Source: Paragordius varius (Eukaryota; Animalia; Nematomorpha). From it: a DNA stretch of 64,000 nucleotides. The position numbers were made by a program, and so were the translations under genes. The notes beneath the pieces were generated by a model. That model made no database searches, was not told the DNA's origin, and saw only the letters and a list, made by a program, of their open reading frames with translations. This document shows positions 1 through 64,000 of the stretch, in pieces. The stretch is taken from contig OZ176052.1 in assembly GCA_964247055.1 (NCBI GenBank), positions 10,416,001-10,480,000 on the forward strand, in the 5' to 3' direction. Each line of letters starts with the position of its first letter. Position 1 is the first letter of the stretch.

Positions 1-361
1 TAGCTGTGTATAGCAATCATATAACATATTTTTCCATTAAAACACATATTTTTGGCTATAATAGATTTTTTACGATATATTTTTTTATTTATTATGTAAA
101 TGGAAAGTTAACCAAAATGACATAATAAAATATTTTGTTTTTTTTTTAATTTAACTCAAAAACAATAAAAACACATTTTAATGTTCTATTTTATAATTTT
201 ATATTATTAAAAATTTAGTCAGACAGCAGTCTAAAGTTTTGTTCTTATCAATTTAATGTTTTAATTATAAAGTTTGAATCCAATTTATCTACTGTTTTTC
301 TTATAATTTTTAATATCGGGATATAAAAACAATCTTTTTTCGGTCAAATCATTGAAACAAT

Positions 362-3300
362 ATGAATCACGTGCTACTTTTAACCATTATTGCTATATGC
401 CATATTCCCTTAATTTCAGCGTTCCCAAGGGTAAAGAAAGCAGATCCCGATCATGCTTTGGCCTGTGACCTTTTTAAAAAAATGTTCTTTCCACCCACGA
501 GTAATGTCGAAGATTACACATCTAATGTGAATTTATTTTTTTCACCTATAAGCATACGTCAGGTTTTGTCGATCCTTATGTTAGGTAGCGATGAAAAAAC
601 CCTTAAACAATTGACTTCATTGCTTTTAAGAAATCTCACTCATCCCGAATTGAAAAGAAGTATATCTCAAAGATTAAAAAGTAGTCTTGCATCACACCCG
701 CCCAGCATTGCAATCGAAAATCAAAATGGGATATTTGTTGATGCAAAAATGTCTCTGAATCCCGACTTTAAAGCCAATGTTCACCGATACTTCCCTGCCA
801 TTGTTCAAAATTTGAATATATCCCAGGATCCAAAGGCAGCCGAAACAAAGATAAATGAGATTGTTTCCAACGCTACTAGAAATAAAATCACCACCATTCT
901 TCCTTCTGGTGTATTGACCCCTGATACGCGTATGGTAGTCACCAATTCCATATATTTCAATGGTATATGGGCCAATCAATTTAATAAAAGGTATTATGGA
1001 TAGCATATTTATACCATATATATGTTGGCAATTATGAAGATTTGTAAAGGGAATAGTTTAAAATATATTTAAATTAACCACACTAATTTAGTCGCGTTTT
1101 AGGGATTCGAAACGGAGATTACCAGTTTTTATATTATCGTCAAAAAATCATAAAAACGCCGTGCCTTTGTAACATTTTATTTTTATACAACGTCACCTGC
1201 TTTTAATTTATAAATGGATCTAACATTATTTTCAAGTTTTTATGTACTCTGATCTTTATTATATTCAAATTATTGGTTTTCATAAAAATAGAGTAGAAAA
1301 TGTTTAGCTAAAACATTAGACAAAATTGTTGGAAAAGGAACATTTGTTAAAACCGTTTTTAAAAATATAAACATATGTTAAAGATTATAAATCATGGCAT
1401 ATAGCCTACGCTCACAACAGGCTTTAGACCTCGCATTAAATGATTATTTCATGTTAATGATAATGTACACTTCGATTTTATATAAAGTCTTAGTTCAAGA
1501 TAATTGTTTAAATATCACCCACGCACTTACTGGTATTCTGGTAATTTTAAAGCCTTTATAATGAACCAAAAAAATTAAATATTATGAGAAAACTAATGAT
1601 AACTACAATATTTTTAATTTAAAAAAGTGTCTAGCTGCGGATATTAAGCCATGTATTATTCCAATATTTTGGTTCAGTTTAGGGGTTCCTATACTTTAAA
1701 AGAGTTAAAAAATATATTTTTAAGATATTACTTTAAATCCATTGTCCCATTAGCACCTTTGAGTGATGCTTGCCTTAAAGGGTGGATTAGTTGATGTTAA
1801 CTTAATCTTAATGGCCAGATACACTATATCTTAGGTAGGATTGGATTAAAAATCTTATAAATTGCAGAGATGTTGCTTAAGAAGATTCATATACATTATA
1901 AGGTAATTTTTTTGTAATTCACAAACTACCTTTATTAACTTTGTGCCATTAGATTTTTAAAAATTATTTTACTAACGAACTTTTTTAACGTTATTTACAA
2001 ATATAATTTAATATATTAACGTAGAATCAATGAAAAGGTTCTCATTATTCATCAGAGAAGCTGAGATAATTAATCTGACCCAACACCAATTGTCTTGATT
2101 TTTCTGAATATAAAATTTCATAAAATTTGTATTTTATGTATATCTATATACATGTTTTATACTCTAGTGAAACCAAAATGGGAACCTTTAACACTGAAAA
2201 AAATGGAAATCAATCAATGTTATTCATGAACAGCCGAAGGCGCATGCCATATGTCCGTGAAGAAATTGATATAAATGGAACACCAAAGGAAATTCAAATT
2301 GGTAAGTTAGATTATGGCAATGGAAAAGTTTCCATGTACATTATAAAACCCGGTGTTAATGCAACACTCTCTCAAATCGTAAATGCTCTAACACCAAATG
2401 TATTGGCTAATAAAGTTTTTCAACTCCCAAACAACCAAGACGTCATTTTATCAATCCCAACTTTTAACATAAGTTATGAAGATAAACTTAAAAACAAGTT
2501 GGAAGCCTTGGGTGTTACTGATTTATTTAGGTAAGTTTAATTGCTTTTAACCCTATTATTATTAAATTAAATGGATATTGTTCTAACAATTTATCGGGTT
2601 TTTTGAATGTTTCGAATTTAAGCAAACCGTAGTTGATACAAACGGATCCCATATGCATGCCAGTGAAGGACAAATTATAAAAACTTAGCTGTTTTTAAAT
2701 ATTCATATGAGGAGAGTATATAGAATATCTGACTTGCGAGCAAAATATTAGTTTAAACAATTCCACAGTCTATTTATATTATTTATATGTAACTATACAC
2801 CCGTATTTATCCTACAGAGTTGAGTTAATCATAATTCATATTAATTATTCAATTTAAAAAATATTTTTTTTACAAGCCAATATTTTAAATTTTGGATGAG
2901 TCATGGATTGTTTATTTTAAATGTATAATTTATGCAATAAGTTTGTAGGTACAGATTTATAAAAGAATCTAATATTTTAATAACAAACGAATATGTCAAT
3001 AATTACCAACTCCAGCCATAACGCGATTAAATCTAAAAAAAAACAAATTCGAAAAATAAAAAAAGTAAAGTATATAACATTTTTTAACTGATTAAAAATT
3101 TTTCTGCATAAGCCACAAATTTATAATTTTATTTAACAAACACCTTTAGTATGCAAGCCGATTTATCTAACATGGTTAAACCAAAAACAGGTGGTCAAGA
3201 ATTGTACGTTGATGAAATATACCACAAAGCCCGACTACAAGTCAATGAGGAAGGCGCCATCGCAAGTGCCGCCTCAGCTGCTGTCATAATGGCTAAATCG

Positions 3301-3408
3301 TTCCCTATCACGCATAAATTTGTGGTGGATAAACCCTTCTTATTTTTGATAGCTGAAAAAACGCACAATGATATCTTGTTTATGGGCTCATTTTCGGGAA
3401 ATTATTAG
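362..3408 (+). CDS. Secreted serpin (serine protease inhibitor), 3 exons: 362-990, 2168-2530, 3150-3408; 416 aa
   Basis: Hydrophobic N-terminus (MNHVLLLTIIAICHIPLISA). Serpin motifs FFSPISI, TRMVVTNSIYFNGIWANQF, DKPFLFLI and hinge EEGAIASAA. Canonical GT-AG junctions (aaag|gtatta, ctctag|t, ttag|gtaagt, ctttag|t), all phase 2, give one open frame of 1251 nt. Confidence 0.95.
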
Positions 3409-3570
3409 CAAAGTTTTACGACTAAGTAGTCCTCAAATATGCAAATTTTTATATGCTCTCTAATCACAACTATTACCAATGCCTAAATTTTTTCAAAACA
3501 TCTTAAAAGTTTCATAACAATCTTGTAAATTCCAAAAAACACTACAATTATTACTTGTCTTATATTTATA

Positions 3571-3576
3571 AATAAA
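3571..3576 (+). promoter_or_regulatory. Probable polyadenylation signal of the serpin gene
   Basis: AATAAA about 160 nt after the stop codon; weak evidence because the background is AT-rich. Confidence 0.3.
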
Positions 3577-4199
3577 TTATATGATTATTTTTTTTATCAA
3601 CTAACCCTTTATCAGCAAAAATATTGTTTAGGGTTTATATAAATATTAAATCCTGATTTCAGATTCCTATCTTTACATATTTTCAAGAACGCACGATATT
3701 TTTTCGTTATACGTATAGAACAGGGTAGCCAAACGGACGACTTCGTGACCGCAAAATATAAAACATGATCGCCTGAAAATTTTTTATGTAAATATATATT
3801 TGCATAGAATTTTTTATTCCACAAAATTATAATTCATTTTCAATTTATTTTTCTTTTGTGTTTTAATTTACGTGTTAATATATTTAACTAAGCTAATTTA
3901 TTATCCTTATATTTACATATGTAATATTCGAGCTTTAAATCATTTTTGATTGTAGAAAATAGTTTAAATTAACAAAAAAACAGAAGCAGGTAATTTTTAA
4001 ACTTATATTTTAGTATGATTCAAAATTCAAGCCAGAAAATTGCTTAAATGTACTTGTTTGATATGCAACTCCACCATGGCTTTGCATAAAAATGCAAACG
4101 TGCAAATATATTTTACTACCTTCACATGAACTATCAAAAATACGATTCAATTCGCAAAATCATATTGAAAGAAACACAGCAAGGTAGTTAGGGTAATTC

Positions 4200-4725
4200 C
4201 TTAGGTCGAGTTGAATTCTTTGGAAATTAAAATGACTAGTTCCCTCTACTTGTCTCTTTCCCATGCTATTTCCTTTAATTTACTGATACTACGATCTTTA
4301 CAGTGTCCAGCCATCTTAACATTCGTCTTCTTTTTTTCTGTTTCCCTTTAACTTTACCAAAAATCAAATCCTTTCAAGGGTTGTAATTCTTAAAATGTGC
4401 CTTATGTACGTAAACCTTTTTATTATAGGTCCTATTAAGTTATTCTCAATATTTAATTTGTCTTATTGTTTTATTCTTAACCTTGTCAGACCATCTTATA
4501 TTCATTCTCCCGCAACACCACATTATGCTGCAATCCTTTTTTATCATACAGTTTTAATGTCCAACTTTCTGTAACATAAGTCGCTACCGGAAAAACCATG
4601 CATTTCATTTCACTTAAGTTTTCACAGTGATATTTTTACTTTTCCTTAATTTATATGCTATGCGGCGTTTAATATCTGGCCAAGCAGATCTATTAAAGAG
4701 CCTAAGAATAGGATTTCACTTACTA
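4200..4725 (-). mobile_element. Decayed RTE-clade LINE, 3' part of RT ORF
   Basis: Frameshifted minus-strand translation gives VVSEILFLGSLI, DIKRRIA, MVFPVATY.TESWTLK, MWCCGRM.IRWSDK, YIRHILR and GKVKGKQKKRRMLRWLD, the ordered motif series of RTE/Bov-B-type RT C-termini. Contains stops and indels. Confidence 0.75.
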
Positions 4726-5354
4726 CTACCGGAGGGTCGTCTAGGGTTATATTAGGTTTGTTTTTTAAAAAATTATAATTTTGGTTCTCCTAGTATTAAG
4801 GTTCAATCCATATTATACAAGCTTATATTATTAAATACAGCAAAAATAAAATAATCCATAATCCACAAATATCAGAAATCTTAATAAAAAACAACAAATC
4901 TTTTCAGAACGGAGAAATTGGGAAAGAATTATTAAAACTTATGAAGTCCTGTTTGAAAATTATGAAGACCAAAAGAATATTATGGAAATAAAAATCTTAG
5001 ACCTTTGAAACACAATTATGCAGTGAGGTGAAGATCTTTAGAATCTTACCGAAATTTTACATGTATTAATCTTGATGTCCATTATTTAAAACCTGGTGTG
5101 ATAATCAATAAAATCTGGTAATCACAAAAATCTTTGCCTAGCCTAGAGCTAAAAATCCATTTTTTAGTTTCCTCATCTAAAATTACTTGCAAGTACAACT
5201 GATCCACTATAAATTTAATCAATTGAATAATGTAAATGTTTTAGTATTACTGATTAGAAACGGTCTTCTGAATCAACATTATGTATTTGATAAAATTAAG
5301 ATTATATACAAAAATAACTACTCAAAAATAATCATTTTTTAAAATATTCCGTTT

Positions 5355-5515
5355 AAAATGGCACTCGCTAGTCACCCTAATCCGTAAATAGAGATATGTA
5401 TTTGCATCATTAGTGTTAAAGTGTTAAATGATTCTTTTAAAACTTAATATTCATATGTGCCCGCGTGATTTTCTTCCCAAAAAGTAGCCTGCGGGAAAAA
5501 AGGTTGGTTACCCTG
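5355..5515 (-). mobile_element. hAT (Charlie/Buster-like) end fragment, same family as 33098 and 48638 copies
   Basis: Reverse complement reads cagggtaaccaaccttttttcccgcaggctactttttg...gggtgactagc, matching 33098-33250 and 48638-48770 by eye. Confidence 0.7.
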
Positions 5516-6955
5516 GTATGGAAATTTGACTTTACACAATCATATTTGAATTATCAAAATAACCAGAGCTTTGCTCCACATTTGTACATAAATCTATTTT
5601 TAATTAATTTTTTTTCGATATATAAAAGGTTAGATAAAATTATATAAAATTTTATAATATTTTTTTAAAATGTTACTACGCTAAAGATACCAAATGGTAT
5701 ATTGTTTAATTAAATGGAATATGCCGGCAAAATGGCCCGCAAAAATAAATGAATTAAAAATTCAAACAGATTTGTCATTTCTCTAAAGCAGAAGTTTAAC
5801 AATAACAATTCTAATATTGTTATAACCCTAAACGCTTCGTTTTAGAGTAAGTTCTGTTTCAAGATGCCAATTATATAAAATTATAATAACTCCCAAATTT
5901 TAATTGCATGATCAGCTTATTTATACATCATATTATGACTAAACGATTTTCCAAAAACTAGGAAATATTAAGCATAATAAATCATTCTTTTATTATTTTG
6001 TATAAGTTTAAAGCCTAATTTTTTAGATTATTATCTTGTATTTACAGTTCTTTGCCTCAAACGTCAATTAACTGAAAATAAAAATATATGTTTTAATTCA
6101 TAGGAACAGAATTTAAATAAGGGTTCGCGGTAAAAAGGCCCATTTGTAAATTTTAATATTATGTGTATGCTAAAATGTATATGAATATATTTGACATGAT
6201 AATCGAAAAACATACTTAACATTTTTTCTGATTTAGACTTTATTCTTTGACCTCATTCCTATGGCATATCTCTTTTACAGTAATCATATTCTTACACATA
6301 TGAAGTATGTAAAATTGTGTATTGTTTATAGGGAAAATAAATTAATTGTATATAAATAGTTTCGTCTTTTTTTGCTTATAATACACAATGCAATTCAAAC
6401 CAGGAGTCCTTAACGCATATGCGTTTGCGGGCGCCACTTTCGACTTAAAAATCAGATGGGCCACATTTTAAAAGCTTAGGCGTATGGATATCAATAAATT
6501 TTTTTAGATTGCATGAGACTGTAAAAAAATACGAGGGCAATCTAACATCCATTTAATGTACCAATTTTTTTATAGTTATTCCGTTGCCTAAATTCAAGAA
6601 GACTAATCCAATGTTAAATAAATGGTCTCTCCCAACATCATAAAAATCTACATTAGAAGAAGATATGTATATTAGCATGTTATATAGCCCTATGAAAATG
6701 AAAATTTGCCTAATAATAGATAATATTCATATGTGAAAGCTAATGAGTTTTTTATCTATGATAATATTAAAACGCTTAGACAAAAATTGGTGATGCTTTA
6801 TCTATAAATGCTAATTGGCAATTTATATAAAACACTTAAATTCCATTTCCTATATTACTTATAATTTAAAGAATAAAGCAGATTGCAATTACCACAAACT
6901 TACAATAAAATACAAATAAATTGATTCCAAAACAGAAATAAAAAGTTGTTTAAGC

Positions 6956-7174
6956 CAGAGGTATCCAACCCGCGGCCGATGAAAAAATCTGAAATCCATA
7001 ATTTACAAATGAGGCCTAAAACAGTTGAATAAAATTGATATAAACAAATACTAAGAAAAAATTGTTATAAAGGGATCTTACACTCTTATGTTTAATATCT
7101 ATACTCATGCCCATGCATAAATGCCTGCCGGATAAGAATATAGTTCGCAAAGCCATTTGTGTTGGCCAGCCCTG
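6956..7174. mobile_element. Short hAT-type MITE
   Basis: Imperfect TIRs cagaggtatccaac / gttggccagccctg with gcggcc subterminal motif. Flanks gtttaagc / gtttcaat match only 5/8. Confidence 0.5.
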
Positions 7175-8761
7175 GTTTCAATACTATATCAGTTGTTGCT
7201 ATTCAAATTCATTTGTAACAAACACGAGCATAATTTTTCAATTTTCCGGTCACACTTTTCTGTAACTCAGATAAAACAAAAGTCTCTTTCATAATCATTA
7301 TTGGCAATTATGTAAAAGCTTTAATATTTAAGCCTATTTTATTAGGTCTTGAATCCAGTGGCAAATTCAAAAAAGACCCGTTGATACCAGTATAGCTCAG
7401 TTAACACTTTTCAATCTGCTTTAGATTTTGGGCCCTATAAGTTACTTACACAGTTATTACCACTTTGTGGTTTGAAACAGAGCATATCTGTGGCAAGATT
7501 TTTGATTACAAAACTTTTGTCTTTGATTTAGTATATAAATTGTATTTATAAAATTTTAAACACAATTAATGTTAGGCATCATCGTATTTTAGAAATTGTT
7601 TTTTTACAAATAACCTAACTTTTTACAACATTTACAACATGCTTAAAAATACCCTAAAATAAACAACAGTATAATTTAGTAATTTTGAACGATTTTTAAT
7701 AAATTTTTATTGGTATAATTTATCGGTCACGGTCAATTTCGACAACATTAACCGATTTTAATGTCCAAAAATGTTGAATATTGCCAAAAGCACTATGAGA
7801 ATACTGATACAATTTTTATCTATCGGGATATTTTTTATAACACCGATTTCGTCAACTGTGTAGGTATCCCAACAATTGCTATAACGAGACGATGGTTATA
7901 CAGAAGATGCTTTACCAAGTGATTTTTATACAGGTTATTTCTTTCATAAAACAAAATATGGGCATTAGACAAAGCATATAAATATATGTTTTCAGGAATA
8001 AACATTTATTTTGACGGGTGTATCTTTTGGCGCTTAAAGGCTGAGTTTTACATGGCCACTTTTAAATGAAGCAAAATTCGTTAATATAACCTGGACTCTG
8101 GAAAATTGCTTTAACACCAATATTTTGTCCACAATTTTAGTCTCAATTTAAGGGCAAGAAAATGGTTGTCCTTCAAGAACATCGGTGAAAAAGAAAAAAC
8201 TATGTCTTAAAAGAGCTGTGAGCCTTTTGATGATTGAGTAAAATGCATAAGCTTTTCTAATTATAAAATGAAAATAATTTTATCAAGTATAAAGAAGCCG
8301 AGCCCCTTTTTAAGATTAGGCCCACAGTTCTCACCACGTATATATTTTTTGAAAATCATCAACTACTTAAATTTGAAAGACGTATCGAGAAAACGTATAG
8401 CCGAAATCGATTTCAAAATTTACTTGTTTTATTCTTTTACTAATGTGCCTAGGGTGACTAAGCCGGTTTTTTTAAATACCTCTTCCTTTTAGTCCCACAT
8501 CTATAAAAAATAGGATTTTTAGTAAAATTGGTTATTTCAGAACAGTAGTTGGTTTACTCGTTTAAACTCTGGGGCAGAAAACTATCCACAAATGTCATCG
8601 CATTTAAAATGATAAAAATATAATAGAGCGTTAGTATTTTATGAACACAACAAGCAAACAACTGTTTAATATGTTAAAATAACAATTTGAATTCTCAATT
8701 TATTAAAGTAAACTATATCCAAAATTTTCGATACACGCGGGTATCTTTTTCAATGGATTAA

Positions 8762-9919
8762 CACTTGGATACAACACATTCATTTTAGTCCTTGGATTCA
8801 AGGGGGTAGTTGAATACCCCAGGTTTGTTTAAAATTAAATTTTTTAAAAAATATGGAAGGAATCGAAACCTTGGCAAAAATCTGCACTTATATAACATTA
8901 ATAAATCGGAATATATAAAAAATTTATTCAAAAATACCTCATATTACTTATTTTAACACGTTGATTCAAATTGGGGTATCTAAATACCCCAGACTAAATT
9001 TAAATTTATATTTTTAAAAAACTATTGAAGGAAACGGTCCCAATTTAAATTTATGCCTCTATCCTAATAATAATTATATAAATATGCCAAAATATCTTAA
9101 TAAAATTTTGTTTTGAAAAAAAAATTCCATGTCAAACTACTTCGACGCCATTTTTATTTTACAAAATTTTTGCAAAATATCATCTTCATTTAATTTTAAG
9201 GGTAATAAAGCTAATTTTTTATTTAAATTACATCCAACATTGATAGAATTAGAAAGAACGGTTTATTTTGTATTATTTTTTGATTTTATAATTTGACACA
9301 TGTCACGTTGACAATTTTTTACCTTTCAGTTTCAGCTTAAAATAAGTAACATCAAATATTTTTGAATAATTTTTTTTATATATTTCGGCTTATTAATATT
9401 ATATAATTGCAAAATTTTGTCATGGTTTCGATTCCTTTAATACTTTTTAAAGTATTTTATTTTAAATAGGCCTGGGGTATTTAACTACCCCAATTTCATT
9501 CGAAGGACAAAAATGACTGTGTTGTATCCAAGTGTTAAGCTAAAACCGAAATGTAAAAATTTGATCAACGTGACATATGTTCATGGTAAAATTATAAATT
9601 AATACAAAATAAACCGCTTTTCTATTTATATCAATGTTAGATGTAATTTAAATAAAAAATTAGCTTTAATTTTACACTTAATAATTAAATGAAGAAGATA
9701 TTTTTCAAAAAATTTGTTAAATAAAATGGCGTCAAAGTAGTTTGAATATTAAACTTTTTTTTTCAAAACAAAATTTTATTTAGATAATTTGGCATATTTA
9801 TATAATTTTTATTAGGATAGAAGCATAAATTTAAATTGGGACCGTTTCACTTAGTAGTTTTAAAATCCTATCTTAAATTTAGTCTGGAGTATTTAGATAC
9901 CCCAATTTGAATCGAAGTG
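8762..9919 (+). mobile_element. TTAA-flanked piggyBac-like MITE copy 1 (~576 bp plus nested copy 2)
   Basis: TTAA at 8758-8761 and 9920-9923. Ends cacttggatacaac... and ...ttgaatcgaagtg. The internal sequence is interrupted at its own TTAA (8953-8956 / 9535-9538). Confidence 0.85.
8957..9534 (-). mobile_element. piggyBac-like MITE copy 2, nested in copy 1 in opposite orientation (578 bp)
   Basis: Bounded by TTAA on both sides; the host element resumes in register after 9538. Confidence 0.85.
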
Positions 9920-9923
9920 TTAA

Positions 9924-10199
9924 CTAAAACAATAGAAAATAATAATACGATATAATTAAAACAAAATTTGAAAAATATAATTATTAATTATGATAACAAA
10001 AAAATGCAAAGTTTGTGTCCATGTGTATTGTTTTTTTTCTGGAATGAAATCTTAAAAGAAACAGATTACTTTAAAATATTTACTCCTCCAAGAAAAAAAC
10101 AATAACACATGGACATACACTTTGCATTTTTTTATCATAATTTATAATTATATTTTTCAAATTTTGCTTTAATTATATTATTATTTTCTTTTGTTTTAG
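9924..10199. mobile_element. 276-bp foldback element with ~120-bp inverted arms, TTAA-flanked
   Basis: Left arm ctaaaacaatagaaaataataat...gtccatgtgtattgttttttttctgga is near-complementary to the right arm ending ...ttattttcttttgttttag. TTAA at 9920-9923 and 10200-10203. Confidence 0.8.
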
Positions 10200-10342
10200 T
10201 TAATCCATTGAAAAAGATCCTTCCATGTATCGAAATTTTGGATATAGTTTAATTTAATTTTTTATTTTAACATAATATATTCGTTTTCGTTGACAATATA
10301 TAAAGGTTTAATATGGTTGAAAAATATAAATAATTAACATTA

Positions 10343-10880
10343 CACTTGGATACAACACATTCATTTCAGTCCTTAGATAATTGAGATAGTTGGATATCCC
10401 AGGCCTGCTAAATTAAATAATCCAAAAAATGGAATGAATTAAAACCATGGCAAAAATTTGCACTTTTATAACATTAATGAACCGAAATATATAGAATATC
10501 ATCAAAACTTGCCATTACTTATTTTAAGGTAAAATTTCATGGTTTATATTTAGTAAACATGACATGTGTGAATTAGCTAAATTTAAAAATAATACAAAAA
10601 CTAATTTCTCTGTTTTTATCAATGTTAGATGTGATATAAAAAACCTACTTTCATTTAGCTTTATAATCAAATAAACACAATATTTTGCAAAAATGTTGCA
10701 AAATAAAAATAGCGTTGAAGTAGTTTGAAATGGTTTTTTTAAAACTATTTTTTTAGATATTCGGCTTATTTATATAAATTTTATTAGGATAGAAGCATAA
10801 ATTTAGATTGGGACTTTTCTTTCAATGGTATTTTAAAAATTTTAACATAAATAAAGTTCAGAGTATTTAGATCCCCAAAT
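10343..10880 (+). mobile_element. piggyBac-like MITE copy 3 (degenerate right end)
   Basis: Starts cacttggatacaacacattcatttcagtcc and is colinear with copy 1 up to gagtatttagatccccaaat. Confidence 0.75.
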
Positions 10881-10991
10881 TTTATGCCAAATTTTATGTT
10901 AACATGTGTAAACTCTCATATGAAAATCGTCTGCTACAAAGATTTTGCGCCTCAATAAATTCAAAGTGAAGTATTTAAAAATTTAGCTCCA

Positions 10992-12474
10992 ATGATTAAT
11001 CGCAAGCTAGCCAATATTAATGTTAATCATCAGCGCATATTTAATAAAATTCATACTAGTAGAATTTTCCACATGGATATGTGTAGAAATAGTATATGGT
11101 AAATTAAATTTTATTTTAAAGGTTACTGACTATATCTTCCTCAATGTTTTCTATTTATGACACATATTCACTAAAAAGTTGTCATACTGTTGCAAACACA
11201 AAAAACGACAGGTGAGGTTATATTTACATGATAGAAAATGTTTATGGTGGCCTCTTGATACCGGTCTTTTTGTGTCCAACAACTCTAATACTTTGCATAT
11301 TTGGGACACTAAAAATTTAAAGATTGTCGAAAAATATGATTTTGATAACATTTATGATATGGATATAGGAAACATCAATACGCTTATTGCTGGTAATATT
11401 TAGTTATTTTATCAAATTTATATTTTAAAATTTTGTGTAATAACATTTTTATTATAGTTTCATGTCCAAACTCTGTTAATTTGGTTGATTTGAGCATTGG
11501 TTCTTCGATGCATACTTTACGGTCCCCGTCATTTATAGGTTTTGGTCTTGTTCATTGGTCTCAGATATCAAGAAATTTACTTTGTTCCACCTCAAAAAAT
11601 AATATATTATTTTGGGATATACGCAATTCTAGTCATCCCTTGATGCAAACAGCTTTAAGTATTTATTTTTTATTCGTAATAAATACTAAAATATAACCCA
11701 AAGTATTTTTGGTATATAACCTTTCACTGATTTCTAAGTTTAATTGCATTTCATCAATGTTGTTTAAAACTCTTCCTTTTAATATTCAATAATATTATAT
11801 TTTAGTTAAAGATGGGCGGTTTAAGTAATGAAAGATTTGTTATAGTTTTACAAAATGAACATCGTTTATTGATGTTTAAGGAGATGTAAAAAAGAGATTT
11901 ACCGATAAATTTTTTTAGGAGTATGTAATGTTTGTTGAATATTTAGATGGAAACGAGGAAATAATAGCCCTAAATAGTAGCACTGATTCACAATTTTATG
12001 GATTTTTAACACAAAACGGTATATTTTATTTATTCGATGTTTTGGCTCATTCCATATTACCTTTGGTAAATTAGAGATTTAATTTCCAAGGATTTAAACA
12101 TTGACTTATTTGAAATGGAATTAAATGCCCTTATACCGACCACAAGCAATGTTCATAGATTGCGAACATTTTCATTTCTCTCTCATAATTATATGGTCAT
12201 TCCTCATTCAAATAAGTTAATTTTAGTGGAATATGATTCGTTCTCAAATAAAAATGGGGATGACAAAACGGTTGATTTTTTGACTGGAAATATTCGAATT
12301 AATGCTAAACCAAAAAGTGGAAAGACCCATTATAAATCAATAAGATTGATTGATTCCATACAAGGTTATCATTTTGGTGATATTACATGCGTCTTAAATA
12401 ATAACGGACAAAACCCTCACATTTTTTATACTGCCTCCGACGATGCTAGCATAATGGAATGGTCAATAATCTAA
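10992..12474 (+). CDS. ERCC8: DNA excision repair protein ERCC-8 / Cockayne syndrome A (WD40). Exons 10992-11098, 11122-11211, 11235-11392, 11458-11658, 11947-12065, 12091-12474; ~352 aa; true start may lie slightly upstream
   Basis: Spliced translation contains KIHTSRIFHMD, WWPLDTGLFVS..TLHIWDT, VNLVDLSIGSSMHTL, VHWS...LLCSTS..ILFWDIR and HFGDITCV...FYTASDDASIMEW, colinear with CSA motifs as I recall them (WYPHDTGMFTSSS.DKTLKVWDT; VQLCDLKSGSCSHIL; LWDVR; GH...VDCC...LYSGSRD.NILAW). All junctions are GT-AG and frame-consistent. Confidence 0.82.
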
Positions 12475-12616
12475 ATGCAAGTAAAATAGTTTTAATATAT
12501 GAATTAGCAATTATTTATTTTAGTTTACAATTTTATATCATTTATTAATAGATATGAGTGAGTTTTGATAATGAATAAATGAAACGTTCCGTTGGAGCAT
12601 AAGTGTTGCTTGTAGA

Positions 12617-15600
12617 TTATGTATTAACTACATGCCGAATCCATCCCTTATGCCTACGAATATTAATGAATAAACTCGATCCCCCGGTTTTACAATTCGT
12701 TTTTGTCCTGTAGAACATTCCTATTAGGTGCTGTTTAACTAAACGAATATGAACATAATTGATTATGATAATAAATTTTTCGATGTTGAGCTAAAAAATT
12801 TATATCATATTGTGTTATCATGACAAATATGGATAGTCGAAGTTTTACATTTGACAATATGATAAATGATATTTAGTGAATCTCCTTTTTTATTTTATGA
12901 TTAATATGTACCTCCGACACGAGCTAACAATGGTGAGCCCAGCTCATTTTCACAGGGAAAACTTTGTAAGTATCTCGAGTCCTCTGGAATACCTTGAGCA
13001 CATATAACTTCTCTTTCTGGGTCATTGTTGTTATCATTAATGTTATCTAATTCAGGGCAATTTGTGGAATTTAACAGCTCAAAAGTTGCAACATGTGGGA
13101 CAGAAGCCATTCGTCCATTATCTGTATAAAATATATTTGTTTTAGTGGTGATTTAAATGTGGAAAAACTTTTTTTATTTTATGAAATACCCGAAATTTGA
13201 ATTGTTTTGTTAAAAAGTTTATTTTATGTATTTCTCTGAGAATCTGATGATATAGGTATGACATATATTTCTTGTATAAATCGATATCCGCCTTAAAATA
13301 TAAATAATAGTCATGGATTGTTTTGATAAAATATTGATTAATAGTAACCGTTATAGGGGTCACAAATAATGTTTGGATATAAATTTAATGTTAATATTAT
13401 TTACTAATATTTCCCCAACTCGCATACAATACAGAAAGGCCTGGAGTTAAAAACACGCCATCATCACCGAAACAAACCGGCTGTACTACCGAAGTGTATT
13501 CCATTTCATTCAAGTTGTAAGGATAAGTATATTGATTATTGAGAGGATGATCAGGTTCTCCTCCAATTTTTAACATTTGCAATTTCATATTATCGTATCT
13601 TGACACTATATTTCATCAAATTATACAATTAAAGGAGATAAATTTTAAAGTTCATTTGATTATATTAAATCAGATGATTATTATAGGACCTAGATCCTAT
13701 AGTTTACATTTTTGTTCGAAAAAATTTATTTTTGGCTCATTATGCTGGTTGCATGAAGCCCAAGACTGCTATTTTTGCGGGAAGGAGTACTAAATTTTAA
13801 AGAATTATAATGATAAAATTAATGCCCTTAATATGCTACACTTCTTTTTAAATTCTGCCTGCGCAACATACAATCGCTTTCAGAGTGAATTCGAACGGTT
13901 GTAAATGAAAATTTTTTTAGCCATTTCTAAAAATAATCAGTCTTTTTTTCAACATGTAAACGGTATAAGCAGTAAGTTCGGTATGTTTTTAACGGTTTGA
14001 AACCACCCCTTTAATTCACTACCGTCGAATTTACAGTTTTTGCCAAATTATCACATTTGATTATTTTATAATTATAATTATCCCAATAGCAGATTAATGT
14101 TTGATATAGTTATTTTATTAGTATATTATTTATTTTAACCTTGTGGATTAGTTACTGCTCTATTAATGGCATATATCCTTTCATCAATATCATAAAAGAA
14201 TGATAAGTAATCTCCCGTTTTGATGTAGTAGTCGCGTAAAGGATATTGCGATGTACAATCAGCCAACGTTAAAATCCACTTTTTGTTAATTATGATTCCG
14301 GTACACACAGGATCTTTCCGATTTTTTAGCATTATTTTCGCAATCCTGTGACACATAATTTAAACATTATTATATGATAATTTAATATATAAATTAGAGA
14401 GATTTTATAATCTAGATGCTACCAACTTATATAATTGTACAAGTATATAATATAGAGTACATGAAATTGGGAATATAAATATACTTATATATATTTATCT
14501 GATAATTAGATGTATATTATAATTGATTTAAAGAGTTTTTACAATTATGCCTATAATTAAAGTAAATTAACCTTTTAATCAAAATTCGGAGGAGTTTTCA
14601 TTATCGAATTATACAAAATAGATTCATTATAGTTTAAAACAGTTTTATACCGTTTCCCTTATGCTTTGAATACTATAAAATTTGCTTCACCAACGTTTTG
14701 CCATAAATTAAATTTTTAAGCAAAATATCCATTTTTTGGAATTTCAAAAATGTCAAAAATTAGGACATATTTAAATTTTTTATTGCGTTATATCGGCATT
14801 TTTGTTTTTAGTTTAAGATAACTAGCCAATTTTCTAGTGGCAAAAATTTGCAATCTTCGGAACTTAAGTCGAATTTGTGTTTAATATTAATATTGTTCTG
14901 CTTTTAATGTAGTTCATGATTTTTGGGAAGGAAAATAGTTTTATCAAAAAAAAATTTTAATTGACAGAATATGCCATATTGTGATTTTCGTTATCGAGCA
15001 ATTGACACAAGATTGCAAATAACATTCTTTTATCATTTGTCAATCCTAAAGACTATGCCTGATATGTTTTTTATCAGAATATATATATTTTATAAGGATG
15101 CTCTCTCTCCCTCAGATTTTGTGCGTAGTTCTATATTTCATACATGGATTTTTTAATGTTCGTTTTACTTTATGTTATAGCCATCCGATAGTCCTGATCA
15201 ACGCATTTTCGTTGTTGCTTTCTGTTATAAGTAGGGTTGTGCATTTGACTGTTTTTTCAAAAAAGTCCGGTCAGACCCAGTCAGATCATGGTCATGACCA
15301 CTTTTTACTTAAGTTAGTATCCGATATTAAATTGTCAAAATAATGTTCGAATTACACTTGCGTTTCACTAATAATGTCATGTTTTTTCTGGAAAGTTTGC
15401 ATACATTTTTTTGATAATTATTATTTACAAATATCTTCAATCGAATTTAATCAAGAAATTGTGTTCAAAAATTTTGCCACATGTTTAGAGCCTTCTGAAT
15501 CTTCAATACGTAGCTTTTAACACTGGATATTTCAAATAAAATTTTACCTAGTATGTTTTACACTTTCTTTCATCATTAAAATATCCAATTATATTATGTT

Positions 15601-18600
15601 TTATTGGTTCATATATATGGAATAATTGCATTTGCAAAGTGCTTGATTGTTTTGTTTTTAGAAATAACTGGATATGCTTAAATGCTTATGTTATAAGGAG
15701 TCATGTTTAAAAAATTTTAATATATTGTTAAATAAGCATATATAAATATTTAATTTTTATTTTGTTAAAAAATTTATTAAAAACCAATAAAATCTTATTA
15801 TCTCTCTTCCAAAAAAAATTTCTAGCATTTTTTCAAAAAACAGGTGTTTGTTTCAATGACCACGGTCAAAAAATAAATAGTCACTGCCCTGGTCATGACC
15901 CGGTCACCGGGTCATGACTTGGTCACAACCCTAGTTATGAGTTTAATCAACTTTTTTTATATCACTTACCTATTCTTTTCTAAAGCTATATAAAAAAATA
16001 CAAAACAAACCCTATTAATCACCTTTTATTAAATTAATTTAGTTATATTGATCTGATAGAATTATAATCTATCATTTATCTTAATATCAGAAAACTGGTA
16101 TAATTTAGCGATAATTTTAAAAATTTGAAAAATTGCGAACGGAAATCAATTATATATTAACATTAAATTAAAAACTAAACCTCGGTTCATTATAAATTTA
16201 AATTAAATAAATTAACAAGAATAAAAAAATTTTTATGCTTCTAAATTGATCCATTAATACAATATTATATACCAGGGTACAGGGTATCTTGTAGCTACTC
16301 CATTTATCAGTCGAGCTTGTTTTATATTAGTTACACCATAATCATAGATGTCGACTGAAGGGGATATACCGCATTCAGGGGTTCCTTTATGCATTTTTAA
16401 ACAAATTTATTTAATAGAGTGAAAATAGTTGTTGTGATAAATTAATTATCTAATCATAACTTTAACTCTAAATTTCCGATTAGAACCAATCGTTAATTTA
16501 TTTACAATTTTAAAATTTAAGTTGATTATAATATTACTAATTGTTGCGAAAAATGATTAATTTCAAGTATAATATAATATTTTAATTATACAATTGGAAA
16601 AACTTGTTTCCACCTGAACTCTCCAGTCATAACTATTTACATAAATTAAATTAATTTATGTGAGTAAAAAATGTTTCCAACAATTAGCTAATTAAAATGT
16701 GTTAATTAATTATTATCTGTCATTTCAAACTATGCTCTCGCTTACATGGCAATATCCAATATTATTTTGGATTTTAAAAGCCCTTAAGCATTCATAAATT
16801 CAATCGTAAAGCGCAATGGATTCTGTCAAACAGTATATACAATAAAAATCTTTTATTTTGGAAACGAAAAATCCAAATTTTAGGACTTAGTATTTGTCTT
16901 AATAATAACATAATACTGCTAATCACAATATTATGTAGTATTATTTTTAAAATTAATCGATCGTTTATTTAAACATTCGCTAAAAACACAATGGAAATCG
17001 GAAACATTAGCGGTATTTATATTTTAGTTAATACTCAATAAATTTATAAAATGTTTGTTTTTTGACTTGCAATATCTCAAGATTAATTACAATGTTTTTT
17101 TATTTATTAATAAAGAATAATGTGTTTTTTAGGAGTGCGAGTGGATATTATAATTAAATAAAAATTTCCGATATACTTAACCCTTAATTCGCCGCGTTTC
17201 ATTATTTTTTAAAATTATCGATGGTTTATGAGTAAATTAATGGTCAAAAATTACATTGAAATATTTTTCGCAGCCTATGTGATCACACGATTCGAATATT
17301 TCATTGTTCCAAAGTTTATTAACCTTTTTCGACAAAAACATGTAAAAAATATTTTTGAATTTGTTTTACGTATAACCACCGCATTTTAAATTAGTAATTT
17401 TGATCTAGGCTCCATTAAAATAATGGTTTATTTTATTTTTACCACACATTAAAATATCTTAGCATTGTATTTCAAATTTGTAACATATTTAAAAAGGTTA
17501 TATTGATGCTTTTTAGCTTTTTTAGATAAATTTTCTTCAATAAAAAACAATAAATACAAACTGGAATCACAATATCTTCCATAAAACCCTGATCGGCATT
17601 GGCAATATCCATAACTGTCACAATTTCCTGTGGATTGGGTGTTATTACGACACGGACAATCTGATAAATTATTTAGTATAAGTATGTTAAATTATATGCT
17701 CTAAATGAGTTTGCCACAACAATATTTAGAATCCGAGATGAGGGCAATTACAATAACACCAAACTAATTTTTTGAAAAAATTCCATATTTGATATAAGTG
17801 TGCATGTTGGCCGAATGTCAGGGCTAATTGCTATATGGGGTAGAAAAATATCCAAAAAGGTAAATATTTTAAAACGCACATAGAGGGTATGTAACACATA
17901 AATAATTTATATATTTTGATATTAACGAAACTCACAAATTACATATAATAAATTAAAGAAAGATAAAATATGAAACATTCTTAAATACAAAAATATCAGG
18001 GCTTCAAGCTGGTTCGAAAAAAAGGAAACCAGAACGGGTTTGGTTACTAGACGATTAAAACCAAACCGATCTGGGATTGAACTCAGCAAGTGGAACCGGA
18101 ATCGGGTTGGCTTCTTTACAAGCTACGTTTGGGAACGGTTTTATTTTGGTTCATGACTTAACATTAAAAGATTTTGATAAAACATTTTATTATTAATCAA
18201 ACCAAAATACAACGTAAATTAAAACATATTATATCAGAAGTAGGTAATAAGTATATTTGTATAACTATCGCATATATGGAGCTTTAAAAATGATTTTACG
18301 AATAATTAGGTCGTCCGACTTCTTCTCAAATCTGAAATATAAAATTCAGCGAGGGAAAGTGGTTTTCTAAGTGTAGAGCTGTAATATATACCGCTAATGT
18401 AACATTACATGACAAATCTAATATTTTTAGATGTGTGGCCAAAAGAATTTTGGTGGCTAATGCAGCTTGTGGGCTGCGGATTACCACTAATATATAAAGT
18501 GACTCATTTTTTTCCGTTATGGATAATTTATTATGGACGCTATAGTTTATGGTATTGTGAGATTTTTAAGGTAGGTATTCTTTATCTATAGACATTGTGT

Positions 18601-21600
18601 CCACACCTGATGAAATGTATATTTCAAAAAATGTATCAGGATTATCATGATGCTCTTGCTTGTTGCCCTAACGAGTGATTTAAAAAGTAATTTATTTTGT
18701 GGGGGCTCCATATCAGAAAATGGCACAATTTGCGCACATTTTTAAATAAATTTTTTTTGGTAAAAGCTAAAGACTTTCTTTAAAATATTTTCAAAATTTT
18801 TTAATTTTTAGTTATATGGGCATTGAAAGTCCCAAATGTCGCACTTTTAAAATGTGCTAGCACTCGAAAAATAAACAATGCCGGGATTAATAAAAAATTT
18901 AAATTGCAAAATTTTTATATAAGCTAATATTTTTTAAAAATGCATAATTTTTCAAAAATGTAATTTTAAGCAAGATTTTGTTGAAGCGTACTTCATACTA
19001 TTTTGAGTTATGATGGAAACGGTTAAAAACACTTTATCCTACTATAAAAAAATATTTCTTATAATTCGATAATGTTAAACATTTCTATCAGTTTTATAAA
19101 TATTCGTTCGTCTCCAAATTCTGTTAATTGAATATTGTGTTTTGTTACATAAACTCACCAAAATATTTAGGCAAACGAATCTTAAAATTAAAATTTGAGG
19201 CGATAGAAATGTTCAGCACCATCGAATCATATAGAAAATTTTATAATATTATAAAGCGTTTGAAACTTCATCATAACTCAAAATATGAAGTACGCTTCAA
19301 CAAAATTTTGTAAAAAATTAAATTTTTGAATAATCATGCATTTTTAAAAAAGTATTTTTAGCGTATTTCAAAATTTAGCATATATATAAAAAATTCGCGC
19401 AATCCCAGCATTTTTGCGTTTAATTTTAGAGGATTGGCCTATTTTGCAAGAGCTAAAAAATTTAGAACTTTCGGATCCCACATCTAAAAATAATAATTTT
19501 AAAAATATTGTTTTGCTTTTTATATGTAGTTTATAATATATTTTAGTGATATTTTTTGGTAAGATACCTCCAGTTTTCCCCAAAAAAATTTTATTTAAAA
19601 AATATGCGCAAATTTTGCTTGCTGATATAAAGCATTTACCCCAAAAGTGTAAATAGCTTTTTTGAAGCACTCGTAAGGGCTTAATCCAAAAGCACCCTGG
19701 ATACATTTCCTATATTTATATATATTTCATCGGGTTTTTTTACCCCAGATGGATGCCGTGTAGATTAAAATAATCTACGTAAATAATCATGTCTATGGTT
19801 TTCTTCAAGTGTTGAAGGTTAGATATTCAGAATACTTACATGCTACAAAAAGATGTTGTTATGTGATCAATTCTTTTAAAAATAATTAACAACAAATTTC
19901 AAAAGCATAATGGTCATTCCATTATGATAGGAAACTTGAGAAAAATCTTATTGTACAATGCACATTAAATTATAATCAAAACAATAAAATTTAAAATATA
20001 ACCATATGGGAACCACTTATTTTGGAGGTAGAACCTAAACCGAACTGTTTCCTGGACGGCTGAAACCGAATTGAAACGAGGAAGTGGAAACCTTGTTGGT
20101 TCCAACCCAACTGAACGGGTTTTTGCTGAAACCTCAAAAAACGGGTTTCGGTTCGTCCTGTAATATCAAATTAAATATGGACTGGGTTAGTTACCCCAAT
20201 TCGAATCTAAGTGTTAGATGAAATCATTTCAGAGAAATATTTGAGTAATTATTGAGCTAAATTAAATCAAAAAAGGTGAATAATATGTCATAGCACACTC
20301 AAATACATTTAAATTCTATATGTATAGTACCGTCACGACATTTCTTTCCTCTTAATTTCGAGTCGCACATACAATAACCGAGTACATCACATATTGAGTC
20401 AGGATTATAACAGTCGCAATCTAAAGGAAAATTGTGAAAAGAAGTGTTATATTTTATTATTTAAAACATTCGTTAGTTTACACATAAAACAAATTTTTAA
20501 GTAAGATATTTATACCATATTTGCAGCCAATCCCATATTTTCTATGTGGGCACGGACAATAACCGTTTGCATCACACGAATGCAGGTTACCATTAGAGTC
20601 TTGTTTGCAATCACAAGCTAATATATTCTTAATATTAGTCGTATTCATATTAACTCTAAATATCTTAAAGGTAAGATCTATTTAAGAGAGTATTGTTTTA
20701 AAGCTGATCGAATAAAATTATATAATTGAAATCGTTAATAATGATTTATGTAATAATTGTTAATATTACTTAGCGGCAATAGTCTATATTTAAACTTTTT
20801 AATTTTATTTTTGGACATTGTTCATTTACTTTTAAATGCTTTTTTAACATAATTATTAAAACAATTAAAACACCCCTCAGTTACTTTACCTTTTCTGCAT
20901 TGTTTGCCATAGTAAATAGTTTTACATTGACAATATCCATAGGCGTCACATGATTTAGACAAACTTCCACATGGCTCACAACTACAACCTAGAACATACA
21001 AAACACGATTATTTTTTTGGAGACATCATCCATTTTTTAGATATTATATAATTTAGTCGAAACTTCATCTAAAATCTTTCATGCCTAAGTATCATATTTG
21101 TTTGTTGGATTCTAACCTTTTTAAGGGCGTGAATACGCTGGCCTCCGAAACTTTTGTGCGGCCCGCAAATTTGAAGATGCTCACAAAATATAACACTTTT
21201 CTGAAAAAGTCTAATTAAACTGCGTCCACGAATAAATGGATATTAAATTTAATATATAGCAAAATTTTGGTGAAACTATTTATATGGTATTAGAAGGATG
21301 GAAGAAACGGTATAAATTTTTTTTATTAAAACTCTTTTTTTATTTACTTTGATGATGTTTCTTGGATTTTAATATTGCGGTTCATTTGCTTTTAAATTTG
21401 GGTTTTTTGTAAAATTAACAAAATATTTAAGGCGAACGAATATGTTAATCAAAATTCTAAGGTGATAAAAATGTTCCTCATCGAATTATAGAAAAACTGT
21501 TTTGATAATATATTAAAGCGTTTTTTATTGTTGTCATCTTACTTCGAAAATTTTTATTAGATTTTTTTAGCAAAATATCTACTTTTTGTCAAGCGAAAAT

Positions 21601-24111
21601 TTGTCATATATTTAAAAGTTTTAACGTGCAATTATGACATTTTTGTGTTTATTTAAGTAAAGAGCCATTTTAAAAGGGTGAAAACTATGTTTTCGGTGTC
21701 CACGCCTTTTATTTGTAGTTAATGGTATTTTAGGGGTATTTTTGGAATGAAGCATTTAGCTTTCATCAAAAAATTTTATTAAAAAAATTATGCGCAATTT
21801 TTACCATTTTCTGATATGAAGCACTTAACACAAAATTAATCTTTCTTATATCACTCGTAAAGGCCTAAGCCAAAAGCACCATTACCTTCTCAATTATTAA
21901 ATATTCATAAATCAGGATAATTTATTGTGGAAAGTGTTTTGAACTAAAAAATGATATGTTGTTTGCAATTTACATTCTTACAATGGAATGTTTAAAAAGC
22001 CCGCCATTTTTTTAAATCAAAAATGGCCCGGTAGCCATACATGGACAGCCGTGGTTTAAAATAACTACGATTCTTTCACGATGAAGTTTTTATAGTGTTA
22101 AATATAATACCCGCAAATTAAAACAATGCAAAAAAAACATATTATATATATACCGCTTTATAATTAGTTTTCGAATCATATCTAAGGTAATATATTAAAA
22201 GTGTAGCTATTTTTTGGAGCAAATATACGGTTCAAATAAATCTTAACCAAAAAGCTTTGATACTTTCCTATAGTTCATAAAACTATTAATTACGTACTTT
22301 TATTGCAATGTTTGCCAGTAAAGCCTTCGGCACATTGGCAATAACCATTTATATCGCAATTTTGATTTTGGCTTTGAGTTTTATGGCATTCACATGCTAA
22401 ATTATACGATATAGGCTTAAGGTTTTTGCTAAATTTCATAGTCATATAAAACTTATCCCATATTGCTATATATTTAAATTTATATGAAAACGACCTCTAT
22501 GCACCATCTTTCAAGCTAAGATATTTTTATGCTAATTACGTTTTTTAAGGAATGGATTACATCTACGGTTCTTGGTACTATTTTTATAGACACATGCCAT
22601 ATTAAACAATAATTTATTCCTCTTAATGTAATAATAAATGGCTGTTTTGAAAATATTTAATTAAAAAAACAATATCGTATTAGATTAATTGAACAGGCTT
22701 CATGTTAAATCAACCTTTAAAATTTATTTCTACTTTAAATTATACAATATAGAGTGGTATTCAATGGTAATTTTTTTCATATGTCAATGTTTTTAAAGAA
22801 AATTGGGTGTATAACGTAAAATTGATATTTAGTTTTACTTTGACTACAATCTTTTCCATAATAACCACTTTTGCAATGACAATATCCATCAAAATCACAA
22901 GTACCGTTCAATTGCCCTCGTTGGTCACATGTACAACCTATGTATAAAAGCCAAATATGATAAATTGTATCCTTTGTACTTTTAATAATGTTAAGTATTT
23001 GTTAGATATGCAACAAATTTCACCTCAATTTGGAATGTAAATAATTGATGAAAAAATCTTTTTTGGATTATTTATAAAGTTTGTTAAATAATGGTATATT
23101 ATTTTCTCTAAATCAATATTTTTAACCTCATAATAAATGTAATTATGCCATTTCCAATTTAGATTTGGCCTTCTTCATCTACACGTTTTTTTCAATTGAT
23201 ATTAATATTTGCGTGTTGTCTCACCCAAACTCGCAAAATTTTTCGAAAATTATATTTCATCGCGACACATTAATAAATGGCAACCAAATAATTGGACAAT
23301 TTCATTAACTTTAATAAAACATACTAGGTAACAAAGGTGATATAAATAATGAAATTGATTTGGAAACGGCGGTTGAGTAAAATATAACTTGTTTAGGTTA
23401 ACCTCAATCAATATTGTATGAAAGATTTTTTGGGACCTTACATGTAAACAATAGTCAATTTTATAACTATAATTATCAATAATTTTGGTATTTTGATGGA
23501 TTGCCATGGCTATATTTACTAAGTCGGTAAATAATTTATTATTTTGATATAAAACAATTTTATAAGTAAAAAACCGATCTATTTTTAGTGTCAAAATATA
23601 TGATATCTTTAATAATTTTAATATAGCCAGTGTAATTACGGTTTTAAATACGGCATGAAATATGGATGTTCATAATCATATCTTCAAACTTTAATTCATC
23701 CAAAAATATGGTTAACGCATAGACAATTTTCGAAATTTTTGTATGCCATATTAAAAACTTTGACCTCTTTACATATTTTACACTTTTAGTTATTTTTGTA
23801 AAAAAATTAGAATGTTCATACCTATACTACATCGCCTTCCAACATAATTTGGCCCACATTGACAAAATCCATGAAATATAGAACAAGCCATATCCATTGA
23901 TCCGCTTTGATTACAACTACAGTCTATTTTATTTTGAAAACATATAAAATAAAAAATTCATCAAACTAAAACTAAATTTAAATTGGGAATTTTCTTCTTT
24001 TAAAATAATAAATTTACATACTTTTTTCGCATCGTGAGCCATAGTAACCAGTTTTGCAAAAGCAGGTTCCATTTTCAACTTTTATCATATTATCCAGGAC
24101 GCAGTTGATGG
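12617..24111 (-). CDS. Laminin-EGF-like repeat / trypsin-fold pseudoprotease. Exons (5' to 3'): 24111-24022, 23923-23822, 22937-22839, 22396-22298, 20988-20890, 20617-20516, 17660-17562, 16384-16273, 14345-14140, 13605-13405, 13121-12912, 12738-12617; 5' end not resolved
   Basis: All 12 exons have AG/GT borders and compatible phases. S1A landmarks occur in order: ECG, R-LING activation site, VPW, CTGIIINKKWILTLADC, KLQMLKI, VQPVC, ASWG, VICA, CENELGSPL, HLIGM and terminal GWI. Upstream exons are CxC-x7-9-C-x4-5-CxC-x8-C modules. Confidence 0.85.
15232..15933 (-). mobile_element. hAT-type MITE (702 bp), TAGGGTTGTG TIRs, intronic
   Basis: Ends tagggttgtgc / gtcacaacccta. 8-bp TSD gttataag / gttatgag (7/8). 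ggtcatgac subterminal repeats. Same family as 36069-36743, inverted. Confidence 0.85.
17997..20160 (+). mobile_element. Non-autonomous DNA element with AACCG/CGGTT subterminal repeats (hAT-like); inverted copy at ~43520-44452
   Basis: 17997 cagggcttcaagctggttcg matches the reverse complement at 44432-44452; 19930-20060 matches the reverse complement at 43560-43720. TSD is not convincing. Confidence 0.45.
18635..19712. mobile_element. Long foldback MITE (~450-bp arms); related pieces at 8010-8500, 14670-14960, 21380-21890, 28920-29640, 53140-53480
   Basis: ttttgttgaagcgtacttcata (18976-18997) pairs with tatgaagtacgcttcaacaaaa (19284-19305). The arms extend to aaatgtatcagg... and ...ccctggatacatttcc. 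Confidence 0.65.
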
Positions 24112-24685
24112 CTAAAATAAAAATACATTGTATTTATCGTCAATGTAATGAAATGGGTTAACGTTGATTAGCGTAAATGGTTAAAACAGGATTTTTAGTT
24201 TTTAGAGGTAAAAAAATCGTTTGAAATAAGTCTGGCGTAATTTAAAATTAATAGTTTGTTGATTAGATTTCGATTAAAAATAAGTCATTTTATAAATATT
24301 GATAAAATATAAAAATTATAAGCGAAAAGAAATATTACACACTAAAATTTTAACCCTTGGGTTCCAAAGATTCTCCAAAAAATATTAAAAGGTAATTGTC
24401 AAAAATTTAATTGTTCGACTAAAATAAAAAATATATATCTTAATTTATAAACCATATTTTCCTGGAATCAATTGGACAAATACCCATATATTAAATAGTA
24501 AACAAATCATAATTTATTTTTTAAGAAAGATAAACCAAAGAGCAATAATACCTTTGTTATATACTAACAAATCTAGTTCAGTTAAACTGTTGATGATGCT
24601 AAAATTAGACGCTTTCATTATGTACTTAGTACATTCCCCTTTAATTTAAACAAAACCAATCCAAGGTTAGAAAAATAAGAATATA

Positions 24686-24969
24686 CCATTTACAATTTAA
24701 ATTCACATTTGAAAAATTCAAATTCACCCTCGAACAATTCAAATTGACCCTTGAACAATTCAAATTCACACTAAAAATAAATTATGTGTTTTCGGGCTAA
24801 TATAATTCATTATTAACAAGAAATATATTCTTATAGCATAGTTAATTTTATATTAATTTTAAACGTAATTTCTTTTTTAAAATTATAAATAATTTTTAAT
24901 TTTTAAAAACACATAATTTATTATAGGGTGATTTTGAATTGTTTAAGGGTGAAATTGAACTTTAAATGG
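24686..24969. mobile_element. TA-flanked MITE with CCATTT termini and 21-bp subterminal tandem repeats (aattcaaattcacccttgaac)
   Basis: tata|ccattt ... aaatgg|tata. The repeat unit occurs 3-4 times on the left and in inverted form on the right. Confidence 0.6.
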
Positions 24970-27900
24970 TATATTTAATAAATGGGTTAAGACATAAACA
25001 GAAAGAAGTAAATAATACATATAGTTATTAGGTACCTTATTTAATAGGTAAATTATCGATTTAATCATAATCATTAATATCTATATAATATTCAGCGATC
25101 CATATATCTAATATACATTAAGGGTAATAATAAGATTCATTATCACCTCAATGATTTGTACGCGTAAAAATCTTATCTCAACTTTTGGCTTTAATAAAGT
25201 GTCCAAAAATTCATTGGAAAAATAAATTTCTAATATATACTACAAATAAAGCCTTTGAATTGGTGAATCTATCAGAGTTGATGACGAAAATTACTGGCTT
25301 TATTTTTTGAAGGTGGGAAGCAGTGTTAATGCTGGTATTGGTTAATAAGCTCTAGGCGCAAGTTCCTTTTGAAGTTAAAGTCTGCATAAAAGAAGACGAA
25401 ATATCGTGTTATTTTAATAAATTAATTGTTTTAAGTCTTATTCGCATTAAAGGCCTATATGGATTTGAAGAGTGTGTCCATTTAACGGAGGCGCCAATTA
25501 TTGGCAAGATGGTATTCAGTTTTAGCCTTATCTATCCAAAAATACCCCCCAAATAACCGGTAAAATGAATGTAATTAATCTAGAATGGGTGAGAAAATAG
25601 GTATATCGATCACTATATATCACCTAGATAATTATAAAATGGGTGTCTTGGTAATAACATAGCAAACCATTCAATATGGCCAGATACCTTTTTTCATGCG
25701 TGAAATTGGATTATTTTCCTACAACTATACTCTGGAGGGGGGGGGGGTGGCAAAACCTGCGAACACTTATAGGCATTATTTGAAGAAAATGTATGGCAAA
25801 ATCCAGGTATAAATAATAAGGTGTCCAAAAAAAAATATGAATACTTTCGAGAAAATGGTTTTCTTTTGAAATGGATTAATTTGTTTAAAAAGTTTTCACA
25901 TATCCACACTTTCATTTTTTAATATATGCACTATTTGCAAGATATGATAATCCTAATTACACCTTATATTAAATTAGTATAGACTGTTTACCAATGGCCT
26001 ACTGCCTCATCATATATCTCATAATCAGATAACTTTATAATAATGGTAATACTATGACTATAAACAAATATATCAACATACACGCATTATATCCCACATA
26101 CCAGGGAATGTACTGCATGCCAGTATTGGTTGGACGACCGCATGACGTTGATTGTAACGATCTATCTCGGATAGCCTATAGCTTAGCGGGATGTGTACCG
26201 CTTCGTCTAAGGTGTCACTCTATATGCACTCACTTAGGCTCCCCATTTGTATGCCTTTGCTTTTTAGCATAATGATAGGAGCGCTGTGGGGCGTGCCCTG
26301 TAGTCGCATAGAAGGAAAGATTGACACAGGGTTACGTTTCGTTGCTAGAATTTAATTGAACGTAGTCCCTCCTAAACTTCCCTCGTAACTTAGAGAGAAG
26401 CAATCTTATTTTACTGATTGTTAAAGCTTCTAGTTTTAATTGTCTTTATTGGATTTTACACATTTATTACCTATAAAAAAGTTACCATTAAAAAAAATGT
26501 TAAATTTTAACCATTTGCTACTGATGATTTGCTAGTATAAATAAAAAAAAAATTAATGCGGAATTTTGAATGTATTGTTCCCGAAGCATGATCACTCTTT
26601 GTCGTCGAGAATAAACAAAAAATACGTTTATACCAAAAAAAATGATTTTGCATATTCTTGCTAAATGTGCGCTTTCAAATTTTGGTCAAAAACTATAAAA
26701 ATCGATTAACTTAATCGATAGCACTGATAAATAGCATAAATAAATCTCGAGGGATCTATCTCTTTCTCTCGGTAATACATTTTATAAATATCAATATGAA
26801 TAAAAATAATTATTAATGCTAATATGTCAGTATGGTTTAATTGGAGCTGCCTGATATTTTTTGAATCGATAATCAGAAACTTAAAAAAAATAAAAAGTAT
26901 AAAACTTGATTATAATATTATAAAGAAAGTATTGTTTAAATATTATTATTTTGCAAGTTTGAACCTCTCAACCTCTAAAGAATGTCCTCAGTTAAAAATA
27001 TTGGAATATAAAAAAATGATATCTAGTTCGCTTAAATTGCATATATTTTTTTTGCAATATCTAAAAGTTTGACTGAGAAATTCAAATTTTTGACTGTTGT
27101 TGCACGTGATAAATATAATTAGTTTTTTTGTCTCATACACAAAAGTGTATGAGACAAAATACTGATTATACTTTATTTATTACAAATATATGCCTTTATC
27201 TAATTGAATTTGAAATTTATCCTGCTCCAAAATCTCATATGGCCTACCACAATTTTTCGGCAATCCTTAGCTTCTTAGGTTGTTTTTCATCAACAAGTTT
27301 TGTTTGTTATGCTGAAGGAGTGGCCGTTGATATTTGGGAAAAAGATTCCTCTTTTGCAATTAAAATATTGTTAGGATTATGAGCAGTTTTAGTTCGGAAC
27401 TGTAAAAAATTTTTTTGATATTGTTCATTATCTTCAATTGGCGGTTTCTTCTGGTTGGGGGTTAAAAAAGTGGTGAGGTGATTATTGTTGGGATCATGAG
27501 AAATCCTTGAAATGTAAAAGTTTTTCTTTTTCATGTGGTTCACTTTCTTGAATTGGCGGTTTCTTCAGCTCGGGATTGAGAATTATGTAGTTTTTGATAG
27601 TTGGGAGGGGCATTCTTTTATTGTTTTAATATATTGTCGGGATCATAAGATGCATTGCTCCTGAAAAATGAGAATCTTTTTTATGTTGAAGTTTTTTATG
27701 TACCTGTCTTGTTTAACTCGATGCTAAAAGAGCGGTGTTGTATGCATGGGAAGGTTTCTTTGATTGGAATTCTCCTAGAATAAGCAGTTGGCCTAAAAAG
27801 CAGATTTTTTTATATTGTTGGTTTTTTTGAATTGCCGGTTTCTTTTAGTTTGGGGGAGAAAAAGGGGGTGTTGAATATTTGAGCTGTGTTAGATTTTTCG

Positions 27901-29635
27901 TTTTTTAAAGAAAAGTGGCAATGTTGGTCATTTTGGAGAGAGGAAACCCTTTTTCCAATCAGTGATTGGCGGTTATCTCCGATCAAATCAAGGACATTGT
28001 CTAAACTAGATTTTGGACTGTCGGTTAAACACAATGATATAAGTTCCAAGGGGTTTTTTACAACTACAATAATTTTAAATATTAAAGATACAAAAAGTAA
28101 ACGAATAATATTTTTTCTAAAGATATAACTTTGATTTAATTGGCTTAATTTTAGTGCTATTAACAGCATTAGTTTGATAAATTAATAATTTAGGTTTGTA
28201 TATTGATGATAAACAACAATAAAATTATTTAACTTTTGATCCAAGCCAAGTCTAAACATTTATTTAACGGCTATAAATAGCTCTGTTGCTTTCTAGTTTT
28301 TTGTAAAAACATGATTTTAGTTAAAAGCAAAAATTTCTAACAAATTATGCACTTTAATAAATGTACGTCTTTAACAGTCGAAATAGGTTTATTCCTAGTA
28401 TGTTTGAGCTTATCAAAAATATATAAAATGATAAAGCTATATGCCATCATCATATTTAGCCTTATAATTCTACCAGCTCTAATAAAATAGGCGCATTTAA
28501 GTTTGGTAATACAAAATTGTTTTGCAGTTTTGTCTTAATATACACAGCGTTAAAAAATAACCTGATGATATATATATGTATATGTATGTATTAATTGCCG
28601 TTTATTTATGCAAAAAATTAGTAATATTATAGAGTACCTTCTGTTAAAATTACCCCAATTCGTAAAAAATAAATGATTCCTTTTGCGGTCTAAAATTGGC
28701 CTATTTTTAATTGGCTAATATTATATTTCTTGCTCGATATATATGGAATTGGGTTTTGGATCGGTTAAAGCGCTTATGAATGCAGCAGTTAGCGCGGTGG
28801 ATGAGCTATAAATCGCAGACTCCACCGCAAGATTTAGGCTAATGGCCCTAGCCCGTTTCTTCTTAAAAACGGGAAATAATTTTGAATATGGGCTAGATTA
28901 TGGCATCAAAATAATATGTTTTATAAAAAATGTAACTTTGTTTAAAATATTAATATTTAATTTTGTTGAAGCGTACTTCATACTATTTATTATGGAAACA
29001 GTATAAAAACGCTTTATATGATTCGAGTATACTGAGCATTACTATTACCTCAAATGATTAAAACATTCGTTGTTCGTCTTAAATTCACCCAAAATTAGGA
29101 GCAAAAAACCTTTTAATTAAAATGAGCTGAGAGAATTGTTTAGCATCATCGAATTACAAAAAAAAATTTTTTTATAATATCCAAAAACATTTTATACCGT
29201 TACACCATGCTTCCTTTCTTCCATAAAACTTGCTTTATTAAAAATTTGCTGTAAATTAAATTTTTAAGCAAAATATTTATTTTTTCGTATTTTTGATGGC
29301 AAAATTTAGCATATGTTTGTGATTTTTATCGAGCAATCTTGGACTTTTTAATTTTATTTTAAGAGATTCTATTACGGTGGTAATGGGAAAAAAATTGGAA
29401 CTTTCGGAGAACACACCTAAAAACTTAAATTTTGTAAAAATATTGTTTTGTATGTGTAGTATAATATATATATTAATGATATTTTTTGGAATAGAGCTTT
29501 TCAACAAAATTTTAATTAAAAAAACATGCGCAAATTTTGCCAGTTTCTAATATGTAAAAGCTACTACAAAATTCTAAAACTTTCTTAAATCCCTCATTGG
29601 GCTAAACTTAGGCATTTAATAATACATTTCCCATC

Positions 29636-29637
<2 letters not shown>

Positions 29638-29673
<36 letters not shown>
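29638..29673. repeat. (TA)n microsatellite directly after a foldback-family end
   Basis: atacatttcccatcgaa followed by an uninterrupted TA run. Confidence 0.9.
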
Positions 29674-29675
<2 letters not shown>

Positions 29676-32551
29676 TATTAGTGACTGTATATATAGTGCA
29701 AAGTTTGAAATTTTCATATATCAAGAATCAAAGAAACAGAATCTAAACAATTAAGTGACCATTAAAAACTGCCTTAAATCATTTGAATACTAATTTATAT
29801 GCTTTTTGCCTATTATTTTTTATAAAATTTATTGTGTTTGTCAGAATACGAGCACACAATTGAACTCAACAAAATTTTGCACCACCCCATTTTTTGATGG
29901 CACACAAAGGCCAAAAATTGAGACCGCCAATAGGATTTTTCTAAAATTTAATTTTAAATTTCGTATTTAATTTTAAAAAACAATTATTCCTCGTGTACAT
30001 ATATTTATATATTTAAACGAGCAAGTCGATACAAGTGGTATTCCAAAGCCAAGTTTTTCATTGTAATTTTAGGAAAATGCAAAAATGATTCATTACCAGC
30101 CCCAGTATACGATACCACAGAAAATTTTTTTATCAAAGAAAGACTCTACAAAAAATGTCATTGACGATCCATATAATAAACCTTTATAAAAATGCCGTCG
30201 ATCTTTATATCAAAATTTAAACTACCCAAAATCGCTGCTGGTTTTTATCTATTTTGCACGAGAACTACGTCTTATCGAGCGGGCTTGTTATTCGACATAT
30301 AAATAGCCAATATACAATAAATAAATATCATATATTGAATTTATTAATTAAAAATTCTATGTATTAAATAAAAGAGATGCGAAACTTTAAGAATATAGAA
30401 TTAAAATAAATTGCTAAGAGCTAAAGAGTATTAAAAATCAAAAATATTAAAAATTTAAAAGGGCTAATGTATAGTGTGGGGTTATAGATCCAGGCAGCTT
30501 GCACAAGCTCTGCAAAAATCCGCCAAGCAATCCTATAATTATGCCAGATAGCAAAAGATAATCAATGAGGTGATCGTAGAGCCGGACAGACCTACAGAAA
30601 TATAACGTAGTTAACTTCATCAAAATCCGGGGAAATCGACATGTCAAATTAACCAATTCACATAATAACGTTAGACAAATTTGACCATGAAATCGGATAA
30701 GAAGATTAGATAAGTTCAAGTGTTTATATTATTGTAATTTATAAAATTAGAATATCATATCCATCATCCAGGTAATAAAAGTGGCTGCCCAACATCCATC
30801 TAAAATATAATATATTGCAGCCTATCATTTTGAAATAAATAATATCCACTAAATATATATAACAAGATTATAAGAAATAGAAGAGAAAAACCCTAATAAA
30901 TACTAATAACCAAAACTAACAAAATAAATGTAGCCTATTTGAAAGCTAAAGGTTTAAACAACAAAGTGACTCTTTTTAGTAATTTTTTAATATAAATTTA
31001 TACGTGTTTGAAATTAGCTTTAAAAAAATACTAAATTTTAACGTTTATACCCGTACTATTTTTTCGTTATATTCAAATGACATATTTATATACAAAAGAT
31101 AGAGTTTTAAACGCTTTATTAAATGATATTAATTTTATAATATATAACTTTCTATAAAGTTATATCTGATTTTCTGCCTATTGTCTCTTGCTTTTGAAAA
31201 ATTGAAAAACCTGAAGAAATTCTGATTGGGGAATTAAAAAAAATTTTCTGATCCGGTTTTAGAACACTGAAATCAGTCAAAACTCAACCACTAGTGTTAT
31301 AATTTATAGATATGTGTAATATACGATAGGGGTATAGGCCTCTATACATTACTTATTCTGTTTGGGCCAAACTCTGTCACGAGTTAGAGAAAAGATTGCA
31401 TATGATTAAAATTTAAGGATTTGATCCTAAATAATCTGATTTCCAGACTTTCCCTAGTTTATCGGTCTCAAAATTATTCAAGATGAAAATAGTTTCAAAA
31501 ACTATACATGTTTTCAGCAACTGATTACATTTATAATTAAGATAATAGGGAAGCTATTTACCTCTAGAAGTTGATTGTATCATCTCAGGCTCTCTTCCGA
31601 ATTTTGTGTCTTGTTATCTTAAATAGCTAGGGTTTGTGAGATTCAACCGTTTTTATTGTTTAGATGAACAGTTTGACAAGGGTTAATTTTTTGGTAGAAA
31701 GATCGTTCATGGTTAATTATTAATATGTTTCCATAAATCTAATTTCAAGTTTATTGAAAGCTTGTCAGACATTATTGCTAATATTATGTCCCTTTGAACA
31801 CATTTGACAACTACAAAACATTTCAATAATGGAAAAAACGAGGATCCTAAACAATTAGTTTAAAAAAAGCCATACTTTTACAAACCTCTTTTTTTTCTAA
31901 ATGATTACAACAGTTAAATGTTCAATTAAGAGTTTACTTACATCTTTATTCCTATTTTGTTCCACGATAGATTATACTATAAGATTAATATGAATGTATT
32001 TTTTTAAAAATATATATTTTAATTTTTGCGTTGTGTTATATAACTTATTAATTTTTCTATGTTTAAGCTGATGTGTCACCCTAGTGAGCCTAAAATGAAT
32101 TATTCTTTTACAAAGATCATACACCATATTTTGTTAGTTATATGCCCTCATTTGAAAAAATTAAGGTTATTTCAAAATAATTTAAAATCCTTAAATCATT
32201 TTATAAGGCACTTATAGCCAATCAAAAATAAATTTATTAACATATGCCATATTAATTTATATCTGTATACGGGTTTGGCTTATCGTATTACCTAACTCTC
32301 CCTTATTTATAGGCAATTCATCACAACTTAAAAACTATTAAAAATTTACCTATATTAAATCTTAATATTTTTAGTATACCCAAATAAGATTATCCCCTTT
32401 ACATATAAAATCAAATTCAATCAAAAAGCAATACATATAACAAGGACCTGCTACGGTTTCTGTCGCACATATCTGTTTCAAAGTTTATAAAAGATGTTTT
32501 TAAGTTTCATTTTTTTTGCTTTTTAAAATAATTATGTAAAATATTTTTTGA

Positions 32552-32700
32552 GGGTGTGATGGCTTAGTAAGTAGGGCGCCGGACTCTTGCAGTGTGTGTG
32601 TGGAGTGGCAGATTTCGAACCACGAATCTGCATTTCCATCATCATTGTCAGCTGACGGCAGGCGAGTGCTAAAACTTAATGCCTAATACAATTAAATTCT
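32552..32700 (+). mobile_element. tRNA-derived SINE head (degenerate)
   Basis: A-box-like tggcttagtaag (32560-32571) and B-box-like atttcgaacc (32612-32621). An internal GT repeat breaks the cloverleaf, so this is not a functional tRNA. Confidence 0.55.
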
Positions 32701-33097
32701 TTATCCTTAAAAAAAGGAAATGCTCTATGTTAATTTATAATATGCCAAAATTTATAATTTCAGGTAAATTATATGTAAAAAATTAATGCCGGGTTGACAT
32801 GGAACGCATCAAGTTTAAGCATATAATTAAGCCATATGAATATGCCAATTTACGCTAAGGTTTTTATAAGAGTTTTTGCAGCAAATTTATTATGAACCCA
32901 GAACGACACAATAAGAGATATCTTCCTAGACCCTCCAATATATTTCCAAATTATTTATAGATGAGCATCCCAAATAAATACAAAAAATTTATCAAGCCAA
33001 AAAAGTGACGGGACGAAAAACGACTGGTATGTAAGCTAAAAAGAACAGGGGCAATCGGATTTCGACTAAAATACTACAGCAAAGCTAAAATTTATAA

Positions 33098-34133
33098 CAG
33101 GGGTGGCCACCTTTTTTCCCGCGGGCTACTTTTTTGTGAGAAAATTTCACGTGGGCGTATGAATATTAAGTGTTTAAAAATTCATTTATCTCTTTAACAC
33201 AAATATATATTTATATTTACGGATTGTGGGGTGACTAGCACAGGCCATTTTAAAATAAATATTATTAAAATAATTATTTCTGGGTACATATTTAATGAAT
33301 TTTAATTTTATCAAAATATATAGTGATGATTCAGAAGATCTCTGGTTGCCACAATCGTGTACAAATACTAAAACATTTACATTATTAAATTTATTAAATT
33401 TACAATGGATAATTAACTGGAAATCTTGCGGCGGATTTCAGATGACTGAAGCAAAAAATGGATTTGTAGCTCTTGGCATTTACTATATTTTATGGATTAC
33501 TGACCAGGTTTAAATAATGAAAATATGCTTGAAGGTAGTCGTCAAATTAAAAAGAGTGTCGTGCCGCAGTTTTAAGTTAGTTAAAAGGAATTGGTGTTGT
33601 GTTAACTCGTTAATACAGATGACATATGGTTTAGTTGTCCTGCATTTTTAGAGGAATGAAGACAATTTTTACTACAACATATCTATTTAATAGACGAAAG
33701 ATTTTTTGTATCCACAATTAAAAGTATAATCGCTATCTTGCTTTTTGAAGCCATATCTCAGAAAAATTGCACATTGAAAATCAATTAAAAACATCAATTT
33801 TAAACATTTTTCAAATTTGACGTAATCCGAAATTTTTTTTAAGAATATTGAGTATGCCATAATAAGTTTTTTCACATAAAGTCAGTGCAATTCTCTGGCC
33901 AGAATCCCAATGGTCATCAGTTAATCGTGAACTCTGTTTTTTAATGAAATTCATGGGGATCCAAAAAAATTGAAAAGTGCAGCAATTTCTCAAATATGTG
34001 GGTATTTATCTTTATTTAAGTTAGTTAAATATAAATTTTGTTAACAGGTAAATTTTTTCAGAATGAAAAAAAATTATGAAAAAATAAATTAAAATTTTGT
34101 CGAAAAAAATATACAAAAATATGGCCACCTCTG
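33098..34133 (-). mobile_element. Decayed hAT (GTF2IRD2/Charlie-like) with transposase C-terminal remnant at 33811-33993
   Basis: TIR-like caggggtggccac at 33098 and tggccacctctg at 34122-34133. Minus-strand peptide MNFIKKQSSRLTDDHWDSGQRIA resembles the hAT dimerisation motif K...RSRLTD.HL...LRI. No TSD match. Confidence 0.65.
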
Positions 34134-35763
34134 ATAAGATTCTTGTAATCATCAATTAAGGGGTTTTAACTTCCTTATACATAATTGGTATCTTTTTATG
34201 TGATTTTGTTTTTGCACCCGCTAATAATTGAAAAGCCAATAACAGTCTCATAACCTTAGCTTATCAAAACAAACCAACACCAGTATTCAATATATAAAAT
34301 AATTTTCAGGGTTTCTGTTAAAACTCTAATTTTCGTATAAAATTTCTCCAGAGTCGCATAGGCTGATACAAAAAAGCGCTTGATTAAAATCTTTATGCGG
34401 AGAATACCTGAAACGATGTTTGATTCCATATCTCCGAATTGCTACAAAACTAAAAAATCATTCTACAATGGCCCATTTTCCAGGGGGTAAAGGGCCTAAT
34501 TAACGGGTAATTTATAAAAACCGCACGCCCCAAATTATTGCCTTGTTACGGGTAATATTTTAAGCTGCTATTGAACTCATATGGCATGATAAGTTTTCTG
34601 AAATTTAGCCCCAAAGGCACGCTATTTCGATATGACGGGACTGTTGCTGGTATCTCCTTACCCAGCACCAATATAAAAGAAACGCACGACTATTGCCTTT
34701 TAACAGGAAATACCTGGAATCTCATTGAGTTTTACAATCTTACACCTTGGGCAAAAAATAGATTCAAAAATTTTTTTCGTGGACATTTTTTGAAAAAAAT
34801 GGCATCCTACGGGGGGAGCGGGTAAAAAGAACTAAATTAAAAAGCGAGCCGACTATGTTCGGCGCAATCGAAAAATAGTAAAAAAAATCACATTTGAAAT
34901 TGAATGGTCCAACACGTTTTCTGTCTCAAAAGCACGATTTTTGTGGACTTTTTCAGAAAAAAACCGTTATGGGTGGGCCCGAAATGGGGGCCTAATTCCA
35001 AAAAAGGACAAGGCTATTGTCGGGGCATTCATTAATGATTATACATTTTTGACATTTGGATTTGAATTGGTCAACCGGTTTTCCGGAAACAGATCACAAA
35101 GCCAAGATTTTCCATCTTTATAAATATATAGATATTCATAAGTTCTCCAATACATATGTGACTAAACTCTCGTTTTCCTAATAGCGATTTGATATAATTT
35201 ATCTTAGAGCATCGTTATTTTTAACATATCTTGTAGATTGCAGAAAATTAGGATGTTTCATTTAAGATTAGAATACGTCTAAAAATAGTAGATTAAAAGA
35301 AAATGTCTAACTTATAAAGCAAAATACATAACAGAATTATGTATCTAAGAAAGTTTTGATTCATATTGAAAATTATCTACTATGTACGTATATTATAATC
35401 AAGCTAAAGTTTTAGATTTCGAAAACTGCACCTGATTTTAGGGATGTCAGTTTTTAAAATAATCGTAACCCATATAAAAAAGACACGAGAACTCCAAATC
35501 AACAGTATGAGTCAACTCATTCGGCTAGGCACAAAACTAATGATAAAACCATTTGTGTAATAAACAACAGAAATCGAAAAGTGTACCGGTTCCAATCCTT
35601 GGTTAATAACACTACTGCGGCGTTTATTATATTCAGACTATTAACTGGGGATCTAAATCGGAAAATTTTGTGATATTGGTTTTTAGGTAGGTTTTTTTCT
35701 GGTAGTGTATCAACTTTTAAATTACACCTTAATATTTTGATTTAAGTTTATAAATATCTAAAT

Positions 35764-36764
35764 CAGGGTTATCCAACACAATTGGCTTCGCGGACAGCAT
35801 TTTCATCTCAAAAAACGGCTGGCCGCATTTGAAAATATAGGGAAATTCATAAATATTTTATTTAAGGTAGGGCTTTAAATGTAAATTCACCAATTTTTGC
35901 ATTTCGTTGCCATTTTTAATGACTTAAGAAATTTGTTTAAATTTCTCTAAGATTTTATCGGCATATTTTTGAAAATTATGGAAATCCTATGTATTTGGTA
36001 ATTTTCCAAAATTTTTGCTGGCCGCGCATAATATCTCGGAGGGCCGCATGAGGCCCGTGGGCTGTATGTAGGGTTGTGCTGACCAAGTCATGACCCGATC
36101 AATGACTATTTATTTTTTGACCATGGTCATTTAAAAAACAGCTGTTGTTTGAAAAATTGCTGTAAAATTTTTTTGGAAGAAAAATATTAAGATATATGGT
36201 TTTTATATATTTGAAATATATAAATTAAATATTTAAATATGCTTATTTAACAATATAAAATTGTTAAACATGCATCCTTGTAACATAAGCATTTAGGCAT
36301 ATGTAGATATTTCGAAAAACAATCAAGCACTTTGCAAAATATGCAATTATTCCATATATGTGAACCAATAAAATGAAAAAAACATTTTATAATTGGATAT
36401 TTTAGTGATAAAATAAAGTGTAAAAGTAGGTAAAATTTTATTTGAAATATCCAGTATTAAAAATGTATTTGAGATTCAGAAGGCCACAAATGTGGCTAAA
36501 TTTATTTGAAAACAATATTCTTGATTATATCTGATTGAAAATGTTTGTAAATAATAAATATTTAAAAATGTATAATACAAACCTTTTAGGAAAAAACATG
36601 ACATTAGTGAAACGCAAGTGTCGTTCGAACATTATTATCACAATCCTATCGCATGATATCACTTATATAAAAAGTGGTCATGACCATGGTCTGACTGGGT
36701 CTGACCGGATTTTTTTGAAAAAGCAATCAAATGCACAACCCTAGCTGTATGTTAGCCACTCCTG
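35764..36764. mobile_element. Charlie/Buster-like hAT MITE interrupted by a second hAT MITE
   Basis: Ends cagggttatccaac / gttagccactcctg. TSD atctaaat / atctagat (7/8). Confidence 0.75.
36069..36743 (+). mobile_element. hAT-type MITE (675 bp), nested
   Basis: Perfect 11-bp TIR tagggttgtgc / gcacaacccta and perfect 8-bp TSD gctgtatg (36061-36068, 36744-36751). Confidence 0.9.
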
Positions 36765-37320
36765 ATCTAGATAATGGTAATGATAATAAATATTATATGC
36801 TATTCTAATAGATTTTTTATCAAATATAATACTAAGTTCGTTAAAACTAAATGTTTGACTTTAATTATAAACGAGATATATTTAATTCTCAAACATACAA
36901 AAAATGGGAGAAAAACATTCTCAATATTTTTACATTGATTATCTAGAGGTACTATACTTTCACTGTTTATTTACTTTACCTATATACAATTTATCTGCTT
37001 GGCCAGCGTTTTTCAGAATAAATTTTATCACGTGCGATAATTTTTTGCCTTACTCCCCTATCAATACCTTTCTAAAAACTTATATCCAAAATTAATAAAC
37101 ATCTTTTTATTAAACGTAAATCAATTTATATAATAAATATATCTACATAATAAATTTTTCTATACAATAACAAACGAATTTTTTATCCGGATGTATAATT
37201 ATCGTTTCCTGTTCAAATAAAATTGTTTAGGTATTTTTTGGATAACAAACAAGTTCTAAATAAGCTATAAAACGATTGTTTTAATATCATTATATTTTTT
37301 TACATTTATTCAAAAATAAT

Positions 37321-37579
37321 ATGAAGCGATTTGTTTTATGGGTAGCATTTACCTTGATTTTGTATATATCTCCAGCTTTTTCATTCATAAATTTGAACGA
37401 TCTTGGAGGTAAAAATTGAAATTTAATTTTGGTCAATTTAGATGTCAATTGCAGTCATGCGATTAAAAAACACTGCCAAAGTTTACATAAAAGTCTACCT
37501 GGACAACTCCCAATCAGTTTTAAAGTCTACATTGAAAAATTGGGTAAATTGGCATAACCCCTAATTTTTGCTACATTGT

Positions 37580-37614
<35 letters not shown>

Positions 37615-39404
37615 GAAAATCATGATCCAATAACTAATAATCGATATCTCTCCAATGTTAAAGCTGTGTACGATTCCTGCATGGCTTATCAGAAAAGTCC
37701 CCAAAGTAATAATAATACATTAGCCATCGATGAGATTAGAACATTGCTCAATAGGTATGGTAGCTTAAGTCAAATCGCTTATGCAAAAACATCGATAAAT
37801 GATACCGAAAATAATGATGCAATTTTAGAAATCTTGAGTGATAATTTTTCGTTACTCCCAATGAGTTTTGATTATACAGTCCAACAATATAATCACTCGA
37901 ACAAAACAATACCCAAACTGGTTGTAAACAAGGTGAATATGGATTATTCTGAGCTAATAACGGACCAAGAGGTGTTGGAGGTAGAAATTAAGATGCTAAA
38001 GTCATTTTATTTCTCATTGGGGGGCATTGAAGAAAATTGGCAGGCATTAAATGATACGTTTAGAAATCTAATTTCACTCGTAAGAGCTATGGTATGTCTT
38101 TATTACATAAATTTTTACCGTTTTTTAACAATTGAATAAATAATTTAGTTTTTGCAGATGATGGGAATTAGTTTACATCTAACATTGGGAATTTTTATTA
38201 GTTATATTGTACGCATCTTATTGATTTTTATTAAAATCCCATTAAAAGGGTTTAGACGAGGAGCCAAATGAATTGTCTGGATCTTCATCAGGATTTTCAA
38301 CAATATCGGGATCAGGCCATTCTCATTTCCCTAATCTTGAAGATAGCTCGGGTTCTACCACAGGATCAGTTAGCGGCTTAGGATCAGGCGTATAATAATA
38401 TATTATGAGAATTATTTTGTAGTTTTACAGTACCACTTGCTTAAAAAAGAAATTATTGTGTGGTCTTACATGTTTAGAGAATTTAGATTCAAAATTTACC
38501 ATTTGTATTTAAGACAATAAAAAATACATAGAAACAATGAATTTTTTATGATTTTTCCAATCGTGTTATTGTATAGTAAATAAAAATATAATACTGTTTG
38601 AATCTGGCGGAATAGCATAAATATTAATCTTGGATTTACATTATTGTTGGGCTATCTTTTATTAACGTATAATATAAATTAAACGTCCATAATTAAATGA
38701 AATTATTTGTTGTAAGATAAGAAAAAAATAATTACAATCATTTGTTCTTTTTTACGCATACCAACAATAATGTGAATCGACCAACATTAATGTGCCTACT
38801 CTATTATAAAAATCTTTGATATTAATTTTATTAATAAATTATCAGTATTTCCTATCTCAGGCTTTTAAATTAAATACTTATGAAATACAAATGATATATT
38901 GCATATTTTAAAATTTATCTCTATAATCTAAAATTAATACATCGTCAAAAAATAATATTTTATGTTACAATTTTAAGGTTAGCAAACAGAACACAATTAT
39001 ATCCTACAACTGCAAAAATATTGATAGCAAAATTGATTGGGTAATAAATTTTATGTTAATCAATTATCTAGGAACTGAAGAGTATCAGTGATTTCAATGA
39101 GATATATGAGGTAAAAAATTATTTAATATTCTTTTATTAATAATGGATAGAAAATAGCGTTTGCTGTTATGAGAAAGCGCTGGGATAAATACGAGATCCT
39201 GTGCCAAGATACGATATTATTTGATGACCTGAAACCCAAATTTACTAAAATGTATGGCTCATTTGTCGGAGCCTTGTTCAAGGAAAACAGAACGTAAGTT
39301 GAATGTAAAAATGACGTGTCAAAATAATTGTCTTAAGGAAATATCGATAAATTTATATTATTGTAAATCTTTAAACTTGTACTAATAACAAAACTTTTAC
39401 CGAT

Positions 39405-39445
<41 letters not shown>

Positions 39446-42400
39446 CAAAATGTAATTAATAGATTGTTAAAAGATTTTCTAATCCTACGAGTGGCAAATG
39501 CGTTGGCCCCATACACTGTCCCAGATTACAGAGATCATCAGGCCGGGTTAAACGAAATCCAAAAATATTTTAACTCCTCCAACCTGGCAGCCAGGTGTGT
39601 AAATATGATAATTTCAGAGCAAGTGGATTTATCAAAATACTCAATTTATTTGAGTCTACAAAATACTTCCGTTTCTACAGTAAAATATTGACACCTTTTC
39701 TTATACTATTTAGTGGTGTAATGCGATTTTACATTCAATATTTATATTCTATACAGTTGAGAAATATAGTGAATGAGTATGTGAACAAAAGTGATTTGTA
39801 CAACCACAATGACACAGATTATTTAGTAATTTTTTAATAGCTATTTTGTAGGAATTCCTCAAAGAAACTGTACCAAACATGTATGTTCATTATCATAATT
39901 CGATTGAAATGGTACGTATTTTATATTACTATAACTCAAATTGAATTATTGGCTGTTTCGTTTACTATTAGTAATAAAGGTTACATTTATTTGAATAAAC
40001 TATTTCAAATTTGCCAAACATAGATATATTGTCCATTTAATTGTATCATATAAAACAAATACTAAAACCGTAATCTTTTCTCTTTCAATATATTTATTAT
40101 ATGAGTTGGTACCCACAATTATAATATTTGTTATGAATAAGATTAATCCAATGCCAACAGGCGAATTCTTTCTTTCTAACATGTATGATCTCAAGGAGTC
40201 CACACACTTTCTCAATACTGCCTCATCTCTGTAAGTTTCAAATCGTTTTCACAATTAAGTATTTACTACTTTTCTAAATTGCTTAATTTTGGATAAGGGG
40301 CAAACTGGCCAATTTTGAATGAATAATTTATAATAAATATTATATTAATACTGAAACTTCAAAAGGCCTAAAAAAATATGGTTATGCTCGCTCTCTATGC
40401 ATTTCATCCATACGTGGTGCAAGGAAAAATAAGTTTTGAAATAATTGAGTTTTTCTGTTTATAGAACTAAATATAACATTTTTACAGTCTTACAGTAAGT
40501 CCAGTTAAATTCTTCGCAAATAGCTCATTAATTAAATTTCTGCGACTGCACTAAAATATCGTAGACCGCATAAATTTTTTAGCCTCCCGAGCTAATTTCA
40601 TATCCACTCACATTTCATTCTTTCGAAATAAGATTTGTCATATAATTATATTTTTTATAAGACAATAGCGTTATTAAAGTAAGAAAATCTAAACAAAAGA
40701 ATTGATGGAGTAAATAACGACGAGGGTTTGTAATGTAAACTATGTGGAAATTGTCGTAAATTTTCGCCATAGAAAAGTATATATGCAAAAATTGAATTTT
40801 TATAGAATTATATGTACCATTTTCACTTCAAGTTGGTCCTACACTTCATGGTCCCCCACACTTTAACCTTCAATATCCTTATTTTAAGTTTAGATCTCAC
40901 CATAAATTCATGTTTTATTTAATTACTTTTTAACCTGATTTTCTTTATTTATTATATATTTTTCATTTAAAAATAAAATTTTATATTCAAAATCGCTTTT
41001 TTGTTCCAAACTATTTCTAATTTAATAAAATTAATACCATGTAAATGTTTTTACTGATAAATTGTAATTATTAACCCAGAAAATTTATATATATTATTTA
41101 AAAACATGTTAAAATGTTATAAATATATAAAATAAATTTTAGGAAATTAAAGATATACGGTTTCTTAATTATTAAAATTAATATTGATTTAAAGTTTTTG
41201 TTAAATAAAGAAAATTTGTTAAAAATGATAAAATAGATGAATTATACACGATTCGATTGATAAAAGTTAAAAACAAAACAAAGTTAAAGGACCAACTTGA
41301 TTCAAGTATTCAGGGACCAACTTGAAATGCACAAGGACCAGCATGAAGTTTTTAAGGACCAACTTAAAGATTCAAGGACACTCTTGAATTGCAAATGGTA
41401 TATATATATATATATATATATACTTAACTGTTCTCCTGATGATGCCTATGCGAAAATTTGAGAACAATAAATTATATTTTATTCTTATTCTATGACGATT
41501 CCCACATTGAAAGTGAATATCTGGCATATAAAATAAAGCCAAAGATTGTATGCATTACCTTAGGTTTGTTTAAACTTCCTTATATACATTAGTATGGTAT
41601 AAAATAAATAATATACCTATATAGAATGCATGCCAAAATTTTAAAAGAATTGTTGAACCTGGTGATCTTATTTTGTATTATATTTTTTAACACATTCGAA
41701 AAATAAAGACGCTTTTTAAAAAATTGTCCAAAACCCAATTTTTAAAAAGGCCATTTAATATTTTCCATCTGACATATGTATAAATTGGTAGGTACTCAGA
41801 ATATTGCTCTAAACATTTTATACGTCTTGACAATTAAAAATTCTGGGTATTATTTTTCTGGCAACCATTTTTTACCCTAAATAAAATTATAACATCCTTT
41901 GAAATATATTAAATTTATATGAATTATTATATACATATAGTTGGGTGCAATTGGATCTTAAGCCTGAGGCCACTTTTATGTATGATTACCATAAAATTAC
42001 ATATAAATATATTTGATAAATGTATACTGATGTATTTCTTATTACACAGCAATTATTTCAGACTTGGATACCAACTCCTACCTTATTATAGTATCTAACC
42101 TAAATATTCTTAATTTAAATCATCATATTTTTATTTATTATTATGCAACTTATATAGTAAAATGCAATGAAGATTTTATGGAATTAAATCTTTTGCAAAG
42201 GGCCATAAAATTTGCAACGGTATGAATGACTATTACCAAAAAACTTTTTAATTAAAATACCAAATATATTATTATCTGAATTAAAAGTAGATTGCTTCTT
42301 CTAATCAGAGTCAACCAGCTGATATGACCGAATCGCAATTTGAATTAATTCTGGAAGTATCTGATTTTTGTTAAAAGTGTTTGTCTTTTATTTTATTAAA

Positions 42401-42766
42401 TATTTTTGGTATTATTAATACATATCTTTTTAGGAATATTGTGAAAATCCATATATGGAATGGATTTTGAAAAAAAATTTACTTTTAACGCTTGGATCCC
42501 TGGAATCAGCTAAACGGAAATTCTCGTGCAAGCCTCTTCATATATCCTGTGAAGATGAGCTACTTAGTATAACAACATAGATATATCTTTAAACTTTATA
42601 TTATTAAACTATTGGGTTCATGATTGTAATCATTATTTTATCTATGATGATTTTTTGATTTATTTTGGTTAAAATAAATTTTTCAGCATCCATCCTTTTT
42701 AAACTGTTTTACCTAGTTGTTTGTGAATTCATTCAAATAATATATATACCACGATTTGATAAATGA
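37321..42766 (+). CDS. Diverged M13 (neprilysin/ECE-like) homolog, predicted non-catalytic. Exons: 37321-37408, 37442-37543, 37616-38091, 38249-38389, 38978-39040, 39072-39110, 39151-39293, 39463-39679, 39852-39911, then tentative 40142-40230, 42050-42090, 42158-42219, 42291-42356, 42434-42548, 42581-42667, 42687-42766 (622 aa model)
   Basis: Signal-like N-terminus, C-x7-C, NVKAVYDSCM (cf. KAK.FY.SCM), KIDW, TLLKDFLILRV (cf. TLANY..WR.V), ARCV (cf. RW..CV) and ILFKLFYLVVC (cf. QLFF...AQ.WC). All 16 exons join in frame with GT-AG. The 3' half is far less certain; a possible extra terminal exon lies at 43177-43233 (IFWVKSTACGFSSVPECV*). Confidence 0.62.
40817..41398. mobile_element. TA-flanked MITE (582 bp) with CCATTT termini and aaggaccaacttga subterminal repeats, intronic
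   Basis: ta|ccattttcacttcaag ... cttgaattgcaaatgg|tatata. The repeat motif occurs 4-5 times on the right and inverted on the left. Confidence 0.65.
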
Positions 42767-45293
42767 CAAATTTGGTAATGTAAGTTTAATTTTTCGAAAA
42801 AATTTAATTATAAATTTTTAACGGTTATAAGGATATAAATAGTAGCGTAGTAAAAGGAGGGTTTGGAGTTAACTTAAGAGCCATAATTTAGGTGTACGGG
42901 CTATTTTATTCAAAAGGTATTATAACAATCAATAGCCAAAGAATAATATTTGACTGAGCTGGATTTTAATACATTAAAAAATCTCAACTCAAAATTAATC
43001 TTTGCAACAAAATTGGGCATCAAATTTAAGGATTGAACCTTATTGACAATTAATATATTTATTAAATTATAAAATTTGTATGGAATATATTTTAAACGGG
43101 CCTATCGAGCCTAAAATGTTACAATATCACAAATGCCTAAATTGCTAAATCGCAAAATCCGCTCACATTATGGTAGATTTTTTGGGTAAAAAGCACAGCT
43201 TGTGGTTTCTCCTCGGTTCCTGAATGTGTTTAAAATAGAAACAACATATAATTTATATCTCAAATTTAGTTCATTTATTAACTGATTGCTTTGTAGTGGT
43301 ACAGGTGTATATATATATATTTTAGCAAGGATAATTAACGTAATAAATTAGAATACTATTTGTATCAAGTACAATGTCATATAAAATATCCATATATATT
43401 AAACTACTTATTAAATACAATGTCATATAAAATATAAATAATAATTTAACTTAAGGTTATAAACTTGGCAACTATAAATACCATTATACAATGTCATATA
43501 AATTAAATAATGAATATAATTAACTTAAGGTTATACCAAATTAACAGTTCCATTTTCATATTACCATGAACCAACCCGCTTCCGGTTTCAAACCATCAAA
43601 ATGAATAGGTCCCATATGGTTTTATTTAAAAAAATAAAATTTTTTGTTAAAATATTTAATGTATATTGTAAAAAAATTTTCTAGTTTCTTATCAAATTAG
43701 AATGATTACATTTTAAAATTTGTTTTATAAAAAAATTTTTGAATAGAATTGATCGTATGATAATCGTATCTAATTTAAATGGAATTACCATGTTGACAAT
43801 ATTTTTGGATATCTTACCTTCAACGATTGAAGAAATCCACAGATATAATTTAAGTAAATAAATTGATATTGGTAAAAACCAAAATTAAATCGTGCATAAT
43901 AAATTACCCATAATAATAAAATATGAGCCCCGCTATATATCAGTGATACTCAAACCGCAGTCCTTAAGATTTTTTGGCGACAGATTTAAAGGTATTGTAA
44001 GGTTGCATTAGCGATACATTTTATGGCTCACAATACACAAAAAAACTTTTCAAATTTTAAATTTTTGGATTTGATAAGTAGTCTGACAGAATTTTCCGTA
44101 CAAACATTTTTAAAGTTGTTAAGATTTTTTCCATAGGTATACAAATACTCTTTTTACCTACCTTTGCATTTATACATTTGGCCATTTAATTTATCTAATA
44201 AACTATGTGATTTACCATTATTGATATTTTAATAATTACAATAAAAATGTTGTATAAAAATCATTTAATAAAAAGATAGATACCAAAATAAAACCGATCC
44301 CAAATGTAAAGAATCGGCTCCGTAACTCTTAATTTTTAAGGGACCACCCCTACTCTATTTTTAAATTTTTTGAAACCAGGTTCTGGTTCTAACTGTCCAG
44401 AAACCACGACACTTGTTCCGATTCCCCTTCTTCGAACCCGTTTGAAGCCCTGGGAAAAACTAAATATTTTAATTGGTATTTTAAGCTTTCCTTCAATTGA
44501 TGTTGTGTTTTGTCAAAATTTATTGCTTGAGGACTCACGTGCAACTTTAAGTTTACAAAATAGGCTCTTGCCAGTCGCGATAAAAAATTTATTTAGTGCT
44601 ATATTTATAGAATGAAATGTATGCTCAAAAATCGCTTATATTACTTCTCAGTAAGACTTATCAGCATGTTATTAAGGTGTATATGTTATTGCTATATATA
44701 TACTTTGTGTGCAAATAAATTTTTAAGAAAAATTTTTTTTTTCACGAGATAACTTATGACCAGCGTATTCATTTGCCTCAAAAATTTTAATTTGTTGACA
44801 ACCTAGTTTTTGAAATATTGAAAGAAAATCGAAATCGGGCAAATTAAAATTAAAGATAATTCAAAAAACAATGATAAAATTTGAAATATTATGGTTTATT
44901 CATTTTAGTAAATATTTTCAATATATAAATAGCCTAAAATCATAATAGTTAGGGTGTCTATAAAATTTCAGCTCAAAAGATGGCGTTCTTTTATCACACT
45001 TAAAATACAAAAAAAATTTAATTTCTATCTTAAAATAATTTTTTTAATTATTTACTACCTAAACTGACTATTAAAATCTTAACATTTATATTATATTCAG
45101 TAAAAAATACTTATATATCAAAATAAAACCCAAAATATTGTTTATTATTTTTGCATTTTTTTGTCATCTGGTTTATGAGTGTATAAAAAATATATATTGT
45201 TTTTTGGATTTTTACATGAGTGGGAATCAAGTTTATAATTTATGCAAAATAGGATTTAAAAGTAGTGGAATATCAACCAACATTCCTCTAATC

Positions 45294-47420
45294 CAGTGAT
45301 ACTCAAACCGCGGCCCGCGGGCCGCATGCGGCCCTAAGAGTGCTTTAAAATTGCCCTATGACCATAATGATAGATATTTTTTTTATTGATGAATTTTTAA
45401 AATACACATAAACGAATTTTCGCTTATTTTAATATCAATTTATTTTCTTTACATCTATTTCGTAATTTCTATTTTTTACCCAATTCGGTAGAAAAATTTC
45501 CCTAAAAATGATTTCCAAATTTTGAAACACGTTGTCTCTGTTTCTGTATTCTATTTTCTATTTTGAAATTTTTATTGAATTCCTTTTTTGTATTTCAGCA
45601 AGCTTTTCACCCAAACTTGCATATACATATTTTTTCCATAGCGATCCTAAATTATTTTTTATAACTCCCATAAAATATTTTTCAAATCAACATCATTAAA
45701 TTTTTACCTATTTTTTATAGCATAATTCAAATTATATTCCTATTTTTTGCAAAAATTTACATAATATTTATAAATTTAAAGGATGACATCTAATGCTAAA
45801 AAACGTATACTGATAAAAATCGCTCTTTAAAAAGGAATGGGAAGAAAAATTCTTTGTCGTTTTTAAAAATGTTGATACTTGCCTTATATGCAAGATCAAC
45901 ATAATTATTGAAAAATACAATATTGAAAGACATTTTACAATCTATCATTCTCATAAATTACCAAAAAATCACGAGGAAAGAATAATTAATAAATTAAGGA
46001 ATTATCAGAAAGAAAATCTATTATTTTTATAGCTTTCTCCCAGGAAAAGCTGTAACATTAGCTTCGTATGAAATTTGTTATATTTTAGGAAAAATATGAA
46101 ACCGTTTACTGATTCCCAACTAAGAAAAGAATGTCTAATAAGTGATAGCTCTTTTTTCGATAATAATGGTATATTTATCAAAAAAATTGGTTTCGATCTG
46201 CACAAATGGCTGTCCCTTTATGAAACGAAGGATTTATTCCTCTTTTGAAAAACAAAAATAATTTGAAAAATATTTACTCAACAGCAAAACTTGGTTTCCT
46301 GTGTAAAAGATGAATCACTCAATTCAGTAATTAAAACGGTTGTGGATATAGTTAACCTACGAGAGAATTTAGCAGCCGTAAATTCTAAACCCTCTGAAAG
46401 ATATCCACAGTGAGTTTAATAATATTCTTTTGTACACCGCTGTGAGATGGCTAAGCCTTAGCAAAGTATTAAATAGATTTTTTGTTTTAAGAAATGAGAT
46501 TGTATTATTTATAAAAGACAACAGAAAGTTTGACAAGGAAATTAATAGTGACCAATGGTGGGTTTTTTTGCCTACCTTTGCGACATTTACTTATAGACTT
46601 AGTCTTAATACAAGTTTCCAAGGGAGCAAAATATTAACCCAATTTGCTAATCAAATATTTGCTTTTGAAGAAAAATAAATAATATATAAACAAGAATTTA
46701 TAAATAAAACACTCCTATATTTTCCAACATTTAAAATAGACAATCATTTTGCATTTTTATATAATGAAATGAAATTTAATTTGAAGAACTAAAAAATATT
46801 AAAAATTGCTTAAAACTCGTGGAAAATCCATGGTATGGATATATTTAATATTAAGCAATTTGAGCATCTCGGTTTTGATCAGGCGCTTATCATTGAAGAA
46901 TTCGTAGATTTTAAAAATGATTCCAATTCGGAGGCTATATATAAGGAGAATCGAAGAGAAGAAAGATATGTATGGTTTTGGCAAGATGTGCCAAATAAAT
47001 ATGAAAATATAAAAAAAATGTGCTCAAGTTATCCTAACTGTTTTTTCTCAAGTTACCCGTGGACAGCATATTCAAAAATAAGGTATCTCAAGAATAGATA
47101 CAGAAATCGCTTAACCGATAATCATATAGACGACGTATTAAGATTGGTCTGTCATGAGGCGAAACCAAATTTGTCAAAAATTATTGGTTAATATCAAAAT
47201 AAATGTTGTTATCAAAATATTTATTTTTTTAAACTAAATGGTGCAAAACGAGTTTTTAGTTGGATTTACATGCGGGCATAAAATTAATTGTGCTGATTTA
47301 AAGTATAAATATGTGCATATGTGTCAAATAGCTGTGGAAATTTGCTATTATAAGATTCTGGCCCTCGAAAAAAATATATATTTTATTTGGCCCGTCAAAT
47401 TTTTTTCGTGAGTACCACTG
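45294..47420 (+). mobile_element. Decayed autonomous-type hAT transposon (GTF2IRD2/Charlie/Buster-like), 2127 bp
   Basis: TIRs cagtgatactca / gtgagtaccactg and perfect 8-bp TSD ctctaatc. Broken transposase pieces: KKEWEEKFF..TCLICK...KYNIERHF (BED-type), YTAVRWLSLSKVLNRFFVLRNEI, and KNRYRNRLTDNHIDDVLRL. Confidence 0.92.
45785..47191 (+). pseudogene. hAT transposase pseudogene (frameshifts, stops, internal deletions)
   Basis: Motifs listed above lie in different frames; ORF-track pieces 46430-46678 and 46835-47191. Confidence 0.88.
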
Positions 47421-48139
47421 CTCTAATCCCTGTAGCAAGTCTGTTTTATGACAAATTAATATTTGTATTGGGATTTGTACGGATTGTTGGTTGACATTCC
47501 ACTAATTTTAAATCCTGTTATGCATAAATTATATACTTTATAATTCGTACTCATGTAAGATTTCAAAATAAAACAGTATAAATTTTTTATACACTCACAG
47601 AACAGATGACATTAATGTAAAACCGAAAAACAATGTTTTACTATATATCAGTTTTTTTACTGAATAAAGTATGAATTTTAAGATTCTAATGGTAGTAAAT
47701 AATTAAAAAAAAATTTAATATAGTTTTTTAAAAAAATTTGTCTTGTGAGTGTTTTAAAAAACGCCATCTTTGAGCTTAAATTTTATAGAAACCCTAACTA
47801 TATGATTTTAGGCTATTTATATATTGAAAATATATCCTAAAATGATAATAAACCATAAAATCTCAAATTTTATAATTATCCGTAATTTTCACTTTTTGCC
47901 CGATTTCGATTTTCTCTCAATATTTCAAAAACTGAGTTGTCAACAAATATTAATTTTGGCAGCAAATGAATTCAGTGGTTATAAGCTATCTCATGAAATA
48001 ATTTTTTTCGTTAAATCAAAAATGGCCCTGTTTTTTGCACACAGTGTATATATATTTTAGGAAATGTTAACGTCGCATGAGCATTATAAAAAAAATCGGT
48101 CACTGATGGTTTCTTCTTTATTAAAATTTTAGAAGTATA

Positions 48140-48440
48140 TTTTATTGAAGTTAAGGAAAAAGCCGGCGTGTCTTATATTGTGAGAAAATTTGCGAAGCAT
48201 CATAAGATTTGATGTAGTCGCTGTTAAGCATCTTTCTTTACCTATTGGTCATAAAAGAATGAGATAAAGTATTTACTTGTTAACTGGTTTGTGGATGATG
48301 GGGTGCACTGTTATTATTTTGGACTCAAAGGTTGTAAAATAAGAGCCATTCTTCGTATAATTAAAAACCGTAAGCTCAAAAGCATTTTAACTAAGAAATT
48401 ATACCATCCATTATACTTCTACGGTGAGGATATCTATATT
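48140..48440 (-). mobile_element. Old, degraded gypsy-type integrase fragment
   Basis: Minus-strand NNNSAPHHPQTS*QVNTL and IFSQYKT resemble T.PYHPQSNG.AER and L..YR.T of LTR-retrotransposon integrases; many stops. Confidence 0.4.
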
Positions 48441-48637
48441 AATTTTGGATTTCGGGACACAAAATTTGACATTTTTGGACCCGTTAAAATGTTATACCAA
48501 TCGATGCTGCTAAATCTTTCCATAATTTCATAGTGATTAGCGGAAATTGAAATTAATTATGTGTGTTTTTTAATGACACTAATATAATTTGAAGGCAAAC
48601 TCTTTTAAAATTTTCAGCAGAATAGAATAATGTAGAA

Positions 48638-48985
48638 CAAGGGTGGCCAACCTTTTTTCCGCTTTGGGAAAAAATACGCTGGCAGGCATGAATATTAGGT
48701 GTTAAAAGATTCACTTTTCACTTTAACACAAATATATATCTATTTAAGGATTGGGGTGACTAGAAGCCATTTTAAAATTATTACAAAAATAATTATTTTG
48801 AATAGTTTTTATAGAACATAATTTTATCAAAATACTATTGCGATGATTCAGAAGACCTCTGTTTGCCACAATCTGTGCACATATAAAACATTTACATTAT
48901 TCAATTTATTAAATTTACAATGAATAATTAACTGTACAATTTGCGACGGAGTTAAGATGATTAAAAAATGGTTTTTGTAGCTTGG
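48638..48985 (+). mobile_element. hAT end fragment, same family as 33098-33480
   Basis: Colinear with 33098-33480 (gatgattcagaaga..tctg.ttgccacaatc, aaatttacaatg.ataattaactg). Confidence 0.75.
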
Positions 48986-49069
48986 AAAAGATCTTTATAA
49001 TTATAAAAAGCGAAAAGGAATTTATTATAGCATAAATTATATCTTTGTGTACAAATTATATTGCATTAT

Positions 49070-49362
49070 TGTTATCTTTTAAGATAAAGAGATAATATAA
49101 GAAATGTGAAATGAACTATTTATTTGGTTTTTTTAGGGTGTATATATAGTAATTTTAGTTGTACATGATTTGCATTATATCAATAAAATTTCAAGTAACA
49201 AAGGTTATAATATTTACATAATACACAAAAAATATAGAAAATAATACAATTCAAATAACGGTGAAAGTTATGATATATAACCAAGGTATGTATTTCACAT
49301 TTGCATGTAACGCAGAAAATCAAGATATAAAAATAAAGTATATCTTTCAGATTTGCATAACA
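49070..49362 (-). repeat. 3' LTR (~293 bp)
   Basis: On the minus strand it begins tgttatgc right after the polypurine tract and ends ataaca (TGTTAT...ATAACA). The distal boundary is inferred from the terminal IR only; no second LTR was found to confirm it. Confidence 0.65.
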
Positions 49363-49365
49363 TCA

Positions 49366-49375
49366 CTTCCCCCTT
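49366..49375 (-). other. Polypurine tract (aagggggaag)
   Basis: Lies between the pol stop codon and the LTR start. Confidence 0.8.
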
Positions 49376-51960
49376 AAGAGAACCGGACCGGCTTCCGCCG
49401 AATTCTCTCGGGGTAACGACGCTCGTGCGGATTTACATTGATATTGTCATTATTGTTATTACTGTTATCATTACTACTTTCATTATTATTATCATTTATT
49501 TTATCATTATTACTACTATTGTTATTATTATCAATACTACTACCATTATTATTATTGTTATTGTCTTTATTACTATCATTACTATTGTTTGGAGTAACCG
49601 GTGCGGGTGAGTTGGCCGGTAGGTCTACGTGTTTCAACTGATCTGCATGCTTTCTGACAATCTTCTGGTTTACCTGATCCCACACACTGTACGAAAGGAG
49701 ACCCGTTCTATCAACAACATCGCCGGCTCGCCATCCAAAATTTTGTTCGTTTCTCATCATTACGGGTTGGTTTATTGAGAATTCACGGCGTGGACGGGGT
49801 GCGTCTAAGATTGTTGCTTTTGTGTTGATCCAGGTGAGGGGTGTTTGAGATACTCGTTTGAAGAGTAGTTGAAACGGGGTTTCTTTTGTAGTCGCATGTA
49901 TTGAATTACGATACGACCATAGAGTGGTATTGAAGGCTTCTTGTGGTGAAATATTATCATTTTTGATTTTTCTATACTTGCCCTTGAGGGTCCCAACTAA
50001 CCTTTCTACCATCCCATTACTTTAAGGATGATAGGGGGTTACTCTCACGTGTTTAATACCCAAGTTTGTTAAAGTGGATGTGAAGTACGAATTACTAAAA
50101 TAAGAAGCATTATCACTAATTACCGTCCTCGGAAACCCAAACCTGGCAAAGGTTTCCTCGAGTTTATGCAATATGTTTACCGAATTAACCCGTTTTAACA
50201 TGAACCCTTCCGACCATTTTGATGAGCTATCAATCAATAACAACCAATAATACCCGTCAACTGGTCCCGCTATATCGATGTGTAACCGCTCCCATATCGC
50301 AGCATTTGGATCCCATTGATAAGTCGGATTTTCACCTAGGCTTGGCTTGTTTACTTGACATGAACTACACTCACTGTATCTTCTTACCAAATCGTTCTCT
50401 AATTTTGGCCAAAAACAGGTAAACCTTGCCATTGCTTTCATTGTTTCTACATTATTATGCCCGCTGTGTAAGTAATTGACCACATTTGCCTGTAAGCTTT
50501 CTGGGATGATAATACGATCGTTTAAACTGAGCAATCCGTATTGGTACGAAATCTCTCCCTTCCGATTCGTAAACCCAGCCAACTCAACATCACTCCAATC
50601 TTGGTTATGAATCGCCTTAATTACTTTCTGCAAAATTTTATCCTTAACCGTTTCTCTCCGAATTTCATCGCGACTTAACTGAACGTTATGACAATTTAGG
50701 AACCTGAGATGTCTAGTTACCATGTAATCTCTATCGATTGTGTCAACATTATTATCACCGGGACATCTTGACAAGTAATCGGCTCTATTTTTCGGACCCG
50801 CCTGATAACTTAGTTCAAAATCATAATCATTCAAACGGTTAACCCATCTTAAAACTTTCGCATTTTGAATTTCTTTCAAATTTCTATCCCTATTTATTAA
50901 CCTAACAAGTGGTAAGTGGTCTGTCAAAATTTCAAACTTTCTACCATAAATGAAGTTGTGGAACTTTTCTAATGCAAAAACAATAGCCTTTAATTCCTTT
51001 TCTATCGTGGAGTAGTTTAATTCTGCGGTACTACATTTTCTTGAACCATAGGCAATAGGTTTCCTTTCACCATTTACAACATGACTTAGAATACATCCAA
51101 ACCCTATATCTGAGGCATCGGTTTCAATTACTAACTTTCTATCCGGATTGTATGGTGTTAAAAATACTTGTTCACTTAATAATTCCTTAGCGGCTTTCCA
51201 ACAATTCTCATGTTTTTCCGACCAGTTCCATCTGACGTTCTTACTTGTTAAACTATGTAAATCACTTACAATCAATTGAAGCTTGGGTATAAATCTTTCA
51301 TGGAATGTTAAAAATCCTAGAAAACTTCTTAAAGATTTTTTATCCACAGGTTTTTTAAAATCATTGATTGCTTTTACTTTATTCTTGCAAGGACTTATAC
51401 CTTTATTACTTATTTCAAATCCCAGATAACTTACTGAAGGTTCACCAATTTTTATTTTATCTTTTCTTAATCTAAAACCTGCTAATTCTAACCGATTTAA
51501 AACATTATTAAGATTTATTAAATGTTCCTGTTCAGATTTGCCAGTTACTAAAACATCATCTAAATATGCACAAGTGCCGGGACAATCTTTTATAACCTGG
51601 TCCATGACTCGTTGGAAAATTATTGGTCCTGTTGACAGTCCGAAAGGCATCCTTTTGTAGCGAAAAAATCCTTTGTGAGTCGCAATTGTCAAGAGATCTT
51701 GTGATTCTTTGGTTATGGGCATTTGTAGATAGGCATCTTTCAAGTCAATCTTAGTGAAAACTTGGCCTTCGCCAATCTTACTCACTAAATCATCAAACGT
51801 TGGAATGATATGAGAGTCCTCAGTGAGCCACTTGTTGATGGTAACTCTAAAATCGCTGCAAATTCTTACCTCTCCATTCGCTTTGAGCACATTAACGGTG
51901 GGCGTGGCCCATGTCAGAGGTGTAAGGTTGGGATCTATAGGCTCCAGAATTCTAACTTTT
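49374..51960 (-). pseudogene. pol (RT-RNaseH-integrase) with in-frame TAA at 50022-50024
   Basis: PYHP*SNGMVERLV is in frame; the motif PYHPQSNG implies a CAA-to-TAA change. WATP..V.K.NG.VRIC, PFGL, YLDDV, HIDIAGP and ISDNA are present. Confidence 0.92.
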
Positions 51961-53140
51961 GTAATCTTAGTAATTCATTTTCAGCTTTTGCTCTTAGGGG
52001 AAACGGTACTCGGCGGCAAGGCCAAACTTTGGGGGAGGCATTGGGTGCTATATGAATTGTAACTGGCTCAATGTAACAACCTAATTCTTCTTTAAATAGA
52101 TTAGGGAAATTTTCAATAATTTTATCAAGTTCAAGAAAGTTAATTCGTACTTTAGAAATGTCGATGTTAAATCTCGTGATCCAATCCAAGCCACAAATGA
52201 GCGGTGCCTTTGACATTTTTTCTTTCAATACGCAACATTGTGCGTTCCCCAAGTTTTGCCCATTGATTTGCACTGTGACTGTTGTTACGCCCAGTAGAGG
52301 TACTATGCTATTATTGTAGGCTTTTACTGGCTTTATGGGTCTAATATTTGGCTTGCCAACTTGTTTCCAGATGTCAAAGCTGATAACACTGATGTCAGCT
52401 CCAGTATCATAGATAAACGTTTGTTCTGTCTTATTTATCATTATTTTTACGGTCCATGGTGAGGCTGGCATTGCTTTTCTATGGATCTGGCGGTTGAACA
52501 AATTTTTGGCAGTGTTTTTTGATCTACACATTTTTGCGAAGTGATGAGGTTTTCCGCATTTATTGCAATTGCGGTTCCAGGCAGGACATTTGTTTGGTCC
52601 ATGGCTATTACCACAACGATTGCACGAATGTGTTAGGGGTTTTGCTGTTGGCTGTCGTGAACGCATGGCCTTGTTATTATTATTGGTGTGTTGTAATCGA
52701 TTTAAATTATTACCATTGTTATAATTGGTATTATCATTATTGTTATGAAGGCCAGCCCTGGCAACCTCGTGTGCTAGTGCGAGATCCACTATCGTTTCTA
52801 GAGGCACGGGTTGTCCGTTGATCTCGGCATCGGGATACCTTGAATGTATGTCAATTTCCAATTGTGGTTGCCGTAACCCAATGACGAAGGCATCCCGAAT
52901 CCGTTCCTCTATTGAATCCTTAAATTTTGCCTCTTCGGCTGCGATCTTTACCCGTTCTAGAAATTGGGTAAACGATTTGGTGTTGTTCCGCACAAGTCGA
53001 AAAAACTCAAATCTGCTTTGGAATTTTGACTTTGTGGGATTGAATACCTTTAAACCCGTTGCCATTATCTCGGTCCATTCTGCATCTTTTATCTTTTTCG
53101 GATAGAGTCGTTGGTTGATTTGCGTCCCACCATTAGACCT
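51935..53140 (-). pseudogene. gag-protease, N-terminally truncated, 1-bp deletion near 51952 shifts frame from pol
   Basis: RDAFVIGL, CNRCGNSHGPNKC..CNKCGKPHHFAKMC and YDTGADISVI are present. Adding one G restores KLGILEPID. The frame stays open upstream of the ATG at 53065 to ~53140. Confidence 0.88.
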
Positions 53141-53467
53141 TCAAAATTTAATGTTTAAATTTTTTATCGCGCAATTGAGGCGTTTTTGCATATATTTTAA
53201 GAAAACTAGATGTTTTTAGAGGAGAAAAAAATTGTGTCATTTGGAGCCCACGTCTAAGAATTAAATTTTTTAAAAAAAATAATGTTTTGCTTTTTTGGGT
53301 AATTTATAATATATTTGATGAAATTTTTCGGAATGAAGCGCTTAGCTTTCACCAAAAAATATTATTTAATTTCTTATATGGAACATCTATATCATAAAAA
53401 TTTAATAACTTTCATATCTTTAAGCGCCAAAACCAAAAGCACCTAATCCTGATACATTTTCCCATAA

Positions 53468-53478
<11 letters not shown>

Positions 53479-53509
<31 letters not shown>
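53479..53509. repeat. (TA)n microsatellite directly after a foldback-family end
   Basis: atacattttcccataagaa followed by a TA run. Confidence 0.9.
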
Positions 53510-53512
<3 letters not shown>

Positions 53513-54479
53513 AGCAGGTCATTTTATTATACCCCTGGATTTTGAACGCAGTATTATAAATTTCTATTAAATCCGATTAAAATCTCTTTGTCTAAAATAA
53601 AAAAACAGGAAAGATGCCATTTCAACCATTGAAAGAATTGATTGAAAACATAATTCAAAATCTTAAAAAATTTATCTTTCAAAATATTATAGACAACAAT
53701 TGACTTTTATTAAGTGCCATTCTTGTAAATTTAAAATTTATTTCCTCACAGTACATAAATTAGTATATCTGAAAAAAATTGGTCTAATACTCAAGAATTT
53801 TTTATTTGAAAAGCGGAAAAACCATAATCTTTTGAATGGTAGTAAGTCATTTAAATTAAGATGATGCAGTTATTTGGCTTTATATGGTCCAAAATCAACC
53901 CATAAATAAGTCAAAAATTTTCACAAACAAATTAATCTAAAAATTAAATTTTAATAAAAATCTTTGAAAAAGGTTTTGTTTTGCTTTTTGAATAAAAATC
54001 ATTATTTTAAAATTATTTTAAATAGTTACTAAAATACATAGCAATAACTGTAATTTTTTACAAAATATATATATAAAATCAATACATTAAACTATATTTT
54101 TAGTCTTTTAAACAAAATTAATGATATGATGGTAAATCATTTAAAAACAAAATTAATTATGGCTGTTTGAAGGAAATAAAAGCAATAAATAAGTATTTTA
54201 ATCAAAAAAATTTCTTGTGATATCCTTTTTAAACATTCATTGCCATCTATACAATGTTTGACCTATTTTCATCCATAAGTTTTAAAATGATAAGAGAAAC
54301 GCTCTCGCTTGGGCTTGTCGCTTCCTGTGTGTGTAAAAATCTCTTTTTAACTTGTGGCTATCTTTGAACAAAGTTTCCGAAAATGAATTGACAAAATAAA
54401 TGCCAATATTTACAACAAACAAGGTGTTTGAATTGGGATCTAGGTTTATTAGAGGTGGAAACGGGTAAAAAACAATGAC

Positions 54480-54850
54480 TATTAAATATATTTATGGTAA
54501 AAACGGTTTTAATGGTGGTATTGGTTAACAAGCGCTGGGCGCAAAAAATTCCTTCTCAAGCTAAAGTGTGCAGAAAAGAAAACGAGTATCGTGTTAGTTT
54601 AATAAATTCATTATTTTAATTCTTACTCGCATTTGAGGCCTATATTGAATTTGAAGATATGCCAATTTAAAGGATGCGCCGATTATTGTCAAGACTGTTT
54701 CAAATTTTTAATATATTCGAAAATACCTCCCGAAAAATTGTTTGACCGGTAAAAATGGATGAAATTAGTCAAGAATGCATGAAAAAATAGGTATACAGAG
54801 GACTTGATATCACCTTGACAATCATGGCCAGATAACTTTCTTATGCGTGA
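54480..54850 (+). repeat. Unclassified dispersed repeat, second copy at ~25320-25690
   Basis: Shared blocks tggtattggttaa.aagc.ct.ggcgcaa, tatcgtgtta.tttaataaatt, gcgcc.attatt, atggccagata and tgcgtgaaattggatt. Confidence 0.65.
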
Positions 54851-55597
54851 AATTGGATTTTCCACAACAAGGCGATGAACGACTAAATTTTAGCAGAAAC
54901 CGATTTTATTAGATCTTACCGACGTTAATTCAAAAAGGGATTATTAATATTTTTGTTTAAAATACTATTTTTTTACTAATTTTGATAGAAATAAAATGAT
55001 ACGTTAGATTTTCGTTCCTGAAGCTAACATTGTCGTCCGACTTTAAATCATAGATCCAAACTAATAAATCTGTCTAAAGAATAATGCGTTGGCTATCCAC
55101 CATATATAGATGCTAATGAACGCATTAATGAAGGTGATGTATTAAAAACGATTTAATGATATTCGTTCAAAAAATAAGGAAATTACCAATTTAACTTAAT
55201 TTAAAAGTAGGCTATAATTTCCCAACATAGGTCTTTATTCCCTTGTGCTTCAATTATGTAGGGATCATATTAACAACTTAAATTTTATGAATTGCCGAAA
55301 TAAAAATGGCCCCACCATCCATCAATTCAAGTTTTTTTATATATTTTGTGTCTGTCAAATGAAGCATCAACTTTAATTATTTTTTTAAATTGAGTTTGAT
55401 TATGAAATATTTTAATTTAGGGTTTTTATAACTTAATATACAGCCAATTTGAAAACAATCCCGGATATGCGAGCATTTGATTACAATATAACATTCTCAG
55501 AATTTAATAGGTATTGGCGTTTTGCGGAAAATATCAAAGTTAACACTCTACAAATTTTTTATTCATATATATATATATATATTACAGGATTTATTAA

Positions 55598-56145
55598 CAC
55601 TTGGATATAACACATTTTTTTCAGTCCTTCTTATTGGGGTAGTTAGATACCTCAGGATTGTTTGAAATTAAATATTTTAAAAATTAAATTGAAACCATGG
55701 CAAAAGTTTGCACTTGTATAATATTAATGAACGGGAATATAATAAAAAATTAATGCAAAATACTAGATATTACTTTTTAGGGGTAAAACCCAAAGGTATA
55801 AATATAGCCAAAATGACATGTGTGCATAAGCTAAATATAAAATAAAGCAAAATATACCACTTTTTTTGTTTATTGCAATGTTAAATGTGATTTTAATAAA
55901 AATTAAATTTACAAATAAACACGAAATTTCGCAAAAATGTTGTAAAACAAAAATGGCGTCCAAGTAGTTTGATACGGAACTTATTTTCTAAAACTAAATT
56001 TTATTTAGATATTTTGGCTTATTTATATAATCTCATTAGGAAAGAAGCATAAATTTAATATGGAACCGTTACTTTTAGTAGTTTTTATAAATATTAACTT
56101 AAATTTTGTCTAAGGTATTTAGAGATCCCAATTTGAATCGAAGTG
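55598..56145 (+). mobile_element. piggyBac-like MITE, complete copy (548 bp)
   Basis: TTAA at 55594-55597 and 56146-56149; both family termini present. Confidence 0.88.
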
Positions 56146-56745
56146 TTAATATGGTGATTTTAACCGACCTGTAAAATATTAATATATTAATGATTGTAAT
56201 ATTACTCAAACATCAAAAACGAAGAACAACTATATAATTAATTATATAGCCAGACATCTGAAAGTCAAATCCCTGAAAGTATACTGAACAGAAAAAGATG
56301 TCAAATGATGAAAATTTACAATAATTCATAGCTTGCGACCATTAAATAACAAACTTAGACATAGGTACATTAAACGGACAATTGGCTAGAGTAGGAGGAG
56401 TTACTTTAATAATTTCAATGCCTATCTTTTAAATTAACCCGAATATTTTCGTATATTTTATATTATCTTAAGGTTTAAAAACATCAATCGCTTATAGTTA
56501 TAATTTTAGTCCTGAAGACAATTGTATCGAAGTATTTGGTATTCCATGAACTTTCATTTTATACAATTTAAATGAAATATCCATATTTACTATGATCCTT
56601 GGAAAACTAAATTAGTTTTTTTATTATCCAACTAATGCATAAGATTAAGTTTGTAGAAAGTAGAATAAATAAATATGATATAGTATTGCTATAAATTATA
56701 AAAAAATTGCGTGTTAATTTAATTAAACATATAAAATATATATTA

Positions 56746-57774
56746 TTATAGCCAATGTCTTTTACAGACTTTTTGACATTCAGCTTTGGTTGAAAATCTA
56801 TTTGAGTTTCCTTGGCAGCCTCCGTATATGAATGAGATGCATTTCCCAGCTTTGTGATTATAGTACCATTTGGGAATAGCCGCTCTACAGGGTCCCACTT
56901 CTTTAGGTAGTTTACATATCTTGTTTAAACTTTCAGTCAAACAAACGGCTAATGATATAATGTAATTAAAATTATGCAATAAATATTTTAACTACATTCG
57001 CGTGAATATTTTTAAACTAATTTAAGTTAAATTCCTACTTATAACTGTAGAAATGAATATACTTCAATAAAAAATTATACAGTTTTAAGTAGGGTGTCCA
57101 ACAAAAATGGCTTTGCGGGTTGCATCGAAAAAAATAAAACAATGGCCATCAATAAATATTTTGTCATGCGTCCGTAAAAAACGAACACAATATATACTAA
57201 AATTTGGTTTAATCCGTTGGCAAACGGAAAGATATATTTAGATTTGCCTATTTTCTATGTTTATTTTCAATATTAAGCTCTGATTCTAAATATTTTATAT
57301 TTTTCGTCCATAAAAATTTTGGTTGAATGATAACATGCCTTAAAGTACTAATAGTACTTTACGAAATCCAATTTAAGTGTAGTATGTGGTATATTAATTA
57401 AAAGCCTTAAATTAACCCTTTACAGAACAATTAATGGAGTTTATTAAACGAAGATATAATTCTAAATAAATAAAAAATTTGGTTTTCCAATTTTTAGCGG
57501 GCTTTACAAATTCTTAACCCCCGCTTGTTGTCCACCTCTGGTTTAAAGTCTAAAATCTCTTTTACTTTTTTATAAAAAACTATTAATTTGTATTTAAAAC
57601 CCTAAGACAAGGGGCGGATAGTAACGATAGATAAATTTGCAGTTTTTATATTTGAATTTTGGCACATTACATATATATAATCACTTTTTGAACAGAATTT
57701 ATATATTTAATGGAAAAATATTGATAAATGTTACCTGCTACCAAAATTAAAGATACAACATAAAATATATTCAT
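56746..57774 (-). CDS. Secreted single-domain BPTI/Kunitz protease inhibitor; exons 57774-57735 and 56948-56746; 80 aa
   Basis: Signal exon MNIFYVVSLILVA with phase-1 donor (gcag|gtaac) joins acceptor cattag|cc. Domain CKLPKEVGPCRAAIPKWYYNHKAGKCISFIYGGCQGNSNRFSTKAECQKVC has all six Cys plus YGGC and N.F motifs. Confidence 0.93.
57090..57540. mobile_element. hAT (Buster-like) MITE in the Kunitz intron (451 bp)
   Basis: Ends tagggtgtccaac / gttgtccacctctg. TSD gttttaag / gtttaaag (7/8). Confidence 0.7.
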
Positions 57775-59455
57775 GATAAGGAATAATTTTATACTTTTGT
57801 AGGAATAAAAAAATAATATTAAAATTTAATTTTCATCTATGATAAGTAAAACTAAACAGGATTTTATTACGAGACATGGTTCATTTGCCAAAATTAATTA
57901 CTCTTAACTTAACGCTTAGTTAAAAAACAGGATACTTCCAATTTAGATTAAAGCCAATTTTTTATGTAAAAACAAAATCTAATTGATATTGTAAATGAAA
58001 TTTGCTACTTTTATGGCTTTATATGTTAAATATGGCTAACATTTATCGACAGTAGATGGGAACAAACCCGGATACCTGCCATAAACATATTAGTTGATAA
58101 CTTACTAGTTGCCAATTAAAATTTTTATTCCGTTGTTTAATATATTGACTAATAACTATTAATCACCTAATTTCTTTCGAATATTTAAAAATAACGTAAA
58201 ATAAAGTTTTTACCAGATTAAATATCCTTTGATTAACTTAATGTTGTAAAAAATAAATACAAATATATGAACGGAACGATTGGTTATTTATGATAAAAAA
58301 CAATTCCAAACTAGATTCTGACAACTTAATTAAAAGTTAAATATATTCCAAGTCGATTAAAAGGTTATTAGCTGAGTGGCTGATTAAAAGTTGTTAATCA
58401 CCCTCGGATTTATAAATAAAAGTTAAAATATAAACAGGGAGTATACTATTTCCAGAAAACTTTATAGTCAATATTATCTTCAAAAAAATTTACTTATGGG
58501 ACGACTAAACTGAAAGACTATTTTAAAACGCACTAAATGATTCTAGGCGCATTATATAATGAATAATAATTCCCATTTTTCAATTTTAATGGACACCCGG
58601 GTTTCCGGATAATATAAAAGTCAATATTGATAAAATATTTTGGGGTAGTGCTAATAATATGCGCATTGATGAATGAAAAAAATATAATTTTTTCCTTTGA
58701 ATAAGTCCATACGTTTTCTGTGGAAACGTCTAAAGCCAACGTAAATATTTATATACAAAATATATATCAATAAATTTACTCAAAAGATTAATTTTTATAT
58801 TTATCATTAACCTTTTTAAGGTTTGAGCGCACCAGCGGCAACGCAACAACCTAACTAAATGCTAAACGAGCACAGCGTGCTCTCCATGTGTTTTGAAAGT
58901 AATTTAATTATACCCTTAATCCATTTATACCGTTTCTGGGATAAATAAAAATTGAGTGAGAGAGACAACTTGGGATTAAAATTTGGCGCAGAACAATATT
59001 AATCCACATTTGCCAAAAATACTATATTAAAAGTGGAAAACCTATAGGTAAAAAAATTAATTGTACATACAAAAAAATGAAAAAATTGAATGGACCTGAA
59101 ATAAATCTGAAAAAAGGAGTTAAATATTGAAACGGACCTCCACAATTTTTCATTAAATATAGGTTTGTATAAAAATTTTGGGTTTGATGGATAATAAATG
59201 GCAGTGCGGATATTAAGCGGGGAATTAGGGAAAGTATTTGCTTAACTACAACAGTTTTCTCTTTGCTGAATATGCTATTTGGCAGTAATTATTAATAACC
59301 TTCTAGCAATACATACTCACTCCTACTGTACTATACATTTATTTGCCTTTTGCATTAGTGATATATAAAAATTTGAAAACAATGGTGGCAAAAAAGTTTG
59401 AGGTAAGGATTCAAAAATTTTGCATTTTTTTAAAAAAAATTAGAATGTAAGTCAA

Positions 59456-59974
59456 CACTTCGATTTAAATTGGGTATCTAAATAGACTATATTTAAGTTG
59501 ATATTTAAAAATTACTGGACCAAACGGTAAATTCATGCTTCTATCTAATAAAAATTATTTAAATAAGCCGAAATATCAAAATAAAATCTTATGAAAAAAA
59601 GTTACATATCAAAATACTTCAACGCCATTTTTATTTTACAGCACTATAAATTTAAGGCTAAAATTTAAGCTAATTTTTTATTTAAATCACATCTATCATT
59701 GATAGAAACAGAAAAAGTGGTTTATTTTGTATTTTTTTATTTTACTAATGCACACATGTCATGATGACTAAATTTATCCTTTGGGTTTCATCTTAAAATA
59801 AGTTATATCAAGCATATTAATTTTTTTTATATTTTGGTTAATTGATGTTAAGCAAACATTTGCAATGGTTTTAATTACGTTTATAGTTTATGTAATAAAT
59901 TTCAAACAGGCCTGGGATATCTAACTACCTCAATTTGAATCAAAAAATTGAAATGAATGTGTTGTATCCATGTG
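59456..59974 (-). mobile_element. piggyBac-like MITE copy (degenerate TSD)
   Basis: Starts cacttcgatttaaattgggtatc, ends gttgtatccatgtg; colinear with copy 8957-9534. Confidence 0.8.
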
Positions 59975-60773
59975 AAGTCAAAAAAGCATATTTTCAAATT
60001 TAACTTAATACCTTAGAGCTTTTTTAAGGTTTTCCAGTTAAATAGGTTCTGGGATATAAAACTACCCCAATAATAGATTAAGGGGGTATTATCCCCCAGA
60101 GATATTTAAATATAAAAATCTCAAAAATTATTTTACGCTCTTTAGTCTTTAAAGACATGATAATCCTAAACATAAGGCGAAAATGGCATGATTGCGCTAT
60201 AAAATCTTAAAGATATGTTAAATCTTGACAAAATGCTTTTTCCCGAAAATTGGATGTTTTGCTTAAAAGTTAATTGATAGCAAAATTTTGGGGGAGCGAG
60301 TTTTATCCAACTTTGAAGCATTAAATTTTATAATTTAAGTTTTCATATAAAAAAATTCTATGTAGTTTACTGATCTAATCAGAATTTAAATTTAAAGATT
60401 CATATTTTCAAATTTAATACCTCTTTAATTTTAAAAGTATACACGATGAGATTTTGAGGGATTTCCACCCTAGTCCTAAGTATCTAGTAAACTCCTATTC
60501 TAATTAAAATTTAATTATCAAACCTTATATTGGATTAAAATATATGTATTACAGTATTTAATCCCAATTCGGATAGCACCAAAACAAGATTGAAACAAGC
60601 AGCTAAAAATCTATAATATTTAAAAATTTGCCGCATAAAATTTTAAAGCTTTACTAATACATGTCATAAAAGCGATTTAAAAAATCAGAGAAATCGAGGT
60701 GAGGATTTTTTTTCCGCTTTTGCACTTAAAAACTTTATTTTGGACGGGTCTATTTGATACCTTCGAAGCCATC

Positions 60774-62494
60774 TCTTGGATACAACACATTCATTTCAGA
60801 CCTTTGATTCTAATTGGGGTAGTTGGAAACCCCAGGCCTATTTAAATTTAATACTTGATAAAATATGGAAGGAATCAAAACCATGGCAAAATCCACTTAT
60901 CATAGATAAACAGGAATATATAAAAAAATACATTCAAAAATACTGATATAACTTATTTTAAGGTAAAACCCAAAGGTAAAAATTTAGTCAACCTGACATG
61001 TGTGCATTGGCTAAACTGAAAAATAACGCATAATAAACCAATTTTTCTATTTCTATCAATGTTAGATGTGATTTAAATAAAAAATTAGCTTGAAAAATAA
61101 AAATGGCGTCGATGTAGTTTGACACGGAATTTTTTTCTAAACGAAATTTTATTTAAATATTTTAGCCTATAATATTATTTTTATTAAGATAGATGCATAA
61201 ATTTAAATTTTTACCTTTTCCCAGTTTTTTTTAAAAATACCAATTTAAATTTTATGGAGTAATTAAATACCCCAGACTAAATTTTGAATAGGATTTTTAA
61301 TAACCACTGAAGGAAACGGTCCTAATTTAAATTTATGCTTCTATCCTAAAATAGATTATATAAATAAGCCAAAATATGAAAATAAATTTTTTTTTGAAAA
61401 AAAAGTTCCATGTCAAACTACTTCGACGCCACTTTGATTTTACAAAATTTTTGCAAAATATCGTCTTCATTTAATTTTAAGGGTAAAATTATAACTAATT
61501 TTTTATTTAACACTTGGGTACAACTTATTGATTTCAGTTCTTCGATTCAAATTGGGGTATGTTGGATACCCCAAGCCTGTTTAAAATTAAATACTTTAAA
61601 AAATATGGAAGGAATCAAACCATGGCAAAATTTTGCACTTATATAACATTAAAAAACCGTAATGTATAAAAAATTTCATTCAAAATATTTGATATTACTT
61701 ATTTTGATGTAAAACCCAATGGTAAAAATTTAGTCAACGTAACATGTGTGTATCGGCTAAATTGAAAAATAATGCAAAATAAACCACTTTTTCTATTTCT
61801 ATCAATGTTAAATGTAATTTAAATAAAAAATTAGCTTTAAATTTACCTTTAAAATTAAATGAATACGATGTTTTGCAAAAAAATTTTACTATAAAAATGG
61901 CGTTCAAGTAATTAGACATGGAACATTTTTTTCAAAACGAAATTTTATTTAGATATTTTGGCTTATTCATATAATTTGTATTAGGATAGAAGCATAAATT
62001 TAACACTTGGATACAACACACTCACTTTAGTCCTTTGATTCAAATTGGGGTAGTTGGAGACCCCAGGCCTGTTTTAAATTAAATACTTAAAAATATATGG
62101 AAGGAATCTAAACCATGGCAAAATTTTGGACTTATATAACATTAATTAACCGAAATATATAAAAAATTTTATTCAAAATCGAAGTGTTAAATTACATCTA
62201 ACATTAGTAGAAATGAAAAAAGCTGTCTATTTTGTATTGTTTTTCATTTTACCATTGCAGAATGTCACGTTGACTAAATTTTTAACTTTCGGTTTTGGCT
62301 TAAAATAAGTTATATCAAGTATTTTCGAATAATTTTTTTTATATACTTCGCTTTATTAATGTTATATAGGTGCAAGATTTTGCCATGGTTTTAACTCCTT
62401 CCATACTTTTTAAAGAATTTAATTTAAAACAGTGGGGTATTTAACTACCACAATTTAAATCGAAGGACTAAAATGAATGTGTTGTATCCAAGTG
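60774..62494. mobile_element. Composite of four piggyBac-like MITE copies (fused and nested)
   Basis: Forward copy 60774-~61262 fused to a reverse copy (~61262-61510 plus 62187-62494). Copy 61511 onward is inserted at TTAA, and copy 62004-62186 is inserted at TTAA inside it. Confidence 0.8.
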
Positions 62495-63132
62495 TTAATA
62501 AAAAATTTAATAAATATTATATTTTTGTTTTTTTATATGTAATTTAGTAAATGTTTTTGGAATGGAAGATATACATTTAACAAAATGTTTTATTCGACAA
62601 ATGTGCACAGATTTGCCAATTTCCGATTAGGAGCTGTAAAAAAGAGGTATTAGTAAGTATTTCAAAACACTATGATAACTCTGTTGTATTTCCATCATAA
62701 TATTTTATCAGGATAATTTGCCCTTTTTAGTATTTAAGTAGTATTTTAGGTTAGGCGCCAGTTTCAAGTTGAAGGGTGATTTTAATTTCTTTCAAATATT
62801 AATTAAATTTATAAATGAACTCTAAAAAAGCAATCCAAAAGTAATAATTTTCGTTTATTATTTTTTGAAGTGTTTATTTAAAATCTGCTCTCAAAATGTT
62901 TTAAAAAACAATTTGTCGTTGCATATATATTTTACTAATTATAGATTATTATAATATCTATAATTTTAAAAATTTAACTAATATAAATTTCATATATAAT
63001 ATTTGTTTTTCCATCTGATTCACTCCTTTTTGATAAAATCATCGGTATATATTTTTACCTGATAATTTTTAATTTCATAATTCCATTACACAAAACAATA
63101 CAATTAGGCCTTCACAGAATGTTTATGCTTAG

Positions 63133-63257
63133 AAATTCCGGATTTCGCGAATTTTTTTTATGGCATTTGTGAATTTATTTTATGAAAAACGTAATGAAAC
63201 ATTTAGAGTTTTTGATATTTATTTCACTTATTCACGGGATAAGCATGGAAAAAACTG
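63133..63257 (+). CDS. Candidate internal exon of an unidentified gene
   Basis: cttag| 41 open codons (KFRISRIFFMAFVNLFYEKRNETFRVFDIYFTYSRDKHGKNW) |gtatga. Partner exons not established. Confidence 0.3.
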
Positions 63258-64000
63258 GTATGATTATAAATTATACATTTTTATTAATACTATCTAGTTT
63301 ATGTTGAAAAATTATCCAATATTTTTTTGTTATATGACTTTTTATTTTCTATGTTTACTTTTAATAATATTTTTGTGGTATAAGATCGGATTAAGAACAT
63401 TATGATGGTAAGAGGATATAAAAGATACATGACCACAAACGAATATATTTTTAAAGTCGAGAACACCTTTACCTACTATAATGTATATATTCTAATAATA
63501 AAATTTAAAACATTACTGTGCAAAAAGTGTTGTATGTACATTTCAAAAAACAGACAGGGGTAATTACAAAGATTTGGGTTTAAATTTAATTTAATCCAAT
63601 ATGCATAGAATTTTATTACGTTTATTTGTACAACATACATCTGTATAATAATAATAATAATAGTAATATCAATTATAAATTTAATAATTTTGCAACAACG
63701 TTTATTTTCTGTTTGATTTATGAACTCTTTTCGGGAACCAAAAAAAAAGTTAGTTAGTTCATAAATTTTGTGCTTTAAATTTATTTTTATCAAATATTTA
63801 AAATCTATCTTTTATACATATATATGTAAGGGGTTTGAGGTAGACCACCCATGGCATTCACAGTTATTTAGTTATCAGATAAAAATATTTTTTCTTAAAA
63901 TACACATTCATTTGAAATTGGCTTGAGAATAAAAAAATTTAATTAGGAATCGGCTAGTGTTTTTCGCTAATCAAGTTTTTTTAAGGAAACACCTCATTTG

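Follow-up and report, generated by a model that had tools for sequence, protein, structure and literature searches.

Two probable protease inhibitors and two putative non-catalytic protease relatives within 58 kb of a hairworm genome

In tick saliva and in the venom of entomopathogenic nematodes, serpins and Kunitz proteins with a basic P1 residue are deployed together against the serine-protease cascades of the host (PMC5447049, PMC5398726). The window analysed here, a stretch of 64,000 nucleotides from the hairworm Paragordius varius, likewise holds a serpin and a Kunitz gene with a basic P1, but whereas the parasite repertoires are defined by expression and secretion and not by linkage of different families, the grouping in the window is one of gene position. 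The genome is that of an animal and is very AT-rich; every search took single exons as its queries.

Within 58 kb we found four protease-related genes. Two encode secreted inhibitors, one a serpin and the other a Kunitz protein; a third encodes a dead trypsin-like domain, and the fourth a protein of likely neprilysin descent. Their proximity, to which an earlier note on this DNA had drawn attention, was confirmed when the gene identities were checked by profile and alignment, and secretion signals are present or probable in all four products. The features of the window are as follows.

362..3408, plus strand: secreted inhibitory-type serpin, 416 residues, three exons (Pfam Serpin on all exons)
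11161..12471, plus strand: WD40-like gene, earlier called ERCC8 (weak generic WD40 matches)
12620..16406, minus strand: trypsin-fold domain, five exons, catalytic triad lost (Pfam Trypsin and Atlas clusters)
17452..24133, minus strand: array of eight exons, each a six-Cys EGF module of laminin type, phase 1-1 (Pfam EGF_laminin, several exons with E 1e-5 to 8e-7)
37321..42577, plus strand: secreted protein, probable descendant of the M13 N-terminal domain, without HExxH (conservation with 12 paralogues)
45025..47723, plus strand: hAT-like transposon remnant between inverted repeats (45025-45286 and 47481-47723, 76% identical)
49062..53143, minus strand: Gypsy-type LTR retroelement with gag, aspartic protease, RT, RNase H and integrase (Pfam RVT_1, RT_RNaseH, rve, gag-asp_proteas)
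57774-56746, minus strand: secreted single-domain Kunitz inhibitor, 80 residues, P1 Arg (Pfam Kunitz_BPTI, 80.6 bits)

We favour, with a probability of roughly 0.6, the reading that these are four independent secreted-protein genes, each drawn from a dispersed multigene family, which are neighbours by chance and do not form a dedicated, jointly regulated unit.

Two inhibitors with a basic P1 residue

The serpin is encoded by segments 362-990, 2168-2530 and 3150-3408, in total 1251 nt or 416 codons, joined in phase at canonical GT-AG junctions, and this three-exon pattern is common to other serpins of the same genome. The exons match profile positions 16-173, 172-289 and 292-367 of PF00079 (E 1e-37, 5e-15 and 2e-19), so that together they cover the serpin fold from position 16 to 367. 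A signal peptide is present, and the hinge is of the inhibitory type with small residues (G-A-I-A-S-A-A). Among solved structures, protease nexin-1 matches best: the reactive loop 'MAK|SFP' aligns with its 'IAR|SSPP' (E 5.5e-13), placing K opposite the P1 Arg, and EEGAIASAASAAVIMAK|S matches the nexin-1 loop residue by residue; the loop also aligns to antithrombin. The secreted serpin with P1 Lys described in the earlier note is therefore upheld by Pfam, by the GT-AG gene model and by the nexin-1 alignment, and the predicted protein has all the sequence features of a working inhibitor of trypsin-like serine proteases. It resembles the Arg/Lys-P1 inhibitory serpins protease nexin-1 (SERPINE2) and antithrombin in its full domain, its small-residue hinge, its basic P1 followed by Ser and its secretion, but its last exon is only ~30-40% identical to them and its loop carries two extra residues on the primed side. 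Parasite serpins of Fasciola provide a further group for comparison (PMC7437470).

The Kunitz gene consists of a signal-peptide exon (57774-57735) joined in phase 1 to a domain exon (56948-56746). The product aligns with positions 1-53 of 53 of PF00014 at 80.6 bits, with the six cysteines and the canonical loop in place, and since the loop motif is GPCRA, P1 is Arg, as the earlier note had it. Solved domains in the PDB (SmCI, boophilin, TFPI, BPTI) were matched with E values from 1e-51 to 1e-13. This protein too has every sequence feature expected of a working inhibitor of trypsin-like serine proteases. The canonical six-Cys spacing, the GPC-R-A loop with P1 Arg and the YGGC core are shared with BPTI, tick boophilin, TFPI domains and Sc-KU-4 of Steinernema (PMC3787073), and the gene layout, in which a short exon for the signal peptide precedes a single exon for the domain, is that of single-domain Kunitz/BPTI inhibitors, among which the window protein is ordinary and without any unusual feature. 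Two neighbouring Kunitz paralogues lie 54 and 115 kb away and are roughly 40% identical as judged by eye. A recent segmental duplication was rejected as the origin of this local trio, which has only short repeats in common; the three copies are old and divergent and did not arise by a recent block duplication.

Both inhibitors thus look ordinary and are probably active, with a basic P1. The serpin would act by the standard suicide-substrate mechanism and the Kunitz protein by tight binding, and their targets may be the worm's own Arg/Lys-specific proteases or those in the clotting and prophenoloxidase cascades of the insect host.

A laminin-EGF mosaic gene and a putative neprilysin descendant

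The earlier note had described a trypsin-fold protein without its catalytic triad. The fold and the loss of the triad were borne out, but the domain is not encoded by a stand-alone gene. The exon that would carry His57 (14138-14359) scores 23.1 bits with Pfam Trypsin (cut-off, 20.6 bits), and for the exon that would carry Ser195 (12904-13110) the Atlas returned 30 named clusters, 29 of them Trypsin; on these two exons the domain has the S1 fold, as a serine protease homologue. The remaining three exons gave no significant match, either in Pfam or in a tblastn comparison with twelve canonical trypsin genes from the genome, in which only the His57 exon matched, apart from a weak match for the last exon. 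All three catalytic residues are replaced: His57 by Asp (LADC for AAHC), Asp102 by Lys ('NMKLQMLKI' for 'NDIMLIKL') and Ser195 by Leu ('CENELGSP' for 'CQGDSGGP'). Judged by these residues, the domain cannot be catalytic, and an activation-like site, 'QAR|LING', is kept ahead of it.

The last module of the upstream EGF array closes with a phase-1 GT donor, and exon 16257-16406 opens at an AG acceptor in the same phase. In the paralogue at L048:6181-6429 (minus strand) a single exon encodes both an EGF module and the beginning of the protease domain, and the EGF-plus-trypsin layout is the same in the paralogues. The gene model is accordingly that of a mosaic, with the eight EGF_laminin exons as its N-terminal part and the trypsin-like domain as its C-terminal part. 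The family comprises ~9 genes, dispersed in the genome. A paralogue-guided search of 24-37 kb for upstream exons of the window gene gave only dispersed repeats and no signal-peptide exon.

The closest described proteins are the EGF-joined serine protease homologues, i.e. vertebrate protein Z and the insect clip-domain homologues, which also have a dead trypsin fold preceded by an Arg cleavage site and placed C-terminal to EGF-type modules. The window protein differs from them in having eight truncated laminin-type EGF repeats instead of Gla plus EGF or a clip domain, in having three of three triad residues replaced, and in belonging to a family of about nine genes. We know of no described protein with exactly this combination of laminin-type EGF modules and a dead trypsin domain, and the mosaic proteins would represent a previously unnoted family. 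The window protein looks like an adhesive, matrix-type or cell-surface protein and not an evident decoy; it may serve as an extracellular binding or scaffold protein, possibly cut at the retained Arg activation site.

The fourth gene, with conserved exons near 37321-37416, 37420-37554, 37615-38100, 39151-39294, 39455-39676, 40106-40192 and 42434-42577, is one of 13 copies in the genome. The claim that it encodes an M13-like protein without HExxH stands as far as the motif is concerned: HExxH occurs in none of the plus-strand frames of 37200-42900, and PF01431, the Peptidase_M13 catalytic domain, has no match in the window. The M13 identity itself proved weaker. Pfam returned nothing relevant on ten candidate 'M13-like' exons with E values allowed up to 10, and a family profile of exon 3 had no relevant match in PDB sequences and none among 1.84e9 representative proteins, a set in which no relative of the 13-copy family outside its own genome was detected. 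In hhalign, exon 3 reached a probability of 7%, and the exon-3 piece was modelled by AlphaFold2 with a pLDDT of 58 and found nothing below E 0.09 by Foldseek against the PDB, although this fold search is uninformative, since only a fragment was modelled. With ~490 recognisable coding residues, the gene also falls far short of M13 enzymes, which have at least 700. All this would suit a gene unrelated to M13 peptidases, which would reduce the protease theme to three members; we consider this less likely than not, though far from negligible, in view of what stands against it. Exon 5 aligned with true M13_N exons of the genome with an hhalign probability of 44% (E 2.3e-4) and begins at the motif that also opens the exon in six true M13 genes of the genome, the Atlas gave Peptidase_M13_N for 30 of 30 clusters with a top score of 0.97, and the KA-Y-SC motif of exon 3 and the exon-5 match follow each other in an order collinear with M13_N.

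The profile-profile and language-model evidence together suggests that the fourth gene descends from the neprilysin N-terminal domain. The likeness to the neprilysin family, with its catalytically inactive members, consists of a putative remote Peptidase_M13_N similarity in two exons, collinear and with a shared exon boundary; unlike M13 enzymes, the window protein has neither HExxH nor a Pfam Peptidase_M13 match, and it has a signal peptide instead of a type II membrane anchor. It looks like an orphan binding protein and not an evident decoy, and would act as a non-catalytic binder. The 13 copies would then constitute a secreted orphan family, apparently of neprilysin descent.

The four genes as neighbours

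Across the genome we counted ~33 loci for serpins and 23 for Kunitz proteins, with at least 46 more that are trypsin-like and 26 that are M13 or M13-derived. The permutation test of protease and inhibitor co-occurrence that the earlier note had proposed gave a divided answer. When the family arrays, the divergent families included genome-wide, were shuffled uniformly, all four families fell within 58 kb in 14 of 40000 shuffles (3.5e-4), a value that corrects for genome position but belongs to a theme chosen post hoc, leans on two members that came to light only when this window was scrutinised, and may miss divergent members elsewhere. With the arrays jittered by 250-500 kb, the co-occurrence appeared in 0.6-3% of shuffles. 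For families detected by Pfam, cross-family pairs within 58 kb numbered 6 against 3.1 expected (P 0.10), and for serpin and Kunitz one pair was seen with 0.53 expected (P of at least one, 0.41); the proximity of the two inhibitors is expected by chance. Only at 100-500 kb were the Pfam-detected pairs in mild excess (11 versus 5.0 and 35 versus 22.6 expected, P about 0.012). An excess at this range and not at 58 kb or less agrees better with regional heterogeneity than with a tight cluster. C-type lectins, taken as a secreted control family, had only two genomic matches.

In the genome-wide scan, this window was the sole place where at least three of the families came together within 58 kb. There being no second such site, the linkage is unrepeated at the paralogues: a serpin or Kunitz gene lay within 58 kb of none of the 12 M13-derived paralogues and none of the ~8 EGF-pseudoprotease paralogues. 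The four genes lie on both strands at a spacing of 10-15 kb, with the WD40 gene, the hAT remnant and the young Gypsy element in between. Over 575 kb around the window there are nine protease-related loci of four families, further Kunitz and trypsin genes following within 120 kb.

One way to read the grouping is as a host-interaction island, in which the four genes are co-expressed in secretory tissue of the parasitic larva and their products released into the insect haemocoel, where they would shut down clip-protease cascades of Arg/Lys specificity (prophenoloxidase activation, Toll, clotting), the pseudoenzymes serving as decoys or scaffolds. The secretion signals of all four products, the basic P1 of both inhibitors, the nominal rarity of the four-family co-occurrence and the additional Kunitz and trypsin genes nearby are consistent with it, and in nematodes that parasitise insects, secreted Kunitz and serpin proteins disarm the defences of the host (PMC3787073, PMC5398726; reviewed in PMC11818254). 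However, the linkage is unrepeated among paralogues, unrelated genes and transposons are interspersed, the M13 assignment is only moderately supported, and the pseudoprotease is fused to eight laminin-type EGF modules that give it the look of a matrix or cell-surface protein. We therefore think this reading improbable, and slightly more improbable still the proposition that four unrelated folds, namely two basic-P1 inhibitors and pseudoenzymes of the serine protease and metalloprotease type, make up one co-regulated island silencing the immune serine-protease cascades of insects. If the island were real, an animal would carry an effector locus in which several folds are physically linked; if the linkage were functional, it would be a rare animal case of non-homologous genes of one pathway held as an effector locus and a clue to hairworm survival in the haemocoel of insects.

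The grouping could also reflect an endogenous neighbourhood for extracellular proteolysis, in which the genes share a chromatin domain or tissue programme (such as turnover of epidermis and cuticle, gut, or reproductive tract) and serve to regulate the worm's own trypsin-like proteases. Trypsin-like genes are found near the window at C3:10.19, 10.59 and 10.76 Mb, Kunitz and trypsin-like genes are separated by 2-4 kb at two sites elsewhere, and both the nine loci in 575 kb and the mild but significant genome-wide excess of cross-family pairs at 100-500 kb point in this direction. The unbiased Pfam set had no excess at 58 kb or less, however, and the same picture would emerge if secreted or lineage-expanded genes clustered in general, so that we hold this reading to be unlikely, if less so than the island. 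In the preferred reading of independent genes that are neighbours by chance, the chromosome region C3:10.19-10.76 Mb would be mildly enriched in such families and the 58-kb grouping would simply happen within it. As it stands, the value of the locus is descriptive: the two inhibitors, the mosaic family and the 13-copy family are candidates for secretome and expression studies in a poorly known phylum.

The WD40-like gene had been taken for ERCC8, an identity that was not confirmed: no Pfam family was reached at its cut-off, the PDB matches were generic WD40 proteins with E 0.09-0.9 and ERCC8 itself gave E 0.81; word-index protein searches with the WD40 exon, as with serpin exon 1, returned zero relatives. 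The hAT-like remnant is outside any protease theme; its ORFs (46430-47188) have no Pfam match, and the hAT reading is therefore by eye only. For the Gypsy element, a gapless repeat search found no LTRs. It has 47 genomic matches, many of them 97-98% identical, and by this measure appears young and recently active.

Two genes for secreted, probably inhibitory proteins

Pfam Serpin matched three forward-strand exons (model positions 16-173, 172-289 and 292-367), whose coding segments are joined at GT-AG junctions in phase 2 and sum to 1251 nt, encoding 416 residues with a hydrophobic signal-like segment at the N-terminal start.

362-990, + strand, serpin coding segment
2168-2530, + strand, serpin coding segment
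3150-3408, + strand, serpin coding segment

The best solved match of the last exon was protease nexin-1 (E 5.5e-13), and alignment of the reactive loop 'VIMAK|SFP' on 'ILIAR|SSPP' of that protein gives Lys at P1, preceded by a small-residue hinge, and Ser at P1'. The serpin with P1 Lys proposed in the earlier note is thus upheld, and the protein is probably an inhibitory serpin of the ordinary type. Its closest paralogues, 0.95 Mb off, have the identical three-exon layout.

The Kunitz gene consists of two exons joined in phase 1.

57774-57735, - strand, signal-peptide exon of the Kunitz gene (40 nt)
56948-56746, - strand, second exon of the Kunitz gene

The 80-residue precursor carries a single Kunitz domain (PF00014, 80.6 bits), and the reactive loop GPCRA gives Arg at P1, in agreement with the secreted P1-Arg Kunitz protein described before. 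To counter host defences, insect parasites secrete Kunitz proteins and serpins (PMC3787073, PMC5398726, PMC11818254), so that interference with the host would be a reasonable role for each of the two inhibitors individually.

Around the Kunitz gene (55590-62503), a dispersed repeat of 0.3-0.55 kb occurs in at least seven copies, and it is also present close to the other two Kunitz genes of the same contig (C3). Two other places, the fetched loci C3:10587916/10591585 (L055) and C7:4342205/4344148 (L057), have a single-domain Kunitz gene (P1 Lys and P1 Arg) only 2-4 kb away from a trypsin-like gene, with the strands the same once and opposite once; this proximity was not significant in array-level shuffles (2 versus 0.75 expected).

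Two divergent genes of established or probable protease ancestry

The trypsin-like exon at 14138-14359 (- strand) matched Pfam Trypsin with 23.1 bits, above the cut-off of 20.6, and reads LADC in place of the AAHC of active enzymes. The exon at 12904-13110, for which 29 of 30 ESM Atlas clusters were Trypsin, has CENELGSP in place of CQGDSGGP, and in the exon at 13400-13612 Lys occupies the Asp102 position and 'SWGN' is retained. By these residues, the catalytic triad is completely lost. Although the dead trypsin fold claimed earlier therefore stands, its stand-alone gene structure does not: directly upstream of the protease-like exons, and also on the - strand, an array of eight EGF exons of laminin type (Pfam EGF_laminin, best E 8e-7) extends from 24133 down to 17452. 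The final EGF exon ends in phase 1, and the first protease-domain exon, reading 'ECG...QAR|LINGV...PVPW', has a phase 1 AG acceptor and lacks its own start and signal; the predicted splice between the two parts would run from near 17567 to 16378.

12620-24133, - strand, mosaic EGF-pseudoprotease gene
16257-16406, - strand, its first protease-domain exon
C4:12.252-12.272 Mb, mosaic paralogues (fetched loci L048/L049)
C1:3.713-3.733 Mb, mosaic paralogues (L050/L051)
C6:6.468-6.488 Mb, mosaic paralogues (L052/L053)
C2:1.592-1.596 Mb, mosaic paralogue

The His57 exon has eight distant paralogues. EGF_laminin exons again precede protease-like exons at three fetched loci (C4:12.25, C1:3.71 and C6:6.47 Mb), one open exon of L048 (6181-6429, - strand) combines an EGF module with the beginning of the protease domain, and the C2:1.595 Mb paralogue has an EGF_laminin match 3 kb upstream on the same strand. 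The EGF exon phases and this paralogue layout indicate that a mosaic protein with multiple EGF modules carries the dead protease at its C-terminal end. The family comprises about 9 genes, most of them overlooked by our genome-wide Pfam Trypsin screen, and is characterized by truncated laminin-type EGF modules and a trypsin fold without catalytic residues that retains an Arg activation-like site; His57 is absent from all copies. A second repeat, at 34400-35200, recurs in the fetched paralogue loci.

The exons of the M13-like gene were set by conservation among its paralogues.

37321-42577, + strand, putative M13-derived gene (signal-peptide exon at 37321, about seven further exons)
C2:14.01, 14.05, 15.04 and 15.07 Mb, paralogues
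C11:1.75 Mb, paralogue
C6:1.53-1.61 and 2.41-2.49 Mb, paralogues

HExxH is absent from all + frames, as the earlier note had stated, but its M13 call had a weak basis: Pfam gave no match to the gene, nor did the genome-wide M13 screens inside the window. A profile of exon 3 from ten paralogous copies found no solved relatives and zero matches among 1.84 billion representative proteins, and its AlphaFold model was poor, with no fold matches. When the exon 5 family profile was compared with six true M13_N exons of this genome, hhalign gave a probability of 44% (E 2.3e-4), the alignment beginning at an exon boundary with a motif common to M13_N exons. The exon 3 motif 'KA-Y-SC' aligned to 'KAK-Y-SC' of M13 with a probability of just 7%, and in the Atlas feature search of this exon all 30 clusters were Peptidase_M13_N (top score 0.97). 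Descent from the N-terminal domain of neprilysin (M13) is likely. The family is secreted and has 13 copies on C3, C2, C11 and C6, partly in tandem arrays.

Genome-wide clustering and other content of the window

The assembly (110.6 Mb, 44 contigs, 25-34% G+C), of which the window is C3:10416001-10480000, was searched exon by exon throughout. Genome-wide six-frame Pfam screens yielded 80 serpin exon matches (33 loci), 51 Kunitz domains (23 loci), 95 trypsin exon matches (41 loci) and 13 M13 loci, and only the serpin and the Kunitz gene were detected inside the window. Such pairs are expected by chance (0.53 per genome, P(≥1) = 0.41), and Pfam-detected cross-family pairs within 58 kb numbered 6 versus 3.1 expected (P 0.10). 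With the divergent families added genome-wide, the window was the only place with at least three families; all four fell within 58 kb in 14 of 40000 uniform shuffles, and in 0.6% and 2.9% of shuffles moving arrays by up to 500 and 250 kb, respectively, these values carrying no correction for a theme freely picked by the reader from many, for further undetected divergent members or for a general clustering of secreted-protein genes. Across the genome, cross-family pairs were mildly in excess at 100-500 kb (P about 0.012) and not at 58 kb or less, and nine protease-related loci lie in the 575 kb around the window.

An expression domain common to the genes and endogenous in function seems unlikely; an effector island directed at the host, in keeping with the use of such inhibitors by insect parasites, is more doubtful still. 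We favour, at roughly 60%, the reading that the four genes are neighbours by coincidence, in a region of mild enrichment, because their linkage is not repeated at paralogues of any of them and they occupy both strands at spacings of 10-15 kb. From sequence, only the serpin and the Kunitz protein are interpretable as interfering with proteases; the mosaic gene and, probably, the M13-derived gene are of protease ancestry, with at most a candidate role in proteolysis. The protease-interference cluster proposed earlier rests on a post hoc coincidence, and the underlying observation was largely right, with corrections to the pseudoprotease gene structure, the M13 basis and ERCC8. The two inhibitors offer little novelty, and the divergent families a modest amount.

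What was read as ERCC8 is a very divergent gene, WD40-like only, with that identity unproven: all Pfam WD40 matches were below cut-off, and a word-index search found zero relatives. Two mobile elements sit between the M13-derived and Kunitz genes.

11161-12471, + strand, WD40-like gene
45025-47723, hAT-like remnant with ORFs resembling a hAT transposase C-terminus
49062-53143, - strand, Gypsy-type LTR retroelement whose gag-protease and RT-RNaseH-integrase frames are long and open

The hAT-like ORFs, recognised by eye and with no Pfam match, are flanked by inverted repeats of about 260 bp (76% identical). LTRs of the Gypsy-type element were looked for and not located; many of its 47 genomic matches are 97-98% identical, pointing to recent activity.

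Elsewhere in the genome, 7 of 11 astacin matches (PF01400) are no more than about 35 kb away from the end of a contig, and these positions suggest a subtelomeric family.

C6:10.078 and 10.091 Mb, astacin matches near contig end
C5:13.531 Mb, astacin match near contig end
C1:15.211 Mb, astacin match near contig end
C4:0.02 Mb, astacin match near contig end
C8:0.03 Mb, astacin match near contig end

Follow-up and report, generated by a model that had tools for sequence, protein, structure and literature searches.

A predicted serine protease homologue without a catalytic triad and with a new arrangement of domains in the horsehair worm Paragordius varius

The 64,000-nucleotide stretch of Paragordius varius DNA analyzed here (contig OZ176052.1, positions 10,416,001 to 10,480,000 of the forward strand; the window in what follows) carries on its minus strand five exons, named E1 through E5, which are well supported as encoding a domain of the S1 (chymotrypsin) fold and which lie downstream of a series of EGF-like exons (Table 1). 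The S1 domain runs from 16384, the first base of E1, to 12617, where the TAA stop ends, with AG acceptors and GT donors at all of its splice sites (in E1 ataaag/GA and CCCTG/gtatat, the slash marking the exon border). An earlier note on this DNA had reported intact splice frames, and the sites are indeed canonical GT-AG with matching phases across E1 to E5, the interrupted codons reading TG/G (Trp), G/TG (Val), A/AT (Asn) and G/TT (Val); the motifs that it quoted were likewise all present on the minus strand, and its coordinates are exact. A tiny in-frame intron removing the 21-residue insertion of E3 was considered and rejected, as inspection by eye found no usable GT..AG pair and the one pair traced would shift the frame. 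A tblastn search with E1 to E5 across the window returned only the exons themselves and no further copies. Elsewhere in the window a serpin gene ends about 9 kb from the trypsin-like gene, and a Kunitz exon lies about 32 kb from the start of that gene and 44 kb from the S1 domain.

Table 1. Positions in the window of the exons, motifs and signals of the trypsin-like gene and of the exons upstream of it.
Feature	Position	Strand	Content or basis
Candidate first exon	24453..24510	-	ATG and hydrophobic, signal-peptide-like 19 residues, phase-1 donor; predicted
EGF-like exon	24111-24022	-	Splice and phase scan
EGF-like exon	23923-23822	-	Splice and phase scan
EGF-like exon	22937-22839	-	Splice and phase scan
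EGF-like exon	22396-22298	-	Splice and phase scan
EGF-like exon	20988-20890	-	Splice and phase scan
EGF-like exon	20617-20516	-	Splice and phase scan
EGF-like exon	20420-20331	-	Splice and phase scan
EGF-like exon	17660-17562	-	Splice and phase scan
E1	16273..16384	-	Linker with unpaired Cys (PECG), activation-like QAR/LING, to Pro-Trp motif
PECG	16368-16379	-	Motif in E1
QAR/LING	16299-16319	-	Motif in E1
E2	14140..14345	-	N-terminal barrel, His-loop WILTLADC, Cys42-Cys58 pair
TLADC	14255-14269	-	Motif in E2
E3	13405..13605	-	KLQMLKI strand, 21-residue insertion at 13502-13564, VQPVC (Cys122), SWG
KLQMLKI	13565-13585	-	Motif in E3
VQPVC	13472-13486	-	Motif in E3
E4	12912..13121	-	Cys168-Cys182 loop with Asn/Asp-rich insertion, then CENELGSP
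CENELGSP	12931-12954	-	Motif in E4
E5	12617..12738	-	C-terminal strands, Cys220, GWI motif, TAA stop at 12617-12619
AATAAA polyadenylation-like signal	12541..12546	-	About 70 nt past the TAA stop

A splice and phase scan identified upstream phase-1 exons between 24510 and 17562, which would encode a signal-like peptide followed by eight EGF/laminin-EGF-like modules. The eight module exons are symmetric (phase 1-1), are 90-102 nt long and hold one module each. The standard laminin-type EGF domain is an eight-cysteine module, whereas the modules found here have six cysteines each and one has only four; two of the four modules scanned reached the cut-off of 21 of the Pfam model EGF_laminin (PF00053; 25.8 and 21.2 bits), the matches covering only profile positions 1-33 of 49. 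A scan of E1 and of four upstream modules gave no CLIP domain match, and PAN and kringle domains are absent from the upstream exons, which encode only EGF-like modules. E1 begins in phase 1 behind a good acceptor and fits the phase-1 donor of the EGF exon ending at 17562, the junction creating an Arg codon. On this compatibility of phase, which is what links the two parts, an EGF-repeat protein of about 580 residues most likely ends in the S1 domain, which the earlier note had treated as a unit. The two sets of exons might instead be separate genes, the protease-like domain being made alone, since 17562 and 16384 are not bridged by any read or contig and an in-frame ATG lies immediately 5' of E1 (16394-16392). 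That start, however, would give an eight-cysteine protein without a signal peptide, and the fit of acceptor, donor and Arg codon also speaks against two genes, an arrangement that we consider unlikely.

Homology searches were run with the exons singly. E2 scored 23.1 bits against Pfam Trypsin (PF00089), above the curated cut-off of 20.6, while the other four of the five S1-domain exons missed this model. Exon-by-exon mapping onto an S1 profile built from 41 domains placed E2 at nodes 16-80 (37.6 bits), E3 at profile positions 100-133 (hhalign, E=1e-5, probability 82%), E4 at nodes 145-172 and E5 at nodes 197-231, so that E2 to E5 tile the profile collinearly and in the right order. The matches of E4 and E5 taken singly are weak; in 1000 shuffles of each exon, the real trypsin-profile score was reached 0, 0, 6 and 13 times for E2, E3, E4 and E5 respectively. 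Among structures in the PDB, E2 matched factor IXa best (E=0.008) and also the HGF beta chain (E about 0.03), and E3 matched matriptase and enteropeptidase; searches with E4 alone and with E5 alone gave no PDB match. For both of these exons the language-model neighbours in the Atlas were almost all trypsins, with 29 of the 30 nearest named clusters being Trypsin for E4, and Trypsin clusters at a cosine of 0.95 with 186 shared features for E5. Read directly from the sequence, the eight cysteines fit the pairs 42-58, 168-182 and 191-220 plus the pair formed by the linker cysteine and Cys122.

The entire catalytic triad had been claimed to be replaced, together with Gly193, and the alignments agree with this claim. 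His57 is replaced by Asp, TLADC falling on TAAHC in the alignment with factor IXa, a placement on which three independent alignments concur. For Asp102 the register of KLQMLKI, which puts Lys at this position, is favoured by a sliding profile score of 4.2 bits vs -1.9 for the alternative; in the minority register, obtained by phmmer against matriptase, YNLN is aligned and the residue would be Asn, and neither register has Asp. Alignment of CENELGSP on CQGDSGGP by a weak hhalign match (E=0.043), anchored by Cys191 and Pro198, replaces Ser195 by Leu, Gly193 by Asn and Asp194 by Glu, the last of which the earlier note had not mentioned. The positions lining the substrate site (189, 214-216 and 226) also appear altered in a by-eye alignment. 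None of the exon alignments to profiles and PDB structures placed His, Asp and Ser at the catalytic positions. The domain would therefore be unable to work as a serine peptidase, given the changes to the triad, to Gly193 and, by eye, to the substrate site. It lacks the residues that define an active S1 serine peptidase (His57, Asp102, Ser195 and Gly193) and would be classed as a serine protease homologue (SPH), in which at least one triad residue is replaced in an intact gene. Exon homology and residue replacements together give good support to the reading of a non-catalytic S1 fold. Some SPHs are reported to bind substrates and to hydrolyse them at a low rate (PMC11172050), and the domain could in principle still be an enzyme that uses other residues or another chemistry; with nucleophile, general base, Asp and oxyanion-hole Gly all replaced, and no alternative Ser/His pair evident near the active site, this is very improbable. 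As a speculation, a salt bridge between Asp57 and Lys102 could stand in for the His-Asp contact.

The coding frame has no stop across the 282 codons of E1 to E5, whereas the two remaining frames have 21 and 34, and the probability of such an open stretch by chance is about 1.5e-11 at the stop frequency of the introns (0.085 per codon). GC content by codon position is 0.44/0.38/0.31 vs 0.25 in introns, which is a coding-type pattern. As 282 codons have stayed open in a genome of 28% GC, the gene is not an old pseudogene. The earlier note's view that it is not a pseudogene has its support from within the sequence: the open frame, the canonical splice sites, the full cysteine set and the coding-type GC. 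Alternatively, the gene could be a recent pseudogene, an unexpressed copy of a paralogous gene of the EGF-pseudoprotease kind, which would have had too little time to accumulate stops. Such a copy would agree with the sequencing runs checked, in which the locus was present in five DNA-like runs and absent from three small ones guessed to be RNA, and no splice junctions were observed in the runs examined. It would also agree with the sole difference between the S1 exons and a second DNA sample, a non-synonymous SNP at 12731 (Gln to His). The contigs of that sample, however, span the locus evenly at single-copy depth and show many indels in the introns but none in the exons. The frame is also open in each of the 14 predicted exons, their splice sites are all canonical, and the cysteine complement is fully kept, which makes a young pseudogene improbable. 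The differences from the second sample are too few for a selection test, and, as no close relative is present in the protein libraries, selection on the S1 gene is a matter of inference.

The activation-like site, the linker cysteine (ECG) and its partner in VQPVC, all noted earlier, were found on the minus strand, and Arg/Leu-Ile-Asn-Gly is located where zymogens are cut. In S1 zymogens a basic residue precedes the hydrophobic new N-terminus (Ile16-Val-Gly-Gly). A trypsin-like enzyme would cut after the Arg of QAR/LING, leaving an EGF chain and a protease-like chain held together by a bond between the linker Cys and Cys122; two disulfide-linked chains of this kind are known in HGF, haptoglobin and insect SPHs. 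Asp194 is the partner of the new N-terminus after zymogen activation and is invariant in 27 active domains, and its replacement by Glu makes classical activation doubtful. The proposed cleavage into two chains thus keeps its motifs, the Arg site and the Cys pair, but is weakened at position 194.

Relatives of this arrangement were sought in protein databases and in the literature. A word-index protein search with E2 returned no candidate; an exhaustive profile search returned 41 matches, all to generic multi-trypsin-domain proteins with at most about 49% identity over short stretches. Of the six traced to a source, four came from arthropods and one from a fish, the sixth being an unnamed ENA entry; none of nine E2-matched proteins scanned with Pfam had EGF domains. 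No close relative of this arrangement was found among 1.84 billion representative proteins, nor did the protein searches find an orthologue or paralogue of the S1 gene; since no nematomorph protein appeared in any search, this negative result carries little weight as regards orthologues in related worms. Our literature search found no paper pairing laminin-EGF modules with a serine protease homologue and none on nematomorph proteases.

We consider it probable that the gene encodes a secreted mosaic of about 580 residues with a C-terminal non-catalytic S1 homologue, the fold serving as a binding module. The protein would start with a signal-like peptide, continue with eight small EGF/laminin-EGF-like modules and a free-cysteine linker, and end in the S1 domain. 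It would be secreted and may take part in a network of extracellular proteases as a ligand, a cofactor or a decoy. Inactive S1 proteases are well known and numerous, and are common in invertebrates, so that the loss of the triad is by itself unsurprising. Less ordinary are the completeness of the remodelling (triad, oxyanion hole and, by eye, S1 pocket) in a domain that has kept its disulfide scaffold and a cleavage-type site, and the predicted fusion of that domain to an extended series of truncated laminin-EGF modules; on present evidence this is a serine protease homologue without catalytic function, set in an arrangement of domains that is new. Horsehair worms inhabit insect haemocoels and evade melanisation, and any family of EGF-array, triad-less S1 proteins in them would be a concrete candidate for studies of host interaction. 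A bolder and unlikely proposal is that such proteins form an expanded secreted family specific to the horsehair-worm lineage, matured by cleavage, which in the haemolymph of the insect host would act as mimics or decoys of factors controlling melanisation and Toll signalling, either the SPH cofactors or the partner proteases and serpins. If true, this would be a parasite effector family analogous to the wasp venom protein Vn50.

The predicted protein resembles the SPHs of arthropods, which have an S1 fold with triad residues replaced, are secreted and often keep a zymogen-like cleavage site, and the traced matches of E2 are mostly arthropod S1 domains. It differs from them in having no clip domain, with eight EGF/laminin-EGF-like modules instead, and in being far more divergent, as shown by the four exons that miss the Pfam model. 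Among the 125 SPHs of Tenebrio molitor, Ser195 is replaced by Leu in 10 and Asp102 is lost in 13 (PMC11172050), so that the additional loss of Asp102 seen here is uncommon there. Vn50 from the venom of Cotesia rubecula, a non-catalytic S1-like protein of an insect endoparasite, blocks host prophenoloxidase activation (PMC4553444). By analogy, an SPH of horsehair worms might work in a similar way, but Vn50 carries a clip domain and its function has been tested, whereas the horsehair-worm protein is predicted from its gene.

Two vertebrate systems are also similar in outline. The beta chain of HGF/MSP is an inactive C-terminal S1 domain in a mosaic protein, in which a cut at Arg/Val-Val-Asn-Gly gives two disulfide-linked chains, and it shares with the predicted protein the position and inactivity of the domain; the HGF beta chain is also among the PDB matches of E2. 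HGF, however, belongs to a vertebrate family, has PAN and kringle domains where EGF modules are predicted here, and retains Asp102 and Asp194, both lost here, and membership of HGF/MSP is not claimed. Protein Z is an inactive vertebrate S1 homologue and serpin cofactor with the Gla-EGF-EGF-S1 architecture of factors IX and X, which likewise places EGF modules before the S1 domain, and factor IXa is the top PDB match of E2; in contrast, no Gla domain is present here and eight truncated laminin-type modules stand where those proteins have two classical EGFs, and the similarity is of a generic S1 kind and not orthology. Finally, the hypothetical protein KAF2904463.1 of Ignelater luminosus, a tandem S1 pseudoprotease, also has His57 replaced by Asp (TLCDC) but retains Asp102 (DLALL), lacks EGF modules and is of low overall similarity, and the replacement that the two have in common is probably convergent.

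The window has a GC content of 27.8%, contains no N and displays a eukaryotic gene structure. Reading of its minus strand assigned the borders of five stop-free segments, exons E1 to E5, which contain all the motif strings quoted in the earlier note and make up the trypsin-like (S1) domain referred to here as the pseudoprotease. The limits 12617 and 16384 proposed there are exact: the former marks the stop codon, and E1 opens at the latter. The introns between these exons are all of the GT...AG type, the codons they interrupt join consistently (TG/G = Trp, G/TG = Val, A/AT = Asn, G/TT = Val), and an AATAAA signal lies about 70 nt past the stop. The 282 codons of E1 to E5 contain no stop, with 21 and 34 stops in the remaining two frames; at the intron stop frequency of 0.085 per codon the chance probability of such an open frame is about 1.5e-11. 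GC by codon position is 0.44/0.38/0.31 versus 0.25 in the introns.

Exons and motifs of the pseudoprotease gene, in window coordinates
Feature	Coordinates	Strand	Remark
Candidate first exon	24510-24453	-	ATG, hydrophobic 19-residue signal-like peptide, phase-1 end
E1	16384-16273	-	first base 16384, the start coordinate in the earlier note
E2	14345-14140	-	GT...AG introns
E3	13605-13405	-	GT...AG introns
E4	13121-12912	-	GT...AG introns
E5	12738-12617	-	terminates in TAA
PECG	16368-16379	-	motif in E1
QAR/LING	16299-16319	-	motif in E1
TLADC	14255-14269	-	motif in E2
KLQMLKI	13565-13585	-	motif in E3
VQPVC	13472-13486	-	motif in E3
CENELGSP	12931-12954	-	motif in E4

Homology was searched with the exons one by one. 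On the Pfam Trypsin HMM, a check suggested in the earlier note, E2 alone scored above the cut-off (23.1 versus 20.6 bits, profile 17-57); E1, E3, E4 and E5 scanned singly gave no Pfam match. Against PDB, E2 aligned with factor IXa, the HGF beta chain and kallikreins, with TLADC on TAAHC, and E3 with matriptase and enteropeptidase around Cys122 and the GWG region, while E4 or E5 alone produced no PDB matches. A word-index protein search with E2 returned no candidates; an exhaustive search with E2 found 41 proteins, every one with several ordinary trypsin domains, and 41 canonical domains excised from them served as an S1 profile. On this profile E2 (nodes 16-80, 37.6 bits), E3 (nodes 99-132, 8.6 bits), E4 (nodes 145-172) and E5 (nodes 197-231) are placed collinearly and without overlap, their scores being equalled by shuffled residues in 0, 0, 6 and 13 per 1000 trials, respectively. 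With hhalign against an alignment of 27 S1 domains, E3 reached E=1e-5 and E4 was weak (E=0.043), placing CENELGSP over CQGDSGGP. The language-model neighbours were Trypsin clusters in 29 of 30 cases for E4 and in 28 of 30 (cosine 0.95) for E5. Judged from sequence, these profile, PDB, hhalign and language-model matches combined identify E2 to E5 as consecutive parts of one very divergent S1 domain.

The earlier claim that the entire triad is replaced was borne out, as no alignment restores His, Asp or Ser at the catalytic positions. His57 is Asp (TLADC) in three alignments, and in CENELGSP, anchored by Cys191, Gly196 and Pro198, Ser195 is Leu, Gly193 is Asn and Asp194 is Glu. Position 102 has two registers, neither of which contains Asp: the matriptase alignment places the Asn of YNLN there, whereas sliding over the DIALLKL profile columns places KLQMLKI (4.2 bits versus -1.9), as does the canonical distance to the HP-like motif that closes E2. 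We favour the KLQMLKI register, under which Asp102 would be Lys and a 21-residue insertion (13502-13564) would lie behind that strand. By eye, residue 189 reads as Phe, Ser214-Trp215-Gly216 as Tyr-Arg-Thr and Gly226 as Ser; if these assignments hold, the substrate site would be altered far beyond the triad.

The QAR/LING activation-like site, the linker Cys with its partner in VQPVC and the intact splice frames are all present, as had been claimed. The eight cysteines are compatible with the pairs 42-58, 168-182 and 191-220 plus the linker Cys-Cys122 bond, and both partners of the 136-201 disulfide are absent. The protein probably acts as a non-catalytic S1-fold module for binding. A cut after the Arg of QAR/LING would leave two chains joined by the linker Cys-Cys122 disulfide, the form known from HGF, haptoglobin and many insect serine protease homologues (SPHs). 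Classical conformational activation is uncertain, because Asp194, invariant across 27 aligned active domains, is Glu here.

The proposal of a maintained pseudoenzyme rather than a pseudogene is partly supported: it agrees with the non-catalytic S1 sequence, the open frame and the canonical splice sites, and is uncertain as regards classical activation. Since the domain is so diverged from active trypsins, the simplest reading is a long non-catalytic history with the frame kept. Runs X1 to X5 contain the locus including its introns and are therefore DNA; the locus was absent from three small, putatively RNA runs. Contigs of X5, a second DNA sample, span the locus at low, even depth. Their introns show many SNPs and indels; the S1 exons show no indels and a single SNP, at 12731, which is non-synonymous, much too little for a selection test.

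E1 begins in phase 1 and is preceded on the same strand by a series of eight phase 1-1 exons, 90-102 nt long, every one of which encodes a single small Cys-rich module (C-x-C ... C ... G-x-C-x-C ... G-x-x-C) with six cysteines in seven of the eight and four in the first. Two of four modules scanned reach the Pfam EGF_laminin cut-off, and the final A of the last module joins GA of E1 as an Arg codon. Together with the candidate signal-like exon, these matching phases make the most likely product a secreted protein of ~580 residues, in which a signal peptide is followed by eight EGF-like modules, a linker and the pseudoprotease.

None of nine E2 search matches scanned with Pfam carried EGF modules. 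Of six matches traced to a source, four were arthropod, one was from a fish and one was an unnamed ENA entry, a mostly arthropod set that fits an ecdysozoan origin; no search returned a nematomorph protein, so the lack of relatives may simply mirror library content. The hypothetical beetle protein KAF2904463.1 (Ignelater luminosus) shares His57 to Asp and retains Asp102; its two S1 pseudoprotease domains lie in tandem, and each has TLCDC but no GDSGG motif. SPHs are abundant as a class: among 125 in Tenebrio, Ser195 is Leu in 10 and Asp102 is replaced in only 13 (PMC11172050), and Vn50, an SPH from wasp venom, prevents melanisation in the host (PMC4553444). Lacking clip, kringle and Gla domains, the present protein falls outside the clip-SPH, HGF and protein Z families, which these domains respectively define. 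Among the papers searched, none describes laminin-EGF modules joined to an SPH; what is known is SPHs as a kind, and what is new is the arrangement of an EGF-like array with a pseudoprotease. The finding would be of greater interest if the family turns out to have expanded and to be active in transcription during the parasitic stage.

Several genes in the window are secreted and protease-related, among them a serpin, a Kunitz exon and the pseudoprotease. The three-exon serpin gene (356-3405, plus strand; Pfam Serpin E-values 1e-37, 5e-15 and 4e-21) ends ~9 kb from the pseudoprotease gene; its reactive-centre loop, read by eye (EEGAIASAASAAVIMAK/S), has an inhibitory-type hinge and Lys at P1, and on that reading the protein would probably inhibit trypsin-like enzymes. 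A single minus-strand exon (56749-56991) encodes a complete Kunitz/BPTI domain (Pfam 1e-22), and long open exons at 37558-39688 (plus) have no Pfam match at E<=0.01. A Ty3/gypsy-type LTR retrotransposon (49377-53140, minus) has long open gag and pol frames of 401, 650 and 215 residues, matches to RT, RNase H and integrase, and a GC of 0.33-0.37, above its surroundings. Open segments at 45817-47188 (plus) resemble by eye a decayed hAT-type transposase, with a zinc-finger-like start and dimerisation-like end; a Pfam scan of one (46814-47188) gave nothing at E<=0.01. The E1-E2 intron harbours a ~700 bp MITE-like element (15232-15933) that is bounded by the terminal inverted repeats TAGGGTTGTG / CACAACCCTA and contains GGTCATGACC palindromes in its interior, a high-copy repeat given its contig depth of up to ~1200 versus ~6-10 in the flanks. 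A gene that is WD-repeat-like by eye (11161-12471, plus), its last exon without Pfam match, ends ~145 nt from the pseudoprotease stop, so that the two convergent genes have a short 3' intergenic stretch in common.
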